From Candidatus Babeliales bacterium (GTDB lineage Bacteria > Babelota > Babeliae > Babelales > JANWKD01): DNA of 64,000 bases. How positions within the stretch are numbered: the stretch's first letter is position 1; every line of letters begins with the position of its first letter. Where the stretch lies: the NCBI GenBank assembly GCA_963701665.1, contig OY969622.1:1120001-1184000 (forward strand). The letters are read 5' to 3'. Under the pieces are notes generated by a model, which was not told the origin of the DNA, searched no databases, and was given only the letters and a program-made list of their open reading frames with translations. The position numbers and the translations under genes are program-made. This document shows, piece after piece, positions 1 through 64,000 of the stretch.

Positions 1-1
1 T

Positions 2-463
2 ATGATTCAAGATGGCGATCTCACCGCCCCGCCTGAAGAATTGCCAAAATTTTATCATGCACTCGTTAGTGCAAAGGGCGAATTCATCAATGGCTCTCGT
101 TTAGTCTATGGCATGGAAGATGAAGCAATGCGCCCGCTCAATTTATTTGCAAATTTTTGCTTTGCACGCGGATTTTCATGGTTGCTCGGACAAACAATTA
201 AAGACACCCTCTGTGGCACAAAAGTATTATTTAAAAAGGATTATCAAAAAATTTGGCAGAACCGCGCGTTTTTCGGTAATTTCGATCCTTTTGGAGACTT
301 TGATTTGCTTTTTGGTGCCGCCAAACAAAATTTGAAAATTATTGATATGCCCGTGCATTATAAAAATAGAACGTACGGCAGTACTCAAATCAGCCGCTTT
401 AGGAATGGATTTTCATTACTCTGTATGTGGTTACTCGCATTCAAAAAGTTTAAATTACGTTGA
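2..463 (+). CDS. Glycosyltransferase family 2, C-terminal part (gene runs off the left edge)
   Basis: DGDLT.PPEELPKF (DxD), GSRL, DTLCGTK, FGDFDLLFGA and PVHY..R.YG motifs typical of DPM/GT2-like enzymes. Confidence 0.85.
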   Translation: MIQDGDLTAPPEELPKFYHALVSAKGEFINGSRLVYGMEDEAMRPLNLFANFCFARGFSWLLGQTIKDTLCGTKVLFKKDYQKIWQNRAFFGNFDPFGDFDLLFGAAKQNLKIIDMPVHYKNRTYGSTQISRFRNGFSLLCMWLLAFKKFKLR

Positions 464-476
464 ATTATGAAAAATA

Positions 477-1637
477 CTAGCCTTTTAATGCATCAAAAAT
501 TTTCCCTATATTATCCAATCCACAAACAAATATTTTTTCATCTAAAATATAATAATCACTTTTGGGCACAATGATGTACACATAATCAAGATTAAGATCG
601 TTAAGCGCACTATGCATAGATTTAGTCACTTTAGGATTGTCTGAATATTTAAATTCAAACCCCAATCGTTTGCCATACTTCATAAGAAATAAATCTAATT
701 CAGCATCTGAATATGTGGACCAAAAAAAACATTCCGATGTTAATACTTGCGCATAACTAATAGTTTCTTCCAAAGCAAATCCTTCCCAAGAAGCACCAAC
801 TTTTGGGTTATTGTAGAGTTGATTTTCATCATCAATATTTAAAAGCGTATGTAAAATGCCACTATCACGGAAATATATTTTTGGAGATTTTACTTGTCGC
901 TTATTAAGATTTTCAAACCATGGTTCTAATGCTCTCACCATAAAAGTACCTGTCAAGATATCTAAATATTTTTTAATGGTATGATGAGAAACCCCCAAAG
1001 ATCTTCCCAATTCACTCGCATTAAAAATTTGACCATGATAATGAGCAAGCATAAGCCAAAATCTGCGCAACTGTTGCGGAGGAATTTGAAAACCAAGATT
1101 AGGAATATCTTGCTCTAAAAAAGTCGTAATATAGTTCTGACGCCAATTAACACTTTTTGCTATATTTTCTGCTAAATATGATCGAGGAAATCCCCCTCGA
1201 AGCCACAATTTTTTACTTTCATGCGTTTCTTCAATGTTAAAAGGCATAACTTCAACATATCCGATTCTACCGGCAAGAGATTCTGAAGATTGTTGTATCA
1301 ATTCACGAGAAGCACTTCCCAAAATTAAAAACTTATGTTTGTTGGAAGTATCATCCACTAAAAATCGTAATATGGGAAACAGATTAGGTCTTCTTTGAAT
1401 TTCATCTATAACAATCAGTGTTTCTGAAGTTTGATTTATAGCAAGAACAGGATTTTCAAGCCGCGATACATCAGCCGGATTTTCTAAATCAAAAAAATGA
1501 TAATCATTAGGATAATATTTTTCAGCATACATATGCGCAAGCGTTGTCTTCCCTGCCTGCCTCGGCCCTAAAAGCCCGCATATGGGATGAACTTCAGCAT
1601 TAAACCTGACTTTAGAAAGTAACTGGGGTCTATTCAT
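477..1637 (-). CDS. AAA_14 ATPase with DUF4143 / PD-(D/E)XK-like C-terminus
   Basis: Walker A GPRQAGKTT, Walker B IVIDEIQ, ESLAGR, RGGFP, KSPKIYFRDSG, ELD..GFEFK; paralog of 60427..61599. Confidence 0.9.
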   Translation of the reverse strand: MNRPQLLSKVRFNAEVHPICGLLGPRQAGKTTLAHMYAEKYYPNDYHFFDLENPADVSRLENPVLAINQTSETLIVIDEIQRRPNLFPILRFLVDDTSNKHKFLILGSASRELIQQSSESLAGRIGYVEVMPFNIEETHESKKLWLRGGFPRSYLAENIAKSVNWRQNYITTFLEQDIPNLGFQIPPQQLRRFWLMLAHYHGQIFNASELGRSLGVSHHTIKKYLDILTGTFMVRALEPWFENLNKRQVKSPKIYFRDSGILHTLLNIDDENQLYNNPKVGASWEGFALEETISYAQVLTSECFFWSTYSDAELDLFLMKYGKRLGFEFKYSDNPKVTKSMHSALNDLNLDYVYIIVPKSDYYILDEKIFVCGLDNIGKIFDALKG

Positions 1638-1645
1638 ATTTATCC

Positions 1646-1678
1646 TTGAATTTTGGAAGGTCTTATTCCAATTTTCAA
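1646..1678 (-). promoter_or_regulatory. Palindromic box abutting the RBS of the ATPase gene (putative operator)
   Basis: Minus strand TTGAAAATT-N15-AAAATTCAA followed by GGA; same geometry as the box at 60387..60419. Confidence 0.5.
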
Positions 1679-1775
1679 TAAAAATAGGCTAGAAGTCAAG
1701 AAAAAGTGTGTGTACCTGACCTACCCATGACATATTTAGGGGGTTGCCAGTCCAATTTTCAATAAATGTTATTTT

Positions 1776-2597
1776 TCACCACGTATAGCCTAAAGTCTTA
1801 AGAAGCGGGAGTGCTATCTTCCTAAATACAAGTTTGTGACGTTCGAGAAAATGGTTTTTCCATGAACCAATTTTTCCCTCTCGAAATGTTTCTGTGCCAC
1901 CAAATAATCTTTTAGTAAATCTTTCCGCCTCTTTCCTAGATATTTCAATACCAAGATGATGCGCGATTGCTTGAATTTCATACAGCTGTTCTTCCTTGGT
2001 TCCGCCGCCTTTTGGTCCGACTAACTTTTCAAAGGTGGTTGTATAGACGTTTGGATGAAATCTCCACGGTAAGAATAAATCATAAAAAGATTGTATGCCA
2101 TGCAAACTATTCCATGGCTCTTGCTCATGAAATACTGATTGCCAAATTGGGCCTCCTCCAACAATAAGTTCATCAATAATTTCTTCTAAAGGACGCCTAC
2201 CGTATAGAGGCCACGAAAGAGCGTTCTTTTGCAACCAAAAAGCTGTAGAAACTATTTGATCTCTTGGATCTCGATACATAAAAATTATTTTTATATTCTT
2301 ATCTAATAAAAATGATATATTATGCGGACAATATAATACATGAGAGACGATCAATACATCGCTTGTCATAAAAGTATGCATAATGTCGTCATCAAGAAGG
2401 TACACCGTTTTCGGTTCAATATATTTTTTATCTTTACGCAACATCAAGATAAGTTTTTTTACAAGATTTGTACCACATTTTGGTACGGAAATCAGCATGG
2501 GTAAAAAATTATGTTCAGTTTCATGTGCTTCATTATAAGTAATTGAGATTATAAAGACATACATAAGAAATAGGGAGTATTTATTAAAAAGACTCAT
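1776..2597 (-). CDS. Sulfotransferase-domain protein with N-terminal hydrophobic leader
   Basis: 5'-PSB loop SVPKCGTN, 3'-PB motif YRDPRDQIVS, C-terminal FREGKIGSWK; ATG at 2597 directly after the gmd stop. Confidence 0.85.
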   Translation of the reverse strand: MSLFNKYSLFLMYVFIISITYNEAHETEHNFLPMLISVPKCGTNLVKKLILMLRKDKKYIEPKTVYLLDDDIMHTFMTSDVLIVSHVLYCPHNISFLLDKNIKIIFMYRDPRDQIVSTAFWLQKNALSWPLYGRRPLEEIIDELIVGGGPIWQSVFHEQEPWNSLHGIQSFYDLFLPWRFHPNVYTTTFEKLVGPKGGGTKEEQLYEIQAIAHHLGIEISRKEAERFTKRLFGGTETFREGKIGSWKNHFLERHKLVFRKIALPLLKTLGYTW

Positions 2598-2599
2598 AA

Positions 2600-3730
2600 T
2601 TATCTGGCTTTTAGAAGAGCACAATCATCATCAACCATTAGTTTTACTAATTTTTCAAACGTAACTTTTGGTTGCCATCCCAGTTTTGAAAAAGCTTTGC
2701 CAGCATCACCTAATAAATGATCCACTTCTGCCGGCCTAAAATAGCGAGGATCAATACGTACTAATACTTGATTCGTTACCGCATCAATACCTTGCTCATT
2801 AAGCCCACTACCTTGCCATTTTAAATCAATATCTACATGCGCAAATGCATGCTCGAGAAATTCTCTCACTGAATGAGACTCTCCTGTTGCAATAACATAA
2901 TCATCTGGTTGATCTTGTTGTAACATCAGCCACATTGCCTCTACATATTCTTTTGCATAGCCCCAATCACGTTTTGCATCTAAATTGCCTACATAAAGCG
3001 TATCTTGTAACCCACTCTTTATTCGTGCAACTGCGCGAGTTATTTTTCTAGTTATAAAAGTTTCACCACGTAAAGGAGACTCATGATTAAATAAAATCCC
3101 ATTGCAGGCAAAAATCCCATACGCTTCACGATAATTTACCGTAATCCAATACGCATAGAGTTTCGCTACTCCGTAGGGTGAACATGGATAAAAGGGCGTT
3201 AATTCGGTTTGCGGACAAGGTGCGTTACCAAAAAGCTCACTCGTTGATGCTTGATAAAACCGCGTTTTATCGGTTAAATTTAGAATTCTAATTGCTTCTA
3301 AGATTCGTAGTGTGCCTAAAGCATCAGCATTGGCCGTATATTCTGGTGTTTCAAATGAAACTTGCACATGACTTTGTGCAGCTAAGTTATAAATTTCGTC
3401 TGGTTGTACCTGTTGAATGATGCGAATAAGGTTCGTACTATCAGTAAGATCGCCATAATGCAAAATAAATTGAGGATATCCTTGATGTAAATCTTTATAC
3501 AAATGATCGATACGGGTAGTATTAATCGATGAAGATCGACGTTTTATACCGTGCACTTCGTAATCTTTTGATAGCAAAAATTCAGCTAAATAAGCGCCAT
3601 CTTGGCCCGTAATGCCGGTAATTAATGCTTTTTTTTGTTTATGTTTAGAGAATTCCTCACTTGACTCATACGCAGCTCCATACAACGAATAGATGCTGAG
3701 AAATGAGAGTGTTAATAACCTGAAATACAT
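2600..3730 (-). CDS. gmd: GDP-mannose 4,6-dehydratase with ~30-aa N-terminal extension
   Basis: [68 protein letters not shown]. Confidence 0.97.
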
Positions 3731-3734
3731 ACCC

Positions 3735-4823
3735 TTACCCCTTAATCATTGGCATTTTATACCCCAACATTTTTAAATCTTCAAGCCACGCTTTAAGAAG
3801 ATTCAATTCAGAAGGCTTAAAAAAATCTTGTTTAATCAATGTTGTCATGAAATCAAGTATACGAATCCCAAGATCAACTTCTGCGCAATCCCATCCGATT
3901 GCTGCTGTTATAAATTCTCCAGCTTTTAAATATAAATCAATTTCATCAGCAAAATCTTTAAGCAAATCATGTTCATTACGAAATTGAATGGCGGTTGCCG
4001 GTAAAAAACATAAGGAAGCATTAATATCCCATAATATTCTTTGCACCCAATAACTACGCCAAATATCACAAACCCTAAATTTCGGCGTAATAGGTAATAC
4101 TAAACCCCAAAAGGCATCGTAATGAAAAATGGTATTTTGAGAATTAAAAGGACACATTGTTTTTACAGGTAAACTGACCGGTTTTTGGGTTGATTCAAAC
4201 TCAATCTCTTGGCTATGCGTTAAACGAAAAATTGCATCAACATCAGGATCGCTATTAACAAGGCCTTGTTGAATTGGAATAAAAGATCGTTCTAACAAAA
4301 ATTGATGTGACCCGGCTTGATTAATTTCTTTTAACGGAAATCCACGTGGCCATACTCGTGGTTGACCAAAATCAGCATATACATTAACTGCACTCGCATC
4401 TGTTTGATACTGTAGCATTAAACTTTTTTCTGAAAAATACGTGATTGTATCTTCAATTGGAGTATTATCATCATCGGTGTCGTAAATTATTGAAGCACCA
4501 TGCTCTAATGCATATAAATACCCAATATTTTTTCTACTGTAATGATTCCAAGGTAATAATGGACAAATGTTATAGGGTAATTTTTGCTGATCAGCAACAC
4601 TCAAAAAATCACAATTATCCAAATGCCAATCGAGAGGTGTTTTCTTATCTGCAACCACAACCAAATGCCAACCATCAATATTGGCAAGTTTTTCTAATGC
4701 TGGAGTCGGATATTGAATGGTGGTTACTACAATCCATTTATCATGCTGCTGATTAAATAAGAACAAAGGACACAATAAAAGTACAACCGCAATGAAGCTT
4801 TTTATGAATCTGAAAACAAACAT
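3735..4823 (-). CDS. STELLO/DUF288-like glycosyltransferase, N-terminal (GT-A, GT75-like) domain
   Basis: [43 protein letters not shown]...[28 protein letters not shown]. Confidence 0.88.
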
Positions 4824-4845
4824 CCTCTCCCCCCAATTAAATATT

Positions 4846-5679
4846 TCACCTCTTCAACATTTTTTCAAAAAGATTTTTAATAAATATTTGATTTTCTTTA
4901 TATGAAAGCTTAATCGGATGATTAAAATGAGAATCGAATTTAAAAAGTTTATTTGAATCATAATAATGTAAATGAGTATGACTGCCCTTCAACCATAGCA
5001 ATTCTTCCTTTGAGCATAAGCAGGCTACTATTGTTGGTATCGCTAGCTCTAAAAAAGTATTATATTTACTAAAAATAGCAGCTAGCTCAATAAATTTTTC
5101 TTTATATACCGCAGGTATATACACAAAATCAGAAAATCCTGCTAACACTCGATGTTTTCCATAGTTTTTTGCTAATATTTTTTTATAAGATGCAGGCATG
5201 TCTTTATAGGCTTTCTCCACCGCTTTCCAACCCCATGGAGTGTGCCACCAACCCCACTTAGGAAAAGCGTTTGCTCCAAGTTTAAGATTGATGACATCGC
5301 CTCTCGTGCCAACAATATAAGTCATCTCACAAAGCCAGATTTTTAATTGATCCGCATTTTCCAATAACCATGGACCAAAAATGCAATCATCGTGCAAAAA
5401 AAAGTAACCATCAAAATTTGGGTAGCGCTGCATAGCATCGGAGATACACAAATAACTATAATACCCCTTATTATGTGCTAAAAAATGAACGTCAGGATGT
5501 TTTGTAGGACCATAAAAAACAATATTTGCAAAATAGGGTTCATATATCTCTTGCAATAATGGCATGGATTCGTAATGAGCATGATTATAATTTATGATTA
5601 ATAAAATATTATCAAGTGATTGAGAAAATAAATTATGTATAATTAATAAACTAATTATAAAAATTACTTTAACTTCCAT
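4846..5679 (-). CDS. STELLO/DUF288 C-terminal-domain-like protein with signal peptide
   Basis: ILLIINYN, YEPYF.NIVFYG, GYFFLHDDC, SDFVYIP, FLELAIPTI, HPIKLS recall the C-terminal half of eukaryotic DUF288 proteins; paralog of next gene. Confidence 0.65.
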   Translation of the reverse strand: MEVKVIFIISLLIIHNLFSQSLDNILLIINYNHAHYESMPLLQEIYEPYFANIVFYGPTKHPDVHFLAHNKGYYSYLCISDAMQRYPNFDGYFFLHDDCIFGPWLLENADQLKIWLCEMTYIVGTRGDVINLKLGANAFPKWGWWHTPWGWKAVEKAYKDMPASYKKILAKNYGKHRVLAGFSDFVYIPAVYKEKFIELAAIFSKYNTFLELAIPTIVACLCSKEELLWLKGSHTHLHYYDSNKLFKFDSHFNHPIKLSYKENQIFIKNLFEKMLKR

Positions 5680-5884
5680 TCTGCATTCCCCCCTACAATG
5701 AAAGTTATGGATAAAATCTTATGCTTCTCACAATATTTATCCAAAATAGTAGCAAGTTCTACAAAACCTTATCAAGGGTTAGATATAAAAAAGCAAAAAA
5801 GAGATGCCTACTTTGATATTACAACTTCCAACTTTGGATCAATTGTTTTTTAATTTTTTCTAAGATTTCTTGTTTGTAATCAAC

Positions 5885-6739
5885 CTATGAATTTAACATT
5901 TTAGCAAAAAGTTCTTTAATAAAAGTACGATTTGATTCGTATGAAAGCTTTATCGGATGATTCAAATGAAACTTTTGATTAAAGGCTTTATATTCTTCGT
6001 TATAAGGATAACCAGTACCGGTGCAATATAACCAATTCCATTCTTCTTTTAGGCACAAACATGACAAAATAGTTGGAAGAGCAGTTTCTAAAAAAGCTTC
6101 ATGTTTACCATAAATAACAGCAAGTTCTATAAATACTTCGCGATATTTAGCAGGTATATAAAAAAAATCAGAAAAGGATGCCACTACATGATTTTTACCC
6201 CAATTTTTTTCCAAAATTGCTTTACAATCTTTAGGAAGCTCTTTATATGCCTTTGTCATAGCTTCATAGCCAGATTTTCTAGACCACCAGACCCAGTCAA
6301 TCTTGGAAAAATCTTTAGTGCCCGGTTTTATACTGAAATCAATTGGATTTCCTCTGCTTTTACGCCAAAATAAAATATCAGGGGCCCAAATTGTTGTTGC
6401 GTCAAAATCTTTTAAAAGCCATGCATTAAAAATGCAATCATCCATTAGAAAGAAATACCCTTGAAAATTTGGATACTTTTTCATAGCGTCTGCAATACAC
6501 AAATAACTTAAATATCCTTGATTATGCTGTAATTCATGCACCCCCGAATGTTTAGAAGGCCCATAAAATACTATATTCTTAAAATAAGGCTTATAAATCT
6601 CTTCTAATAGTGGAATGGTATTATAATGAGCATGATTGTAATTAATAATTAATAAAACATCATCAAACAGCGAAGATGCGCAAAATACATTCTTAATGAT
6701 CAACAGTGATAGTGCTAGTATTGTTATTTTAGCCTTCAT
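5885..6739 (-). CDS. STELLO/DUF288 C-terminal-domain-like protein, second paralog
   Basis: VLLIINYNHAHY, GYFFLMDDC, SDFFYIP, FLETALPTI, HPIKLS; ATG at 6739 preceded by GAGGAG. Confidence 0.65.
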   Translation of the reverse strand: MKAKITILALSLLIIKNVFCASSLFDDVLLIINYNHAHYNTIPLLEEIYKPYFKNIVFYGPSKHSGVHELQHNQGYLSYLCIADAMKKYPNFQGYFFLMDDCIFNAWLLKDFDATTIWAPDILFWRKSRGNPIDFSIKPGTKDFSKIDWVWWSRKSGYEAMTKAYKELPKDCKAILEKNWGKNHVVASFSDFFYIPAKYREVFIELAVIYGKHEAFLETALPTILSCLCLKEEWNWLYCTGTGYPYNEEYKAFNQKFHLNHPIKLSYESNRTFIKELFAKMLNS

Positions 6740-6888
6740 ACGTTCTCCTCTTTTAATACAACTCATATTTAAACACTATTTTTCATCGACTGACAATACA
6801 CAGATGTCATGCATTTCACCTTTTGTCAAATACATGCTATAAAGATTCAAACACCCTTTGCACTAACAAATAATAAAAAAGGTGATCT

Positions 6889-8850
6889 ATGTGTGGACTT
6901 GGTGGATATATAAATCTTTCAGAACGCTCGTTAACGCCCGATCACTCGCTTCTTGAACAGATGCAACAGCAACTTGCCCACCGTGGACCCAATGGCTATA
7001 GAATTTGGGTTGATGAACAACGAGCCGCAGGTTTTTTCCATCGTCGTTTGAGCATCATGGATCTTTCTGATGCCGGATTCCAACCCATGATGGATAAGGA
7101 AGAATCTGTCGTTGTTATGTGTAATGGTGAAATTTACAACCATCCTGAACTGCGCAAAGAACTTGAAGCGCTCGACTATCATTATGTTTCAAACTCAGAT
7201 ACTGAAACAATAATCCATGCCTATAAAGAATGGGGCATTAACGCGCTCAAAAAATTAAATGGCATGTTTTCTATTGTTATTCTTGATAAACGTAGCAATG
7301 AATTTTTTTTGGTACGCGATCGCCTCGGCATAAAACCGCTCTATTTTTCATTACAAGGAAATATTCTTAGTTTTGCTTCGGAAATAAAAGCTCTGTGGCC
7401 GTTGCCTTGGATTGAAAAAGAGCTCAATACACAAGCAATGTATCATTATCTGACCTATTTGATCACGCCCGCACCAATGACCCTTTATAAGGGAATTTAT
7501 AAATTGCCAGCCTCGTATTATCTTAAAATCGACGCTCAGAAAAATTACTCATTTCATGAATGGTATTCACCCCTAGAGCCTGAGATAACATACGACTCGA
7601 AATCATTACAAAGCGAGCAATTTTGTAGCACTACCTTGCAAAAGATGCTGCGTGAATCGGTCAAGCAACAAATGATGTCTGATGTACCCTATGGTGTTTT
7701 TCTTTCAGGCGGTATTGATTCAAGTTTGAATGTTGCGTTAATGTCTGAATTTACGCCACAGGTAAAAACATTTAATGTTTCGTTTGATGATGGGCCTGAA
7801 TATAGTGAAATTAATTGGGCTCGCAAAATTGCACGCAGATTCAACACCGATCATCACGAAATCATCATTTCTGAAAAAGAAGCGTTTGAATTTTATGAAA
7901 AGATGGTATTTCACCAGGACGAGCCGCTTGCTGATTGCGTATGCATTCCTTTGTATTATGTTTCAAAATTACTCAGCGATGCTGGCGTTGTTGTGGTACA
8001 AGTGGGCGAAGGTTCTGATGAATTATTTTGCGGTTATTCGATCTACGCCACTTATCTTGATTATTACAACCGCTATTGGAAACCATCACAAAAATTCATC
8101 CCGGCATTCGCAAAACAAACTGCCTATCAAATTCTTTCTACCTTATTTCCCCACAAGCAAAACCGCCTTGATATGATCAAAAATTGGGCAGATGGAAAAA
8201 GTTTCTTTTGGAGTGGAGCAACAGCATTCTCTGAAACATGGAAAAAGGAGATGGTACATCTTGCTTCAACATTGCCAGAACATGATGCTATCATTGAAAA
8301 AATCTATCCAGGATTTCAACAACTCTATAATAGCTATGTTGTTGTTGATTATCATTTAAAGCAATTAAAATTACATAAAAAAGATGCTGATTTTTTAACC
8401 TCGATGATCTATCTTGAACTCAAGCATCGATTACCAGAATTATTACTCATGCGCGTGGATAAAATGACCATGGCAACCTCCGTTGAAGCGCGCGTACCAT
8501 TCCTTGATCATCGCATCGTGGAATTTGCACTACAAATTCCTGCCTCGCTTAAATATAAAAATGGTATTACCAAATATATTCTCAAAAAAGCATGCGAGGG
8601 CATTTTACCGCACGATACTATTTACCGCAAAAAAATGGGCTTTGCTGCCCCAACAAGCCGCTGGTTTAAGCAAGGCAACTATTTCAAACCTTATTTCTTG
8701 GATTTGCTTCACAGCAAAAATAGCCCTTGGAACAATTATTTAGATATGAAAGCGGTAACGCACTTATTTGAACGCAATCAGCAACCAGAACATGAATATT
8801 CCGTGCAATTGTGGGCATTGCAAAATCTTATAGCTACCCAAGTCATATGA
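6889..8850 (+). CDS. asnB: Asparagine synthase (glutamine-hydrolysing) family amidotransferase, probably polysaccharide-amidating
   Basis: N-terminal MCG, HRGP, HRRLSI.D, NGEIYN, SDTE, RDRLGIKPLY, LSGGIDSS, GEGSDE, RVPFLD. Confidence 0.93.
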   Translation: MCGLGGYINLSERSLTPDHSLLEQMQQQLAHRGPNGYRIWVDEQRAAGFFHRRLSIMDLSDAGFQPMMDKEESVVVMCNGEIYNHPELRKELEALDYHYVSNSDTETIIHAYKEWGINALKKLNGMFSIVILDKRSNEFFLVRDRLGIKPLYFSLQGNILSFASEIKALWPLPWIEKELNTQAMYHYLTYLITPAPMTLYKGIYKLPASYYLKIDAQKNYSFHEWYSPLEPEITYDSKSLQSEQFCSTTLQKMLRESVKQQMMSDVPYGVFLSGGIDSSLNVALMSEFTPQVKTFNVSFDDGPEYSEINWARKIARRFNTDHHEIIISEKEAFEFYEKMVFHQDEPLADCVCIPLYYVSKLLSDAGVVVVQVGEGSDELFCGYSIYATYLDYYNRYWKPSQKFIPAFAKQTAYQILSTLFPHKQNRLDMIKNWADGKSFFWSGATAFSETWKKEMVHLASTLPEHDAIIEKIYPGFQQLYNSYVVVDYHLKQLKLHKKDADFLTSMIYLELKHRLPELLLMRVDKMTMATSVEARVPFLDHRIVEFALQIPASLKYKNGITKYILKKACEGILPHDTIYRKKMGFAAPTSRWFKQGNYFKPYFLDLLHSKNSPWNNYLDMKAVTHLFERNQQPEHEYSVQLWALQNLIATQVI

Positions 8851-10100
8851 AGCACAAAAAAATATTGTATCTGCGCACGGATATTTGTGATACGCCACTC
8901 ATTGCTGGCGGTTCAGTTGCTCATACGCTCGGCGTCATTGAAGGCTTTTTATCGCTCGATTATTCCGTTATGTGCGCATCTTCACTTATGCATGAAACAT
9001 TACGAGCGTTACACGTATCATCTTTGTGTACCCTTTCAAACCCTCGTTTTTTACGATTTTTGCGTTGGAAGCTCAATTGTCTTCTTTCATCATTTTTTTT
9101 TACGCTACAAACATTCCGCTTTATTAGAAATGAAAACATCGATTTCATCTATCAACGTTATTCGCTGTTAAATTGTACCGGCATTTTGTTGGGCAAACTA
9201 AAAAAAATTCCTTTAATACTGGAATATAATGGTTCAGAAGTGTGGGTCGATACGTTTTGGACAAAACAGCATTGGCTCTCTTTACGATTTCTCATAGCAT
9301 TCTTTGAAAAACTCAATTTAAAATATGCTCATCTTATTGTTGTTGTTTCACAGCCATTGTGCGATGAACTTGTTGCACGCGGATTTTCACAAGAAAAAAT
9401 TTTGGTAAATCCCAATGGCGTTAACACCGAATTTTTCAATCCCGCGCGTTTGGATGATGAACGCTCGACCTTAAGAAAAACATTACATATCGAACATCAA
9501 TTTGTTTTTGGGTTTATCGGCACTTTTTCAGCATGGCATGGCATCGAAATGCTTGAGGAAATGATTCCAGAAATTCTCGCTCAAAAAAACGATGTTCATT
9601 TTTTGTTAATCGGTAACGGTCCCTTATTTGAAAGTTTTTACAAGAAAATAGAACCTTATACTATTTCCGGTAATGTTACGTGTACAGGATTAATTCCACA
9701 ACATCAAGCGCGTGCCTATTTGGCCGCGTGCGATGCATTTTTATGTCCCACGCAACCAAACCCAGACGGCACGCCATTCTTTGGATCACCGACCAAAATT
9801 TTTGAATATTTGAGCATGGCAAAACCTATTATTGCGTCGGATCTTGAACAAGTAGGCGATTTAATTTCCCCAGCATTTAAAATACATTCACTGCAAGAAG
9901 AAAAACTCTCCGTCACTAATCAAGTTGGCTTTGCGCTTCCCGCGCAAAATAAGCGAGCGTTTATCCACGCAGCATATCGATTAATTGATATGCAAGAAGA
10001 CGAGCGTTTAAAAATGGGGACTTGCGCTCGTCAAAAAGCTCTTGAAAAATATGATTGGCAACATCATGTTAACGAAATTATTTCAGCAATACAAAAATAA
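8847..10100 (+). CDS. Glycosyltransferase family 4
   Basis: GT-B motifs PNGVN, FIGTF..WHG, GSPTKIFEY.SMAKPII.SD; ATGA overlap with the asnB stop. Confidence 0.9.
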   Translation: MKHKKILYLRTDICDTPLIAGGSVAHTLGVIEGFLSLDYSVMCASSLMHETLRALHVSSLCTLSNPRFLRFLRWKLNCLLSSFFFTLQTFRFIRNENIDFIYQRYSLLNCTGILLGKLKKIPLILEYNGSEVWVDTFWTKQHWLSLRFLIAFFEKLNLKYAHLIVVVSQPLCDELVARGFSQEKILVNPNGVNTEFFNPARLDDERSTLRKTLHIEHQFVFGFIGTFSAWHGIEMLEEMIPEILAQKNDVHFLLIGNGPLFESFYKKIEPYTISGNVTCTGLIPQHQARAYLAACDAFLCPTQPNPDGTPFFGSPTKIFEYLSMAKPIIASDLEQVGDLISPAFKIHSLQEEKLSVTNQVGFALPAQNKRAFIHAAYRLIDMQEDERLKMGTCARQKALEKYDWQHHVNEIISAIQK

Positions 10101-10108
10101 AGGACACC

Positions 10109-12628
10109 ATGCTCTTAAATTATGTGAAACGAGGGGCTTACAATAGTTTTATTTATGGATTAAGTTCAGCAATCATTAAAATTACTAATTTTATTTTTTT
10201 CCCCTATTTTCTTTCCGTTCTCACATTAGAAGATTTTGGTATTTGGGACTTCTATCAAATGTTTTTTTCATTAGGCATAACCTGTATAACTTCTTGCACT
10301 GCTACTTCTTTAATACGATTTTATTTCTTACACAGAGATAATATCTTAAAGCAAAAGCAAGTTATAGGGAATGCTTGTTTAATATGCCTAATTAGCATGG
10401 CAGTTTTTTTAATTACAATCCTAGGATTATATTATTATAATATTGTTCCAATTATGAGTAATTATTTAACTATAACAATAACTAATGTCTGTCTTTTCGG
10501 GTTATTTACCATTGTTATTTCATATTTACGAATTAACGAAAAATTGTTTTTATATTTGTTTTTTTTTACTGGACAAAGTACGTTAACTCTTGCATTAACA
10601 TTATTAGGCATACATTATCACTATGGCATCGATGCTTTTTTTTTGGCAAATATGATATCACTTTTATTGTTTGTTCCTTTTTTTTTATACCTTCTTTCCC
10701 GAAACTTTTATTTCTCTCTTAGCCTTCTCAAAGAGCAATTTATATTTGGCCTACCTTTACTCTCATATGCTATCATCTATATGGGATTTTTTTATGTTGA
10801 CCGTTTATTTATCACAAATATTCTTGGTTTAGAATCTCTTGGTATTTATGCTTTATTATGGCGATTCGGTATTCTATTTCAATTCTTCTCAATCGCTCTA
10901 ATAGATGCATGGCCAATCGTAGTATTTAATGCTGATAAAGAAAAAAACAGACAAATGCTTCTTACCAAGCTAAATACGTATTATATAGCAACTTTAATTA
11001 CATTAGGATTATCTACAACTATCGCTTCACAGTGCTTAATAAAAATAATGATTCCTATTAAATATCTCTTTTTAACAGAATATTTGCCTCTGTTTTTTCT
11101 ATCTTTGGTATTATTAGATATTGCCAGATTATTACAAACCAGCTTTAACTTAACAAACAAAACATTTTATATACCAATTTTAGCCATCGTTACTTTATGC
11201 ATTCAATATTGTACCTTTTTTATCTGCCAATTTTTTACAACTCTTAATCTTTCAATAGTGTTACTTATTAATATATTTACCTTTTCTTCTTACATAGTTT
11301 TAAGTTATATGCTGACAAAAAAATTATCCAATAAAACAATTGATGATAAACGTACCATAACCATGGCGTGCTTTCTCTTTGTGTATATAATCCTCTTTCA
11401 TATACTTTTTAAGTATCATGCATCTTTATCCTATTCTTTCCTCATGCTTTTTTCTTGGCCACTGCTATTGTGGTTTTCAAATATAATTTCAAGCGATGAA
11501 AAAACCTGGCTTTTAAAAATCATTTCAACAAAATTTCAATATTTATTTGTCGCCTACAATCAAAAAGAAAATCCTGTAACTGAGTATGAATTACATACTT
11601 ATTCTAATAATCTAATAAATAAAAAAATCGCTATATTTGGACCATATCCCCCACCATTTGGTGGCATTAGTGTTCACATCAAAAGAGTCACTCATAAATT
11701 ACTAAATCAGGGTAATGAGGTAAAAAATTTTGACACAACTATTAGACCACGATTTCGAGTTAGCTATATATTTCAGATTATTAGATTTTTAATCACATTT
11801 AAGCCGTCAATAATCTTTTACCACACACCCTATACAAAAAACGGGTTAGAAGAATTTGCAACTATAGTCTTTATAAAATTATTATTTGGCTCAAAATTAA
11901 TACTTATAGAACACGATTCCCGATATTTAGATAAACAATCTTTTTTATTTAAAATAATTTTCAACAAACTTATAAAAATGATTAACCAACAAATTTTCAT
12001 TGGGAAATCCCCCTTAGAAAGTTATTTTAATAACAAAATTTTTATACATTCACAATCTGTTATAGAACCAGCGTTCTTGCCGCCTGACTTATCTCAAGAA
12101 CAGAACATTTTAAAAAGCTATCCAAAAGAGTTATTTCATTTTTTAGAACACCGTAGTCCTATTCTAACAGCGAATGCATTTCAACTAATTTTCCTTGATG
12201 ATAAGGATCTTTATGGATTTGATTGGTGTATTGAACTTGTAAGTCAATTGAAACCAAAATTTCCAGACATCGGCTTTGTTTTTGCACTCGCTCAAATAGG
12301 CAACAAAACATACTATGATCAACTTGTAAAAAAGATAGAAAATTTAAATATAAAAAATAATTTTTATATCTTAACCAATCAAAAAGAATATTGGCCTTTA
12401 TTAAAAAAAGTTGACATATTTGTCAGGCCAACGCTTGCCGATAATTTTGGCATTAGTGTTGCAGAAGCTCTATATTTTGGAAAAATTTCTATCGCAAGTA
12501 ATGTTTGTACAAGACCAAAAAATACAGTTTTATTTAAATGGGGCAATAAAGAAGATTTTTTTGAAAAAGTGAATGCTTGTTTAAATAATCACATACATAC
12601 AAATATATCAGAGCAAATGCATTTATAA
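10109..12628 (+). CDS. Wzx-like polysaccharide flippase fused to a C-terminal GT4 domain
   Basis: ~470 aa multi-TM region (LTLEDFG, FYVDR, LGIY) followed by GPYPPPFGGISVH and DIFVRPT..DNFGISVAEAL..G. Confidence 0.8.
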   Translation: MLLNYVKRGAYNSFIYGLSSAIIKITNFIFFPYFLSVLTLEDFGIWDFYQMFFSLGITCITSCTATSLIRFYFLHRDNILKQKQVIGNACLICLISMAVFLITILGLYYYNIVPIMSNYLTITITNVCLFGLFTIVISYLRINEKLFLYLFFFTGQSTLTLALTLLGIHYHYGIDAFFLANMISLLLFVPFFLYLLSRNFYFSLSLLKEQFIFGLPLLSYAIIYMGFFYVDRLFITNILGLESLGIYALLWRFGILFQFFSIALIDAWPIVVFNADKEKNRQMLLTKLNTYYIATLITLGLSTTIASQCLIKIMIPIKYLFLTEYLPLFFLSLVLLDIARLLQTSFNLTNKTFYIPILAIVTLCIQYCTFFICQFFTTLNLSIVLLINIFTFSSYIVLSYMLTKKLSNKTIDDKRTITMACFLFVYIILFHILFKYHASLSYSFLMLFSWPLLLWFSNIISSDEKTWLLKIISTKFQYLFVAYNQKENPVTEYELHTYSNNLINKKIAIFGPYPPPFGGISVHIKRVTHKLLNQGNEVKNFDTTIRPRFRVSYIFQIIRFLITFKPSIIFYHTPYTKNGLEEFATIVFIKLLFGSKLILIEHDSRYLDKQSFLFKIIFNKLIKMINQQIFIGKSPLESYFNNKIFIHSQSVIEPAFLPPDLSQEQNILKSYPKELFHFLEHRSPILTANAFQLIFLDDKDLYGFDWCIELVSQLKPKFPDIGFVFALAQIGNKTYYDQLVKKIENLNIKNNFYILTNQKEYWPLLKKVDIFVRPTLADNFGISVAEALYFGKISIASNVCTRPKNTVLFKWGNKEDFFEKVNACLNNHIHTNISEQMHL

Positions 12629-12666
12629 AAAACATAGAGGATTGTGTATTAAAAAAGGAACCTATT

Positions 12667-13344
12667 ATGAATCTAAAACAAACATTTCCTATTAATTACA
12701 TCATTAGTGCCTTTAATTACAGGAATAACACGCTTAAAGATAATTTTTCCAGTATATATTTAAAGAAAAAATGGGGCGGTATAGAAACATTATCCGGCCC
12801 GGGTTCAACGCTAGCCCAAACTGCTATTATTCGCAATGAGATCCCAAAAATCATAAAACAATTTAATATAACAAGTATCCTTGATGCCCCATGTGGTGAT
12901 TTCAATTGGGTGCAACATATGCAATTAGAAGAATGTAATTATATAGGATTAGATATTGTTCAAGAAATGATACATGATAATTCAAAAAAATTTGGGAATC
13001 AAAAAAGAAAATTTATCTGTGCAAATATTGTTGATAATGCCTTACCTTATGCAGATTTGATTTTATGTCGAGATGCTTTAGTGCATTTGAATTTGAAAGA
13101 AGCATTCGATGCCCTTAAAAATTTTCAAAATTCAGGATCACTTTACTTATTAATAACAACATTTCCAGCATGTGAAGTTAATCAAGAGACCTCTAATACC
13201 ATTTGGCGTCCCTTAAATTTACAAAAACCTCCATTTAATCTACCAGAACCATTAATGATCGTTAATGAAAACAATACTCATGATCCAGCTTATCCTGATA
13301 AATCTTTAGGCTTATGGAATTTAAAAGATATAAAATTTAATTAA
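12667..13344 (+). CDS. Class I SAM-dependent methyltransferase
   Basis: SGPGS, ILDAPCGDFNW, YIGLDIV, DLILCRD.LVH, WRPLNL..PPF. Confidence 0.85.
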   Translation: MNLKQTFPINYIISAFNYRNNTLKDNFSSIYLKKKWGGIETLSGPGSTLAQTAIIRNEIPKIIKQFNITSILDAPCGDFNWVQHMQLEECNYIGLDIVQEMIHDNSKKFGNQKRKFICANIVDNALPYADLILCRDALVHLNLKEAFDALKNFQNSGSLYLLITTFPACEVNQETSNTIWRPLNLQKPPFNLPEPLMIVNENNTHDPAYPDKSLGLWNLKDIKFN

Positions 13345-13417
13345 GAAACTTTAAAAGCGTTTTAACAAAACCCATAACTAAATACGGTACTTTTAATTAT
13401 TGATAAAGAAAGGCCAT

Positions 13418-14269
13418 ATGAATAGTGAAGCAAGCGTTAAAGAAATAACAAAATCCGTTTGGGGCGCAAGTCCCGCTGGTTCGACCCATGCAAAACATCA
13501 CAGCAAGGGTACAAAAGAATTTTTTGAATCAGTTCTTGATCGCAGATTTTCAGAAGAATGTAAATGGATGGATGATATCGTCAACTTCGCACAATTCAAC
13601 GATAAAAATGTTTTGGAAATAGGTTGCGGTGCAGGATACGATGCTTACCAGTTCTGCAAGCATGGGGCTCATTACACAGGTATTGATATAACACCAGAAA
13701 ATCCATTGCTCACTAAAAAACATCTCTCATACTATGGGTACACGCCGCGAACTTTTGAAATGGATGTTGAGCATCTCGATCTTGAAGAAAAATTCGATTT
13801 TATTTTCAGTTTCGGCGTTTTACATCATACGCCCAATATCAAAAAAGCACTTTGTACTATTCGCGCAAGCTTAAAAGATGATGGTCAGGCACAAATCATT
13901 GTATATAATAAATATTCGATCTTTTATGTATTCCATGTTGTTCTTTTTGATTGGATTTTGGGATTAAAATTTTTAAAAACGTCATTAAAAGATCGTCGAT
14001 CACTTATTGAATATACAACAAGTTCAGCAAAACCACTTGTCAACGTGTATGGCAAAAAAGAAATCCATGATTTATGCAAAGAAGCGGGGTTTAAAATTAT
14101 AAAAACTGATATTAGAAAATTGGAAAGAGCAGATTTTCCGAACATACGGTTGATAAGCAAACTTTATCGCTTCATTCCCGATGCCTGGCTTGATTTTTTG
14201 GGTACAAGATTCGGTTGGTATGTTTCAGTACTTTTAGTTAAGGATCATAATGAATCAAGAAAATCTTAA
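13418..14269 (+). CDS. Class I SAM-dependent methyltransferase
   Basis: VLEIGCGAG, GIDIT, FDFIFSFGVLHH; ATG at 13418 after AAGG. Confidence 0.88.
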   Translation: MNSEASVKEITKSVWGASPAGSTHAKHHSKGTKEFFESVLDRRFSEECKWMDDIVNFAQFNDKNVLEIGCGAGYDAYQFCKHGAHYTGIDITPENPLLTKKHLSYYGYTPRTFEMDVEHLDLEEKFDFIFSFGVLHHTPNIKKALCTIRASLKDDGQAQIIVYNKYSIFYVFHVVLFDWILGLKFLKTSLKDRRSLIEYTTSSAKPLVNVYGKKEIHDLCKEAGFKIIKTDIRKLERADFPNIRLISKLYRFIPDAWLDFLGTRFGWYVSVLLVKDHNESRKS

Positions 14270-15050
14270 ACAAGAAGTGTATAATTACTGGAATAAAGCA
14301 AGCTGCGGAACTGAATTTATTAAACGAGAAAAATTCACCAAAGAATATTTTGAGGAAATTGAACAATTCCGCTCTACGATCGAACCAGAAATTTTTTCTT
14401 TTGCGCAATTCACGCGTTTTCACGGGAAAAAAATTTTAGAAGTAGGCGTTGGCGCGGGCACCGATTTTCTGCAATGGGTTCGTGCAGGAACGCACGCGCA
14501 TGGCATTGATTTAACACACGAAGCTATTTTTAACGTTAAACACAGATTAGAACTTTATAATTTGCAAGCAGATGATTTACAAGTCGCCGACGCAGAAAAT
14601 TTACCCTATCAAGACAACTCTTTTGATCTTGTCTATTCGTGGGGTGTTATTCATCACTCGCCAGATACCGTAAAATGTTTAGAGGAAATGATTCGCGTGA
14701 CCAAGCCTAATGGCAGTATCAAAATCATGATTTATAACAGACGCTCGCTGTTCGCATTTTACCGTTACATATTGTGCGCGTTATTAAAAGGAAAGCCATT
14801 CCGCACCTTGAGTCATGTTCTTTTCTATGACCAAGAAAGTCTTGGCACTAAAGCGTATACTATCAAAGAAATGAAAAATATTTTAAGAAATTATTCTATA
14901 ACGGTTAATGAAATAAAAGCTTCTGTTACTCAACATGATTTATTGTATTATAAATCAAAGCCATTTCAATGGTTAGCATATAGTGCTGCTTGTCTTTTTG
15001 GTTGGCATAAAGCAGGCTTTTTTATAACAATTAATATAACCAAAAAATAA
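14250..15050 (+). CDS. Class I SAM-dependent methyltransferase, paralog of preceding gene
   Basis: ILEVGVGAGTD, DAENLPY.DNSFDLVYSWGVIHH. Confidence 0.9.
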   Translation: MNQENLKQEVYNYWNKASCGTEFIKREKFTKEYFEEIEQFRSTIEPEIFSFAQFTRFHGKKILEVGVGAGTDFLQWVRAGTHAHGIDLTHEAIFNVKHRLELYNLQADDLQVADAENLPYQDNSFDLVYSWGVIHHSPDTVKCLEEMIRVTKPNGSIKIMIYNRRSLFAFYRYILCALLKGKPFRTLSHVLFYDQESLGTKAYTIKEMKNILRNYSITVNEIKASVTQHDLLYYKSKPFQWLAYSAACLFGWHKAGFFITINITKK

Positions 15051-15053
15051 TAG

Positions 15054-15758
15054 TTATATTTTTGATTTCTTTATAACAGCAACATATAAGCCATTCCACC
15101 AATTATCTTTATCGCAATTGTATCGCGCAGGAAGGGCCTCTTCAAAAAGAATGGCGTAACCCAATGCTTTAAATGCATCTTGCGTGCCATTTCTTACTTG
15201 ATCCCAATTCCAATCATCAACGATTGCAATAAAAATATCTGCAAATATCTCATCGTAGTGGGTAAATGCTTTGTATTGCGATTCATATGAATGATGCCCA
15301 TCGTAAAAATATATATTAACTGGTTGACTAAAAATAGCAGTTAAATTAACACTAAATGAATCTCCTTCATACAATCTAAAGGAATCCTTATCTAAATATT
15401 GAATACAATTATTAAAAAATATGTTTTTTTGAAAGCCGAATTCCGACCAATTATCTATAGCTATCGCATCGAGTAGATTATTTTTATAAAGAGCAGAAAT
15501 AAACGTTGATCCTTTGTATACACCAATCTCAAGATAGCGAGAGTTAGGCAAAGAACATATATTATTCAATAAATGCCTTACTTTTGAACTTGAGAATCCA
15601 TTCAATTGAAGAATCATAGTTGTTAAATTCGATTTGCCTGCCTTTGCTTTTTTTATACTTCGTTTAACGTGTTTAACAAGTAATTCAGCATCATCTGCCT
15701 GCATACAAAAAGACAAAATACTACATACAAAAAATAATTTTTTTAAAAATAACTTCAT
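15054..15758 (-). CDS. Methyltransf_24-like SAM methyltransferase with signal peptide
   Basis: YLEIGVYKGST, IDNWSEF, YFYDGHH, IVDDWN; leader MKLFLKKLFFVCSILSFCMQA. Confidence 0.8.
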   Translation of the reverse strand: MKLFLKKLFFVCSILSFCMQADDAELLVKHVKRSIKKAKAGKSNLTTMILQLNGFSSSKVRHLLNNICSLPNSRYLEIGVYKGSTFISALYKNNLLDAIAIDNWSEFGFQKNIFFNNCIQYLDKDSFRLYEGDSFSVNLTAIFSQPVNIYFYDGHHSYESQYKAFTHYDEIFADIFIAIVDDWNWDQVRNGTQDAFKALGYAILFEEALPARYNCDKDNWWNGLYVAVIKKSKI

Positions 15759-15817
15759 TTTTCACCTTTTTTGTAGTTTATTTATCAAGAGTATGTTAAT
15801 ACAAAGCATACATTTTA

Positions 15818-17374
15818 TTAATGATGGGATTTTTGAATAACGGCAACGTATAATCCATCCCACCATTTTTCTAAATCGACATCATAATAAGCCGGCAAAC
15901 TCTTTTCATAAAGAATTTTATAGTTTAACTCACGCAATGCTTCTTTTGTCCCTTTCTGGACATCTATCAAATTCCAAGCATCAACAATAGCAATAAAGGT
16001 ATCTGCAAAAACCTTATCATAGTACACAAAAGCTTTTTTATGATCTTCTTTGGAATGATATCCATTATAAAAAAATATATTAATTGGGCGATTAAAATGT
16101 TCTTCTAAATGTAGGTTAAAAGCATCACAATAAATAACTCTATATTTATTGTGCGATAGAAATATATTAGCGTTTTCACCGAATTCATTTTTTCTATATT
16201 CAGACCAATTACCTATTGCAATTGCATCAGCTACATAATCATGGTTGCCATGTAAAGCAGAAATAAATGTTGATACTCTCAATACACCTGTTTCCAGATA
16301 TCGCACACCTACGATTTTACATAAATTATTCAAAAGACATCTTATTTCTGGGCTGGACATTCCGGGAAGAGCAAATATTTTTTTTGTTAGTCTTGATTTT
16401 TTTTTCTCAGCTTTATCAATACAATCCTGAACATGACATATCAAAAACTGCGGGTTTGTTAAAAATTCATTCTCAGGGCCTGTAACAAAAAATGGCAGTG
16501 ACATTTTATAATCTTTTATGAGATTAAGCCAATAAGGTAAAAATAATTTATCTTTATTATAGTGTTTATCTTGTATTTCTTGATATTTTTTTTCTAAAAA
16601 TTCTTCAGTAACTTCTTCCCAATTTTCGACAATAATAACTGGTAATCCTTCATATAAAGGATTCAATGTTGAAGAATGCACAACAGGAATTGACCCTACT
16701 AATAATGCTTCCCAAGTCCTGAAACAATCAAGCCCATAGCCAAATGGACTTAAAACAAACAAATATTCTGACATCTCCAAAAGATATTCTTTAAAAGGTT
16801 TTTGCGATGCAAGAAAAATAAATGGTTTATCTTTAAAGTGATTAAATACTTTTAAACGTTCTGGTATAACATCATGAACGGTAAAATTAATATACAATTT
16901 ATGATTTTTTTTATTGTGCGTAGGTTCACCAATAGAATCCAAAACAATATCCATCGTCCGTGTATCACCAAATGGAACATGAGGATTTGACATTCCAATC
17001 GGGAGTGGAAAAAATTTAGGGTGATAATTGATATCACAATTCTCACCGTACCATCTTAAAATTCTTGGATCATCAAGATATGAAAAAAACTCTCCGGGCG
17101 ATGGCCAATCGGCATTATGAGTAATTAAAATAAATGGTTCTATAATTTGAGGAAAAAGCTCATTGAAAAAAAAATTGGCTGAGACTCTATCAACAAATAT
17201 AACGCTCTTTGGCCAAAGACCTTTGGGATCAAAATTATATTGAAGATTCTCAACATAATAATAGGCAAAATTTTTAAATCCATTACCAGTTATATACTCT
17301 CTTGTACTATTAAATGCTTGTAAACAATAACAAAAAAATAAAAATAAACAAAATAAAGCTTTATGCAATTTCAT
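15818..17374 (-). CDS. Exostosin/GT47-like domain fused to a degenerate Methyltransf_24-like domain, signal peptide
   Basis: FVLSPFGYGLDCFRTWEALLVGSIPVV; MTase motifs altered (ETGVLRVS, YNGYH, VDAW); start could be 17374 or 17383. Confidence 0.7.
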   Translation of the reverse strand: MKLHKALFCLFLFFCYCLQAFNSTREYITGNGFKNFAYYYVENLQYNFDPKGLWPKSVIFVDRVSANFFFNELFPQIIEPFILITHNADWPSPGEFFSYLDDPRILRWYGENCDINYHPKFFPLPIGMSNPHVPFGDTRTMDIVLDSIGEPTHNKKNHKLYINFTVHDVIPERLKVFNHFKDKPFIFLASQKPFKEYLLEMSEYLFVLSPFGYGLDCFRTWEALLVGSIPVVHSSTLNPLYEGLPVIIVENWEEVTEEFLEKKYQEIQDKHYNKDKLFLPYWLNLIKDYKMSLPFFVTGPENEFLTNPQFLICHVQDCIDKAEKKKSRLTKKIFALPGMSSPEIRCLLNNLCKIVGVRYLETGVLRVSTFISALHGNHDYVADAIAIGNWSEYRKNEFGENANIFLSHNKYRVIYCDAFNLHLEEHFNRPINIFFYNGYHSKEDHKKAFVYYDKVFADTFIAIVDAWNLIDVQKGTKEALRELNYKILYEKSLPAYYDVDLEKWWDGLYVAVIQKSHH

Positions 17375-17399
17375 AATTTTCATCAATCTTTAAAAAAAG

Positions 17400-19034
17400 T
17401 TAATTATTATTTCTTGCCGGTTTCTTTATAACGGCAACATATAAACCATTCCACCAATTATCTTTATCGCCATTATACGGCGCAGGCAGTACTTCCTCAA
17501 AAAGAATAGTATAACCCAATTCTTTAAACGCATCTCGAGTGCCATTTCTTACTTGATCCCAATTCCAATCATCAACAATCGCGATAAAAGTATCTGCAAA
17601 GACCTTATCGTAATGAGTAAATGCTTTGTATTGCGCTTCATATGAATGGTTACCATCGTAAAAGTATATATTAACTGGTCTATAAAAAAGTTGATGCACA
17701 TTTATGGAAAATGCATTCTGATCTATGACTCTAAAAGCATTTCCCGATAAAAATTTATTCGTATATTGCTTAAAAACATCTTTTCCACCAAATTCAGACC
17801 AATTATCAATTGCAATTGGATCAATCAAATTGTTATTTTTATAAAGCCCAGCGATAAATGTAGAACCTTTATAAACGCCTATTTCAAGATATTGCGCACC
17901 TTCCAAAGAACACACGTTATTCAAAAAATGTCTCACTTTGGAACTAGACATACCATTTATAGATAAAACCTCTTTGGTTAGTTTTGATGTGTGTTCATTT
18001 GTTTTTGTAATACAATTTTTCACATGATATAGTAGGAATTGATCGTTAGTTAAAAAATCATAGTTAGTTTTTTCTAAAAATAACGGTAGAGAATCGTGAT
18101 ACAGATTTATATGTTCAATCCAATACTGCAAAAACAATTTTTCTCTGTTATATGGCAATCCCTTTATTTCTAAATATTTTTTTTCTAAAAAATCTTCCGT
18201 AACTTCACGCCAATCTTCAACTATAATTACTGGCAAATCTTTATAGAGATCATTTACTGTAGAGGAATGAACAACAGGAATTGACCCTACCAATAACGCT
18301 TCCCACGTTCTATAACAATCAAGCCCGCCACCAAAAGGGCTCAAAACAAACAAATATTGCGACATTTCCAACAAATATTTCTCAAATTGCTTGCGCTCAG
18401 CATTAAAAACGAAAGGCTTATTTATAAAGTGATTATATACTTGCGTTCGAGAAGGCACTGATTGACGTTTAGCGCGTATATCACTACTAAGCGAAAAATT
18501 CATGTATAATTTGTGTACCTTTTCTGTCCGGTCGAGTATATTCACACGTGCCAAAACAGCATCTAAGGTTTTAACATCATCAAAAACTGCACGCTTCAAA
18601 ATATCCATAGGGATATGAGAAAATTTAGGGTGCGTTATATCAAAATTCTGTTCATAACGATTTGGAATACCAATAGGAAGAGGAAAAAATTTAGGATGCC
18701 CTGTTATATCGGGATTTGCTCCGTACCATCTTAAAATACGCTTATCATCAAGATACTCAAAGAATTCGCCAGGAGAAGCTTGATCAGCATTGTGCGTCAC
18801 TAAGACGAAAGGCACCGTAATTTGAGGGAATATTATGTCGAAAAAGAATCGCAGAAATTTTCCATCAACATAAATAATACTTTTAGGTTCAATATTCTTT
18901 GGATCGAAGTTAATCCCGGATCTCAAAACTTGATATTTGGCATTTTTCTTAAAGCCATTACTTGTGATATATTCTCTTGAATCACCAAATAAATTTATAG
19001 ACCACAAGAGTAATAATAAATACTTCAATTTCAT
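17400..19034 (-). CDS. Exostosin/GT47-like + Methyltransf_24-like fusion, signal peptide
   Basis: SPFGGGLDCYRTWEAL..GSIPVV; YLEIGVYKGST, YDGNH, VDDWN intact. Confidence 0.75.
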   Translation of the reverse strand: MKLKYLLLLLWSINLFGDSREYITSNGFKKNAKYQVLRSGINFDPKNIEPKSIIYVDGKFLRFFFDIIFPQITVPFVLVTHNADQASPGEFFEYLDDKRILRWYGANPDITGHPKFFPLPIGIPNRYEQNFDITHPKFSHIPMDILKRAVFDDVKTLDAVLARVNILDRTEKVHKLYMNFSLSSDIRAKRQSVPSRTQVYNHFINKPFVFNAERKQFEKYLLEMSQYLFVLSPFGGGLDCYRTWEALLVGSIPVVHSSTVNDLYKDLPVIIVEDWREVTEDFLEKKYLEIKGLPYNREKLFLQYWIEHINLYHDSLPLFLEKTNYDFLTNDQFLLYHVKNCITKTNEHTSKLTKEVLSINGMSSSKVRHFLNNVCSLEGAQYLEIGVYKGSTFIAGLYKNNNLIDPIAIDNWSEFGGKDVFKQYTNKFLSGNAFRVIDQNAFSINVHQLFYRPVNIYFYDGNHSYEAQYKAFTHYDKVFADTFIAIVDDWNWDQVRNGTRDAFKELGYTILFEEVLPAPYNGDKDNWWNGLYVAVIKKPARNNN

Positions 19035-19115
19035 AAGGCTCCTGTACTATTTTTACATTTTACTGTTATTTATTAAAAATATATCTTCCCCGAATAAGAT
19101 AGCTCATACAATGAT

Positions 19116-20693
19116 TCATTTTGAACCTATCCTAGTTGGTTTTTTTATAACAGCAACATATAAACCATTCCACCAATTATCCCTATCACCATTGTATTGC
19201 GCTGGAAGAATCTCTTCAAAAAGAATAGTATAACCCAATGCTTTAAATACATCTTGAGTGCCATTTCTTACTTGATCCGAATTCCAATCACCAACAATCG
19301 CAATAAAAGTATCTGCAAAGACCTTATCGTAATGAGTAAATGCTTTGTAGTGCGCTTCATATGAATGATAACCATCGTAAAAGTATATATTAACTGGCCT
19401 ATAAAAAAGTTGATGCACATTTATAGAAAATGCATCCTGGTCTATAACTCTAAAAACATTTTCCAATAAAAATTCATTTGTATACAGCTCAAAGGCGTAT
19501 CTTCCACCAAATTCAGACCAATTATCAATTGCAATTGGATCGATCAAATTGTTATTTTTATAAAGCCCAGCGATAAATGTAGAACCTTTATAAACACCTA
19601 TTTCAAGATATTGCGCGCCTTCCAAAGAACACACATTATTCAAAAAATGTCTCACTTTGCAACTAGACATACCATCTATTGATAAAACCTCTTTGGTTAG
19701 TTTTGATTTCTGTTCATTTGCTTTTTTAATACAATTTTTCATATGATGTATTAGGAATTGATCTCTAGTTAAAAAATCATAGTTAGGTTTTTCTAAAAAT
19801 AAAGGTAGAGAATCGCGATACAGATTTATAGGTTCAATCCAATACTGCAAAAACAACTTTTCTCCGTTATATGGCAATTCCTTTATTTCTAAATATTTTT
19901 TTTCTAAAAAATCTTCCGTAACTTCACTCCAATCTTCAACTATAATCACTGGCAAATCTTTATAGAGCTCATTTAATGTAGAAGAATGCACAACAGGAAT
20001 TGACCCTACCAATAATGCTTCCCACGTTCTAAAACAATCAAGCCCTTTCCCAAAAGGGCTCAAAACAAATAAATATTGTGACATTTCCAATATATATTCC
20101 TTAAGTGGCTTGCGCACAGCATTAAATACGAAGGGCTTATTTATAAAGTGATTATATACTTGCGTTCGAGCAGATATTGATTGACGTTCAGCGCATACGT
20201 CAGTATTAAGCGAAAAATTCATGTATAATTTGTGTATTTTTTCTGTTCGATCGGGTATATCCACATTTGCCAAAACAGCATCTAAGATTTTAGTATCGGC
20301 ATACAAAACTACGCGCTTAGGAATACCGATAGGAAGAGGAAAAAATTTGGGGTGCCCTGTTATATCAGCATTCTCGCCGTACCATCTTAAAATACGCTTA
20401 TCATCAAGATATTTAAAGAATTTACCTGGAGAAGGAAAATCAGCATGATGCGTCACTAAGATGAAAGGCACTGTAATTTGAGGGAATATTGTATCGAAAA
20501 ATAATCGCAAAAAATTTCTATCAACATAAATAATACTTTTAGGTTCAATATTCTTTGGATCAAAGTCAATCCTAGATTTCACAACTTGATATTTGGCAAT
20601 GTTTTTAAAGCCTCTGCTTGTGATATATTCTCTTGAATCATCACCAAATAAATTTATAGACCACATGAGTAATAATAAGTACTTCAATTTCAT
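19116..20693 (-). CDS. Exostosin/GT47-like + Methyltransf_24-like fusion, signal peptide (close paralog of 17400..19034)
   Basis: Long stretches of near-identical DNA with the neighbour; SPFGKGLDCFRTWEAL; VGDWN instead of VDDWN. Confidence 0.75.
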   Translation of the reverse strand: MKLKYLLLLMWSINLFGDDSREYITSRGFKNIAKYQVVKSRIDFDPKNIEPKSIIYVDRNFLRLFFDTIFPQITVPFILVTHHADFPSPGKFFKYLDDKRILRWYGENADITGHPKFFPLPIGIPKRVVLYADTKILDAVLANVDIPDRTEKIHKLYMNFSLNTDVCAERQSISARTQVYNHFINKPFVFNAVRKPLKEYILEMSQYLFVLSPFGKGLDCFRTWEALLVGSIPVVHSSTLNELYKDLPVIIVEDWSEVTEDFLEKKYLEIKELPYNGEKLFLQYWIEPINLYRDSLPLFLEKPNYDFLTRDQFLIHHMKNCIKKANEQKSKLTKEVLSIDGMSSCKVRHFLNNVCSLEGAQYLEIGVYKGSTFIAGLYKNNNLIDPIAIDNWSEFGGRYAFELYTNEFLLENVFRVIDQDAFSINVHQLFYRPVNIYFYDGYHSYEAHYKAFTHYDKVFADTFIAIVGDWNSDQVRNGTQDVFKALGYTILFEEILPAQYNGDRDNWWNGLYVAVIKKPTRIGSK

Positions 20694-20726
20694 AATGCCC
20701 AACTACTCTTATATCTCGTACATTTA

Positions 20727-21932
20727 TTATTTGTTAAAAATGTATCGTACTCGAATAAAATAATGCATATAATAATTCATTTTAAATATCTTATTCAGAT
20801 ACATCCCTTCTAAAAATTGCAGAGTATAAAAAAGACCAAAGACAAAAGCACAACAAATGAAACTAAGCGCATATTGTGGTGTTGGTAAGGTTAAAATAGG
20901 TGTAATGCTACTTAAGCCAAAGGTGCACAAAAATGCAATAATAAGATCATAGCGGCGCACTGAATAATAAAATGCAAACAATCCAAAATTTGCAAAAAAC
21001 AGAAGATAAAAAAGTAAAATCCCTAATTTTGAAAAAATAGTCCAAATTACGAAATACAATTGGGTTTTAATGAGCTTGATTACTTCATTTTTTAAGATTC
21101 TTTCATAATCGCTCGTTTGCGAAATCGACACGTCTGGATTAATTTGACGTACTTTATAATCCCCAAATGCGTCGTCCCATCTAATATCGTCTTTATTATT
21201 AAATTTTAAAAAACCGAATCCAATATATACTTGGTGCCAAAAAACATGTTTCGTTTGTAAAGAATCGAACTCTTTGAAATGAGTCTGAGCAAAGTTTCTA
21301 TATAATTTAATTGCATGTTCAAAGTAACAACTTGAAATGAAGATCCCTAAAAAAAGGCATGCTAACAATATGATTTTTTTTATAAATTCCAAATTTGCAT
21401 GCAACACTACCATGCACATAATAAACCCTAGTACGGGCAATGAAGAATATGTTCTCACATAATGAGAAAAGCCAATGATAATTCCTGCGAAAACCAAAAA
21501 ATAATTGAAAAATTTGGAATCGTTATTTCTTAAGGCAAAGTATAAAAATAAAGGGATAATTGATAAAAATGATACCAAGTATTCGTTATACACGTCATAT
21601 AATTGATAAAAAATAAGCCTTAAAAACAAACAAAATGATAGACACGAGACAATTTGTGTTGAGATTTTTGCTTTAAATAGCAATAAAAAACCGATTAAAC
21701 CAAGCACAAAAGCAACACCAATTTGGGAATAAAAAAATATATCGATTGCTTGCTGCAAAGAAACATTAAAAAATTGTACAATTTTAGGCACAAATAAATA
21801 TAAGCCAACATCATCAAACGTTAAAAAAGGTACAAATTTTGACCCATCAAATCCTACAAATGGGATTTGAATTTTTTCCATCGCTGCTACTATCTTTTGT
21901 AAGGTAACAAATCTGCATTCCATTATTAACAT
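20727..21932 (-). CDS. Multi-pass membrane protein, putative GT-C-fold glycosyltransferase
   Basis: ~10 hydrophobic segments; DDVG near N-terminus, HYVR.YS, H.FW...Y.GFGF shared with two paralogs; next to GtrB-like GT2s. Confidence 0.55.
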   Translation of the reverse strand: MLIMECRFVTLQKIVAAMEKIQIPFVGFDGSKFVPFLTFDDVGLYLFVPKIVQFFNVSLQQAIDIFFYSQIGVAFVLGLIGFLLLFKAKISTQIVSCLSFCLFLRLIFYQLYDVYNEYLVSFLSIIPLFLYFALRNNDSKFFNYFLVFAGIIIGFSHYVRTYSSLPVLGFIMCMVVLHANLEFIKKIILLACLFLGIFISSCYFEHAIKLYRNFAQTHFKEFDSLQTKHVFWHQVYIGFGFLKFNNKDDIRWDDAFGDYKVRQINPDVSISQTSDYERILKNEVIKLIKTQLYFVIWTIFSKLGILLFYLLFFANFGLFAFYYSVRRYDLIIAFLCTFGLSSITPILTLPTPQYALSFICCAFVFGLFYTLQFLEGMYLNKIFKMNYYMHYFIRVRYIFNK

Positions 21933-21969
21933 ACTGCTTCCCAAAATTCTTAAAAAATCTTAAATAATA

Positions 21970-23181
21970 TTATTTGAGAGTAATACCACATCTATATCTA
22001 TACGCCAATTTTTTTAACATAGCGCTTATTGGATATAACTCAATTAGCTTTGCTATGTTAATTATGCCAAAAAGAGTACTTGTCACAATAAATGATAAAG
22101 AATAATTGCCTTGAGGTAATGCCATGATAGGAAAAAGAGCGCTAATGGCAAAACAGAATAGCCAAGCTAACTGTTGCCTCCAATATGTTCGGGTAAAAAT
22201 TAAAGCCAAGAATCCTATATTCGCGTATTTGAGAAAATAAAAAAATAAAACGCCTAGTTTAGCAAAAATAGTTGCTATCACAAAAAAACGTTGCGTTTGC
22301 CACATATCAATCACTTCTTGTCTTACTGCTTTTTCAAATTCGGTCATAGTTAGAAATGAAAGTTGTGAATCACGCTTATTCACTTTTTTTTCAACACAAC
22401 TATCTTCAAACGATATATTATCAACGTTAAGATATTTCAAAAAACCAAACCCAGCATATACCGTCGTCCAAAAAGCATGCTTACTCGTAACATCACAATC
22501 CTTAAAATGTTCAGCTGCATATGTTTTGTACCGATAAACCTGATACGAAAAATAGCCGTAAGGCATACTTAAACCCAAGCATAACAAAAGAGCCAATGCA
22601 ACTTTTTGCTTAACAGTACTATGTACGCTAGTCAAAAAGGCAATAAGCATAAAAATTATAACTGATAGTCCTGAATAAGAACGTATATAATGTAAGGAAC
22701 CAAGCACTATACCACTTAGAACCACAAAGTATGGAAAAAGCCGATGAGATTTTTCCTGTAAAAAATAAAGATACAATGGCATGATACTTAATGGCGCTGC
22801 ACTATACGCTAAATAAACGTCTGTTATTGGAATATTGGTTATCGAATATAATAAAAATGCAAGTGATCCAAAACTGATAATACGTATTTTCCAAGAATTA
22901 TAGAGCAAAAAAAAGGCATATGAGGCAATTAAAAAAGGAATATACAATAACCCATAAAAAAATATATCGATTCCTTGTTGCAACGAAATGTTCAGCAATT
23001 TTACAATTTTTGGAATAAAAATATAAATTCCTATATCGTCAAAACAGCCTGTCCATGATCCTGCTGTTCCGGACATGGGTAAAAATGAGGCACCATCAAA
23101 ACCGATGAATGGTACATTAATTTTGTCACATGCGTTAAGTAAATATTCAAGAACCAAATAACGAGAATCTAATATCTTCAT
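21970..23181 (-). CDS. Multi-pass membrane protein, putative GT-C-fold glycosyltransferase (paralog 2)
   Basis: FDDIG, HYIRSYS, HAFWTTVYAGFGF, FAKLGVL. Confidence 0.55.
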   Translation of the reverse strand: MKILDSRYLVLEYLLNACDKINVPFIGFDGASFLPMSGTAGSWTGCFDDIGIYIFIPKIVKLLNISLQQGIDIFFYGLLYIPFLIASYAFFLLYNSWKIRIISFGSLAFLLYSITNIPITDVYLAYSAAPLSIMPLYLYFLQEKSHRLFPYFVVLSGIVLGSLHYIRSYSGLSVIIFMLIAFLTSVHSTVKQKVALALLLCLGLSMPYGYFSYQVYRYKTYAAEHFKDCDVTSKHAFWTTVYAGFGFLKYLNVDNISFEDSCVEKKVNKRDSQLSFLTMTEFEKAVRQEVIDMWQTQRFFVIATIFAKLGVLFFYFLKYANIGFLALIFTRTYWRQQLAWLFCFAISALFPIMALPQGNYSLSFIVTSTLFGIINIAKLIELYPISAMLKKLAYRYRCGITLK

Positions 23182-23334
23182 ATCAATCTTTATTAACCAA
23201 TTTTAATTTTGCGATTACTCTAACATAATTAGCTTTCATGTCTAGGTTAAGATCTTTCAAAATTTTGCTATCATAGATCCTACGAACCGTATTTTGTAGT
23301 AAAGAGGGTTGATAGTTTTCTTAAAAAAGAAAAC

Positions 23335-24294
23335 TTGAAGAAGCAGATGCAAAAAAAATTAGCCATCCAAAAAAAGATTTCAGTTATTTTGCCGGTATAC
23401 AACGAGAGTAAAAACCTGCCAACGGTTTACCACGCGTTAGAGGAATCTATGCACTCGTTGCTCGGTGCCTATGATTATGAAATTATATTTGTTAATGATG
23501 GCAGCCTTGATGAATCATGGTCGATCATCACATTGTTATCAGCGCAAAACTCAAAAATTAAAGGTATCAATTTCAGTCGCAATTTTGGCTATCAAAGGGC
23601 ATTAACAGCAGGCTATGATGCAGCAGTTGGCGATGCAATTATCACCATGGATTCTGATATGCAGCATCCGCCGCATTTATTACCGATGTTAATAGCAAAA
23701 TGGGAATCGGGTGCTAATATTGTATATGCAAAAAGAACCAATCGAGAAGATACCTTCTTAAAGAAAATGACTGCTCATTTTTACTACCAAATATTAGAAG
23801 CAATCTCTGATATTCATATTCCTCAAAATGTTAATGATTTTCGGCTCATAGATCGACGCGTATTAGTTTATATTAAATCAATGACAGAACACTCGCGTTA
23901 TTTACGTGGCATGATAGCATGGGCAGGCTTTGATTATGCGATAGTCGATTTTAATCAGCCCACTCGATTATCAGGAACAACAAAATATACCTGGAAAAAA
24001 TTATTTAAAATTGCTTTTGATGGTATTGCTAATTTTTCACTTTTCCCTTTAAAGCTTGCATGCTTCTTTTTCATACTTGTAGTCATATCAGGATTTAGTA
24101 TAGCAATGGGTATCGCTGTTCACTATGTATCGCATACTCATCGGTTTCAAATCATTGATTTGATGTATTTTTTGCTATATCTCACCTTCGGTTTACAATT
24201 TTTACTGTTATGGCTTTTGGGAAGAAATATTGGCATAATTTACGATCAACTCAAAGAGCGTCCCTTGTACATCATTAGAAAAAAAATCAACTGA
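23335..24294 (+). CDS. GtrB/ArnC-like polyprenol-phosphate glycosyltransferase (GT2)
   Basis: VILPVYNE, FVNDGS.D, FSRNFG, MDSDMQHPP, DFRLIDR, two C-terminal TMs, RPLY. Confidence 0.9.
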   Translation: MKKQMQKKLAIQKKISVILPVYNESKNLPTVYHALEESMHSLLGAYDYEIIFVNDGSLDESWSIITLLSAQNSKIKGINFSRNFGYQRALTAGYDAAVGDAIITMDSDMQHPPHLLPMLIAKWESGANIVYAKRTNREDTFLKKMTAHFYYQILEAISDIHIPQNVNDFRLIDRRVLVYIKSMTEHSRYLRGMIAWAGFDYAIVDFNQPTRLSGTTKYTWKKLFKIAFDGIANFSLFPLKLACFFFILVVISGFSIAMGIAVHYVSHTHRFQIIDLMYFLLYLTFGLQFLLLWLLGRNIGIIYDQLKERPLYIIRKKIN

Positions 24295-24316
24295 TTCCTT
24301 CTATTCAAACAATTGT

Positions 24317-25543
24317 TCAAATTCTTAATAATTTAAAATTAGCGATAGTATTAATACAATTTCTCATGGTATAAGCTATATTTTTTTCATACCTAGATAA
24401 GAAATGATTAATACTTATAATACAATAAAGAGTACTAAAACTAATAAATGAAAATGAGAAAAGGCGAATAGGTAATGCAATCAATGGAAAAAGTGTACTT
24501 AATGCAAAACCTATGAAAAATGATAGTTCAACTCGCCAAGGCTTTGGGTAAAAAAACGCAATTAGTAAGCCAAAATTCGCCGTAATTAATAAATAAAACA
24601 ATAAAACACCTAATTTGGCAAATAACGTCATTAAAACAAACGTCTTTTGATGCCTGCACAAATCTATAACTTTCTTTTTGACGATTTTTTCATATTCATT
24701 TATTTGAAAATAAGGTATAGACGGAAAATCTTTGTTAACAGCCCTTTCAACACAGCCATCATCATATTCAATATTATCCTTATTTAACCACTTAATAAAA
24801 CCAAAACCTGCATATATAGTATGCCAAAATGGATGTTGGGTTGGTAAACCATTAGAAGTATCAAAATGAACTACTGCATAGCTTCTATATTCTTTGATTA
24901 CGGTATCAAAATACATCTTTGAAACCATAAGCCCACTGACGAGTAATACTATAAGATATAGTTTTCTTTTATAATCAAAATCAGCATGCACCAAAAGATA
25001 GCACATTATAAAACCAAGAACAGGCAAACTAGAATATGAGCGGACGTAATGTAACATTCCAAGAAATACCCCTGAAAGAAAAAGAAAAGACATTAAAATT
25101 CTAAGGTTTTTTTTCTCTTGGCTGAAATATAAAAAAAGAGGAATAACCGCAAGGATTGCTGCACAATACGCTATATAAACATCCGATGCATAAACACAAA
25201 TTTTTAAAAATAAAATTAATGCCAAAATTGTTACACATCTTTGAAGCATAGTTTTATAGAGTAAAAATAATCCCCCAGCACCTAATGCTAGTGAACCATA
25301 AAAAAGTCCGTTAAAAAAAATATTAATGCCAAGATCAACCGATATGCCAAAAAATTTAATCAATTTGGGTATCAATACAAATATGCCAATATCATCAAAG
25401 CTCCCTGTCCATGATGCTAGAGTTCCTGTAAAAGGGATAATGTTAGTGCCATCATAACAAACCAATGGAACATCTATCTTAAATGTATTATAGGCATTCA
25501 TTATATAGTTAAGGGCTAAATATCGAGAAGGAAGAATGTTCAT
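24317..25543 (-). CDS. Multi-pass membrane protein, putative GT-C-fold glycosyltransferase (paralog 3)
   Basis: FDDIG, HYVRSYS, HPFWHTIYAGFGF, FAKLGVL; ATG at 25543 aligns with paralog starts. Confidence 0.55.
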   Translation of the reverse strand: MNILPSRYLALNYIMNAYNTFKIDVPLVCYDGTNIIPFTGTLASWTGSFDDIGIFVLIPKLIKFFGISVDLGINIFFNGLFYGSLALGAGGLFLLYKTMLQRCVTILALILFLKICVYASDVYIAYCAAILAVIPLFLYFSQEKKNLRILMSFLFLSGVFLGMLHYVRSYSSLPVLGFIMCYLLVHADFDYKRKLYLIVLLVSGLMVSKMYFDTVIKEYRSYAVVHFDTSNGLPTQHPFWHTIYAGFGFIKWLNKDNIEYDDGCVERAVNKDFPSIPYFQINEYEKIVKKKVIDLCRHQKTFVLMTLFAKLGVLLFYLLITANFGLLIAFFYPKPWRVELSFFIGFALSTLFPLIALPIRLFSFSFISFSTLYCIISINHFLSRYEKNIAYTMRNCINTIANFKLLRI

Positions 25544-25574
25544 TAATCTAACCTTATTGTCAAAAAAGAGTGTC

Positions 25575-26282
25575 TTATTTGTTACCATTTAATTGTGCTA
25601 TGACAGCATACAGAGCTCCCACAGGAATTTTTGTCATGAAACGCTCAGTCCATCTTAGGTATTTGAATACGCGTGGATAAAAACAATAATATTTTGTAGT
25701 TAATGTCGCGTGCGGTAAAAACTCACCCATGATTGCGCGTGCATAGCTTGGATATAACATTGTTGCATGTTTATCAATTGGGTTATTTTTAAATGTTCGT
25801 ACCGTTAACGGATTAAAAGGATTCAATTCAAATAAAACGAAACACCCTTGAGGTTTTAAAACACGAAAAATTTCTTGCAGATATCCTTGATGACGATCGA
25901 AAGGAATATGATGAAAAGTTCCTGCTGAAAAAATAATATCAAAAGTATTATCTTCGAAGTCTAAATCAGACGTTTCATCGTAATTAACGGAAAATTTAAT
26001 CGAAGTAAAATGTTCTTGCGCAACCTTCACACTTTCGGCAGATGGATCGATACCATATAAAACCGATAATGGAAAATATTGTGAAACTAGATAGGTCATG
26101 AGACCATCGCCACAACCAAAATCTAAAATTTTTTGATTTTGTAGGCTTCTTGCCGGCATCCATTCTTTTAACTTTAATGCTTTATATTCTGCGAAGTATT
26201 CACTTGATTCCCCGGACAATGATAATGATTGATCAAGATTTTTACGATAATTTTTAATATAAGCATCGAATTCAGAATTCAT
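25575..26282 (-). CDS. Class I SAM-dependent methyltransferase
   Basis: EFDAY, ILDFGCGDG, FHHIP, FELNPFNP; ATG 26282 after AGGTG. Confidence 0.88.
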   Translation of the reverse strand: MNSEFDAYIKNYRKNLDQSLSLSGESSEYFAEYKALKLKEWMPARSLQNQKILDFGCGDGLMTYLVSQYFPLSVLYGIDPSAESVKVAQEHFTSIKFSVNYDETSDLDFEDNTFDIIFSAGTFHHIPFDRHQGYLQEIFRVLKPQGCFVLFELNPFNPLTVRTFKNNPIDKHATMLYPSYARAIMGEFLPHATLTTKYYCFYPRVFKYLRWTERFMTKIPVGALYAVIAQLNGNK

Positions 26283-26380
26283 AGGCACCTTTTTCAATTT
26301 CTTATAAGTCACTTAAAGTCTTTGTAATTTTTGCTATCATTAATGTCATTAACCCTACATTTTGTAAAGGTGCCAGAGTA

Positions 26381-27418
26381 ATGAAAAAGAAATTATCGAT
26401 CATCGTACCCATTTACAATGAAGAAGAAAACATAGCAGTACTTTATAAAACGGTGACCAATATTCTTCAACAGCTTTCTTCTTCCTATGAATATGAACTT
26501 ATCCTGGTTAATGACGGTAGCAAGGATACCTCTTGGTCAATCATCGCAGACTTAGCACAAACAGATACCCATGTTAGAGCCTTAGATTTTAGCAGAAATT
26601 TTGGCCATCAAATGGCACTCACTGCAGGGTATGATTATGCTTCAGGTGATGCAATAATAACTATGGATGCCGATTTACAAGATCCACCACACCTTCTTTT
26701 TGATATGATTAACGCGTGGGAAAAAGGTTTTTCTATCGTATACGCGCGTAGAGCGAATCGCATAGATAGTTTTCTTAAAAAAATAACTGCTCTGCTTTAT
26801 TATAAATTCTTAGATTCTATATCAGATGTTAAAATCCCTCGCAACGTAGGAGATTTTAGATTAATAGATAGAAAAGTCTTAGTAACATTAAAAGAATGTC
26901 GTGAAAAAGCGCGTTATTTGCGCGGCATGGTTGCATGGACCGGATTCAAGCACACGTTCATTGATTTCGATCGCCCTAATCGCCTCGCGGGCCAGACTGG
27001 CTACACATGGAAAAAAATGTTCAAACTTGCATTCGATGGTTTAACGGGTTTCTCGCTGTTTCCTTTAAAACTCGCTGCCTATGCAGGATTATTTGTCATA
27101 ACAACAGGTAGCATGATGTTCACCTACATTAGTATTGATGCTTTACTATTCAATACCTACTATCCTCTTTTTAAATGGCTAACGACCATTATTTACATTT
27201 TCATGGGCATACAATTTTTACTGCTATGGCTCCTTGGTGAATATATTGGTCGCATCCATGAACAACAAAAAAATCGGCCTCTTTATATCGTTGATGAAAC
27301 AGTAAATGTAACTATGTACGTACCAGCACGGAATACAACGATCCAAGATGAAGAAATTCCATATACTGCCGTATCAATGAAAAATACGGAGAAAGATAAT
27401 AATACTTCACCTTCGTAG
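26381..27418 (+). CDS. GtrB/ArnC-like polyprenol-phosphate glycosyltransferase (GT2)
   Basis: IIVPIYNEE, VNDGSKD, FSRNFGHQ, MDADLQDPP, GDFRLIDR, LGEYIGRI, RPLYIV. Confidence 0.92.
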   Translation: MKKKLSIIVPIYNEEENIAVLYKTVTNILQQLSSSYEYELILVNDGSKDTSWSIIADLAQTDTHVRALDFSRNFGHQMALTAGYDYASGDAIITMDADLQDPPHLLFDMINAWEKGFSIVYARRANRIDSFLKKITALLYYKFLDSISDVKIPRNVGDFRLIDRKVLVTLKECREKARYLRGMVAWTGFKHTFIDFDRPNRLAGQTGYTWKKMFKLAFDGLTGFSLFPLKLAAYAGLFVITTGSMMFTYISIDALLFNTYYPLFKWLTTIIYIFMGIQFLLLWLLGEYIGRIHEQQKNRPLYIVDETVNVTMYVPARNTTIQDEEIPYTAVSMKNTEKDNNTSPS

Positions 27419-27935
27419 AACGTGCAGCATTATCAAATAATGCAATAATCTCTTTTGGTGACACCATGCGACTATTTTGTTCGGCATGATCTTTTTTAAA
27501 TTGACAGCGAGTGCCTCTATTATAGGGATTAAATTCAACAATAATTATTCTTCCATGAGTATTCAGAACCCGTAAAATTTCTTTACTATACAAAGAATAT
27601 TCTGTCGTTGGTATATGATGAAAAACATTCACGGCATATACAACGTCAAATGTATTATTTTCAAAAGGTAACGTGTAGGCATCTAACACTGAGAAATGTA
27701 TAGTTTTATAATCTTGAGAAGCTTGATCAATACTATTTTTATCTTTATCAACACCATAAAGTAACGCCTTGAAAAACGCATTTTGAACAAAGTTAGTCAA
27801 TTGACCATCACCACATCCGAAATCCAAAATAGTAGATTTTTTATTAATTAAATCTGGAATCAATTTTGTGATCTCTTCACAAACAAAGGCATCAAATTCT
27901 ATCTTCGATGCCTTATCAAGATCAAATAATTTCAT
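27312..27935 (-). CDS. Class I SAM-dependent methyltransferase (paralog of 25575 and 28011)
   Basis: EFDAF, ILDFGCGDG, LPFENNTFD, FHHIP, EFNPYN; ATG 27935 after AAGGTGAG. Confidence 0.82.
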   Translation of the reverse strand: MKLFDLDKASKIEFDAFVCEEITKLIPDLINKKSTILDFGCGDGQLTNFVQNAFFKALLYGVDKDKNSIDQASQDYKTIHFSVLDAYTLPFENNTFDVVYAVNVFHHIPTTEYSLYSKEILRVLNTHGRIIIVEFNPYNRGTRCQFKKDHAEQNSRMVSPKEIIALFDNAARSTKVKYYYLSPYFSLIRQYMEFLHLGSLYSVLVRT

Positions 27936-28010
27936 AAAGCTCACCTTGAAAAAAAATAAAAGAAAACTACCTTTAAGTGTATGGTGAAAAAGTAAAAAAG
28001 AGGAAAAATC

Positions 28011-28712
28011 ATGAAAGCAGAATTTGATCGCTATATTAAAGATTTTCGCAAAAATCACGATAGAGAGATGAGCCTCGTCGGCGAATCAAGTGCTTTGATG
28101 GCTGAATTCAAAGTCATCAAACTCAAAGAATGGATCCCTCATCACATGCATAATGCAAAAAAAGTGTTTGATTTCGGCTGTGGTGATGGGCTCATGACAG
28201 CATTTATGAAGCAGTATTTTCCTAAAGCTGAAATGCTTGGCGTAGATCCTTCGAGCGCAAGCATAAAAATCGCACAAGAAACATATCCTGAGATTCATTT
28301 TTCTGTTAATTACGTTGAAAAATGTGATTTGGAATTTGAAAATAGTAGTTTCGATGTCAGCATCGCGGCGGGAGCTTTTCACCATATACCTTTTAAGAAC
28401 CATGACGGCTATATGAAAGAGATTTTTCGCACCTTGAAACCAAATGGCACCTTTGTACTCTTTGAATTGAATCCTTATAATCCTGGCACACAATTTATTT
28501 TTCGCCGAAGTCCCGTTGAAGTAAACGCCAAAATGTTAACACCTCGTTATGCAACAAATTTATTAAAGAAATATTGTAATGCTAACGATAAAATTACCCG
28601 CAAATATTATTTCTTTTTTCCTCATTTCTTGCGATTTCTAAGACCTCTGGAAAAATACCTTGCTTCATGTTTTCTTGGCGGTCTTTATGCCATCATTGTT
28701 GAAAGAAAATAA
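28011..28712 (+). CDS. Class I SAM-dependent methyltransferase
   Basis: EFDRY, FDFGCGDG, FHHIP, FELNPYNP; RBS GAGGA. Confidence 0.88.
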   Translation: MKAEFDRYIKDFRKNHDREMSLVGESSALMAEFKVIKLKEWIPHHMHNAKKVFDFGCGDGLMTAFMKQYFPKAEMLGVDPSSASIKIAQETYPEIHFSVNYVEKCDLEFENSSFDVSIAAGAFHHIPFKNHDGYMKEIFRTLKPNGTFVLFELNPYNPGTQFIFRRSPVEVNAKMLTPRYATNLLKKYCNANDKITRKYYFFFPHFLRFLRPLEKYLASCFLGGLYAIIVERK

Positions 28713-28724
28713 TTCGTACGTGAG

Positions 28725-29447
28725 TTAGTTATTCGATGCGCCAAATACCTTTTGAGCCAATTCTTTTCTAACAAAAAGAACATCACCAAAAGTAATGTGA
28801 TGCGTTACTTGATAGAGAGCTACAAATCCTTGATCTTCCATCCATTTTCTGAATTCATCACAATGAAGCGCATCTTTATAGAGATAGGTATAACTAACTT
28901 CAGCATAAACCGCTTTTACGGTACTCAACATTTTGGGTGAACTTTTCAGAACTTTTGCTTCCATACCCTGCAAATCAAACCAGAGTAAATCGATATGATC
29001 TATATTCATTTCTTCTGCCCAAGCATCAAGCGTGGTTGTTTCAACAATGATCTTGTTCTCAAAAGTGATATGAGGAAAATAATAACCCAAAAACTCATGG
29101 GGTTCTAACAATGAACTTGATTGATCTCCACCGCCACCACTAACATACATTAATGCGTGGCCAACTTTATCACTGAGCGCTTTTTGAAAGCAATGTATAT
29201 TTTTTTTAGTACACGTATTTACATTCAGTTGTTTAAAAATGTCGGGGACTGGTTCAAAAGCAAAAATAGTCGCTTCTGGCCATACATTAATCATCTCACA
29301 TGAATCTAGACCATTATATGCGCCAGCATCGACGATTATTGGGTTTTGCGGCAAAAAAGGGATAATTAAATCTTTAGGTAAATTTTCCGCATGTATACCT
29401 GCTGCATGAAACATTATTACAGAAAAAATAAACAATAGCTTTTTCAC
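28725..29447 (-). CDS. FkbM-family methyltransferase with signal peptide
   Basis: IVDAGAYNG, AFEPVP, TTLD, IDLLWFDLQG.E, EVS, GDVLFVR; leader ending IHA. Confidence 0.88.
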   Translation of the reverse strand: MKKLLFIFSVIMFHAAGIHAENLPKDLIIPFLPQNPIIVDAGAYNGLDSCEMINVWPEATIFAFEPVPDIFKQLNVNTCTKKNIHCFQKALSDKVGHALMYVSGGGGDQSSSLLEPHEFLGYYFPHITFENKIIVETTTLDAWAEEMNIDHIDLLWFDLQGMEAKVLKSSPKMLSTVKAVYAEVSYTYLYKDALHCDEFRKWMEDQGFVALYQVTHHITFGDVLFVRKELAQKVFGASNN

Positions 29448-29498
29448 TGTTTTCCTTTTTATTTTGGATGAGTTTGTGCCTATAATGGAAAATTTTTT

Positions 29499-30236
29499 TC
29501 AATAAATCAATGCAACCACGGTCATTTGCCGCTCGGCATTTTTTGATCTGCGAAATGAACAAAACGAGGGCATACATAAGGTGCACGCGTTATAAGCAAC
29601 ATTGCACGCGTTCTTTTTGATGCCGAGTACCTCAAGTTGCAAACGATTTAATGCAGCGACATCAAGCATCAAACGAGTGTCACGCTGTTGTATAACCTCG
29701 TCCTTAAAAGGAAATTTCTCAAAATGAGGCAGAATATCTTCTTTAATCTCATAACAACATGCTTTGCCCGAAGGGCCGAAGAAGAACTGTAACTGATCAA
29801 GTTTTGAACCAAAATTATTACACATCGCTTCAACAGCGCGTACAACTATTTCTTGTGCGCTGCCTCGCCAACCTGCATGCACATTAGCAATGACTTTGTT
29901 TGCTTCATCATAAATAACAATCGGCAAGCAATCTGCTGTTGCAATACCCAATCCAATATGCGGGAGTGCCGTAATCAAAAAATCTCCATCACTAAAAAAT
30001 AGATTTTCATGTTTTATTTGATCAGATGAAGAGACGACAACACCATGATTGCCATGCACTTGATGCAAAAATGTTACGTGCTCAAGCTGCATCATATGTT
30101 TAAGTTCATTAAAAGGCTCGTTACTCAAAATATTTTGTCTAACGCTTTGTTGTGCAACTTCATCAGGAATAAACTTCGTCCGGGCATTACCAAAATAAAT
30201 AGTAAAAGAAGAATTTTTATACAACATTTGTTTCAT
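29499..30236 (-). CDS. pgeF: YfiH/PgeF family (peptidoglycan editing factor / purine nucleoside phosphorylase)
   Basis: HQVHG, DGD, TADCLP, HAGWRG, GPS...CCYE, CT...F.SFRR. Confidence 0.92.
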   Translation of the reverse strand: MKQMLYKNSSFTIYFGNARTKFIPDEVAQQSVRQNILSNEPFNELKHMMQLEHVTFLHQVHGNHGVVVSSSDQIKHENLFFSDGDFLITALPHIGLGIATADCLPIVIYDEANKVIANVHAGWRGSAQEIVVRAVEAMCNNFGSKLDQLQFFFGPSGKACCYEIKEDILPHFEKFPFKDEVIQQRDTRLMLDVAALNRLQLEVLGIKKNACNVAYNACTLCMPSFCSFRRSKNAERQMTVVALIY

Positions 30237-30326
30237 TTTTTTGTGCGCTTAAAACCAACTAATCTTGCATTTGAACAAAGCAGCAGCATACACTTAGAAT
30301 ATCATGGGTTAAAAAAAGGGAAACAT

Positions 30327-31265
30327 ATGAAGAATTCATTTGACCAAAAAATTTTAGAGCAACTTGAAAAATTAGGGCAGCAGATTTCAGACTATGGAAA
30401 TCGTATCAATAAATTAGAAACTACAGAAAGCCCTGCTCATGATAAGGTTGAGGATCATCAAAAAAAATCATCTTCATTTTATTCCCGCTCACTGCTCAAC
30501 TATAGTACGCTTTTGTTATTGAGCGTTATCTCGCTTGGCATTGGTTATTGGTTCTTACGGTTATCGTGGCATTCAACCATCTATCAACTCGCTATGCTTG
30601 CCTATTCGACGGCAGTCATCATTGGCGGCATTATCAAGAGCAATAAGTCAGTACGCGTTCTTGGGTATTTTTTATATATGTGCACACTCTTTTTGAGTGC
30701 TGTGTCATATAAATGCAATCATTTATTGCACCCTCACACGAGTTTCTCGTTGCACGCGCTTTTTGCAGGAATTTTCATTTCACTCGTATCACTCATATGC
30801 ACGCGACGTTATTATCAGAGTAATTGTTCACCACGCGAAGCACGTTGGCTAAAAAAAATTCTTATATTTTTGCTAACATCGCTCGTTTTTGTATGGGGCG
30901 CAGCAACGATTATTTTATGTTTTGATGAACTTTCAGCGCAACCATCGTTTTTCATGAAGCCATTTATCGAACATTCACGCGCCTATGATACCTTGATACG
31001 CACAAACACAACACAATTTCTTTTAACCCTTTATTATATGCTCTTTGCCTTTGCAACCTTTATGCTCGGCATTCGCTATAAATTCTGGATGCTAAGAATC
31101 TTTGGCCTCTTTACAGCCGCACTTTCCTTATATAGTACGTTCTTGCTTATGACCTGTGTACGCAATGCAGGCTATATAGCACTTGCACTCTGTTTGGGAA
31201 CCGTTTTAGTAGTGATGGGATATTTATATGCCAGAAAGCATAACTATGGAAAATTATTTAGTTAG
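30327..31265 (+). CDS. Multi-pass membrane protein with N-terminal coiled coil (DUF2339-like)
   Basis: LEKLGQQI...RINKLE then ~8 TM segments; ATG 30327 (upstream part of the listed ORF overlaps pgeF). Confidence 0.55.
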   Translation: MKNSFDQKILEQLEKLGQQISDYGNRINKLETTESPAHDKVEDHQKKSSSFYSRSLLNYSTLLLLSVISLGIGYWFLRLSWHSTIYQLAMLAYSTAVIIGGIIKSNKSVRVLGYFLYMCTLFLSAVSYKCNHLLHPHTSFSLHALFAGIFISLVSLICTRRYYQSNCSPREARWLKKILIFLLTSLVFVWGAATIILCFDELSAQPSFFMKPFIEHSRAYDTLIRTNTTQFLLTLYYMLFAFATFMLGIRYKFWMLRIFGLFTAALSLYSTFLLMTCVRNAGYIALALCLGTVLVVMGYLYARKHNYGKLFS

Positions 31266-31269
31266 CAAT

Positions 31270-31413
31270 GCCAGCCCAAGTCTTCGCTTATCCACGCCTT
31301 CCGGCTTGGCAAGCTTCGACGGGCAATCTACGCTGTCATTTCCTTAAAGAAAATTGGCGGAGCCAATCGTAGCCAAGTAATACATCGAAGTTTTTCCCCT
31401 CGAAGGCGTAGAT

Positions 31414-31416
<3 letters not shown>
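31270..31416. repeat. Structured palindromic element abutting the tRNA 3' end
   Basis: Perfect 10-bp inverted repeat CAATCTACGC (31324-31333) / GCGTAGATTG (31406-31415); alternative pairing CCAATC/GATTGG; GC-richer than flanks. Confidence 0.5.
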
Positions 31417-31490
<74 letters not shown>

Positions 31491-31640
31491 GCAAATTTTT
31501 AATTTCTAAGTATTTAGATAAGTATTTATGATTCTAACTTGTTTCGCGTGATTGTCAACGTAAAAAGGCTTTCAGGAAATATTTTACGCAAATTCGGTAT
31601 ATTAAATTTAGCCGCGCAAGGTAACATTGAAAACAAAATT

Positions 31641-31757
31641 GTCATTGCGAACCTACGAAGCCTTGGCGAAGTAGGTGTGGCAACCCAGCTTATAAAATTA
31701 GTTCCTTTAAGGAATTATTAAAGTTCTGGGTCCCCACGGCTAAAGCCTCGGGAAGAC
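31641..31757. repeat. Intergenic palindromic repeat, copy 1 (full length, with nested hairpin)
   Basis: GTCATTGCGA...GTGGCAACCCAG...TTCCTTTAAGGAA...CTGGGTCCCCACGGCTAAAGCCTCGGGAAGAC; homologous to 41430 and 49093. Confidence 0.85.
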
Positions 31758-31777
31758 ATTCTTGCTGATTGTATCAT

Positions 31778-32200
31778 TTATAATAAATTCGCATTATTTT
31801 TAACCCGTTCAATGACCACAAAGGCGGTAGCCTGTTCATCAGTGTGGGTCAGGGAGAGATGGGCCCTTATATTTTTGCATTTTTGTTGCCATTCGTGCCC
31901 TATTAATGCTTCCCAATGTATCGCTAAATACGCTTTTTTATCAGTAATGTCATGGCACACTGACACGTGTCTCAAAATGGCATAGACCGGTTTTTGAAAA
32001 AAAAAGCCTGAAGCCGCCTTATAAAAAGCTTCCTTAGCGGAAAAACGCACCGCCAACCGCTCAACCACCTTTGCCGGATGAGCAAAAGAGTAGTCTAATT
32101 CTTGAGGGGTAAAGACCTTTAATAATTGGCGTGATGAAAAATGTTGCCAAGCATCAAAGCGTTTGATGGCAACTGAATCGATCCCTATACCACAGATCAT
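31778..32200 (-). CDS. acpS: Holo-ACP synthase (4'-phosphopantetheinyl transferase)
   Basis: GIGID.V.I.RF, FT..E, LA.RFSAKEAFYKA, HLSLTH...A.AFVVIE. Confidence 0.93.
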   Translation of the reverse strand: MICGIGIDSVAIKRFDAWQHFSSRQLLKVFTPQELDYSFAHPAKVVERLAVRFSAKEAFYKAASGFFFQKPVYAILRHVSVCHDITDKKAYLAIHWEALIGHEWQQKCKNIRAHLSLTHTDEQATAFVVIERVKNNANLL

Positions 32201-33735
32201 GGCGTAAATCGCTCAATTAATTGGTCAAGAGATCGATAGAGAATCGCTTCCTGAATATGAGGAACATCAATCACTTCTGCACTCGTTAAGTCAGCTATCG
32301 TGCGAGCGACTTTTAGAATTTTGTGATACCCTCGCATACTCAAGTGCAAACGGTCGAACGCTTTTTTAATCAGATCCTGTGCCCCATCGGTCAGCACGCA
32401 ATAGGCATCAACCTGTGCAACGCTCATAGAAGCATTCCAAATTTCAGAATCGCCGAACCGATTACGTTGCGCCATAACGGCATTATTAACTGATGCTGCT
32501 AAATTGGCTGAACTTTGTACGGCCGAACCATCTTTCATGCCATCAAATGAGACCGATTGCACATTAATATGTAAATCAATACGATCGAGCAATGGCCCTG
32601 AAAGTTTTTCCATATAGCGTTCTATCTGAGTGCGCGAACAAGTACATTCTTTCTTTTTATCACCGAGAAATCCGCACGGGCATGGATTCAATGCGGCAAC
32701 TAATAAAAATGATGCTGGAAAGGATACGGCATGATTTGCACGAGAAATACAAACTTTTTTATTCTCAAGTGGTTGGCGCAATACTTCTAACGTTGAGCGC
32801 TTAAATTCAGTTAACTCATCTAAAAAAAGAATGCCATTATGCGTTAAACTAATTTCGCCTGGTTGTGGAAATGAACCACCGCCAACAAGGCCAGCTTGTG
32901 ATATTGTATGATGAGGATTACGGAATGGGCGTTGCGTAATCAGCGTTCGTTCTGCTAATTTACCGCTTACCGAATAAATTTTTGTTGTTTCAAGAATCTC
33001 GTTGAACGTCATCTGTGGCATTAAGGTCGGTAAGCGCCGCGCTAACATGGTTTTTCCTGACCCAGGTGGGCCAATGAATAAAATATTATGTCTGCCCGCG
33101 GCTGCAATTTGCAACGCGCGCTTTGCTTGCGATTGCCCTCTCACATCGCTAAAATCAACATCGTATTTACACGAGTGTCTCAATATATCATGCGCGCGTT
33201 TTGCTGGTTCAATAACAATTTCTTTGCGCGCGTACGCAACTAAGTGTACTAAGCTCGTCACGCCAATAACATCAATGCCTTCAATAAGCGCCGCTTCTTG
33301 AGCATTTTCATGCGATAAAATAATGCGTCGTTTGCCTATTTTTTTTGCATCGAACGCGATAGCAAGCGCACCTTTAATCGAACGAATGGAACCATCAAGG
33401 GATAATTCACCCAAAAATAATGTTTCTTCTAAAAAATCCGGTGAAAATTCAATATATTTACTTGCTTGCATAATGCCGATTGCAATTGGCAAATCAAATA
33501 AAGTACCTTCCTTTTTTAAATCTGCTGGCGCTAAATTAACGGTAATTTTTCGCTCGGGCAATCGAATGCCACTATTTTTGAGTGCAGTTTGAATACGTTG
33601 ACGACTTTCAGTAATTGCTCTATCGGGTAACCCAACAATAAAAAATTGCAGCATACCAAATGACAAATCAACTTCGACAATTACTTCGTGAGCATTGATA
33701 CCCACAGGCGTTGCTGCATAAATTTTTGCGTGCAT
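32197..33735 (-). CDS. comM: YifB/ComM Mg-chelatase-like AAA ATPase
   Basis: IVGLPD, VNLAPADLKKEG..FDLPIA, GELSLDG, GPPGSGKTM, PFR.PHH, FLDE, NPCPCG, SGPLLDRID. Confidence 0.95.
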   Translation of the reverse strand: MHAKIYAATPVGINAHEVIVEVDLSFGMLQFFIVGLPDRAITESRQRIQTALKNSGIRLPERKITVNLAPADLKKEGTLFDLPIAIGIMQASKYIEFSPDFLEETLFLGELSLDGSIRSIKGALAIAFDAKKIGKRRIILSHENAQEAALIEGIDVIGVTSLVHLVAYARKEIVIEPAKRAHDILRHSCKYDVDFSDVRGQSQAKRALQIAAAGRHNILFIGPPGSGKTMLARRLPTLMPQMTFNEILETTKIYSVSGKLAERTLITQRPFRNPHHTISQAGLVGGGSFPQPGEISLTHNGILFLDELTEFKRSTLEVLRQPLENKKVCISRANHAVSFPASFLLVAALNPCPCGFLGDKKKECTCSRTQIERYMEKLSGPLLDRIDLHINVQSVSFDGMKDGSAVQSSANLAASVNNAVMAQRNRFGDSEIWNASMSVAQVDAYCVLTDGAQDLIKKAFDRLHLSMRGYHKILKVARTIADLTSAEVIDVPHIQEAILYRSLDQLIERFTP

Positions 33736-33946
33736 TAAAAAAACCTACTATGCATATTTTATAAAATTAAAATTACTTTCGTATGTTATTTGTATACCAT
33801 ATGTTTTATTATTTGGAAATAAAAATATTTTTTTATAAACTCATCACATTGGTAAAAAGTGATTCTTTTTTAAAATTACCTTACACTAAGGTTTTAAGCT
33901 CATTCTTTTATTCGAGCATAATTTGCATAAAAATAAGGACTAGGAA

Positions 33947-36790
33947 ATGATTCTCACACTTCTTATAGCATTACTTTATTCTACGATGTTATGCGCTGAT
34001 AACCAGCAAAATAATGCACAAGATCTAGCATCACAACCTAGTTCCGTTGTACAAGAGCATATTTCTTATACCATAGGGCCCACCATCATCTCAGGCAACA
34101 TAGCATTCACTGGTGCGGCATTGCCAGGAAGCAAAGAATACGCAATCACACAACATACTATCGGCGAAGGGATCGGCCTTATTAATGGCGTCACTCCCGA
34201 ATATGTCATGCTGAATTATCAGCCTGAACTGCCCAATCCGCTTTTTAATCAAAAGATTTTAAATCTTACTCATAATGCGCAAAAACTTATTGCAGTCCCT
34301 GCTGATCATCCAAATCAATTGTTCTTGCTTGAAAATTTACTTACCACATCACAACAATCGTTACTTGCAAGTCCTGTCCTTCCCGATGTTGATGGCATGC
34401 CATCGAGCATGATTATGAGTTGTGATACCGGCATAACGGGCACGAGTGATACATCATTACATGTCTATACATTAGCTGCAGTTGCTTCTCATGATGGCGT
34501 TTTTGGCGATCACAAAAGCGGTTTTAATCTTATCAAACATAGCGTTACTCAAGAAGAATTTACTGATAATCAAAATAAAAAAGTTATCAAAAATAAGACT
34601 CATCTAGAACTGTGTGAAGCTACATTAAAAGCCGTTCCTATTGGCATCGATGAAGACAACTCAGCGCTTTCAATTAACGGCGGTGTTTCATCGGTAGGCA
34701 ATCATGTTGCAATGTGTTGGCATCCTAACATGGAACGTTTTTACATCGCACTTCAGATAAAAACAAAATCGGATGCCACCATTAATCAAGGTGGGCGTGC
34801 GCTTCTTGTTGGACGCGTGGATGATGACAAACTTATATTAGATCCTGTACTTCCGAGTGATATCTGCCAAGGTATGGATAAAATAATCGCTGCAACAGGC
34901 CCTGATCAAGAAGTTTCAATTCATACTATATATCCATTTAGTACAAGCGCGGGCATACCTTATCTTCTTGTAGTTGGTGGTAATGGAAGTCCGGAAACGA
35001 CAAAAAAAATGATTTCAGCACTGCCACTTACGCACCACGGGTATAATATTTCACGCAAACAAGCAACCCAAGAAAAACTACATGGCACCATTGCAATGCG
35101 TAAAAGCAACATGCAAATATTATACGGTTATGACAGAAAAATTGCTGCCCGTTTATTAACAACACCGGCAACTACACAAGAAGAAGTGTATTCTTGTTAT
35201 GATGCTGCAATAGCGGTCGGCAACTTTTATTCACTTCCTCATGATATTACGGATGTCGTCATTTCTGGTAATGCAGTATTTGTAAGTGTGGCACAAAAAG
35301 GAAATGGTCAACAAGCAGGCATTTTTCATTCACAAGCAATTTTAGATGAGGAAGGACGCATTGCAGGATGGACGCAATGGCAACGTTTCGGACCTGATTG
35401 TGGCATTGAAAAATTTAGCATTCAGCCACTTGCCTATATGATAACATACTTGTACAGCGACACGCCTATCTTTGGTCTTAAGCAATGGAAACAACCGCTC
35501 AAACGAAAGAAAAACGAGCAGATTCCTCCGCCGACTGATTCTCTTGAAGGTCTTATTCAAACAATTTTCCCTCAAGTCGAGGGCGGTCTGCAAGCTTTGT
35601 ATAGCTGCGCGCGCGACATGCCAGGATTAAATTCTGATAAGCAAGAACTCTCATTATTGATTGCACTCGGGCAAAAAAAAGTTGCACTCGTTCAAACAGG
35701 TTCACTCGTTAATGAAGAATTTTTTGCACCGCACAAAGATAATTTTTTGGCTACTATTTCTTATGCAACACCTCAGTTGAAACAACATGCGGAACATCCT
35801 GCGCGCACGCTCGTTTTATCTGATGAGGTCATTGAATCACTCGGCGTACTGAGCTGTGCTACCATTGCAACAAATGGCACACAAGCATGGCTTGTTGTCG
35901 GTGGCCCACGGGGCGCTGCTATTCTTTGTACTAAGGATGGAAATGGCTGGGCATCTGAATCTGGCATTAATACCTTATTTGCTACAGCAAGCGAGGGATA
36001 CCATTTCAAAAAATGTGGAACTTACCGATTTGTTCAAAAAATTATCTGCGAAAATAATAATCTTTACTTTATTACCAATAAAAGTATTGAACGATTGCCA
36101 ATAGACCAAGAGGCGCTAATGAATCCCGCGCAATTTAACACAACCGTCATTCAAACAGATGCGGAGTGCATTTTTGATGGAAGCGTTTCGGGGCCAATGG
36201 CTATTCTTGCAACATCAGATGGTCTTTTATTTAATCCACCAGGCACTGACATCCAATTTGAAAGAGCAGCATTATCAACATCGGCTCTGAATAGGGTAAG
36301 TTTGCCATACGAACACTCAGTGGTGCGCTCATTATTTTTTGTAACACGGACAAACCGTGAGAACGATTTTGCATGCGGCGCACAACTCTATGCTTCCGTA
36401 GGATCATTAGCCGAAGATAAAACTGATATTTATCGTTTTTATATTGATCATATCTATGAAAAAGGTATTCAAAATGATTCAATCAGACGCATCGATGATC
36501 ATTTGCATCGTGGTAAACCAACACCATTCCTTGCATTCAATAATTTTAGATCACATTTTGCCACTGATGGCACGCATTATTTCACGGCACGAGCACGGCA
36601 AACAACGACTAAACCTTTTCTCAATCTAATTCCACAAGAACAATGTAAAAAGGTTTTCATAGCAGATCATTTGTGCTACGAAATTCCACTCCAAGTGCAC
36701 AAAGCTAATAATATTGTTACACTTCTTCAAAACCCTGCAACCGGAAGTTGGATAGCTGCTGGTGACTTTGGCATCCGCACTCATGATTAG
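33947..36790 (+). CDS. Large secreted hypothetical protein (beta-rich)
   Basis: 947-aa ORF, leader MILTLLIALLYSTMLCA, RBS AGGA; no recognisable catalytic motif. Confidence 0.7.
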   Translation: MILTLLIALLYSTMLCADNQQNNAQDLASQPSSVVQEHISYTIGPTIISGNIAFTGAALPGSKEYAITQHTIGEGIGLINGVTPEYVMLNYQPELPNPLFNQKILNLTHNAQKLIAVPADHPNQLFLLENLLTTSQQSLLASPVLPDVDGMPSSMIMSCDTGITGTSDTSLHVYTLAAVASHDGVFGDHKSGFNLIKHSVTQEEFTDNQNKKVIKNKTHLELCEATLKAVPIGIDEDNSALSINGGVSSVGNHVAMCWHPNMERFYIALQIKTKSDATINQGGRALLVGRVDDDKLILDPVLPSDICQGMDKIIAATGPDQEVSIHTIYPFSTSAGIPYLLVVGGNGSPETTKKMISALPLTHHGYNISRKQATQEKLHGTIAMRKSNMQILYGYDRKIAARLLTTPATTQEEVYSCYDAAIAVGNFYSLPHDITDVVISGNAVFVSVAQKGNGQQAGIFHSQAILDEEGRIAGWTQWQRFGPDCGIEKFSIQPLAYMITYLYSDTPIFGLKQWKQPLKRKKNEQIPPPTDSLEGLIQTIFPQVEGGLQALYSCARDMPGLNSDKQELSLLIALGQKKVALVQTGSLVNEEFFAPHKDNFLATISYATPQLKQHAEHPARTLVLSDEVIESLGVLSCATIATNGTQAWLVVGGPRGAAILCTKDGNGWASESGINTLFATASEGYHFKKCGTYRFVQKIICENNNLYFITNKSIERLPIDQEALMNPAQFNTTVIQTDAECIFDGSVSGPMAILATSDGLLFNPPGTDIQFERAALSTSALNRVSLPYEHSVVRSLFFVTRTNRENDFACGAQLYASVGSLAEDKTDIYRFYIDHIYEKGIQNDSIRRIDDHLHRGKPTPFLAFNNFRSHFATDGTHYFTARARQTTTKPFLNLIPQEQCKKVFIADHLCYEIPLQVHKANNIVTLLQNPATGSWIAAGDFGIRTHD

Positions 36791-36807
36791 ATAAGGATTT
36801 TGCAACG

Positions 36808-38085
36808 ATGGTTAAAAAAAGATTTTTCCGTATATATAGTATCATACTTTTTGGTCTTTTTTGTGGCCAAGAAACACATGCTATTACCATTTTGACAACA
36901 AACGTTTTTAGGCCGTGGGATATAAATTTACGTCCCCCTCGTTGGCCTAATAGAAACTGGCAATTTACTGGATATTTTGAAGCCGGTTTGAAATCACGCG
37001 GATATAATCCTGAAAGTGATGCCGTTAATGTTATGCAATTATGGCAACCAACACAAGATGCACTCGCCATGCTACAAGGATTTCCGCCAAATAGTCCTGA
37101 AACACGTTTCTTTCAAAATGTCCTCATGAGCCCGCAAGATGATGGCATACGCGGACATTTTGATGTAACGGGAAAATTTAATTTGAAAATCAGTGGCGGA
37201 TTAGCCGCGCGCTACCATCTTCCCCATAATATTACGATTGCTGCTTTTTTGCCGTTTTATTCAATGAAGTTGCATGATGTTGTTTTTACCGATCTTACAC
37301 AAGATCTAACCGCGCAGGATATTATTGTTAAAGAAAATTTAACGGATAATTTTGCCGCAGCATTGCAGCAAATTGATCCTTCACTCGAATTGACGGGATG
37401 GAACCGCAGCGGTGTTGGCGATTTTGGATTTTTTGCTTCATGGATTGGTTCATACCCACAAGCAAAACCTATATTAAAGAATGTTGATTTGACAACACGC
37501 TTAGGCATTACCCTACCTACCGGATTACGTACCAATGAGAATCAAATTCTCTCAATCCCCTTCGGCTACAATGGTTCAGCGGGTTTATGGTTTGGTGCAG
37601 GCATTACGCTTACTTGGTTTGACCATGTTCGCGCTGGCATCGATTTTGAATTTTTGCATCTTTTTGGCAACTCACGCTTTCAGCGCATAAAAACATACTT
37701 TGATCAAACCGATTTATTATTTTTAGCAAAAGCGTATGCGCATACTGATTATGGTTTTACACAGCAATATAATTTATACGCTGAAGCATATCGTTTTTTT
37801 AGCGGACTTTCAGTAGGGGCCATTTATCAATTTTGGCGCCATGGCGAAGATAAGCTTGCTCTCTACACCAATTTATTTTCAAATGCAATCGCTAATACCG
37901 CACAAAAATTACAAGAAATAACGATCCATCAATTTATTTTCAAGCTCAATTATGACTTTCAGTGTAATCTTGATGACTGCGCACCAATTAAACCAAATAT
38001 TTTTCTCTTTTATAAATTGCCATTCAATGGCACACGAGCATTGTTAGTAAATACTATTGGCGCAGTCGTTACATTAAATTTTTAA
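36808..38085 (+). CDS. Putative outer-membrane beta-barrel protein
   Basis: Signal peptide ending THA, alternating amphipathic strands, C-terminal GAVVTLNF (BAM-type terminal Phe). Confidence 0.6.
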   Translation: MVKKRFFRIYSIILFGLFCGQETHAITILTTNVFRPWDINLRPPRWPNRNWQFTGYFEAGLKSRGYNPESDAVNVMQLWQPTQDALAMLQGFPPNSPETRFFQNVLMSPQDDGIRGHFDVTGKFNLKISGGLAARYHLPHNITIAAFLPFYSMKLHDVVFTDLTQDLTAQDIIVKENLTDNFAAALQQIDPSLELTGWNRSGVGDFGFFASWIGSYPQAKPILKNVDLTTRLGITLPTGLRTNENQILSIPFGYNGSAGLWFGAGITLTWFDHVRAGIDFEFLHLFGNSRFQRIKTYFDQTDLLFLAKAYAHTDYGFTQQYNLYAEAYRFFSGLSVGAIYQFWRHGEDKLALYTNLFSNAIANTAQKLQEITIHQFIFKLNYDFQCNLDDCAPIKPNIFLFYKLPFNGTRALLVNTIGAVVTLNF

Positions 38086-38087
38086 AG

Positions 38088-38486
38088 CTATGCTTTTTGT
38101 TCTTGAATAAGAGTAAGTTGTGCAAGTGCTAATGCTCCAACAGCCATGACAATATCTCGAACGGCAATGTCAAAGTACATAGCATCTATGGTAAGTAAAT
38201 TCGCTACAATAATTACTAACCACGCTGCCATTAAATAAGCACCTAACCGTGTAAATTTTGTCAAAATCATAATGCCGACAATGATTTCTACAATGCCGAT
38301 AAAATACATGAAGTGTAATAATTTCATAGGAATATACAGAATGACAAACTGGCTTACGTATTTTTCCCAATGGGTAATAATATTCAGAAATTTATCAGCC
38401 CCGGCTGCTATTGCCACTAAACCATACGTTATTTTTAACATTAACCATGTGCCATGCGTAAGGTTTGAAGCAGATTGTCCGTTCAT
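38088..38486 (-). CDS. DoxX-family membrane protein
   Basis: AGADKF...W..Y, GIVEI..G, YFDIAVRD; four TMs. Confidence 0.8.
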   Translation of the reverse strand: MNGQSASNLTHGTWLMLKITYGLVAIAAGADKFLNIITHWEKYVSQFVILYIPMKLLHFMYFIGIVEIIVGIMILTKFTRLGAYLMAAWLVIIVANLLTIDAMYFDIAVRDIVMAVGALALAQLTLIQEQKA

Positions 38487-38644
38487 ATCTTTTCTCTCTG
38501 TTTTATGAAACATCACAACAAATTATACTTAAACTAGCTACATACCTATGCATGGGGTCAATATTTTTAAAAAAAATTATTTTTTAATATATACTTAATT
38601 CAAATTGATAATGCCTTGAAAGATAACGAAATCAACCAGCAGCT

Positions 38645-39991
38645 ATGAAAAATATTTTTCTGATTTTAACTATTTTTGCATTCAGTACACGAGCAATGAA
38701 TGAAGAAACGCTAGCCATACCCAATAGCCCACATTATGATGCAGCGCTCAAACAGTTCACTATGCAACCGTTAATGCTTAAAACAATCGCTTCCAAGCAA
38801 GTTGCAAAAAATGTAGCGGCAACGTATTTTGAGAAACTTTCAGGAGAAAACATTGATGCATATGCACAAGAAATTGATACAATTATTATCCCGGATTTAC
38901 AACCTCTTGTTGCTCGTTATGCCATCGTTGAAGCTGCGCAAGCTGGCTATGTCTTTGGTTACACACAACCCAAACAACCAAAATGCGGGCGCACCTATGA
39001 AGGATGGTGGCGTTTTGATCGAGGAAATCCTTCAGATACGGTTCACAAAGTTATTTTTAAATATAATGACTATGCTCAAGAATTTACATTTGATGAACAC
39101 ATTCTGTATCTCGTTGATTCACCACAACAAAAAATGGTAGCCCTTATTGACGGTCCTATGTTTAAATTTTTTGTTCGAAAAGATTATACATGGAAATTCT
39201 TAGCAGAGACACCCTCAACAAATACGTCTTTACTATTTTTAGATGATGCAACCGCTTTAAGCTCAAGTCATAATGATAATGCCGTTACACTTGGAATATA
39301 TTCTGTTGATAATGATACTCTTTTAACCTCACATATAAAAAACACGCAAAAATTCTACTGTAGAAATAATGACAATATCCCATTAGCCGTTGTATACAAT
39401 GCTGACAAGCATGAATTACAATTATGCTATAAAAAAAATAGTCATGTAACCACCAAAGAACTTAGATCGTGGGTTGCAGAAGCGCCACCTAGCAATTGGA
39501 AAATTTTTAGCTCCCAAGATAAAAAAAATATAGCTCTCAGTTTTCATGACTATACCCGCAAAGTCGATAACCATACCATCTTATTATGTACAATGATAAA
39601 GCATACACCCATTTTAATATCATCTTTAAATCATAGAAGCGGGAACATTAAGGCATTGGAAGACGGATTCATTAGCTTAAAAGGATCCTATAAGCTTCAT
39701 CGCGGCAAAGATACACGGCACAAAGAACATTATGCTATCGACATCGAAACCGAAATAATGGTCACATATGCCACCAAAAAAGATGCAGAATCAGAATGTA
39801 AAAAATTAGGCAAGACAATGACTAATATACCACTGAAAGCACTATTTGCTTCGGTCGCCTTAAAAAATTCTGACGATCCCAAAGCCTTACAAAAACTGAA
39901 AGAATCGGATACCTTTCAAAATTTGGAAGACGTATTCAAAATCAATCTTCTTGAAAAAATTGAAACATTACTAAAAGATCAACCGCTATGA
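38645..39991 (+). CDS. Secreted hypothetical protein (putative effector), paralog of next gene
   Basis: Leader ...FSTRA-MNEE; shared P.YD.A...FT, HYAID and N.P..A....AL.NSDDP with 39988..41313. Confidence 0.7.
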   Translation: MKNIFLILTIFAFSTRAMNEETLAIPNSPHYDAALKQFTMQPLMLKTIASKQVAKNVAATYFEKLSGENIDAYAQEIDTIIIPDLQPLVARYAIVEAAQAGYVFGYTQPKQPKCGRTYEGWWRFDRGNPSDTVHKVIFKYNDYAQEFTFDEHILYLVDSPQQKMVALIDGPMFKFFVRKDYTWKFLAETPSTNTSLLFLDDATALSSSHNDNAVTLGIYSVDNDTLLTSHIKNTQKFYCRNNDNIPLAVVYNADKHELQLCYKKNSHVTTKELRSWVAEAPPSNWKIFSSQDKKNIALSFHDYTRKVDNHTILLCTMIKHTPILISSLNHRSGNIKALEDGFISLKGSYKLHRGKDTRHKEHYAIDIETEIMVTYATKKDAESECKKLGKTMTNIPLKALFASVALKNSDDPKALQKLKESDTFQNLEDVFKINLLEKIETLLKDQPL

Positions 39992-41313
39992 AAAATTCCC
40001 TTTTATTTTTAATGCTCTTACCATTAAGCACGCGCGCCATGGAACAAGAACCTAAGGAGCACCCAACGATCAAACTCCCTCGTTATGATAGAGCGCGCCG
40101 ATGCTTTACGCGCACGGTGCCATCATTGGTCGAGTGTATGTTAAAACGAATGCCAAAAGTGTTAATCCCAAACCTCAAGGTACTTACAGGGGAAACGCTC
40201 GATTCACATGAATCGGCTATACAAAAAACTCTCAGCAAAGTTCCTGCAGAATTGCGTGAACCAATATCATTCAATTTCATGCTGCATGCAGCAAAACATA
40301 ACTATAAAATGATTTTTTACAAACGACGCAAAACAAAAAAAGCTCTTTCAAAAATATGCTTAAAAGATGATAAAAAATTAAACATTTATGGGAGCATGAA
40401 TCAATCTGCTAAAGAAGATACATTAATCTGCGATGATATCATTTTAGATCATGATACTAATCCTTCTGGCAATACAATGGCTCTATCTCTTACAAATGGG
40501 GCTGTGCAGTTTTTTCAAAAAAAAGATACTGTATGGGAAGATATTGGGGCAACACCACCTGAGAATAATAAAACAGTGTTTCATGTAACGCGTTTTTTTG
40601 ATGACACAACATGCGTATCTTATAGCATAAACATAAGAAATGAATTAACGCTATATACATTGAATAACGCATCTTTACAATCATCAAAGATTCCTCTTGA
40701 ATCTTCAATATATCTTACAAATCCAAATAAAAAGAATATACTTTTCTTTATAGATCCGGCGTGGAATTTATTCTGTTGTCTAAAAAATCAATCCGGCATT
40801 CAGGTACAAAAAGTTACTTCGCTCTCTTCTAGAGATGAATTTGACTCTGTTGTATCAGAAAATAAATTTTTTAATTATGTGGTCAATGATTTTTCAGAAA
40901 ATCCTATACTTCACGTTATTGGATTAATCGACACACAGCTTCAGGCAATAAAACAAATTAAAGCATGTAACATTTTCTCTATTGCTAACAAAGTCTACGT
41001 TAAAAGTTTTAAAAAAGGCATTATACATCTTGCAAAAGCTATTGATGATAATCACAGTTTTGATGAAAAAACCTTCGAGCATCATGCGATTGATGTGAAC
41101 GCTGAATCCAGCATTGCAACATTTCATGGCAAATTTTATGTTAAGCCAATGCTCAACCTTCCTTACCAAGCAATCCTTGCTTTGATTGCCTTAGAAAATT
41201 CTGACGATCCATCTCAGCTGGCAGCATGGGCAACATCTTCTGTTGTAAAAAATTTATCGGAAGAATTAAAAAATCAATTAATGGAAGAACACGACAAAAA
41301 AAAGAGTTCTTAA
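39988..41313 (+). CDS. Secreted hypothetical protein (putative effector)
   Basis: Leader ...LSTRA-MEQE; ATGA overlap with upstream paralog. Confidence 0.7.
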   Translation: MKNSLLFLMLLPLSTRAMEQEPKEHPTIKLPRYDRARRCFTRTVPSLVECMLKRMPKVLIPNLKVLTGETLDSHESAIQKTLSKVPAELREPISFNFMLHAAKHNYKMIFYKRRKTKKALSKICLKDDKKLNIYGSMNQSAKEDTLICDDIILDHDTNPSGNTMALSLTNGAVQFFQKKDTVWEDIGATPPENNKTVFHVTRFFDDTTCVSYSINIRNELTLYTLNNASLQSSKIPLESSIYLTNPNKKNILFFIDPAWNLFCCLKNQSGIQVQKVTSLSSRDEFDSVVSENKFFNYVVNDFSENPILHVIGLIDTQLQAIKQIKACNIFSIANKVYVKSFKKGIIHLAKAIDDNHSFDEKTFEHHAIDVNAESSIATFHGKFYVKPMLNLPYQAILALIALENSDDPSQLAAWATSSVVKNLSEELKNQLMEEHDKKKSS

Positions 41314-41429
41314 AATCAATGATTTTTTCAGATTGGATCGCTATTTCCAGAGTATGCCTGGGATCAAAAACATTAAGCAAAATTCGACACAAATATTTGC
41401 TTTAGGATATAAATATTGAAAACACAATC

Positions 41430-41527
41430 GTCATTGCGAGCGAATGCGTGGCAATCCAATTATAAAATTAGTTCCTTTAAGGAATTAATTAAAATTTGGA
41501 TCCCCACGGCCAAAGCCTCGGGATGAC
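41430..41527. repeat. Intergenic palindromic repeat, copy 2 (full length, no nested hairpin)
   Basis: GTCATTGCGAGCGAATGCGTGGCAATCCA...TTATAAAATTAGTTCCTTTAAGGAATTA...TGGATCCCCACGGCCAAAGCCTCGGGATGAC. Confidence 0.85.
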
Positions 41528-41587
41528 GCTGTGTTGTTTATTATTTTCAGGTCTTTATTAGAATTTTGGAATTTTAGGATTAGGCCC

Positions 41588-42607
41588 TTAGAGAATTTTA
41601 GTTATGCTGTGGGCAGTTTTTTTATTACCATCATGCACGATAACATCAGTGATGAGACCAAATTTTTTCGCTTCTTGCTTTGCTTCTGTTTGAACAATCA
41701 TATGCAACAATCGTTCGGCACGCGTTTCGATCAAATCTTCTTGCTCTTCTAATTGAAAGAGCATTGCTTTACCCTCGAGAATGTCCTCTTTTATTTTTTT
41801 CAAAACATCGGCTGAAAGATCTGATCCTGCCAAATCAAGGAAATAACAAAATCGTTCAATAAGCGACCGATATAAATCATCTAATCCATCACGCGAGATA
41901 ATATTTTTATCCATGAGCGTTGAAAAGCGTTCTGAAATATCCAATACGGACTTCCATACCCCTTCTTGCTCTACGGGACTCCACATGAGCTTCAATGTGG
42001 TGATATCAAGAAATCGTAATAACATCTGAGCAAGCCGTTCGCGCGCAAGTCTTTCTTCCAAGCAGTATGCTGCATCCATTTTTTTAACTAAAGAACTTGA
42101 AAGATCATTGAGAAACTTTTCAGGCTCTTGCTTGAACAAGGCAAAACGATTCAAAAACATTTCATACATCGTATTTTTGAAAGAAGTTTGAATATCATCA
42201 AAATTAATTTCAGGATATTCTTGTATAACACTTTTCATTAAACGCGGCATTTCTTCAAGCATATCGGCAAATGCATCAGCACAAATATGAGGCGCCGCTT
42301 TTATTTTGTTACAAAAAAGCCGCAAAGAATATTCCATGAAAGAGGTTGTCTGCCGTGTTACGTTCGCTTGTTCTAAAAATTGTATAAAATGCGAAAATGA
42401 GTACGGTAAAAAATTCTGCGTATACGATGGGTCATTAAAAATATTTTGCAGATATAATTGCATTCCCTGTTGCGTAAAATGAAGGGGCGCACAAAATAGA
42501 TATGAAGGGTCTTGATAGCGTCGCACAGGACCCTCTCCATGCTCTGCAACTACTGTAAAAAAAAGCGCGCAGAAAAATAGTACAAAAAAAGTAAGTTTAT
42601 TTTTCAT
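41588..42607 (-). CDS. Hypothetical alpha-helical protein with signal peptide
   Basis: 339-aa ORF, leader MKNKLTFFVLFFCALFFTVVA, RBS GGGAG. Confidence 0.7.
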   Translation of the reverse strand: MKNKLTFFVLFFCALFFTVVAEHGEGPVRRYQDPSYLFCAPLHFTQQGMQLYLQNIFNDPSYTQNFLPYSFSHFIQFLEQANVTRQTTSFMEYSLRLFCNKIKAAPHICADAFADMLEEMPRLMKSVIQEYPEINFDDIQTSFKNTMYEMFLNRFALFKQEPEKFLNDLSSSLVKKMDAAYCLEERLARERLAQMLLRFLDITTLKLMWSPVEQEGVWKSVLDISERFSTLMDKNIISRDGLDDLYRSLIERFCYFLDLAGSDLSADVLKKIKEDILEGKAMLFQLEEQEDLIETRAERLLHMIVQTEAKQEAKKFGLITDVIVHDGNKKTAHSITKIL

Positions 42608-42724
42608 AGCAACTCCCTACAATACAAGGTATATACTTAGCATACATAAAAGAGTATCATGAAAAAAAAATTTTATACAACTGGACTTAGAATTACCCTT
42701 AAAAAACATTGAAGGAACACAATA

Positions 42725-43951
42725 ATGGCGTTATATACTTACCAAGCTTTTACAAAAGATGGTAAAAAGACGACCGGCACCCTTGATGCTCCCTCAGAGG
42801 AAGCACTCCGGCAACAGTTGGTAAAAATGGGACTTTATCCAAGCAAGATAACGCTTGCAAAAAGTCAGACTGAATCAGTTCCTTGGTATAAAAGAATATT
42901 CACATCCTCAATATCGTTAAAAGATAAAATATTATTTACTAAACAACTTGCCGTATTGCTCAAATCGGGCGTTCCTTTATTGCAAGCACTCGATCTTCTT
43001 ATCGATCAGTTTGAAGGCGGTCTTCGCTCAATCATTATTACTATTAGAGATGGTATTAAGGAAGGTAAATCGTTCGCAGAAGGATTGAGCAGATATCCAA
43101 AAGTGTTTGATAGTATTTATGTACAACTGGTACGCGCAGGAGAAGCGAGTGGAAAATTAGAAACGATTCTTCTTCGTTTAGTTGAATATATGGAGCGGCG
43201 CGCGGCAATTATCAAAAAAGTAAAAGGCGCTCTCACCTATCCTATGATACAACTTGCCATGATAATTTTGGTAGTTGTTGGTTTAGTATCTTTTGTCATT
43301 CCAAAATTGGCTGAAACATTTACCGCACAAGGAAACCAGCTACCATTACCAACACGTATGCTCATGGCACTCTCAGATTTTTTACGTTCCTATTATCTCA
43401 TTATTTTAGGCGTTATTCTTTTTATAGCAGTTATCTATCGTTTCTGGAGCAAAACTGCAAGTGGTGCACGCATCATTGATACAATAAAATTAAAAATTCC
43501 CGTCATACGATATTTTACTAAAATGGGCGCTGTGGTACAATTCAGCCGCACGCTCGGCATGCTTATTGAAAGCGGGGTAAACTTAGCCGAATCATTAGAT
43601 ATTGTTGTCAAAATTATTGATAACCGCATCCTCAAAGATGCATTGAGCCAAGCACGCGATAAAATTATAAAACAAGGTAAAATTACTGAGTATTTAAAAC
43701 AAACAAATATTTTTCCTCCTATTGCTATTTATCTCTTAAAAACCGGTGAAGAAAGTGGACAACTTGATTTTATGCTGCTTACCGTTGCAAAGAATTATGA
43801 AGATGACTTATCAGATTTTTCTGATAACTTATCTTCAGCACTTGAACCAATTATGTTGATTACCATGGCAGTTATTGTTGGATTCATAGTCTTGTCAATT
43901 GTATTACCAATGACCCGTATGATGGGACCAGAAGAACAAATGAAACTTTAG
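42725..43951 (+). CDS. gspF: Type II secretion system inner-membrane platform protein F (GspF/PilC)
   Basis: FTKQLA.LL.SGVPL, AGEASGKL, ALTYP, LPLPT, GEESGQLD, LEP. Confidence 0.93.
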   Translation: MALYTYQAFTKDGKKTTGTLDAPSEEALRQQLVKMGLYPSKITLAKSQTESVPWYKRIFTSSISLKDKILFTKQLAVLLKSGVPLLQALDLLIDQFEGGLRSIIITIRDGIKEGKSFAEGLSRYPKVFDSIYVQLVRAGEASGKLETILLRLVEYMERRAAIIKKVKGALTYPMIQLAMIILVVVGLVSFVIPKLAETFTAQGNQLPLPTRMLMALSDFLRSYYLIILGVILFIAVIYRFWSKTASGARIIDTIKLKIPVIRYFTKMGAVVQFSRTLGMLIESGVNLAESLDIVVKIIDNRILKDALSQARDKIIKQGKITEYLKQTNIFPPIAIYLLKTGEESGQLDFMLLTVAKNYEDDLSDFSDNLSSALEPIMLITMAVIVGFIVLSIVLPMTRMMGPEEQMKL

Positions 43952-43985
43952 AAGATAACCCTATCTTTTTTGAAAGGAAGAATCG

Positions 43986-44414
43986 ATGACTACAACCCGT
44001 AGAAATATATATGTACAAGAAGCTTTTACCTTAATTGAAATTCTTGTTGCTGTGATGATTGTGGGAATACTGCTTGCTGTTGTTGGCGCAGGAACCGTAG
44101 GTTATTTGCGAAGAGCCTCTATCACCGGCACTAAGGCAAGTCTCAATGCGCTTTCCCAAGCAATTGACTTATATAGGGCTGATACCGGTGCATATCCTAA
44201 ACAGCTTGAAGAGCTTATCGAAGCTCCTAAAGCTTTAGCTAAAAAATGGATGGGGCCTTACATATCGAAAAAAACAACACCTCAAGATGGCTGGAATCAT
44301 GATTTTTATTACAAAGTGACACCGGGTGGCAAACATCCCTATGATTTATTCTCCTATGGCCCACACGGTGAAGAAGGCCCTGAAGAGGAACACCTAAGTG
44401 TTTGGGAAATCTAA
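43986..44414 (+). CDS. gspG: T2SS major pseudopilin
   Basis: A|FTLIE prepilin site, AIDLYR.DTG.YP, W.GPY, P.DGW...F.Y, YDLFSYGP.G. Confidence 0.9.
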   Translation: MTTTRRNIYVQEAFTLIEILVAVMIVGILLAVVGAGTVGYLRRASITGTKASLNALSQAIDLYRADTGAYPKQLEELIEAPKALAKKWMGPYISKKTTPQDGWNHDFYYKVTPGGKHPYDLFSYGPHGEEGPEEEHLSVWEI

Positions 44415-44949
44415 CATCTCAAAAGGTTTTACCCTTATAGAAATAGTAGTTGTCATCATGATTTTAAGCGTGGTGGCAACTATTGTTATTCCAAATATTT
44501 TACAACGTGCGCCCGGCTATGAGCGAAAAAAGTTTTTCTCAGAATTAAATTCCTTGATGGCAATCACGTGGGAACATGCATTGCGCACCAATCAGCTTCA
44601 TCGCGTCGTATTTGATTTTGATACAAGAACTATTAATATTGAAGTTGAAACAAAAAATGATGAAACTGGAAAAAGTTCATTTACCAATGTAAGTGGCGTG
44701 TATAGAAGAACTTCTTATCAATGGCCAGAAAATTTTGAAGTGCGAGAGTTTTTTATCGAGGGCTTAAACGAAATGAAAGGTGGCAAGAAAGTTGAAAAAA
44801 TGTGGATCTTTGTAACGCCCGAAGGATTAGCGCAAGAAGTCATTATAAACGTTATGGACGTTACCCAATCTAAAGAGATACCACTCGGATTAGTTCTAAA
44901 TCCTTTCATTGCACAATTTAAACTCTATGACACATTTCAAAAGCCGTAA
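44398..44949 (+). CDS. gspH: T2SS minor pseudopilin (H-like)
   Basis: KG|FTLIE plus hydrophobic helix; position after gspG; F.PEG motif. Confidence 0.7.
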   Translation: MFGKSNISKGFTLIEIVVVIMILSVVATIVIPNILQRAPGYERKKFFSELNSLMAITWEHALRTNQLHRVVFDFDTRTINIEVETKNDETGKSSFTNVSGVYRRTSYQWPENFEVREFFIEGLNEMKGGKKVEKMWIFVTPEGLAQEVIINVMDVTQSKEIPLGLVLNPFIAQFKLYDTFQKP

Positions 44950-45355
44950 CGATTGCCAAGGATTTACTTTTGTTGAAGTAGCACTTGCCGTGTTAATGCT
45001 CGGCATCATGCTCACTGCAGCGCTTGGTTTGCAACAAAGCAGTTTTGCAAGCATCATCAGATATTCAGAACGCTTACAACAGATTCTTTTATTAAAAAAT
45101 CTATTATTTGATGCTGCATTCGCACGCGCGCAGCAGCAGGGATACGATCACCTTGAAAAAAAAGCGAGTGAGGATAACAAAACCTCGTTTCGTTATGGTA
45201 TAAAAAAAGTTGCTCAAAATTCTTCATTACACTCGTTTGAAAATATTCTCTGCCAAACAGCCGAGGCAACATGGGCAGGCCCTTTACGCACGAACAAAGA
45301 AACACTCATAAGCTTTCTGTATAAGCCTGAGAAAAAAGAGAAAGAGAAAACATGA
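44927..45355 (+). CDS. gspI: T2SS minor pseudopilin (I-like)
   Basis: QG|FTFVEV plus hydrophobic helix; size and gene order. Confidence 0.65.
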   Translation: MTHFKSRNDCQGFTFVEVALAVLMLGIMLTAALGLQQSSFASIIRYSERLQQILLLKNLLFDAAFARAQQQGYDHLEKKASEDNKTSFRYGIKKVAQNSSLHSFENILCQTAEATWAGPLRTNKETLISFLYKPEKKEKEKT

Positions 45356-46221
45356 AGTCTGGATTCACGCTTATTGAGCTTGTTATTGGACTTTTCATAT
45401 CAAGTATTATGCTGGTTTCTCTTTATACAAGTTTTTATATCACGGGCAGAGTAATAAAAAGTAGTGAAGATATCGTCAGTCATGATATTCACATTGCAAT
45501 CTTAGGACATCAGCTTGAGCATGATATCGATGGCATCTTTGCTCCCTCAAGCACCACCATTACTACAACACAACCATCACCCCAAACAGCTAATGAACAA
45601 AAACCAACTGACCAAAAGGAATCTACACCAAAAGAAATCAAAGATATTTTCATCAGCGCGAATGATAAAGATGGCATGTTGCGTACGCTCAGCTTTATCA
45701 CCGTCAACCCATTACAGACCTACCACAAAGAAGGCCCAGCCTCTCGTATGGTACGCGTTGTGTATAAACTTGCTCCTAACAAAGATAAAACTTCATTGAT
45801 ACTCACACGCCAAGAATCAACGAACCTCGATTTAAAAGCATTTGAAATAAAAGGCGCACAAGGCATTCGTGCATACGAATTAAATGATAGGATCAAATCA
45901 ATAGAGGTTGAATTTAAATATCCTGAACAAAAAGAAGAAAAAAAAGAAACAAAAGAGGAAACACAAGAGCAACAAAAAGTTGCATATGTAACAGTAAAAG
46001 AATGGACATCTGAACAGCAACCAAAAGAAAAAAAACCGGTGCCTCAGATTCCACAATTCATCATCTTTACCATTACCTTGTGGGATATTCATCATATCAA
46101 TGAACAAACGCATATAATGTCATATGCAATTCCTTCATTCAGTCAAAAAAAGGCTCCTCAAGAAAAGAAGCCGCAACAAAAGCCTAATCAGGCTCCTAAT
46201 GCCACACAAGTAGCTCGGTAA
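45352..46221 (+). CDS. gspJ: T2SS minor pseudopilin (J-like)
   Basis: SG|FTLIEL, LEHDI, VRVVY.L, L.RQE, IP.FI; gene order. Confidence 0.7.
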   Translation: MKSGFTLIELVIGLFISSIMLVSLYTSFYITGRVIKSSEDIVSHDIHIAILGHQLEHDIDGIFAPSSTTITTTQPSPQTANEQKPTDQKESTPKEIKDIFISANDKDGMLRTLSFITVNPLQTYHKEGPASRMVRVVYKLAPNKDKTSLILTRQESTNLDLKAFEIKGAQGIRAYELNDRIKSIEVEFKYPEQKEEKKETKEETQEQQKVAYVTVKEWTSEQQPKEKKPVPQIPQFIIFTITLWDIHHINEQTHIMSYAIPSFSQKKAPQEKKPQQKPNQAPNATQVAR

Positions 46222-46243
46222 ACGCCAGCAAAATAAGGATTTT

Positions 46244-47371
46244 ATGAAAAAACCATCCTCTTGCGCTCATCAATCAGGCTTCATTCTCGTTCTTACTCTC
46301 ATGATTTTGAGCATGACTGTGATGCTGGTGACACAACTTTTTCAAAGTAGCGTCATTCATTTTTATTTTGATCGGACCATGATTGAACGAGAGAAAGCAA
46401 AAGCTCTCGCGCGCAGCGGCATTGAATTGGCGTACAGTCTTCTTACTATACCGCCTCCAGAAGATAAGGAAGGTGCAAAAGCGGGTTACCCACCACAAGA
46501 AGGTCAAGAAAAAAAAGATCCCAACGTTGAATTGCTCAAAAAAATTTTGCCAACGCTCAACAGATGGCAAACCTTTGAACTTACTGAGCAAATAGATGGC
46601 ATGGATGGCGAGATTAAGCTTTGCATAACCTGCGAAGATGGTAAACTAGACCTGAATCAATGGTACGATTTTAACAAAAAGAAATTTATTGGTGGTGAAG
46701 GAGACGCATCGGCGGCAAGTTCAACACTGAAGTATGCCCATTCTTTTCTCGATGGTAAAAAAATTCTCAAAGCAGTTTTTGGCGGTCTTAAAAAAACAGC
46801 GAGCAATAAAGACTTATTTGAACAATTTGAAAAGTTTTTAAAACAGAGGCAGTATAAGTTGAATGATGTTACGGAACTTCTTGCAATGAAAGAATTACGT
46901 GACGCATTTAACGATGCCATTTTTTATGAACCGCCATCACCTAAGACGGGCAAAAAGGAACAAAGACCTGTGTATTTAATGGATATTTTCACGCTTTGGT
47001 CGAGTGCCAAAACTTTAAATCCATGGTTGCTTTCAGATTCAATTTGCGCCATAGTGGGATTAAAACGTGCTGAGCCAGGTGATTCGGCACTCCATGAAAA
47101 AGAAGTCGATCAACTCCTCAAGGGTATAAAATCAATTGAAGGAGATGTAAAAAGCGCGTGGGAAAAAGTTTTACAAAAATTGTATGGTAAAGAATTAAAA
47201 GCAGTACCAAATGATTTCAGTGCACTTTTTGCACAAAAATTTGAAGCAAGAACATTTGGTGTACTTTCATATGGGAGAGTAGGATCAATTACTCAAAAAA
47301 TTTTTGCAATCATAGGACGTGAAAAAGATGCTCTTGCTCCGTATACTATCAAGAGACTCTATTGGTTATAA
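46244..47371 (+). CDS. gspK: T2SS minor pseudopilin K
   Basis: SG|FILVLTL lacking Glu5 (K-type), A..LARSGI, I.CEDGKLDLN. Confidence 0.78.
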   Translation: MKKPSSCAHQSGFILVLTLMILSMTVMLVTQLFQSSVIHFYFDRTMIEREKAKALARSGIELAYSLLTIPPPEDKEGAKAGYPPQEGQEKKDPNVELLKKILPTLNRWQTFELTEQIDGMDGEIKLCITCEDGKLDLNQWYDFNKKKFIGGEGDASAASSTLKYAHSFLDGKKILKAVFGGLKKTASNKDLFEQFEKFLKQRQYKLNDVTELLAMKELRDAFNDAIFYEPPSPKTGKKEQRPVYLMDIFTLWSSAKTLNPWLLSDSICAIVGLKRAEPGDSALHEKEVDQLLKGIKSIEGDVKSAWEKVLQKLYGKELKAVPNDFSALFAQKFEARTFGVLSYGRVGSITQKIFAIIGREKDALAPYTIKRLYWL

Positions 47372-47389
47372 TCCAAAAAGGATAGTACC

Positions 47390-49039
47390 TTGCAGATAAA
47401 AACAGAAACGCGTGTTGGCATATTCGTTATAATTGCATTGGGCATATTCTTTTATATGACATTGCAATTAGGCGTTTTTCGATTGCATAAAGGTAATTAT
47501 AAACTCCAAGTCGTTAAGTTTAATGATATCGGTGGGCTTGAAAGAAAAGCTGAAGTAAAAATCGCGGGTGTCACTATTGGATGGGTAGATCATATTGAGT
47601 TGATTGATGGTACCACCTACTTAGCAAAAGCCTATATTATGATCCTCAAACAATACATGCTGCATACTGATGCTTCTGCACGCATACGGCAAGAAGGATT
47701 ACTCGGTACAAAATATCTTGAATTACTTCCCGGTGATCCATCATTACCAATACTACCACCAGGTCATGAACTGGGCAGCCCCGCCCAAGGCGCTGTTTCC
47801 ATCGATGATATTTTACGCAAAGTTAACACAATCGCAGGACATGTTGTTGATGTTACTGAATCGCTTCATGAATCATTCGGCACGCCTGAAGGTCGCAGTG
47901 AACTGCAACATACTTTACGCTATGTCAGTCAAGCAGCTGAAAAAATCGCCACCTTTGCCAATTCGTTAGATCGCACGCTGTCACATAATGAAAACAATAT
48001 AAATAATATTCTTGCTGATGTACGCGAAATCACCCATGAAATGTCCAAATCCGTACCAGAACTGAGCGATAATTTTTCACGACTTTCAAAACGCATGGAA
48101 GGTGAATTTCTTCCTTCATTGCAACAAAGTTTAGAACGCATATCAATCGTGTTTGATCGCGATGTAAATCGCATTGCACAAAAAGTTGAAAAAACAACGG
48201 ACGCACTTGAAGGTGCCGCGCAACATGCTGCTGACGGTTTCAGAAACATCAGTTCTATTGCCGGAAAACTTGATGATGGCAAAGGTCTATTAGGACAACT
48301 TATCAATGATGAGGATATGTCTAAAAATACGAAATATGCACTCGAAGGTCTAAAAAATTATTTCTCTATGATCGATAAGTTGAGCATTGTCTTAGATGCA
48401 CACGGCGAATTTATGTACCGCCCGGCTGAACATATGGTATTTGAAGAAGCCAAGGGATATATTGACGTACGCATACATCCAAGCGACGATCATTTCTATT
48501 TGATTCAACGAGTAACCTCACAACGAGGGAACTTACTCAGAAAATCATTAGTCAAAAACTGGTATGATGAAAATGACAGACAGTTCTTGCCGAGCGACTT
48601 CTTTGTAGCCGCGCGGCCTCTGGGCGAGTTGGTCGGTCGCGTGGAAACTATTGAGCGTACGCTCGATACACCGCGGTATGGTCTCCAAGTTGGTAAAATT
48701 TTTAAAGATGTTGCACTCCGTTTTGGTCTCATCGAAGGATGGTCAGGTATCGGCATTGATGTTGAAATCCCTTTTAACAATGATAACTTCCGTTGGGTAA
48801 CTACGGTTGAATTATTTGATTTTAGAGGTCGTCAACGTATTAACGATAGCAGACCGCACCTGAAATGGATCAACCGCGTGTTTATATTAAGAAATATTTA
48901 CTGCGCATTTGGTGCTGATGACTTTATCAGTATTGAAAACTCTAACGGCTTCTTTGGCGTAGGATTGCGCTTTGATGATGCTGCATTAAAAGCAGTCGCT
49001 GCTAAATTTGGCTTCTTAAGTTCAGGCGGCGCTGATTAA
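47390..49039 (+). CDS. mlaD: MCE/MlaD protein with long helical region and C-terminal beta-rich domain
   Basis: ETRVGIFV TM, GGL...AEVKIAGV.IG.V, GLLGTKYLEL.PG; TTG start after AAGGA. Confidence 0.85.
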   Translation: MQIKTETRVGIFVIIALGIFFYMTLQLGVFRLHKGNYKLQVVKFNDIGGLERKAEVKIAGVTIGWVDHIELIDGTTYLAKAYIMILKQYMLHTDASARIRQEGLLGTKYLELLPGDPSLPILPPGHELGSPAQGAVSIDDILRKVNTIAGHVVDVTESLHESFGTPEGRSELQHTLRYVSQAAEKIATFANSLDRTLSHNENNINNILADVREITHEMSKSVPELSDNFSRLSKRMEGEFLPSLQQSLERISIVFDRDVNRIAQKVEKTTDALEGAAQHAADGFRNISSIAGKLDDGKGLLGQLINDEDMSKNTKYALEGLKNYFSMIDKLSIVLDAHGEFMYRPAEHMVFEEAKGYIDVRIHPSDDHFYLIQRVTSQRGNLLRKSLVKNWYDENDRQFLPSDFFVAARPLGELVGRVETIERTLDTPRYGLQVGKIFKDVALRFGLIEGWSGIGIDVEIPFNNDNFRWVTTVELFDFRGRQRINDSRPHLKWINRVFILRNIYCAFGADDFISIENSNGFFGVGLRFDDAALKAVAAKFGFLSSGGAD

Positions 49040-49092
49040 CATTTCCTCTAAACGTTAATGTTACTTTACAGAAATAATATCTAAGCAGAATT

Positions 49093-49141
49093 GTCATTGC
49101 GAACCTACGAAGCTTTTAGCGAAGTAGGTGTGGCAACCCAG
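49093..49141. repeat. Intergenic palindromic repeat, copy 3 (left half only)
   Basis: GTCATTGCGAACCTACGAAGCTTTTAGCGAAGTAGGTGTGGCAACCCAG, nearly identical to 31641-31688. Confidence 0.85.
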
Positions 49142-49155
49142 ATAATAAAAAGACA

Positions 49156-49608
49156 TTAGGGTTTCAAATGCTTCAACAGCGCCAACTCTTTTCTATGCAT
49201 AATTTTATAATCTTCATCACGCTCGTGATCATATCCAAGCAAATGACAAATACCATGCACTAAAAGCACTTGCATGCGCTCGTACAAAGCAACATTCATG
49301 TCACGCGCCGCACGCTCCACATATTCAACAGAAATAATGAGATCACCGAGGTTTTTATCTTCCTCGTTTTTTGGTTTGATCCGCTCGCCTGCTTTGAGTG
49401 AAGGGTGATAGGAAAAGGAAAGAATGTCGGTTGCTTTGTCTTTATGGCGGTAGGTTTTATTGTAATAACGGATTGTTTTATTCGTCGTCAACCAAATGCC
49501 AAGATCATAATCTTCATAACGCAAGATGCGCAGAATTGTCTGCGCATCTTTTTTTAATTGTTTTATGTCGATTGGTATGGCACGTTGGGTATTTTTAATC
49601 GTTATCAT
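49156..49608 (-). CDS. ybeY: rRNA maturation endoribonuclease YbeY
   Basis: N..YR.KDK.TDILSF, LGDLIIS, HGICHLLGYDH. Confidence 0.96.
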   Translation of the reverse strand: MITIKNTQRAIPIDIKQLKKDAQTILRILRYEDYDLGIWLTTNKTIRYYNKTYRHKDKATDILSFSYHPSLKAGERIKPKNEEDKNLGDLIISVEYVERAARDMNVALYERMQVLLVHGICHLLGYDHERDEDYKIMHRKELALLKHLKP

Positions 49609-50746
49609 CGTAAAAGTTCAATATTGTATGTTTTCTTTTTTCATGTTCAGCGTTTTTATTTTCTATAAATTGCTCTTCTTTTAATGCTAAAGCTACGTCA
49701 TTTTCATCATGTAATTTTTTTCGTAATAACGCTTCACGAGCTATTTTTTCTGCTTCTTCAGCTCGCGTTGCTTCTTCTTCACCTTGCTTCTTTCCAAATT
49801 CTCTTTCTTCTTTAGTTTTTCTAGAAATTTCAGCATTTTGCTCATCAGTCAAGTTACGATCAGTCTCAATAAAAATTTTAGCAAGACGTTTCGAATGTTT
49901 CTTCTTTCTAAGATTACAAACCTTACATTCTTCTATACGAGCATTAATTTCTTCTTCTGATGATGACGGCCCATTATTTAATGGGTTACAGTAATACTCT
50001 TCTTGTTCATTATTAATCTCATTGACTGTTTTTCCTTGTGCATCACGGCTTTTCACATCAAAATTATTCTTCAATAATTCTTCAAAAAGTGCTTCATAAG
50101 CAGAAGGCGGCTGTAAGCGAGCAGCAATATGAAGAGGGGTATCACCAGTTTTATCTCTTTCAACACTTAATGCTATTAATTTTTTTTGCACCTGCAAAGA
50201 TTTGTTTCGCGTAGCAATATCCAACAAGATATTGTCTCTATCATCTTTTTGCATCTGATCGAATTTAAGCCTTGTTGTCATAACTGCAATTGTTTCTACA
50301 CTTTGATCGCCATATTTTTCAATGAGCGCATGCAATGGGTACTTTAAAAAATATGTTTTTTCTGGGGTACGATCAACACAATATTCTTTAAAAGTATCTC
50401 TAACGTTCAACCCTTTTTCTTGCATAAATTGCAATAAATCGGGACGATTATGCTCAATCGCTTTTTGAATTAATTGAGGATGCCTACCGCAATCTTCAGC
50501 ATAAAATTTTTCTTTAAATATTTTTAAGGCATTTTGATCATTATTCTTTAAAACAGCTTCAAAAGCGTCAAGCATTGCCTTTTCACGTGACCAATTAAAA
50601 GTAACAGCACAATATATATTTTTCTGTAAACCTCGAAATCCAAAAAGCCCTTGTCGCGGAACCCCATGTTCATCAAGATAAGCCGCTGCATCATACATAC
50701 TCAGGAACAGAAGCATAAATATTAGCTTTCGCTTCAATACAATCAT
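49595..50746 (-). CDS. Ankyrin-repeat protein with signal peptide and charged coiled-coil tail
   Basis: GDTPLHIAA, YPLHALI, D.QGKT; leader ending AAA; ATG 50746 after GGAAGGG. Confidence 0.75.
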   Translation of the reverse strand: MIVLKRKLIFMLLFLSMYDAAAYLDEHGVPRQGLFGFRGLQKNIYCAVTFNWSREKAMLDAFEAVLKNNDQNALKIFKEKFYAEDCGRHPQLIQKAIEHNRPDLLQFMQEKGLNVRDTFKEYCVDRTPEKTYFLKYPLHALIEKYGDQSVETIAVMTTRLKFDQMQKDDRDNILLDIATRNKSLQVQKKLIALSVERDKTGDTPLHIAARLQPPSAYEALFEELLKNNFDVKSRDAQGKTVNEINNEQEEYYCNPLNNGPSSSEEEINARIEECKVCNLRKKKHSKRLAKIFIETDRNLTDEQNAEISRKTKEEREFGKKQGEEEATRAEEAEKIAREALLRKKLHDENDVALALKEEQFIENKNAEHEKRKHTILNFYDDND

Positions 50747-51050
50747 CAGAAAATCCCTTCCGATAGAAATTAAGTACATAATTTTTAAGTCATTGCATGA
50801 TAACATAAAACTTAATAGAAGAAAAAATTCCTAACAAATTTATCTCTAATATTCATATCCTAATGCTGTTCGCTGACTAAGTATTCAATTATTTTGCAAA
50901 AATTGATAACAATATTTTTTTAAAGAATCTTCTTCAATTTCAAGTTTTTTGTCTTTCTGGTAGAAAACATAGCTTATAATACATATTTACATTATATTAT
51001 TTAATCATGACAAATTAATATTTTTTACTATTTTTTCAGTATAATTTAGG

Positions 51051-53565
51051 ATGGGACGAATGAAAAAAAAGCTTATTATTTTTTTTACCATTTTTCTAAC
51101 AATTGCTAGTTCATTACCTATTTTTGCAATGGAAATGAGCATTGTTGAAATAAAGGAAAGTATCCAAAGCCGTATTTCTGAAGACACCAATCTTGATCAG
51201 CCTGATAGTATTGGCGTTATTCCATTAATCTTTGCAGCACAACATAATGATGCCGACTTAACCCATCAACTGATTGCATTTCATGCCAACGTTAATGTGC
51301 AAGATAGGTGTGGGTCAACACCTTTGCACAATGCGCTACGAAATGGAAATATTTCTCTTGCACATTTTTTGCTCAATCATGGCGCAAATGCTGATATCCA
51401 AGATGCACAAGGCAATACACCGCGTTCCCTTGCTCAGGAATATTCTCTTACTGATATTTTAAAACGTTTTGATGAAAGTAAGAAAGTTGAAAAAGAAACC
51501 TCCAAAGGAAAAGAAAAAGAAGAATCGGCCAAGAAACCGGCAAAAACAAAAAAAATAGGAGCATTTAAGAGAAAAGCGCAAACTGCCTTTAAAGTATTAC
51601 ATGTTCTCAATACTCGTAAAAATACGACAGAAATTCAAAGAAAACTTTTGGCACTTTTTACTGATAAAAAAGCCATGATGACATCTTCAGAAAAAAAATT
51701 ACATCTTACTTCTGAAGATTGGTATGCATTAATTACCGCTGTTTCTGAAAATAGTGTAGAAAAAGTAGCTAACGTCCTTAGCAATGAAGATGCTAATGTT
51801 AATCTCGTAACGCCATCAGGATTTACTGCACTTGCATTAGCCTGCAAAAATTGCAGTAGAGAAATTGTTAATAAGTTACTACAGCACAAAAAAACTATCA
51901 TTGATCTTCCACTTCAAAGCGGAGCAACTCCTTTAATTATTACTGCATCAACTCCTATTGATAGGCCGCATCTACAAAAAAAGTGCTTTAAAATTATAGA
52001 ATTATTAGTTGAGCATGGAGCTAATATTGATACACAAGATAAAGAAGGTTCAACAGCATTAATGAAGGCTTTGTTGAATGGCAATATTAAAGTAGCAAAA
52101 TTTCTTATTAAATTAGGCGCAGATACTTCACTAAAAGACAACCATGGTTTTAGCGCGCTTTTTTATGCAGCAGGAAAAGGGTATTTGCCCATTGTTAAAA
52201 AATTAGTAAAACATGGCGCTAATGTTGATGCTACATCAAAAAAATGGAATCCAGTAACACAAGCAATTTCCGAAGATCATTATAAAAGTTGCACAATTCT
52301 TACAACAAGCAGCATCAAACACACCAGAAGATGTAGAAGAAACTACTGATGATCTTAATGAAAATGACTTCATATTAATTGATACAAATAAATCCCATCC
52401 CAAAAAGAAAATATCTTTTAACATACCGGACGAAGAAAAAGAAATAGATGAAAATTTTAAAGCACTAAAAACAAACAACACAGGTAAAGGCAAAATAAAT
52501 TATTTTAAAGGACTGTTAAAAAGAAAAAAATGGCAAAAACAAAATGATTTAGCTTCTGAATTTGACGAATTAGATTCTCTACAAAACAATTTATCCCTTC
52601 AAGATTTACAACAACATACAAAAGAAAAATCACATAGAGGCAGTTCTTATAATGATATTAACAATATTGATACATTGTGGAGAAGAAGAATAACCTTAAA
52701 TGAGCTCAAAGAAAAAATAAAACTTCGCGAACATTTTGTAGAAACCATTGAAGAAGTAAAAAAAATAGTAGGTGATGGATTTGATTTTATCTTTGATAAC
52801 GAAATTCCTTTAGATATGACGAAAGAAGAATATTCAGAAAGCAAGATAAGTGAAGTAATGAGCGCGGCAAGTGAATTTTTGGACGTTAAAATCCAAACTC
52901 TTAATGAAGAATATGAAGCTGAAAGACAAAAAAGTATAGATGCAAAAAAAGAAGCAGATTACCATTTAAAAGAAGCCGAACATTATAAAAAAGAAGCAGA
53001 ATCCCATTTAAAAGAAAAAAGGCGACATGATAAAAGGATAATAAAGCTTGAAAACAAGGAAAAAAAGCATAAAAAAAATGCACGTGTACGTCAAATAGTT
53101 CTTGCTCGTATGCCAGTACCAACTAATAAAGAACGGAAAATTATTGAAAAAAGAACAACTCAACCGCTTAAGGAGCTAGAAAAAATTAAAATATATGCAG
53201 ATGAATATTTAACGAAAGAAATACCAAAAGAAGAATTAAAATATTTAAATGTAGAATTATCTGATGAAGAATTCCAACGCGCCTTGGAAAGTAGCGAAGA
53301 ACAAAAGAAAAAAATTGAAGATATGCGAGAAGAAAAACATAGGAAAAAAGAAGAACAATTCAAGAAAGACTTAAAAAGAGTTGGCAGACCTAATGGTGAG
53401 CAACTTAGGGAACTTCAGATAAGAACAGGTAAAAATAATATTCTAAAGTTAAGTAACATTTACGTAGCTGAAAAATTGGCTCAAGAAGAATCCCATAGGA
53501 TAATTGATGGTTTTGAGCCGGAAGATCCTTCTGATGAGAACTCAGAAGAAGAAAGCGAAGAATAA
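51051..53565 (+). pseudogene. Ankyrin-repeat / coiled-coil protein split by a +1 frameshift near 52284-52287
   Basis: GSTPLHNA, GFTALALA, GATPLI, GSTALMKA repeats; deleting one A from TATAAAAGTT gives DHYKVAQFL and an open frame through ORF 52675..53565. Confidence 0.75.
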
Positions 53566-53633
53566 GAAAAAATTCTTGCAATCGAAAAATGATTTTTCTT
53601 ATTGTAAATCTATCATATAAAGGAGAAAAAATA

Positions 53634-54215
53634 ATGATGAATTCTACCAACAATTATTTCGATTACAATCTTTCCCAAGAATGTATTAAACAATTAAAAG
53701 AAAATTCGACATGGTATTTGATTTTGGGAATTTGCATGACAATCTTAGGAATGATCGCCCTTCTTTTTTCTTACACCACAACAATCTTTTCCGTTGTTTA
53801 TTTAGGCTTATTGTTGATCGCTGTCGGTGCTTTTGAACTTTTTCAAGCATTTAAGATGAGCAAATGGAGCACATTTTTCTTGCACATATTTTTGGGGGTA
53901 CTCTTTATCGTTGGCGGTACCCTGATGATCATGAATCCTACCATAAATGCTATCAATCTTACCTTGTTCTTAGCATTCTTTTTTATGGTTTCAGGCATTG
54001 TAAAAATAATTTTTGCCTGCGCAAAAAATATTCCTCATAAGTTTTGGCTTATCCTAAATGGCGTTTTAACGCTTATCTTAGGGATTCTTATTTGGTATCA
54101 ATGGCCATATTCCGGCTTATGGGTTATCGGTATGTTTGTCGGTATTGATGCAATCTTTACCGGTTGGACATGGATTATGTTATCAATTGCAGCTAAAAAG
54201 ATTAGTTATAAATAA
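53634..54215 (+). CDS. HdeD/DUF308 family membrane protein
   Basis: W..ILGI...LG, six TMs, WP.SGLWVIG.FVGID; RBS AAGGAG. Confidence 0.88.
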   Translation: MMNSTNNYFDYNLSQECIKQLKENSTWYLILGICMTILGMIALLFSYTTTIFSVVYLGLLLIAVGAFELFQAFKMSKWSTFFLHIFLGVLFIVGGTLMIMNPTINAINLTLFLAFFFMVSGIVKIIFACAKNIPHKFWLILNGVLTLILGILIWYQWPYSGLWVIGMFVGIDAIFTGWTWIMLSIAAKKISYK

Positions 54216-54231
54216 AATTGATAGTTCTGTT

Positions 54232-54495
54232 TTAGTTTCTTTTTACCAACATATGACACTTAGCACATGACTGATTCAGAGGGATACTGGATGGATAATT
54301 TAATGCTTCAAAAAGACATTGCGGATAATTAATATGTCCAGCAGGATCTTGTAGATAATTTTTCATAACCGGATGTCGTGCTTGCTCTTCTAAAGTCATC
54401 CCACTACTTTTTGCACCTACAAAAAGTTCCATCGCATTATTTGTTGAAATTAAAAAAAATAACGCATAAAAAGAGATATTGCCTATTTTTTTCAT
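54232..54495 (-). CDS. Small secreted hypothetical protein
   Basis: Leader MKKIGNISFYALFFLISTNNA-MEL; C-terminal CAKCH. Confidence 0.5.
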   Translation of the reverse strand: MKKIGNISFYALFFLISTNNAMELFVGAKSSGMTLEEQARHPVMKNYLQDPAGHINYPQCLFEALNYPSSIPLNQSCAKCHMLVKRN

Positions 54496-54572
54496 TATTG
54501 ATTTCTTTCTGAATATAATTTTATAGGTATTAGTATTCATGTTAATTTTATTTTCAGAAAAATCAATCTTAC

Positions 54573-54845
54573 TCACGGTTTATTTTCAAAAGTTGGGTCT
54601 TTTTTAACCATATCTTTCCAAAAATTTTTCTTCCATTTTGATTCCGCGGTAGCCGCCGTGCACTCTTTTTTCTTTCTTATATTATATCCTGAAGGTGGTC
54701 GTGGTGGACTCTGCTTTGAGCGCTGCTTTGGACTTTGCTTTGGTCTATAAATAACGCCTTTTTTGTGTGACTTGCGTTTATAACATGGGGTCATTGGGAA
54801 AAAATGACACATGAGCAGTACATAAAAAAGAATTTTATAGTTCAT
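54573..54845 (-). CDS. Small basic secreted peptide
   Basis: Leader MNYKILFYVLLMCHFFPMTPC, RBS GAGGT, K/R-rich mature part. Confidence 0.65.
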   Translation of the reverse strand: MNYKILFYVLLMCHFFPMTPCYKRKSHKKGVIYRPKQSPKQRSKQSPPRPPSGYNIRKKKECTAATAESKWKKNFWKDMVKKDPTFENKP

Positions 54846-55111
54846 AAATACCTCAATTTTCAGAACCATGTGGCATAACTGATATTTCTGTATATCCCTG
54901 ATAAAAATCTTTTTCTAGTCGTTTAGTTTTGTCTTGATTTAAGCCCGGTTTTGAAGATTTTTTACCTGGCTCGAATTTTGATTTATAAAATTGAGCAGTA
55001 TCACTTTTATGTCTAAATTTTTTGCCCAGTAATTTAAAACATGGAGTCATCGGGAAAAAATGGCACATCAATAATGCGCAAAAAAGAATTTTATAGTTCA
55101 TAAACACCTCA
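54782..55111 (-). repeat. Duplicated 74-bp stop+RBS+signal-peptide cassette (54782-54855 and 55038-55111)
   Basis: TGAGGTRTTTATGAACTATAAAATTCTTTTTT...ATGTGYCATTTTTTCCCRATGACYCCATGTT in both copies. Confidence 0.85.
54853..55101 (-). CDS. Small basic secreted peptide
   Basis: Leader MNYKILFCALLMCHFFPMTPC, RBS GAGGT, K-rich mature part. Confidence 0.65.
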   Translation of the reverse strand: MNYKILFCALLMCHFFPMTPCFKLLGKKFRHKSDTAQFYKSKFEPGKKSSKPGLNQDKTKRLEKDFYQGYTEISVMPHGSEN

Positions 55112-55498
55112 TTCATTACACGAGTGTTCAATGCAGGTATCACATGCATTAATACAATCTTGGCAAAGCCAATTAATTTGATGACAAGAATTGACGCAAT
55201 CATTATCAAGAACATCACACAAATCGGCTGATTTATCACACGCATCCATACATTGCTCGCACACTCGAATACATGCCTGCGTTTTTTCTGTGCAATCCTT
55301 AGATTTGCATTCTTTTAAATGAAGTCTGCATTGAGTGATACATTCTTGGACCGCATCATAGGCGGCTTTGAAAATATGGTCAACTTTGTGCACATTGTTA
55401 TGGTTTTTGTGTAATGCAACAATTTTTTTGCACGTGTCAAGAGCAGCCTCGCACGCAAGAATGCACGCGTTACATGCTTCAATATGATTTGCTTTCAT
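55109..55498 (-). CDS. Cys-rich four-helix-bundle copper storage protein (Csp/DUF326-like)
   Basis: Repeated CxxCxxxC helical pattern (ACNACILACE, ACIRVCEQCMDAC, LCQDCINACDTC). Confidence 0.7.
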   Translation of the reverse strand: MKANHIEACNACILACEAALDTCKKIVALHKNHNNVHKVDHIFKAAYDAVQECITQCRLHLKECKSKDCTEKTQACIRVCEQCMDACDKSADLCDVLDNDCVNSCHQINWLCQDCINACDTCIEHSCNE

Positions 55499-55573
55499 AG
55501 CGTCTCTTTCTTATTTACAGTAATTAATTTTAATCACTCTACTATAAAAAAAAGATAGAAAACAATAAGACTA

Positions 55574-55807
55574 TTAATTCGTTTTTTTAGGTGCTTTTTT
55601 CTTTGCAGCAGGAGAAATCTCAGGTTTTTCTTTTACTTTACCCAATTCAACTAACGCTTCTATCGCTCTACGTTCACTCCGAGTAACACGTGAATATGCA
55701 CGCGATACATCCGTAACTGTTTTTTTTGGGGTTACTTTTTTCATTGCTGCAAGCTCTAAGAAACATGTACCCATCACAATGCTCAGAACAAGTGCATTAT
55801 AGTTCAT
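55574..55807 (-). CDS. Small basic secreted protein
   Basis: Leader ending LAA-MKK; TPKK and SPAAKKKAPKK; RBS AAGGA. Confidence 0.6.
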   Translation of the reverse strand: MNYNALVLSIVMGTCFLELAAMKKVTPKKTVTDVSRAYSRVTRSERRAIEALVELGKVKEKPEISPAAKKKAPKKTN

Positions 55808-55921
55808 ACATTCCTTTTATAAAAAAAATAATAATTATGCTACAACGACATTCATTAGCATTTTTAAAATATAAAAAGAAAGCTAGTATGGCAATCCACG
55901 TTAAAACATCTTCTATTTTTG

Positions 55922-56465
55922 TTATCGAATACGGTTGTTGGCTAAAAAACTAGATGCATCATCGCCAAGAGAAGAAATTATTTTTGCTAATTCATTTATA
56001 ACATAACGATCAGATACATTTAGAGTTGCCTTTATTAATTCATCGACTTTTGATGCTGCATTAGAAATTATAACCTCAGGTTGCGCCTTTGTATCAAAAA
56101 AAATAGAGAAAACAGGGCCTTTTAAGCATAGCCCCGAAACGTTCTGACAATGCTTTTCTTAAATTCTGAAGACCCTTATCAGTACTTTTAACAGTCTGTG
56201 TTTCTTCTCCCAATTTTTTAAGACTAGCACTCAACGGTGATAAGAGTTTCCTTAAATCATCAGTAGAACGACTAGAATAAGGAAGCACTATACGCGCATT
56301 TTTTAATGAAGATAAATTTGCAAACACTGCCATTATTGTCTCTTCTATCGATCTGTAGGGAGAAACAACAGGAGGCTTTAATGGAATGCCTTTACTTGCA
56401 GCCTGAATTTGCATAAAAAAAAATGAATTTAACAAGTAAATAAACACCATTATAAAATTCTTCAT
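55922..56465 (-). pseudogene. Secreted hypothetical protein, probably frameshifted near 56096-56123
   Basis: ORF 56094..56465 (leader ending IQA) stops just after a T8 run; +1 frame continues start-less as DTKAQPEVIISNAASKVDELIKATL... to a stop at 55922. Confidence 0.45.
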
Positions 56466-56629
56466 AGAACCCCCTCATATTATTGTTATCAATATCCCCC
56501 TCTTTTAACTAAGAATAGCTATTTTATCTTTAAAGAATCAATAAACTCTTGTTTTTTATGGGAGCGGCCTTATATAATAAAGTCATATTTGAAATTTTGA
56601 TTGTAATATAATATTAATAGGTGATATTT

Positions 56630-57745
56630 ATGAAAACATATATTTTTACAAAGTTAGTCATACTTAGTCTTTTGATGGGGTTGCTATCATTATTTGCATT
56701 TGAGCTAAAGTGTGCACAAAAATTGAATGGCCTTCCTTTTGAAAAAGTGGCGAAATTAGCTGATCAACTTTCAGTGCAAGATGAAAAACAAATTATTGAA
56801 TTTTTTAAACAGCACGAACAAGAAATCAAACCTTTAACCAACCTAGAAGGGTTTCGCGTTTGGAAAAAAGTATTTGCAACAAATAACAGCAATCTTAAAA
56901 AAGCTGGGCTACAAAATATAGAAAGCTCTGTTGAAAATTATGGTATTCCATTAACTAACACAGCGTTTATTCTTGAAATTGCGGGTCCGGGAAATCGATG
57001 GCAGAATATTGTCCAATATTTAGGAAAAATGAGCGATAGTGATGCCTATACTTATGCAATACACTTGGGACAAAATGTTAAAGAAAACAAAAAGAAATTA
57101 CACAACTTCCGTCACGATATTGAAACTCTTTATCAAAAAAATCCAATACCGACTTATCAAGCACTAAGTCGTATATTTTTAGGAAATACTCTTGCAAAAC
57201 AAATCCAAGACAAGCATCTCACCCATATAAAGCAACCCCATCGCTATTTAGTTAAATATCCATGGGCACCCGAAAATGCCCCTATTAATGATATCAATTA
57301 TGCTGTTGTTGAAGATCACATCAATAATGCCCGTCACATCGTTGATACAAAGTATCTTGATTCACTTGCAAAAAAAGGCACTTCTCCGACGACAATTCAA
57401 GCAAACTATATCAACATTAAAGAAATTCCAGTAAGCCTTATCCCACAAATTCTTGAAGCATTCAAAGCAGGATTATGGAACTTTAATGCGTTATTCAAAG
57501 ATGGTGATATTTATTTTGCCAATACAGAACAACCAAATAGCGCAAGTCCTGAACTTATTGCAAAAGGTTTTAATGCACAAGATTCGTTTTGGCGGAACAG
57601 AATTAAAAATGCTTTTATAGAGTTCGCATCAATGCTAAAAACGAGTGGCACTAAGGCACAACAAGAAGCCTTCAGGAAATTTATTATTTCTGATAAAGAA
57701 ACTCAAGAATTACCTTTTTATGATATGATTAAAGATAGCATTTAA
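56630..57745 (+). CDS. Secreted hypothetical protein, possible degenerate kinase-like fold
   Basis: Hydrophobic leader, RBS AGGTGA; YAVVED and GLWN...DGDIYFANTE pattern. Confidence 0.6.
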   Translation: MKTYIFTKLVILSLLMGLLSLFAFELKCAQKLNGLPFEKVAKLADQLSVQDEKQIIEFFKQHEQEIKPLTNLEGFRVWKKVFATNNSNLKKAGLQNIESSVENYGIPLTNTAFILEIAGPGNRWQNIVQYLGKMSDSDAYTYAIHLGQNVKENKKKLHNFRHDIETLYQKNPIPTYQALSRIFLGNTLAKQIQDKHLTHIKQPHRYLVKYPWAPENAPINDINYAVVEDHINNARHIVDTKYLDSLAKKGTSPTTIQANYINIKEIPVSLIPQILEAFKAGLWNFNALFKDGDIYFANTEQPNSASPELIAKGFNAQDSFWRNRIKNAFIEFASMLKTSGTKAQQEAFRKFIISDKETQELPFYDMIKDSI

Positions 57746-57821
57746 TGTTCAAAAAAGAACACGCGCAACTTTGCTTTAGTAAGTACTACCTACTGACTTG
57801 TCGGTGGTTCTGATTTTCACT

Positions 57822-59744
57822 TTACTTTTCATAACGAGTGCCTAAATGCTGCGCTAAAAATTTTTCCACTGCAGCATAAAACTTCATGCGATTTTCTTGA
57901 CGAACTAAGCTGTGTCCCTCATCAGGAAAAAGTAAGTATTCATGAGGAATGCCCTTTTCTTGCAGAGCGGCAACAAATTGTTCTGATTCTGATTGTTTCA
58001 CACGCACATCGTTTGCACCATGCGCGAGCAATAAAGGAATCCTTAGATTCTCAATGCTAAATAAAGGAGAACGAGATTTAAGAAATTTTTCATCACTCAG
58101 TTTCCCTATGCGTTGTTCCCATTGTGCTAATGACCAATAAGGTGGTAACGTTTGTAAAACGGTGATCAAATTACTCGGAGCACACATTGCAATCGAACAG
58201 CAAAAAATATCGGGCGTAAAGGTTGCACCTACGAGCGCAGCATAACCGCCATAAGAACCGCCAAAAATAGCAATTTTTTTAGGATCAGCAATTCCTCGAT
58301 CTAGTGCCCATTGAACCCCATCAATAAGATCATCCTGCATTTTTCCGCCCCACTCGCCATTACCGGCAGCTAAAAATGTTTTTCCATAGCCACTTGAACC
58401 GCGATAATTAACTTGCAAGACAGCACAACCGCGATTAGCAAGTAATTGCACAACAGGATCATAACCCCAACTATCTCGACAAAATGGACCGCCATGAACA
58501 TACAACACTAAGGGTAGATTTTTTTTCTCAACAATAGGACGGGTCAAATAGCCATAAATTTTTAGACCGTCACGCGCAACGAAAGAAAGCGATTCCATAT
58601 GAGCAAGTTGATAGTTATTAAGCTCTGGATTGCGATAAAATAAAAAAGTTGCTTCTTTTGTGTCAAAATTATATGCATAATATTCAACTGATTTGTTATC
58701 AAATTCAAAACCAAGTAATACTTTTTTGCCATCATAAGTTCCTCTCATGGCAACCAGGTCACCTGCACACAAAGAAAGAATGGTATCATAATCTTTTTGC
58801 ATCGCTGGATCAAGAACTTTATAGGAATAGCGTTCTTTGTTAAAACATACTAATTCTGGTTCATACGTATCGACATTAAAACAGACACTTTCAACATCAT
58901 ATTCGGCATCTTGCGCAAGAATTTCCAGCTGCCCTGTCTTAACATTTAAACGTTGTAAGCAACGTGTATTCGTTTTCAATGAACTATTCAAAAATAAATA
59001 TGAATTATCTTTTGAGAAACCTAAAATAGCTGAATACATTTCATCTTCTAATGCATCTTCAAAACCCACCGATAAAAGCTTGTGCCATTTTTCATTGCTA
59101 TTTTTTCGTACAAAAAGATCTTGCGAACCATCAGCATTTGTTTGTAATGCACCCAACACTTGCAAATGCCTGCCAACAATCCATCTGGTGAAAGTGCCTG
59201 GATTTTTCGCAACTAATGTTATAGCACCTGTGTTTAAATCAAGATTATATACATCAAAAAATTTTGGATTATCTTTGTTCATTTCTATCAAAACTTCATG
59301 ATGATGATCTTTATCAATAGCATTTATATGTGCTTTCACTCCTTGGAACAGTGTAAAGTTTTTCACTTCTCCTGTAAGGGAATCAAGAGCAAAAATACTA
59401 TAATTCTCATCACCATTATTATCTTTTAGATATAACAACTGCTTGCCATTTGGCGCCCATGAATAACTAAAAATGCCTCGTTTAGTTTCATGACTAAGCA
59501 CTTTATCATCATTTTGGCCTACTGTTTTTACCCAAATGTTCGAGACACCCTCGTAAGGTGCACAATACGCCATCTTAGTTCCATCAGGTGAAAGAGTTGG
59601 ATACGTCTTTTCAGGGTTGCCAAATAAGACTGCCCGAGGAATAAGTGGTACGGCTGTAATAGTATTTAAGAATAGTACATAGCTGGCAATTATAAGCAGA
59701 AATGACATAAAAATGAGGGGTGTTGATTTAAATGAAGTTTTCAT
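57822..59744 (-). CDS. S9 family serine peptidase (dipeptidyl aminopeptidase/acylaminoacyl peptidase)
   Basis: LIPR..LFGNP, SPDG propeller, VHGGP, NYRGSSGYG, GGSYGGY, ND.RV, DEGH. Confidence 0.95.
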   Translation of the reverse strand: MKTSFKSTPLIFMSFLLIIASYVLFLNTITAVPLIPRAVLFGNPEKTYPTLSPDGTKMAYCAPYEGVSNIWVKTVGQNDDKVLSHETKRGIFSYSWAPNGKQLLYLKDNNGDENYSIFALDSLTGEVKNFTLFQGVKAHINAIDKDHHHEVLIEMNKDNPKFFDVYNLDLNTGAITLVAKNPGTFTRWIVGRHLQVLGALQTNADGSQDLFVRKNSNEKWHKLLSVGFEDALEDEMYSAILGFSKDNSYLFLNSSLKTNTRCLQRLNVKTGQLEILAQDAEYDVESVCFNVDTYEPELVCFNKERYSYKVLDPAMQKDYDTILSLCAGDLVAMRGTYDGKKVLLGFEFDNKSVEYYAYNFDTKEATFLFYRNPELNNYQLAHMESLSFVARDGLKIYGYLTRPIVEKKNLPLVLYVHGGPFCRDSWGYDPVVQLLANRGCAVLQVNYRGSSGYGKTFLAAGNGEWGGKMQDDLIDGVQWALDRGIADPKKIAIFGGSYGGYAALVGATFTPDIFCCSIAMCAPSNLITVLQTLPPYWSLAQWEQRIGKLSDEKFLKSRSPLFSIENLRIPLLLAHGANDVRVKQSESEQFVAALQEKGIPHEYLLFPDEGHSLVRQENRMKFYAAVEKFLAQHLGTRYEK

Positions 59745-59884
59745 GAATTACCTTTTTTAGGATGCTAAAATTTAATATTAGTATATCAAAAGCTAAAAAA
59801 TCATAAAGGGGGATTATTACACTGCCAACCAAAATTATTGCGACCATAGAAAATAACTAATAAAATATACTAAGGAGCAAAAAT

Positions 59885-60034
59885 ATGAAAAAAATAGTAC
59901 AAAATGCCTCAGATAAGACTTTTGAAGAAAAGATGCATGATTTGAAACAAGCTTATGAAAAGGCAGAAACAAATCCTTCTCGCCTCCTTTTTATTAAAGA
60001 ATGGGAAATTCTTGACGTTGAAGATTGGAAATAA
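59885..60034 (+). CDS. 49-aa ORF resembling the C-terminal part of an antitoxin
   Basis: RBS AAGGAG; MKKIVQNASDKTFEEKMHDLKQAYEKAETNPSRLLFIKEWEILDVEDWK; below the ORF-track cutoff. Confidence 0.45.
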   Translation: MKKIVQNASDKTFEEKMHDLKQAYEKAETNPSRLLFIKEWEILDVEDWK

Positions 60035-60039
60035 AAAAA

Positions 60040-60299
60040 TTATTCTTCTTCAAAACATCCAAATCCATACTCCTGTCAGCCTTTTGCATAAGTGCTTTTT
60101 TAAGCTCATCAATAATAGCTTTATTTTTAGGATCAAAGAGCCATTTTTTTTCTTGAGGAATTTCTTGTATTGGCTCAAGGATAATGTTTCCGCTCTTTTC
60201 ATATATTCTGTAAAGATGCTATAAATCTTTAGCTATTTCTTTGGGGATAGTAACACGATTACGAGAGTCCACTGTAACGTATATAGCTGCTTTTTTCAT
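60040..60299 (-). pseudogene. AbrB/MazE-like antitoxin pseudogene
   Basis: RBS GAGGTG; MKKAAIYVTVDSRNRVTIPKEIAKDL*HLYRIYEKSGNIILEPIQEIPQEKKWLFDPKN; in-frame TAG at 60219-60221; 3' end uncertain. Confidence 0.7.
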
Positions 60300-60379
60300 A
60301 TAACACCTCTTATTTTCATATTGTACCAATAAATGGGCAAGGTATTGATAAAAATATTATAAACACTTGAAAATTAAGA

Positions 60380-60426
60380 AAGTTCCTTGTAAATTCTAAA
60401 TTAGATTCAAAATTTACAAGGAACTT
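60380..60426 (+). promoter_or_regulatory. Perfect 16-bp inverted repeat covering the RBS of the ATPase gene
   Basis: AAGTTCCTTGTAAATT-N15-AATTTACAAGGAACTT ending directly at ATG 60427. Confidence 0.65.
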
Positions 60427-61599
60427 ATGCGTAGAGAACACTATTTAGCCCAGATAAAAAATAATTTTCGGGTACACTCAGTATGCGCTGTTCTCGGCCC
60501 TCGCCAAGTAGGTAAAACAACCTTAGCCAAGATGTTTATTCAAGAACATTTTTCTGGTAACGCCCATTTTTTCGATTTAGAAAACCCTTTGGACTTAGCT
60601 CGCCTTGAAAATCCACTCTTAGCCTTTGAAGCAATTGAACAAACACTTATTGTTATTGATGAGGTTCAACGTCGACCAGATCTTTTTCCTATTCTGCGAG
60701 TTCTTGTTGATCGAGACAATAATCCTCATAAATACCTCATTCTTGGCAGTGCCTCACGAGATCTCATTGCCCAATCATCTGAAACCTTAGCAGGAAGAAT
60801 TGGCTATATTGAACTTCCACCCTTTTCACTTTTTGAAGTAAAAAATAGCAAACGACTGTGGTCTCGTGGTGGATTTCCCCGCTCATATTTAGCAGATACG
60901 CAAGAAGATAGCTATTTTTGGCGACAAAGTTATATTACTACTTTTTTGGAACGGGATATTCCAAATCTTGGTTTTTCAGTTCCTTCGGCACAGATGCGCC
61001 GATTTTGGCTTATGCTTGCCCATTATCATGGTCAAATATTTAATGCTTCTGAACTTGCACGATCATTAGCACTATCCGATCATATGGTACGTAAGTATCT
61101 TGATATTTTAGCCGGGACTTTTATGATACGTATCCTACCGCCTTGGTTTGAAAATTTACACAAACGACAAGTTAAATCACCAAAAATGTATTTTCGCGAT
61201 AGTGGCATTTTACATGCGTTATTGGGAATTATTAACGAATCAGAGCTACAAATATTTCCTAAACTTGGCTCTTTTTGGGAAGGCTTTGCGCTCGAAGAAA
61301 TAATTCGCACTTTTGATGCATCACAAGGCGAATATTATTTTTGGTCAACACAAGCACAAGCAGAACTTGATTTGTTCATCTTAAAACATGGTAAACGATT
61401 AGGTTTTGAATTCAAATATACCGATGCACCAAAACTCACCAAATCAATGCACATTGCATTAGAAGATCTTAAGCTTGATCACCTGGCAGTATTGTATCCT
61501 GGCAAGGAGATATTCCCGCTGGGCGAACGCATGTATGCTTATGGCCTTGAAACAATTGCATCAGGCGAATTTTTGCACACTATAAAAGAATACTTTTAA
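60427..61599 (+). CDS. AAA_14 ATPase with DUF4143 / PD-(D/E)XK-like C-terminus
   Basis: GPRQVGKTT, VIDEVQ, ETLAGR, RGGFP, KSPKMYFRDSG, ELD..GFEFK. Confidence 0.9.
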   Translation: MRREHYLAQIKNNFRVHSVCAVLGPRQVGKTTLAKMFIQEHFSGNAHFFDLENPLDLARLENPLLAFEAIEQTLIVIDEVQRRPDLFPILRVLVDRDNNPHKYLILGSASRDLIAQSSETLAGRIGYIELPPFSLFEVKNSKRLWSRGGFPRSYLADTQEDSYFWRQSYITTFLERDIPNLGFSVPSAQMRRFWLMLAHYHGQIFNASELARSLALSDHMVRKYLDILAGTFMIRILPPWFENLHKRQVKSPKMYFRDSGILHALLGIINESELQIFPKLGSFWEGFALEEIIRTFDASQGEYYFWSTQAQAELDLFILKHGKRLGFEFKYTDAPKLTKSMHIALEDLKLDHLAVLYPGKEIFPLGERMYAYGLETIASGEFLHTIKEYF

Positions 61600-61616
61600 G
61601 CAGACAACAGTTTTTA

Positions 61617-61754
61617 TTACAACAAGATCTTAGCAATCCACACGCCATCTTTTTCGAGCGAGCGCAATCCAAGATCCCACAAATCCTGAGCGATCGTTTT
61701 ACCAACGCCGGGAATTTGTTGAAATTCTTTCAAAACTCCAGATTTGGTTTTCAT
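61617..61754 (-). pseudogene. Truncated helix-hairpin-helix (Cdd1-like) protein
   Basis: MKTKSGVLKEFQQIPGVGKTIAQDLWDLGLRSLE then early stop (45 aa). Confidence 0.55.
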
Positions 61755-61783
61755 AATGTTCTTTTCTTAATGTCCATCTTCAT

Positions 61784-61819
61784 AAAAAAAGGCAGCATAT
61801 AAAAATTATACGCTGCCTT
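61784..61819 (-). terminator. Rho-independent terminator of the WD40 gene
   Basis: Minus strand AAGGCAGCGTATA-loop-TATATGCTGCC followed by a T7 run, 25 bp after the stop. Confidence 0.8.
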
Positions 61820-61844
61820 ATACATAATTTACAAAAAAATTAAA

Positions 61845-63821
61845 TTAATATCCCTTTGGAACAAATTTGCTTTGTGCCTGTTCTGTTACTTTTTCATTAT
61901 AACAAATGCCTAGCGCTCTTGCTGCTGATAATCCTTTGCCCAATTCCCTTTTTGAAGGATCTTCAAGTTTGTACTCAATCAAAGTAGTACCTTGGGAAAA
62001 CCATGAAGGATTACGCGATGACATTAAAGCAAAATACCCTATTTTGGCTAATTTTTTACCATCTGGAGAATAAGAACAGGCAGTCGTAATAAAATCTCGA
62101 TTAGGATTAAGAGCGCGTTTATCGAGATGCAGCCAATCATCATCTAGTGCAATAATTCGCACATTATTATTAGAACGAATAAAAAATTTTTCCCCGGAGT
62201 TGGGACTAAAACGAGCCTCCTGTATCCCTTCTACATAAGATTCATGCCGATATTTTCCTGCAACTACATCATAAATACAAATACCGGTGATGCCTTTAGC
62301 CCATCCGAATGGACTAAGATATGTATGTTCTCCGACTCTCCTCCCAGCAATTAATAATTGTGAGCCATCAGCTGATTGATCAACGGTCAGAGCACCATCT
62401 TCTAGCTTTAATGTCGGATTTCTACCACTCAATCGATTATCAAATACTTTTGTTTTTTCACCTCCGGCAACAAAAACATGAGGATTTGCTGGAGAGTACT
62501 GAACATCTTTTATTGGGTAAGAAAAATTCATTACTGAAGATTTCCCAGTTTCAACGTCCCATAAACGCCATGTTTTATCATAACTTCCTGATAACGCATG
62601 TTTACCATCACGATGCACGTCCAATGAACTAACTGTATCACTATGACCTTCTAACAGAACTTGAGTTTTAATTTTTTTTACACAACGCTCCTTATCCTCC
62701 CGCGTCTCACTTAACAAAGTGCGCCAATAAAATCTTCTATAAGAAGATTCAGATTTAGAAGGATCATAAATCCCAATGCTATTATTTTTGACATTAGCAA
62801 CAGCTAGCAATGCGTCATTCTGCATGAAACGAACTGCCGTAGGTTTTGTTTTTGAGCAGAAATCATCAGAAAATAGATAGGGGTAATAACGATCATTATT
62901 TTCCAATAGTATTCCATCTTTAAAAAGTAAGGCGATAGTACTGCCATTATCCGCATATCGTAATACCTGACAGCTTAAATCTCCACCTTTATAATATCTC
63001 TTTTTATTTTCATAGCGGCGATTTTTTTCAAAAATAGATGATGCTACTAATTCTGAATCTTCATCAGATAATTTAAGCGATTCAATCCAACGCATACAAT
63101 TGGAGTTCTGTTCTGCTAAAAATTTTTTGGCAAAATTAGAGTAATTATCTCCGTAATACAAACTGTCCCACAGATCCTCAGCTATGTTGTGATACCATAT
63201 CAACTTTTCTCCCTTACGAGCTGCGTTATGTGATCCTAATTTCGATTTCCTAAAAGCCGTATCGGCTATAAATTCAATACAACCTTTTTTCAGCAACTCG
63301 CCCAATTTTTTCTTTTCGTCTTCAAAATTTTTGAAAATATTGGCTAAATTAAGAAGACGTACAATATAATTGGGTTTATTTTTGTAAAAATTAAAAATGT
63401 AATTTGATACTAAATTTTGCACTTTATTATCAGGTTGATCTTTATTTGATTCGAGCAATGGATCAAGACCATCGAAAAATGATTGTGTTGCATCATCTAT
63501 AACCAAAGTATTCATTATTTCAACCGAATTATCTTTGTCATCTCTCGGCATAAAAGGATAATCCGTAGGGCTATGTTCTTTCTCTGTTTCTTCATCTTTG
63601 GTTCGCATATTTGCAATGTCACCTTCTTCTATATCTAACCGTTGACTCAATTCATCAAAACCCAACAACCCTTCTAATGATCCCATAGTATCGTCTAAAT
63701 AAGTTAATACTTGATCTAATTCAGCCCATGTTTCTGATGCATGTACATTCTCATCATTTTTTTCCATCCCAAACAAATTAAAACACGCTAGTACAGCTAT
63801 TAATAACAATAATTTTTTCAT
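61845..63821 (-). CDS. Secreted WD40-repeat protein with acidic N-terminal region (putative effector)
   Basis: LEGHSDTVSSLDV..DGKHALSGSYDKTWRLWDVETG, YSPDGKKLA; leader MKKLLLLIAVLACFNLFG-MEK. Confidence 0.85.
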   Translation of the reverse strand: MKKLLLLIAVLACFNLFGMEKNDENVHASETWAELDQVLTYLDDTMGSLEGLLGFDELSQRLDIEEGDIANMRTKDEETEKEHSPTDYPFMPRDDKDNSVEIMNTLVIDDATQSFFDGLDPLLESNKDQPDNKVQNLVSNYIFNFYKNKPNYIVRLLNLANIFKNFEDEKKKLGELLKKGCIEFIADTAFRKSKLGSHNAARKGEKLIWYHNIAEDLWDSLYYGDNYSNFAKKFLAEQNSNCMRWIESLKLSDEDSELVASSIFEKNRRYENKKRYYKGGDLSCQVLRYADNGSTIALLFKDGILLENNDRYYPYLFSDDFCSKTKPTAVRFMQNDALLAVANVKNNSIGIYDPSKSESSYRRFYWRTLLSETREDKERCVKKIKTQVLLEGHSDTVSSLDVHRDGKHALSGSYDKTWRLWDVETGKSSVMNFSYPIKDVQYSPANPHVFVAGGEKTKVFDNRLSGRNPTLKLEDGALTVDQSADGSQLLIAGRRVGEHTYLSPFGWAKGITGICIYDVVAGKYRHESYVEGIQEARFSPNSGEKFFIRSNNNVRIIALDDDWLHLDKRALNPNRDFITTACSYSPDGKKLAKIGYFALMSSRNPSWFSQGTTLIEYKLEDPSKRELGKGLSAARALGICYNEKVTEQAQSKFVPKGY

Positions 63822-64000
63822 TATAGTTTTGCCCCTGTATTAAATTTAAAAATAAGTTTACATCACTAAATTGCTTCATTAATGTAGTAATTTTTTATTT
63901 ATTTGTCAAAAAAACACAATGATTTATTGCCTTTTTTCAACCTCATAGAATACTTACTGAAACATTAATGAGTCATCGCATTAAATTAAAATTTTTGCAA

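Follow-up and report, generated by a model that had tools for sequence, protein, structure and literature searches.

The window, a stretch of 64,000 nucleotides from a Candidatus Babeliales bacterium, carries ten genes on the minus strand in each of which an N-terminal hydrophobic leader precedes a complete catalytic domain; the positions, strand and leaders listed for them in the original prediction were all verified, with the corrections given below. The sulfotransferase (1776..2597; PF00685, E 8.6e-13) contains both PAPS-binding motifs, and three leadered paralogs of it are found in the same genome (C1:108096-115424); leadered genes of 301-314 aa within the second sulfotransferase array, considered as further members, were ruled out by motif. 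It is followed by Gmd, a GDP-mannose 4,6-dehydratase (2600..3730; TIGR01472, 598 bits against a cut-off of 415), in which no start codon separates leader and domain. PF03385 (STELLO) is divided among separate genes, namely an N-terminal half with a DTDDDN motif (3735..4823; PF03385 positions 1-112, E 3.7e-22) and two C-half paralogs (4846..5679, positions 199-303, and 5885..6739, positions 265-309), the full-length two-domain membrane-anchored form being absent here. Further along lie a stand-alone Methyltransf_24 methyltransferase (15054..15758; PF13578, E 4.5e-7), with which a PDB sequence search gave no match, three glycosyltransferase-methyltransferase fusions (15818..17383, 17400..19034 and 19116..20693), and an FkbM-family methyltransferase (28725..29447; PF05050, E 2.8e-21).

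The three fusions had been labelled exostosin-like (GT47), and they are better named GT114, the family of the chlorovirus xylosyltransferase A075L. The model of the second fusion (pLDDT 89.6) has a GT-B fold and matches A075L in Foldseek with an E of 4e-16 and a TM-score of 0.69, compared with 6e-5 for the next family and only about 2e-3 for EXT1/2 and EXTL3, and the match to A075L is also found by sequence (profile E 5e-55; single sequence E 2e-17). None of the three has a PF03016 (exostosin) match at E 0.01; many of their homologs do have one. The equivalents of A075L Asp73, Asn148, Arg158, Gly203, Arg208 and Glu211 are retained in all three, and across the 46 rows of our alignment the Asn is conserved in 45, both Arg and the Glu in 46, and the Asp column is D in just 24. 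Of these, Asp73 is catalytic, and Asn148, Arg158, Arg208 and Glu211 bind the donor. For the A075L reaction, transfer of xylose from UDP-xylose to fucose O-4, the fusions are candidates. The position of the acceptor-contacting Asn202 is occupied by G, Y or K, so the acceptor likely differs from that of A075L. The fusions are not equally preserved. By motif comparison, both domains are intact in the second, whose methyltransferase motifs agree with those of the stand-alone enzyme; the third, with a GT domain 81% identical to that of the second, has one acidic methyltransferase motif residue altered; and the first, which matches PF24785 and has no PF13578 match at E 0.01, retains its GT residues while its methyltransferase motifs look degenerate.

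Leaders were called with an in-house heuristic test on genes called by in-house scripts. The loose form of the test was passed by all ten enzymes and the strict form by eight, the chance rate of the loose form being 11.5% among off-frame ORFs (643/5582) and 1.1% among internal Met positions (40/3687). A basic n-region and an h-region had been claimed for every leader, and the second part of this claim stands in all ten; the first stands in nine (net charge +1 to +3), with STELLO C-half paralog 1 being net-neutral. Judged by eye, small residues at -3/-1 look plausible in most leaders and are unclear in the STELLO N-terminal half. The likely starts of three genes are internal ATGs, at 2597 for the sulfotransferase, at 6739 for STELLO C-half paralog 2, with a good SD upstream, and at 20693 for the third fusion, and the first fusion may begin at 17383 or 17374. 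It is important to note that none of the ten genes has an SD-backed start past its h-region, as would be found if the true starts mapped downstream of it; two of them, for the sulfotransferase and for the stand-alone methyltransferase, have downstream ATGs that lack an SD, and several leadered enzymes retain a Met at the old start, making a cytoplasmic form possible. The hydrophobic runs span 9-17 residues (median 10.5) and the best 19-mer dG ranges from +1.9 to +12.6, values close to those of 29 leaders of ankyrin proteins from the same genome (median run 11, dG +3.6), whereas five of six anchor-like proteins of this genome have runs of 19-20 residues. The median net charge is +2 ahead of the run and -1 behind it, a pattern that, under the positive-inside rule, sends the following domain outward. 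The leaders are real features, and by their shape they are predicted to be cleavable Sec signals rather than anchors.

The genes that surround these ten behave differently. On the plus strand, a conventional block at 6889..15050 serves as an internal control and comprises an AsnB-type amidotransferase, a GT4, a Wzx-GT4 fusion and three class I methyltransferases, none of which has a leader, in agreement with what had been reported for it. Interspersed leaderless genes at 20727..28712 encode three multi-pass membrane proteins, with no Pfam family at E 0.1, two GT2 with C-terminal helices, and three more class I methyltransferases. Strand does not determine the leaders, given that within the span they are missing from five genes of the minus strand (the three membrane proteins and two methyltransferases) and that genome-wide they occur on 311/575 plus and 290/516 minus ORFs. 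Leaderless paralogs of two of the enzymes exist in the same genome: an FkbM gene that is 44% identical (C1:926569-927195), and a Gmd, 75% identical and with identical catalytic and NADP-binding motifs, that belongs to an ordinary wecB-wecC-manC-gmd-fcl operon (C1:122358-131062).

Leaders are found on about half of the proteome (523-601/1091 ORFs), and the 10 in the 24 genes of the span are no enrichment over this value. The leader count is ordinary; the choice of enzymes that bear leaders is not. Sugar-, sulfate- and methyl-handling enzymes of these kinds normally remain inside the cell. Among sampled leaderless proteins, 59/110 have an NCBIfam name and nearly all of these are housekeeping, while just 7/277 leader-called representatives are of housekeeping type, apparently as false calls. 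The same type of leader is present on 29/33 ankyrin proteins of this genome. It also occurs on DOT1-like, MavL-like and Macro proteins and on a deubiquitinase of USP type whose Cys and His boxes are intact, and since these four kinds need eukaryotic substrates, their leaders support export.

The machinery for such a route is largely encoded. Two signal peptidases I (LepB) and SecA are present in the genome, and the type II secretion system (T2SS) announced at 42.7-47.4 kb is indeed represented there, on the plus strand, by GspF, GspG, three more pseudopilin-type genes and one unnamed gene (42725..47371), with a GspC-like protein, two secretins and two GspE-type ATPases elsewhere in the genome; GspL/M and a prepilin peptidase were not identified. 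Export by Tat was rejected, as none of the ten leaders has a twin-arginine (RR) motif and TatC was not found in this 93.6%-complete genome. The relative Chromulinavorax gets into the cytoplasm of its host and appears to release vesicles (PMC6561590). A survey of secretomes counts against export, since it assigned few proteins of Dependentiae MAGs to the extracellular class, with an average of 15 across three pooled phyla (PMC11495043).

No orthologs of MetK (SAM synthetase), APS kinase, Ugd or UXS were found in this genome, and a leadered Gmd and a leadered GT10 fucosyltransferase are present, yet Fcl is only leaderless, a gap that a host enzyme could fill. The relatives provide further leadered enzymes. 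GT114 relatives have leaders in 27/33 cases in Dependentiae, 23/26 in environmental Chlamydiae, 48/52 in bacteria with other titles and 7/80 in viral contigs. Over a set of 120 homologs, most at 30-50% identity, leaders are kept in 92. MetK is leadered in 9/11 cases in relatives, with leaders throughout one whole MetK clade, and PAPS synthase in 6/6 intact copies; the APS-kinase tally of 60/121 genomes comprises 7 with a full-length match and 53 with weak P-loop-type matches, which were left out. ManC, Fcl and UDP-glucose dehydrogenase are leadered in relatives too. The MetK pattern does not extend well to the chlamydial phylum, where 1/30 copies is leadered, and only 4/20 chlamydial nucleotide-sugar dehydratases/epimerases are. 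A single origin of leadered Gmd is not supported, since the leadered copies are spread over more than one clade (5 changes, AU p 0.023) in a tree where 14/32 forks are open and the starred branches alone force just one change. For this tree the states of four rows were corrected by hand, a GT2-Gmd fusion with a weak leader was scored as leadered, and 2/37 rows, being partial, were dropped.

Cultured members of the Babeliales lineage parasitise protists. The reading that we favour, with a probability of about 0.5, is that the ten enzymes belong to a Sec-exported glycan pathway that would work beyond the cytoplasm of the bacterium and draw on metabolites of the host, export being predicted. It builds on direct observations, namely the leaders, intact catalytic motifs, family identities, absent donor pathways, leaderless paralogs and distribution. 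The enzymes would leave the cytoplasm via Sec, with their leaders cleaved, and, because no Tat system was found, folding and cofactor loading would take place after export. T2SS or vesicles may then carry them on to the cell surface and to the host cytosol or vacuole; passage of the ten through the T2SS is something that we only infer. Host GDP-mannose, UDP-xylose, SAM and PAPS would serve as donors, and some relatives would supplement SAM and PAPS through exported SAM and PAPS synthases. The product may be a surface coat, a sulfated and methylated glycan, likely with fucose and xylose, that would be made chlorovirus-style in a compartment supplied with metabolites from the host. The leaders on the ten enzymes, together with those on the donor-making enzymes of relatives (for SAM, PAPS and GDP-fucose), are what suggests that a giant-virus-style glycan is likely built outside the bacterium's own cytoplasm. 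Some observations speak against export. With half of the proteome leadered, many leaders may reflect a general drift to export; export of the synthases looks redundant, as SAM, and in most cases PAPS and GDP-fucose, are already produced in the host cytosol; the methyltransferase of the first fusion is degenerate; and in one relative a leadered Gmd is flanked by leaderless ManC and Fcl.

The original prediction left a choice between export with host cofactors and uncleaved anchors. The first option is supported by the shape of the leaders, the two LepB, SecA and T2SS genes, the negative search for TatC, the missing donor pathways, and the contrasts with viruses and chlamydiae. The second, in which uncleaved leaders would tether an assembly line to the inner membrane with its enzymes facing the cytoplasm, would make the cofactor problem vanish, and the cleavage sites were judged by eye; with runs of 9-17 residues against 19-20 in five of six anchor-like proteins, a positive dG in 10/10 and charges that would place the domains outside, we consider it very improbable. 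A by-product of genome composition, AT-rich upstream DNA adding signal-like extensions to accessory genes and leaving exported copies idle or decaying, would agree with the leadered half of the proteome, the 11.5% chance rate, the scattered leadered Gmd and the split or degenerate copies of leadered enzymes that occur; core enzymes are nevertheless leaderless, leaders persist in most homologs and in the whole MetK clade, and catalytic motifs are intact, which makes this account quite unlikely.

Two further explanations accept export and differ in where the enzymes act. Sec-exported enzymes could stay in a periplasm open to host nucleotides and make an envelope glycan there, with no need for a T2SS step. 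Four ATP/ADP translocases in the genome imply a passage of host ATP through the periplasm, and exported MetK and PAPS synthase would fit best in a space where ATP is present and SAM or PAPS scarce. LpxC was not found in the genome, and LPS genes are mostly absent from Babeliales (PMC4776705); in Chromulinavorax the periplasm shows dense material, which the authors of that study ascribed to peptidoglycan. Against this, the leadered Gmd of this genome lacks a leadered reductase partner, a source of UDP-xylose was not found, no outer-membrane pore was identified, and some proteins with the same leader require substrates confined to the eukaryotic cell, and we regard a periplasmic site as possible though doubtful. 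The enzymes could also build no bacterial glycan and act as effectors, editing the glycans of the host or draining its pools of nucleotide sugars. They share their export signature with ankyrin and deubiquitinase-like proteins, and eukaryotes have STELLO and RXYLT1-like domains; this seems unlikely to us, given that the genes stand among Wzx, GT2 and membrane proteins, as is typical of surface-glycan loci, that gene sets differ among genomes in the manner of coat loci, and that the closest characterised relative makes the virion's own glycan.

The exported pathway may be part of something wider, an outsourced glycosylation compartment in Babeliales and some environmental chlamydiae in which Sec-exported transferases and a donor supply (SAM synthetase, PAPS synthase, ManC-Gmd-Fcl, Ugd-UXS) would turn host ATP outside the inner membrane into activated sugars, SAM and PAPS, for a chlorovirus-like self-coat drawn from a gene pool common with giant viruses; we propose this tentatively, as plausible but short of even odds. 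If true, and above all for the exported SAM synthetase and PAPS synthase, these parasites would carry out ATP-driven biosynthesis outside their inner membrane. It would also suggest what the surface material of LPS-less Babeliales is, give a role to part of a large unexplained secretome, and join bacterial endosymbionts and giant viruses of protists by one glycosylation gene pool.

In textbook bacterial glycan synthesis, nucleotide sugars, SAM and PAPS are held in the cytoplasm, and the nucleotide-sugar enzymes of Wzx/Wzy loci are cytoplasmic and leaderless. Such surface-glycan loci are what the leaderless plus-strand block and the operon at C1:122358-131062 resemble, and the leaderless paralogs match their pattern; the ten leadered enzymes do not. 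The likeness to the eukaryotic Golgi that had been pointed out holds in that STELLO and sulfotransferase domains follow an N-terminal hydrophobic segment. Golgi enzymes, however, are type II anchored and import most of their donors from the cytosol, where these are made, whereas the segments of our proteins lack the length of an anchor, leaders occur on the donor synthases of relatives as well, and STELLO is divided among genes. A comparison with giant viruses is more apt. Our literature search found no description of such an exported glycan pathway. In the Chromulinavorax destructans study, signal peptides are present on 44% of CDS and on 78% of the ankyrin proteins, against 523-601/1091 and 29/33 here, and the strings "glycos" and "methyltransferase" are absent from its main text (PMC6561590); the original prediction had overlooked how common leaders are in this lineage.

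Chlamydia trachomatis offers a precedent for a bacterium that puts polysaccharide-building enzymes outside itself: GlgA and GlgB synthesise glycogen in the inclusion lumen from a host nucleotide sugar, and CPAF follows a Sec plus T2SS route (PMC6717882). There, GlgA/GlgB are directed by type III signals, GlgC, which makes the donor, is without one, and a homopolymer for storage is produced, in contrast to the Sec leaders found here on transferases, tailoring enzymes and donor synthases. The capsid N-glycan machinery of chlorovirus PBCV-1 (A075L/GT114, A064R, A061L, Gmd A118R) shares with our genes the GT114 fold and catalytic residues, and also GT-methyltransferase fusions, a stand-alone methyltransferase and an own Gmd, the methyltransferases being likened by gene layout. 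The chlorovirus enzymes are soluble and predicted to act in the host cytoplasm (PMC9614988, PMC11571054). They are synthesised where they act, in most cases without a signal peptide, whereas the enzymes described here are bacterial and leadered.

Between window positions 1776 and 29447 there are 24 genes, and ten of them encode an N-terminal hydrophobic leader before a complete domain: the sulfotransferase, Gmd, STELLO-N, two STELLO-C, the stand-alone methyltransferase, three GT114-methyltransferase fusions and FkbM. The original prediction that these cofactor-dependent enzymes bear Sec-type leaders is confirmed; all ten pass the loose version of our own heuristic leader test and eight pass the strict one (643 and 238 of 5582 off-frame ORFs pass them, respectively). 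The uncharged run in these leaders has a median length of 10.5 residues, the net charge is +2 before it and -1 after it, and the best 19-residue insertion energy is positive in all ten; in 29 leadered ankyrin proteins used for comparison, the corresponding values are 11, +2, 0 and +3.6, and five of six anchor-like proteins, picked by eye, have runs of 19-20. No SD-supported start was found downstream of the hydrophobic run in any of the ten genes. The sequence evidence gives good support to the export reading, and we give predicted export in some form a probability of about 0.85.

We assign the genome under study (G000; single contig C1, 1.34 Mb, 37% GC, rated 93.6% complete; window at C1:1120001-1184000) to Babeliales. 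Of its 1091 ORFs of at least 120 aa, 523 are leadered by the stricter call and 601 by the looser one, in line with the 44% given for Chromulinavorax in the available text of PMC6561590. Because about half of the ORFs are leadered, ten of 24 is no enrichment, and an enrichment in this span was rejected; what matters is which proteins bear leaders, not how many. Among 110 of the 368 leaderless soluble proteins, taken as a sample, 59 were named by NCBIfam (E 1e-45), nearly all being core cytoplasmic enzymes. Elsewhere than in the window, 433 soluble proteins were called as leadered; 277 family representatives of these were scanned over their first 330 residues, and the 66 with a Pfam match at E 1e-9 include no ribosomal protein, tRNA ligase, polymerase subunit or gyrase; seven housekeeping-type matches looked by eye like false calls, and the contrast is a rough one because the two scans used different libraries.

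Convincing leaders were found on a GNAT acetyltransferase, DnaJ, glutamine synthetase (C1:43037-44431), thioredoxin (C1:68026-68712), SOD (C1:76816-77610) and a flavodoxin-fold reductase (C1:583274-583942); with the anchored thioredoxin reductase (C1:684526-685986), the last four form an ATP- or NADPH-dependent group apparently sited outside the cytoplasm. Also leadered are a USP-type deubiquitinase with intact Cys and His boxes (C1:1246720-1247928) and DOT1-like methyltransferase (C1:722805-723494), MavL-like (C1:338752-340248) and Macro-domain (C1:1074226-1074990) proteins, which are candidate effectors against a protist host. Predicted export of cofactor-dependent enzymes thus extends beyond the glycan locus. 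Large leadered proteins of 947, 425, 448 and 441 aa, with no Pfam family, lie at window positions 33947-41313.

The fusions, earlier called exostosin-like, can be placed in GT114. The predicted model of the fusion 2 glycosyltransferase domain (pLDDT 89.6) matches PBCV-1 A075L (E 4e-16, TM 0.69), as does the profile (E 5e-55); A075L, a UDP-xylose:fucose xylosyltransferase formerly labelled exostosin, is the founder of the family according to the part of PMC11571054 available. Each of the three fusions retains the catalytic Asp73 and the donor contacts of A075L, but not its acceptor contact Asn202; the donor and acceptor of the fusions are putative. Leaders recur in relatives: among the fusion 2 homologs listed, 92 of 120 pass the leader test, all three with an organism name belong to Dependentiae or Babeliales, and a Babeliales MAG supplies the best locus among named genomes. 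The GT114-like proteins of the best loci (75 from genomes, 80 viral) were grouped by submitters' record titles and are best matches to a profile made from leadered proteins. Leaders occur on 27 of 33 from TM6/Dependentiae/Babeliales, 23 of 26 from Chlamydiae, 48 of 52 with other titles and 7 of 80 from viruses, and on 98 of 142, 111 of 191, 120 of 211 and 44 of 486 of their soluble neighbours; because the best 80 of 341 candidate stretches were taken, free-living bacteria with leaderless copies may be left out. A quick 86-row tree, with 24 of the 80 viral proteins and none of the otherwise titled group, shows TM6/Dependentiae/Babeliales and Chlamydiae intermixed, with 11 changes, two or three of them forced by starred branches.

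Of 35 full-length Gmd copies, 13 are leadered, and these do not form a single clade. At leaderless Gmd loci the Fcl and ManC neighbours are leaderless too; at leadered ones, a leader on ManC or Fcl is present in L035, L037 and L049, absent in L036 and ambiguous in L050. Fusions of leadered Gmd-Fcl (L035:8369-10597) and GT2-Gmd (L040:9074-11095) also occur. Leadered enzymes in L036 (9488-10765), L049 (9265-11377), L119 and L164 keep a Met at the ordinary start position, which could allow exported and cytoplasmic forms. In our genome, a second Gmd, leaderless and 75% identical to the leadered one, belongs to a wecB-wecC-manC-gmd-fcl operon whose genes are leaderless; FkbM too has a leaderless paralog, 44% identical to the leadered copy, and these copies serve as internal controls. 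Further leadered genes are a cluster of FkbM, two GT32, GT2 and GT10 (C1:377344-382693) and three sulfotransferases (C1:108096-115424).

At the locus itself, the sulfotransferase of a same-genus genome directly adjoins AsnB, which means that our genome gained the Gmd-STELLO cassette or the other one lost it. Three multi-pass membrane proteins (window 20727-21944, 21970-23181 and 24317-25588) are paralogs that match no Pfam family; each is close to a GT2 or class I methyltransferase, and they are possibly lipid-linked sugar transferases. L031 shows the same arrangement. The methyltransferase at window 12667-13344 is leaderless, its family is leadered in seven of nine relatives, and its N-terminus is possibly the remnant of a leader that decayed. 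An AAA_14/DUF4143 ATPase is present at each window end (477-1637 and 60427-61599).

Leaders are also found on enzymes that make the donors. Of the order's 121 genomes, 12 encode MetK, and nine of the 11 copies with a readable N-terminus are leadered (L118-L123, L125, L163, L164); the two leaderless copies are nested in the leadered clade and look like losses by deletion of the hydrophobic part. In the chlamydial phylum MetK was matched in 41 of 151 genomes, and 29 of 30 copies read are leaderless; the leadered one (L347) falls inside the Babeliales clade with support 100, through transfer or mis-binning. Full-length APS kinase occurs in seven of the 121 genomes, as six intact Sat-CysC fusions, all leadered, and a seventh that is split. 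Leadered bifunctional PAPS synthases lie at L156:8334-10007, L157:13266-14942, L158:8898-10598, L159:5321-7084, L160:8451-10154, L161:7127-8848 and L173:3797-5488, in most cases within arrays that contain up to eight sulfotransferases, the majority leadered. Six of the seven genomes are among the 15 with a homolog of the window sulfotransferase; no full-length APS kinase was found in the other nine, ours included. Because related genomes are not independent cases, we disregard p-values for these counts. Chlamydial loci contain leadered GalE, RmlB-like, RmlD-like, Ugd-like and UXS-like enzymes, the last presumably UXS from a motif, and 16 of 20 chlamydial enzymes of this nucleotide-sugar class read are leaderless.

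In our genome, family searches and tblastn found neither MetK nor APS kinase; the best match to Ugd was WecC (26%), and to a UXS-like query an epimerase (29%). Three EamA-family transporters (C1:738349-739236, 755680-756534 and 1254743-1255597) we take to be candidate SAM importers, as in Rickettsia. The genome encodes two LepB, SecA, two secretins, two GspE and GspC/F/G; TatC and LpxC were not found in this 93.6% complete assembly. The tandem signal peptidase I genes at C1:911619-913409 fit a large leadered proteome.

Since Sec substrates cross the membrane unfolded and TatC was not found, the enzymes would meet NADP, SAM, PAPS and nucleotide sugars only after export, and leaders on ATP-consuming synthases would mean that ATP is present in a space beyond the inner membrane. 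For the host cytosol or vacuole, reached via the T2SS or vesicles, we see roughly even odds; such a site fits the leadered deubiquitinase and the lack of both an exported Fcl and a source of UDP-xylose. Action in a host-fed periplasm, which fits the four ATP/ADP translocases and the apparent redundancy of leadered donor synthases, seems unlikely by comparison. Behind both trail an editing of host glycans, which is improbable, leaders as an idle by-product, which is quite improbable, and leaders as cytoplasm-facing anchors, which we consider very improbable. A bolder form of the export reading, held tentatively, is an outsourced compartment to which Babeliales and some environmental chlamydiae would export transferases together with donor synthases.

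If the predicted export is true, the locus would represent host-compartment glycan synthesis of a new type; the literature searched, mostly outside subscription journals, showed no description of glycan or donor enzymes being exported in Babeliales or Chlamydiae. In the available passages, T2SS components are core in TM6 (PMC4776705), and one secretome survey gives low numbers of extracellular proteins for Dependentiae (PMC11495043). PBCV-1 also encodes Gmd, a glycosyltransferase-methyltransferase fusion and a stand-alone sugar methyltransferase, but most of its glycosyltransferases lack signal peptides in the sections of PMC9614988 at hand, whereas the window's fusions are leadered. The closest precedent is glycogen synthesis in the chlamydial inclusion lumen, which, as far as the accessible text of PMC6717882 describes it, relies on type III signals and has a donor-making GlgC without one.
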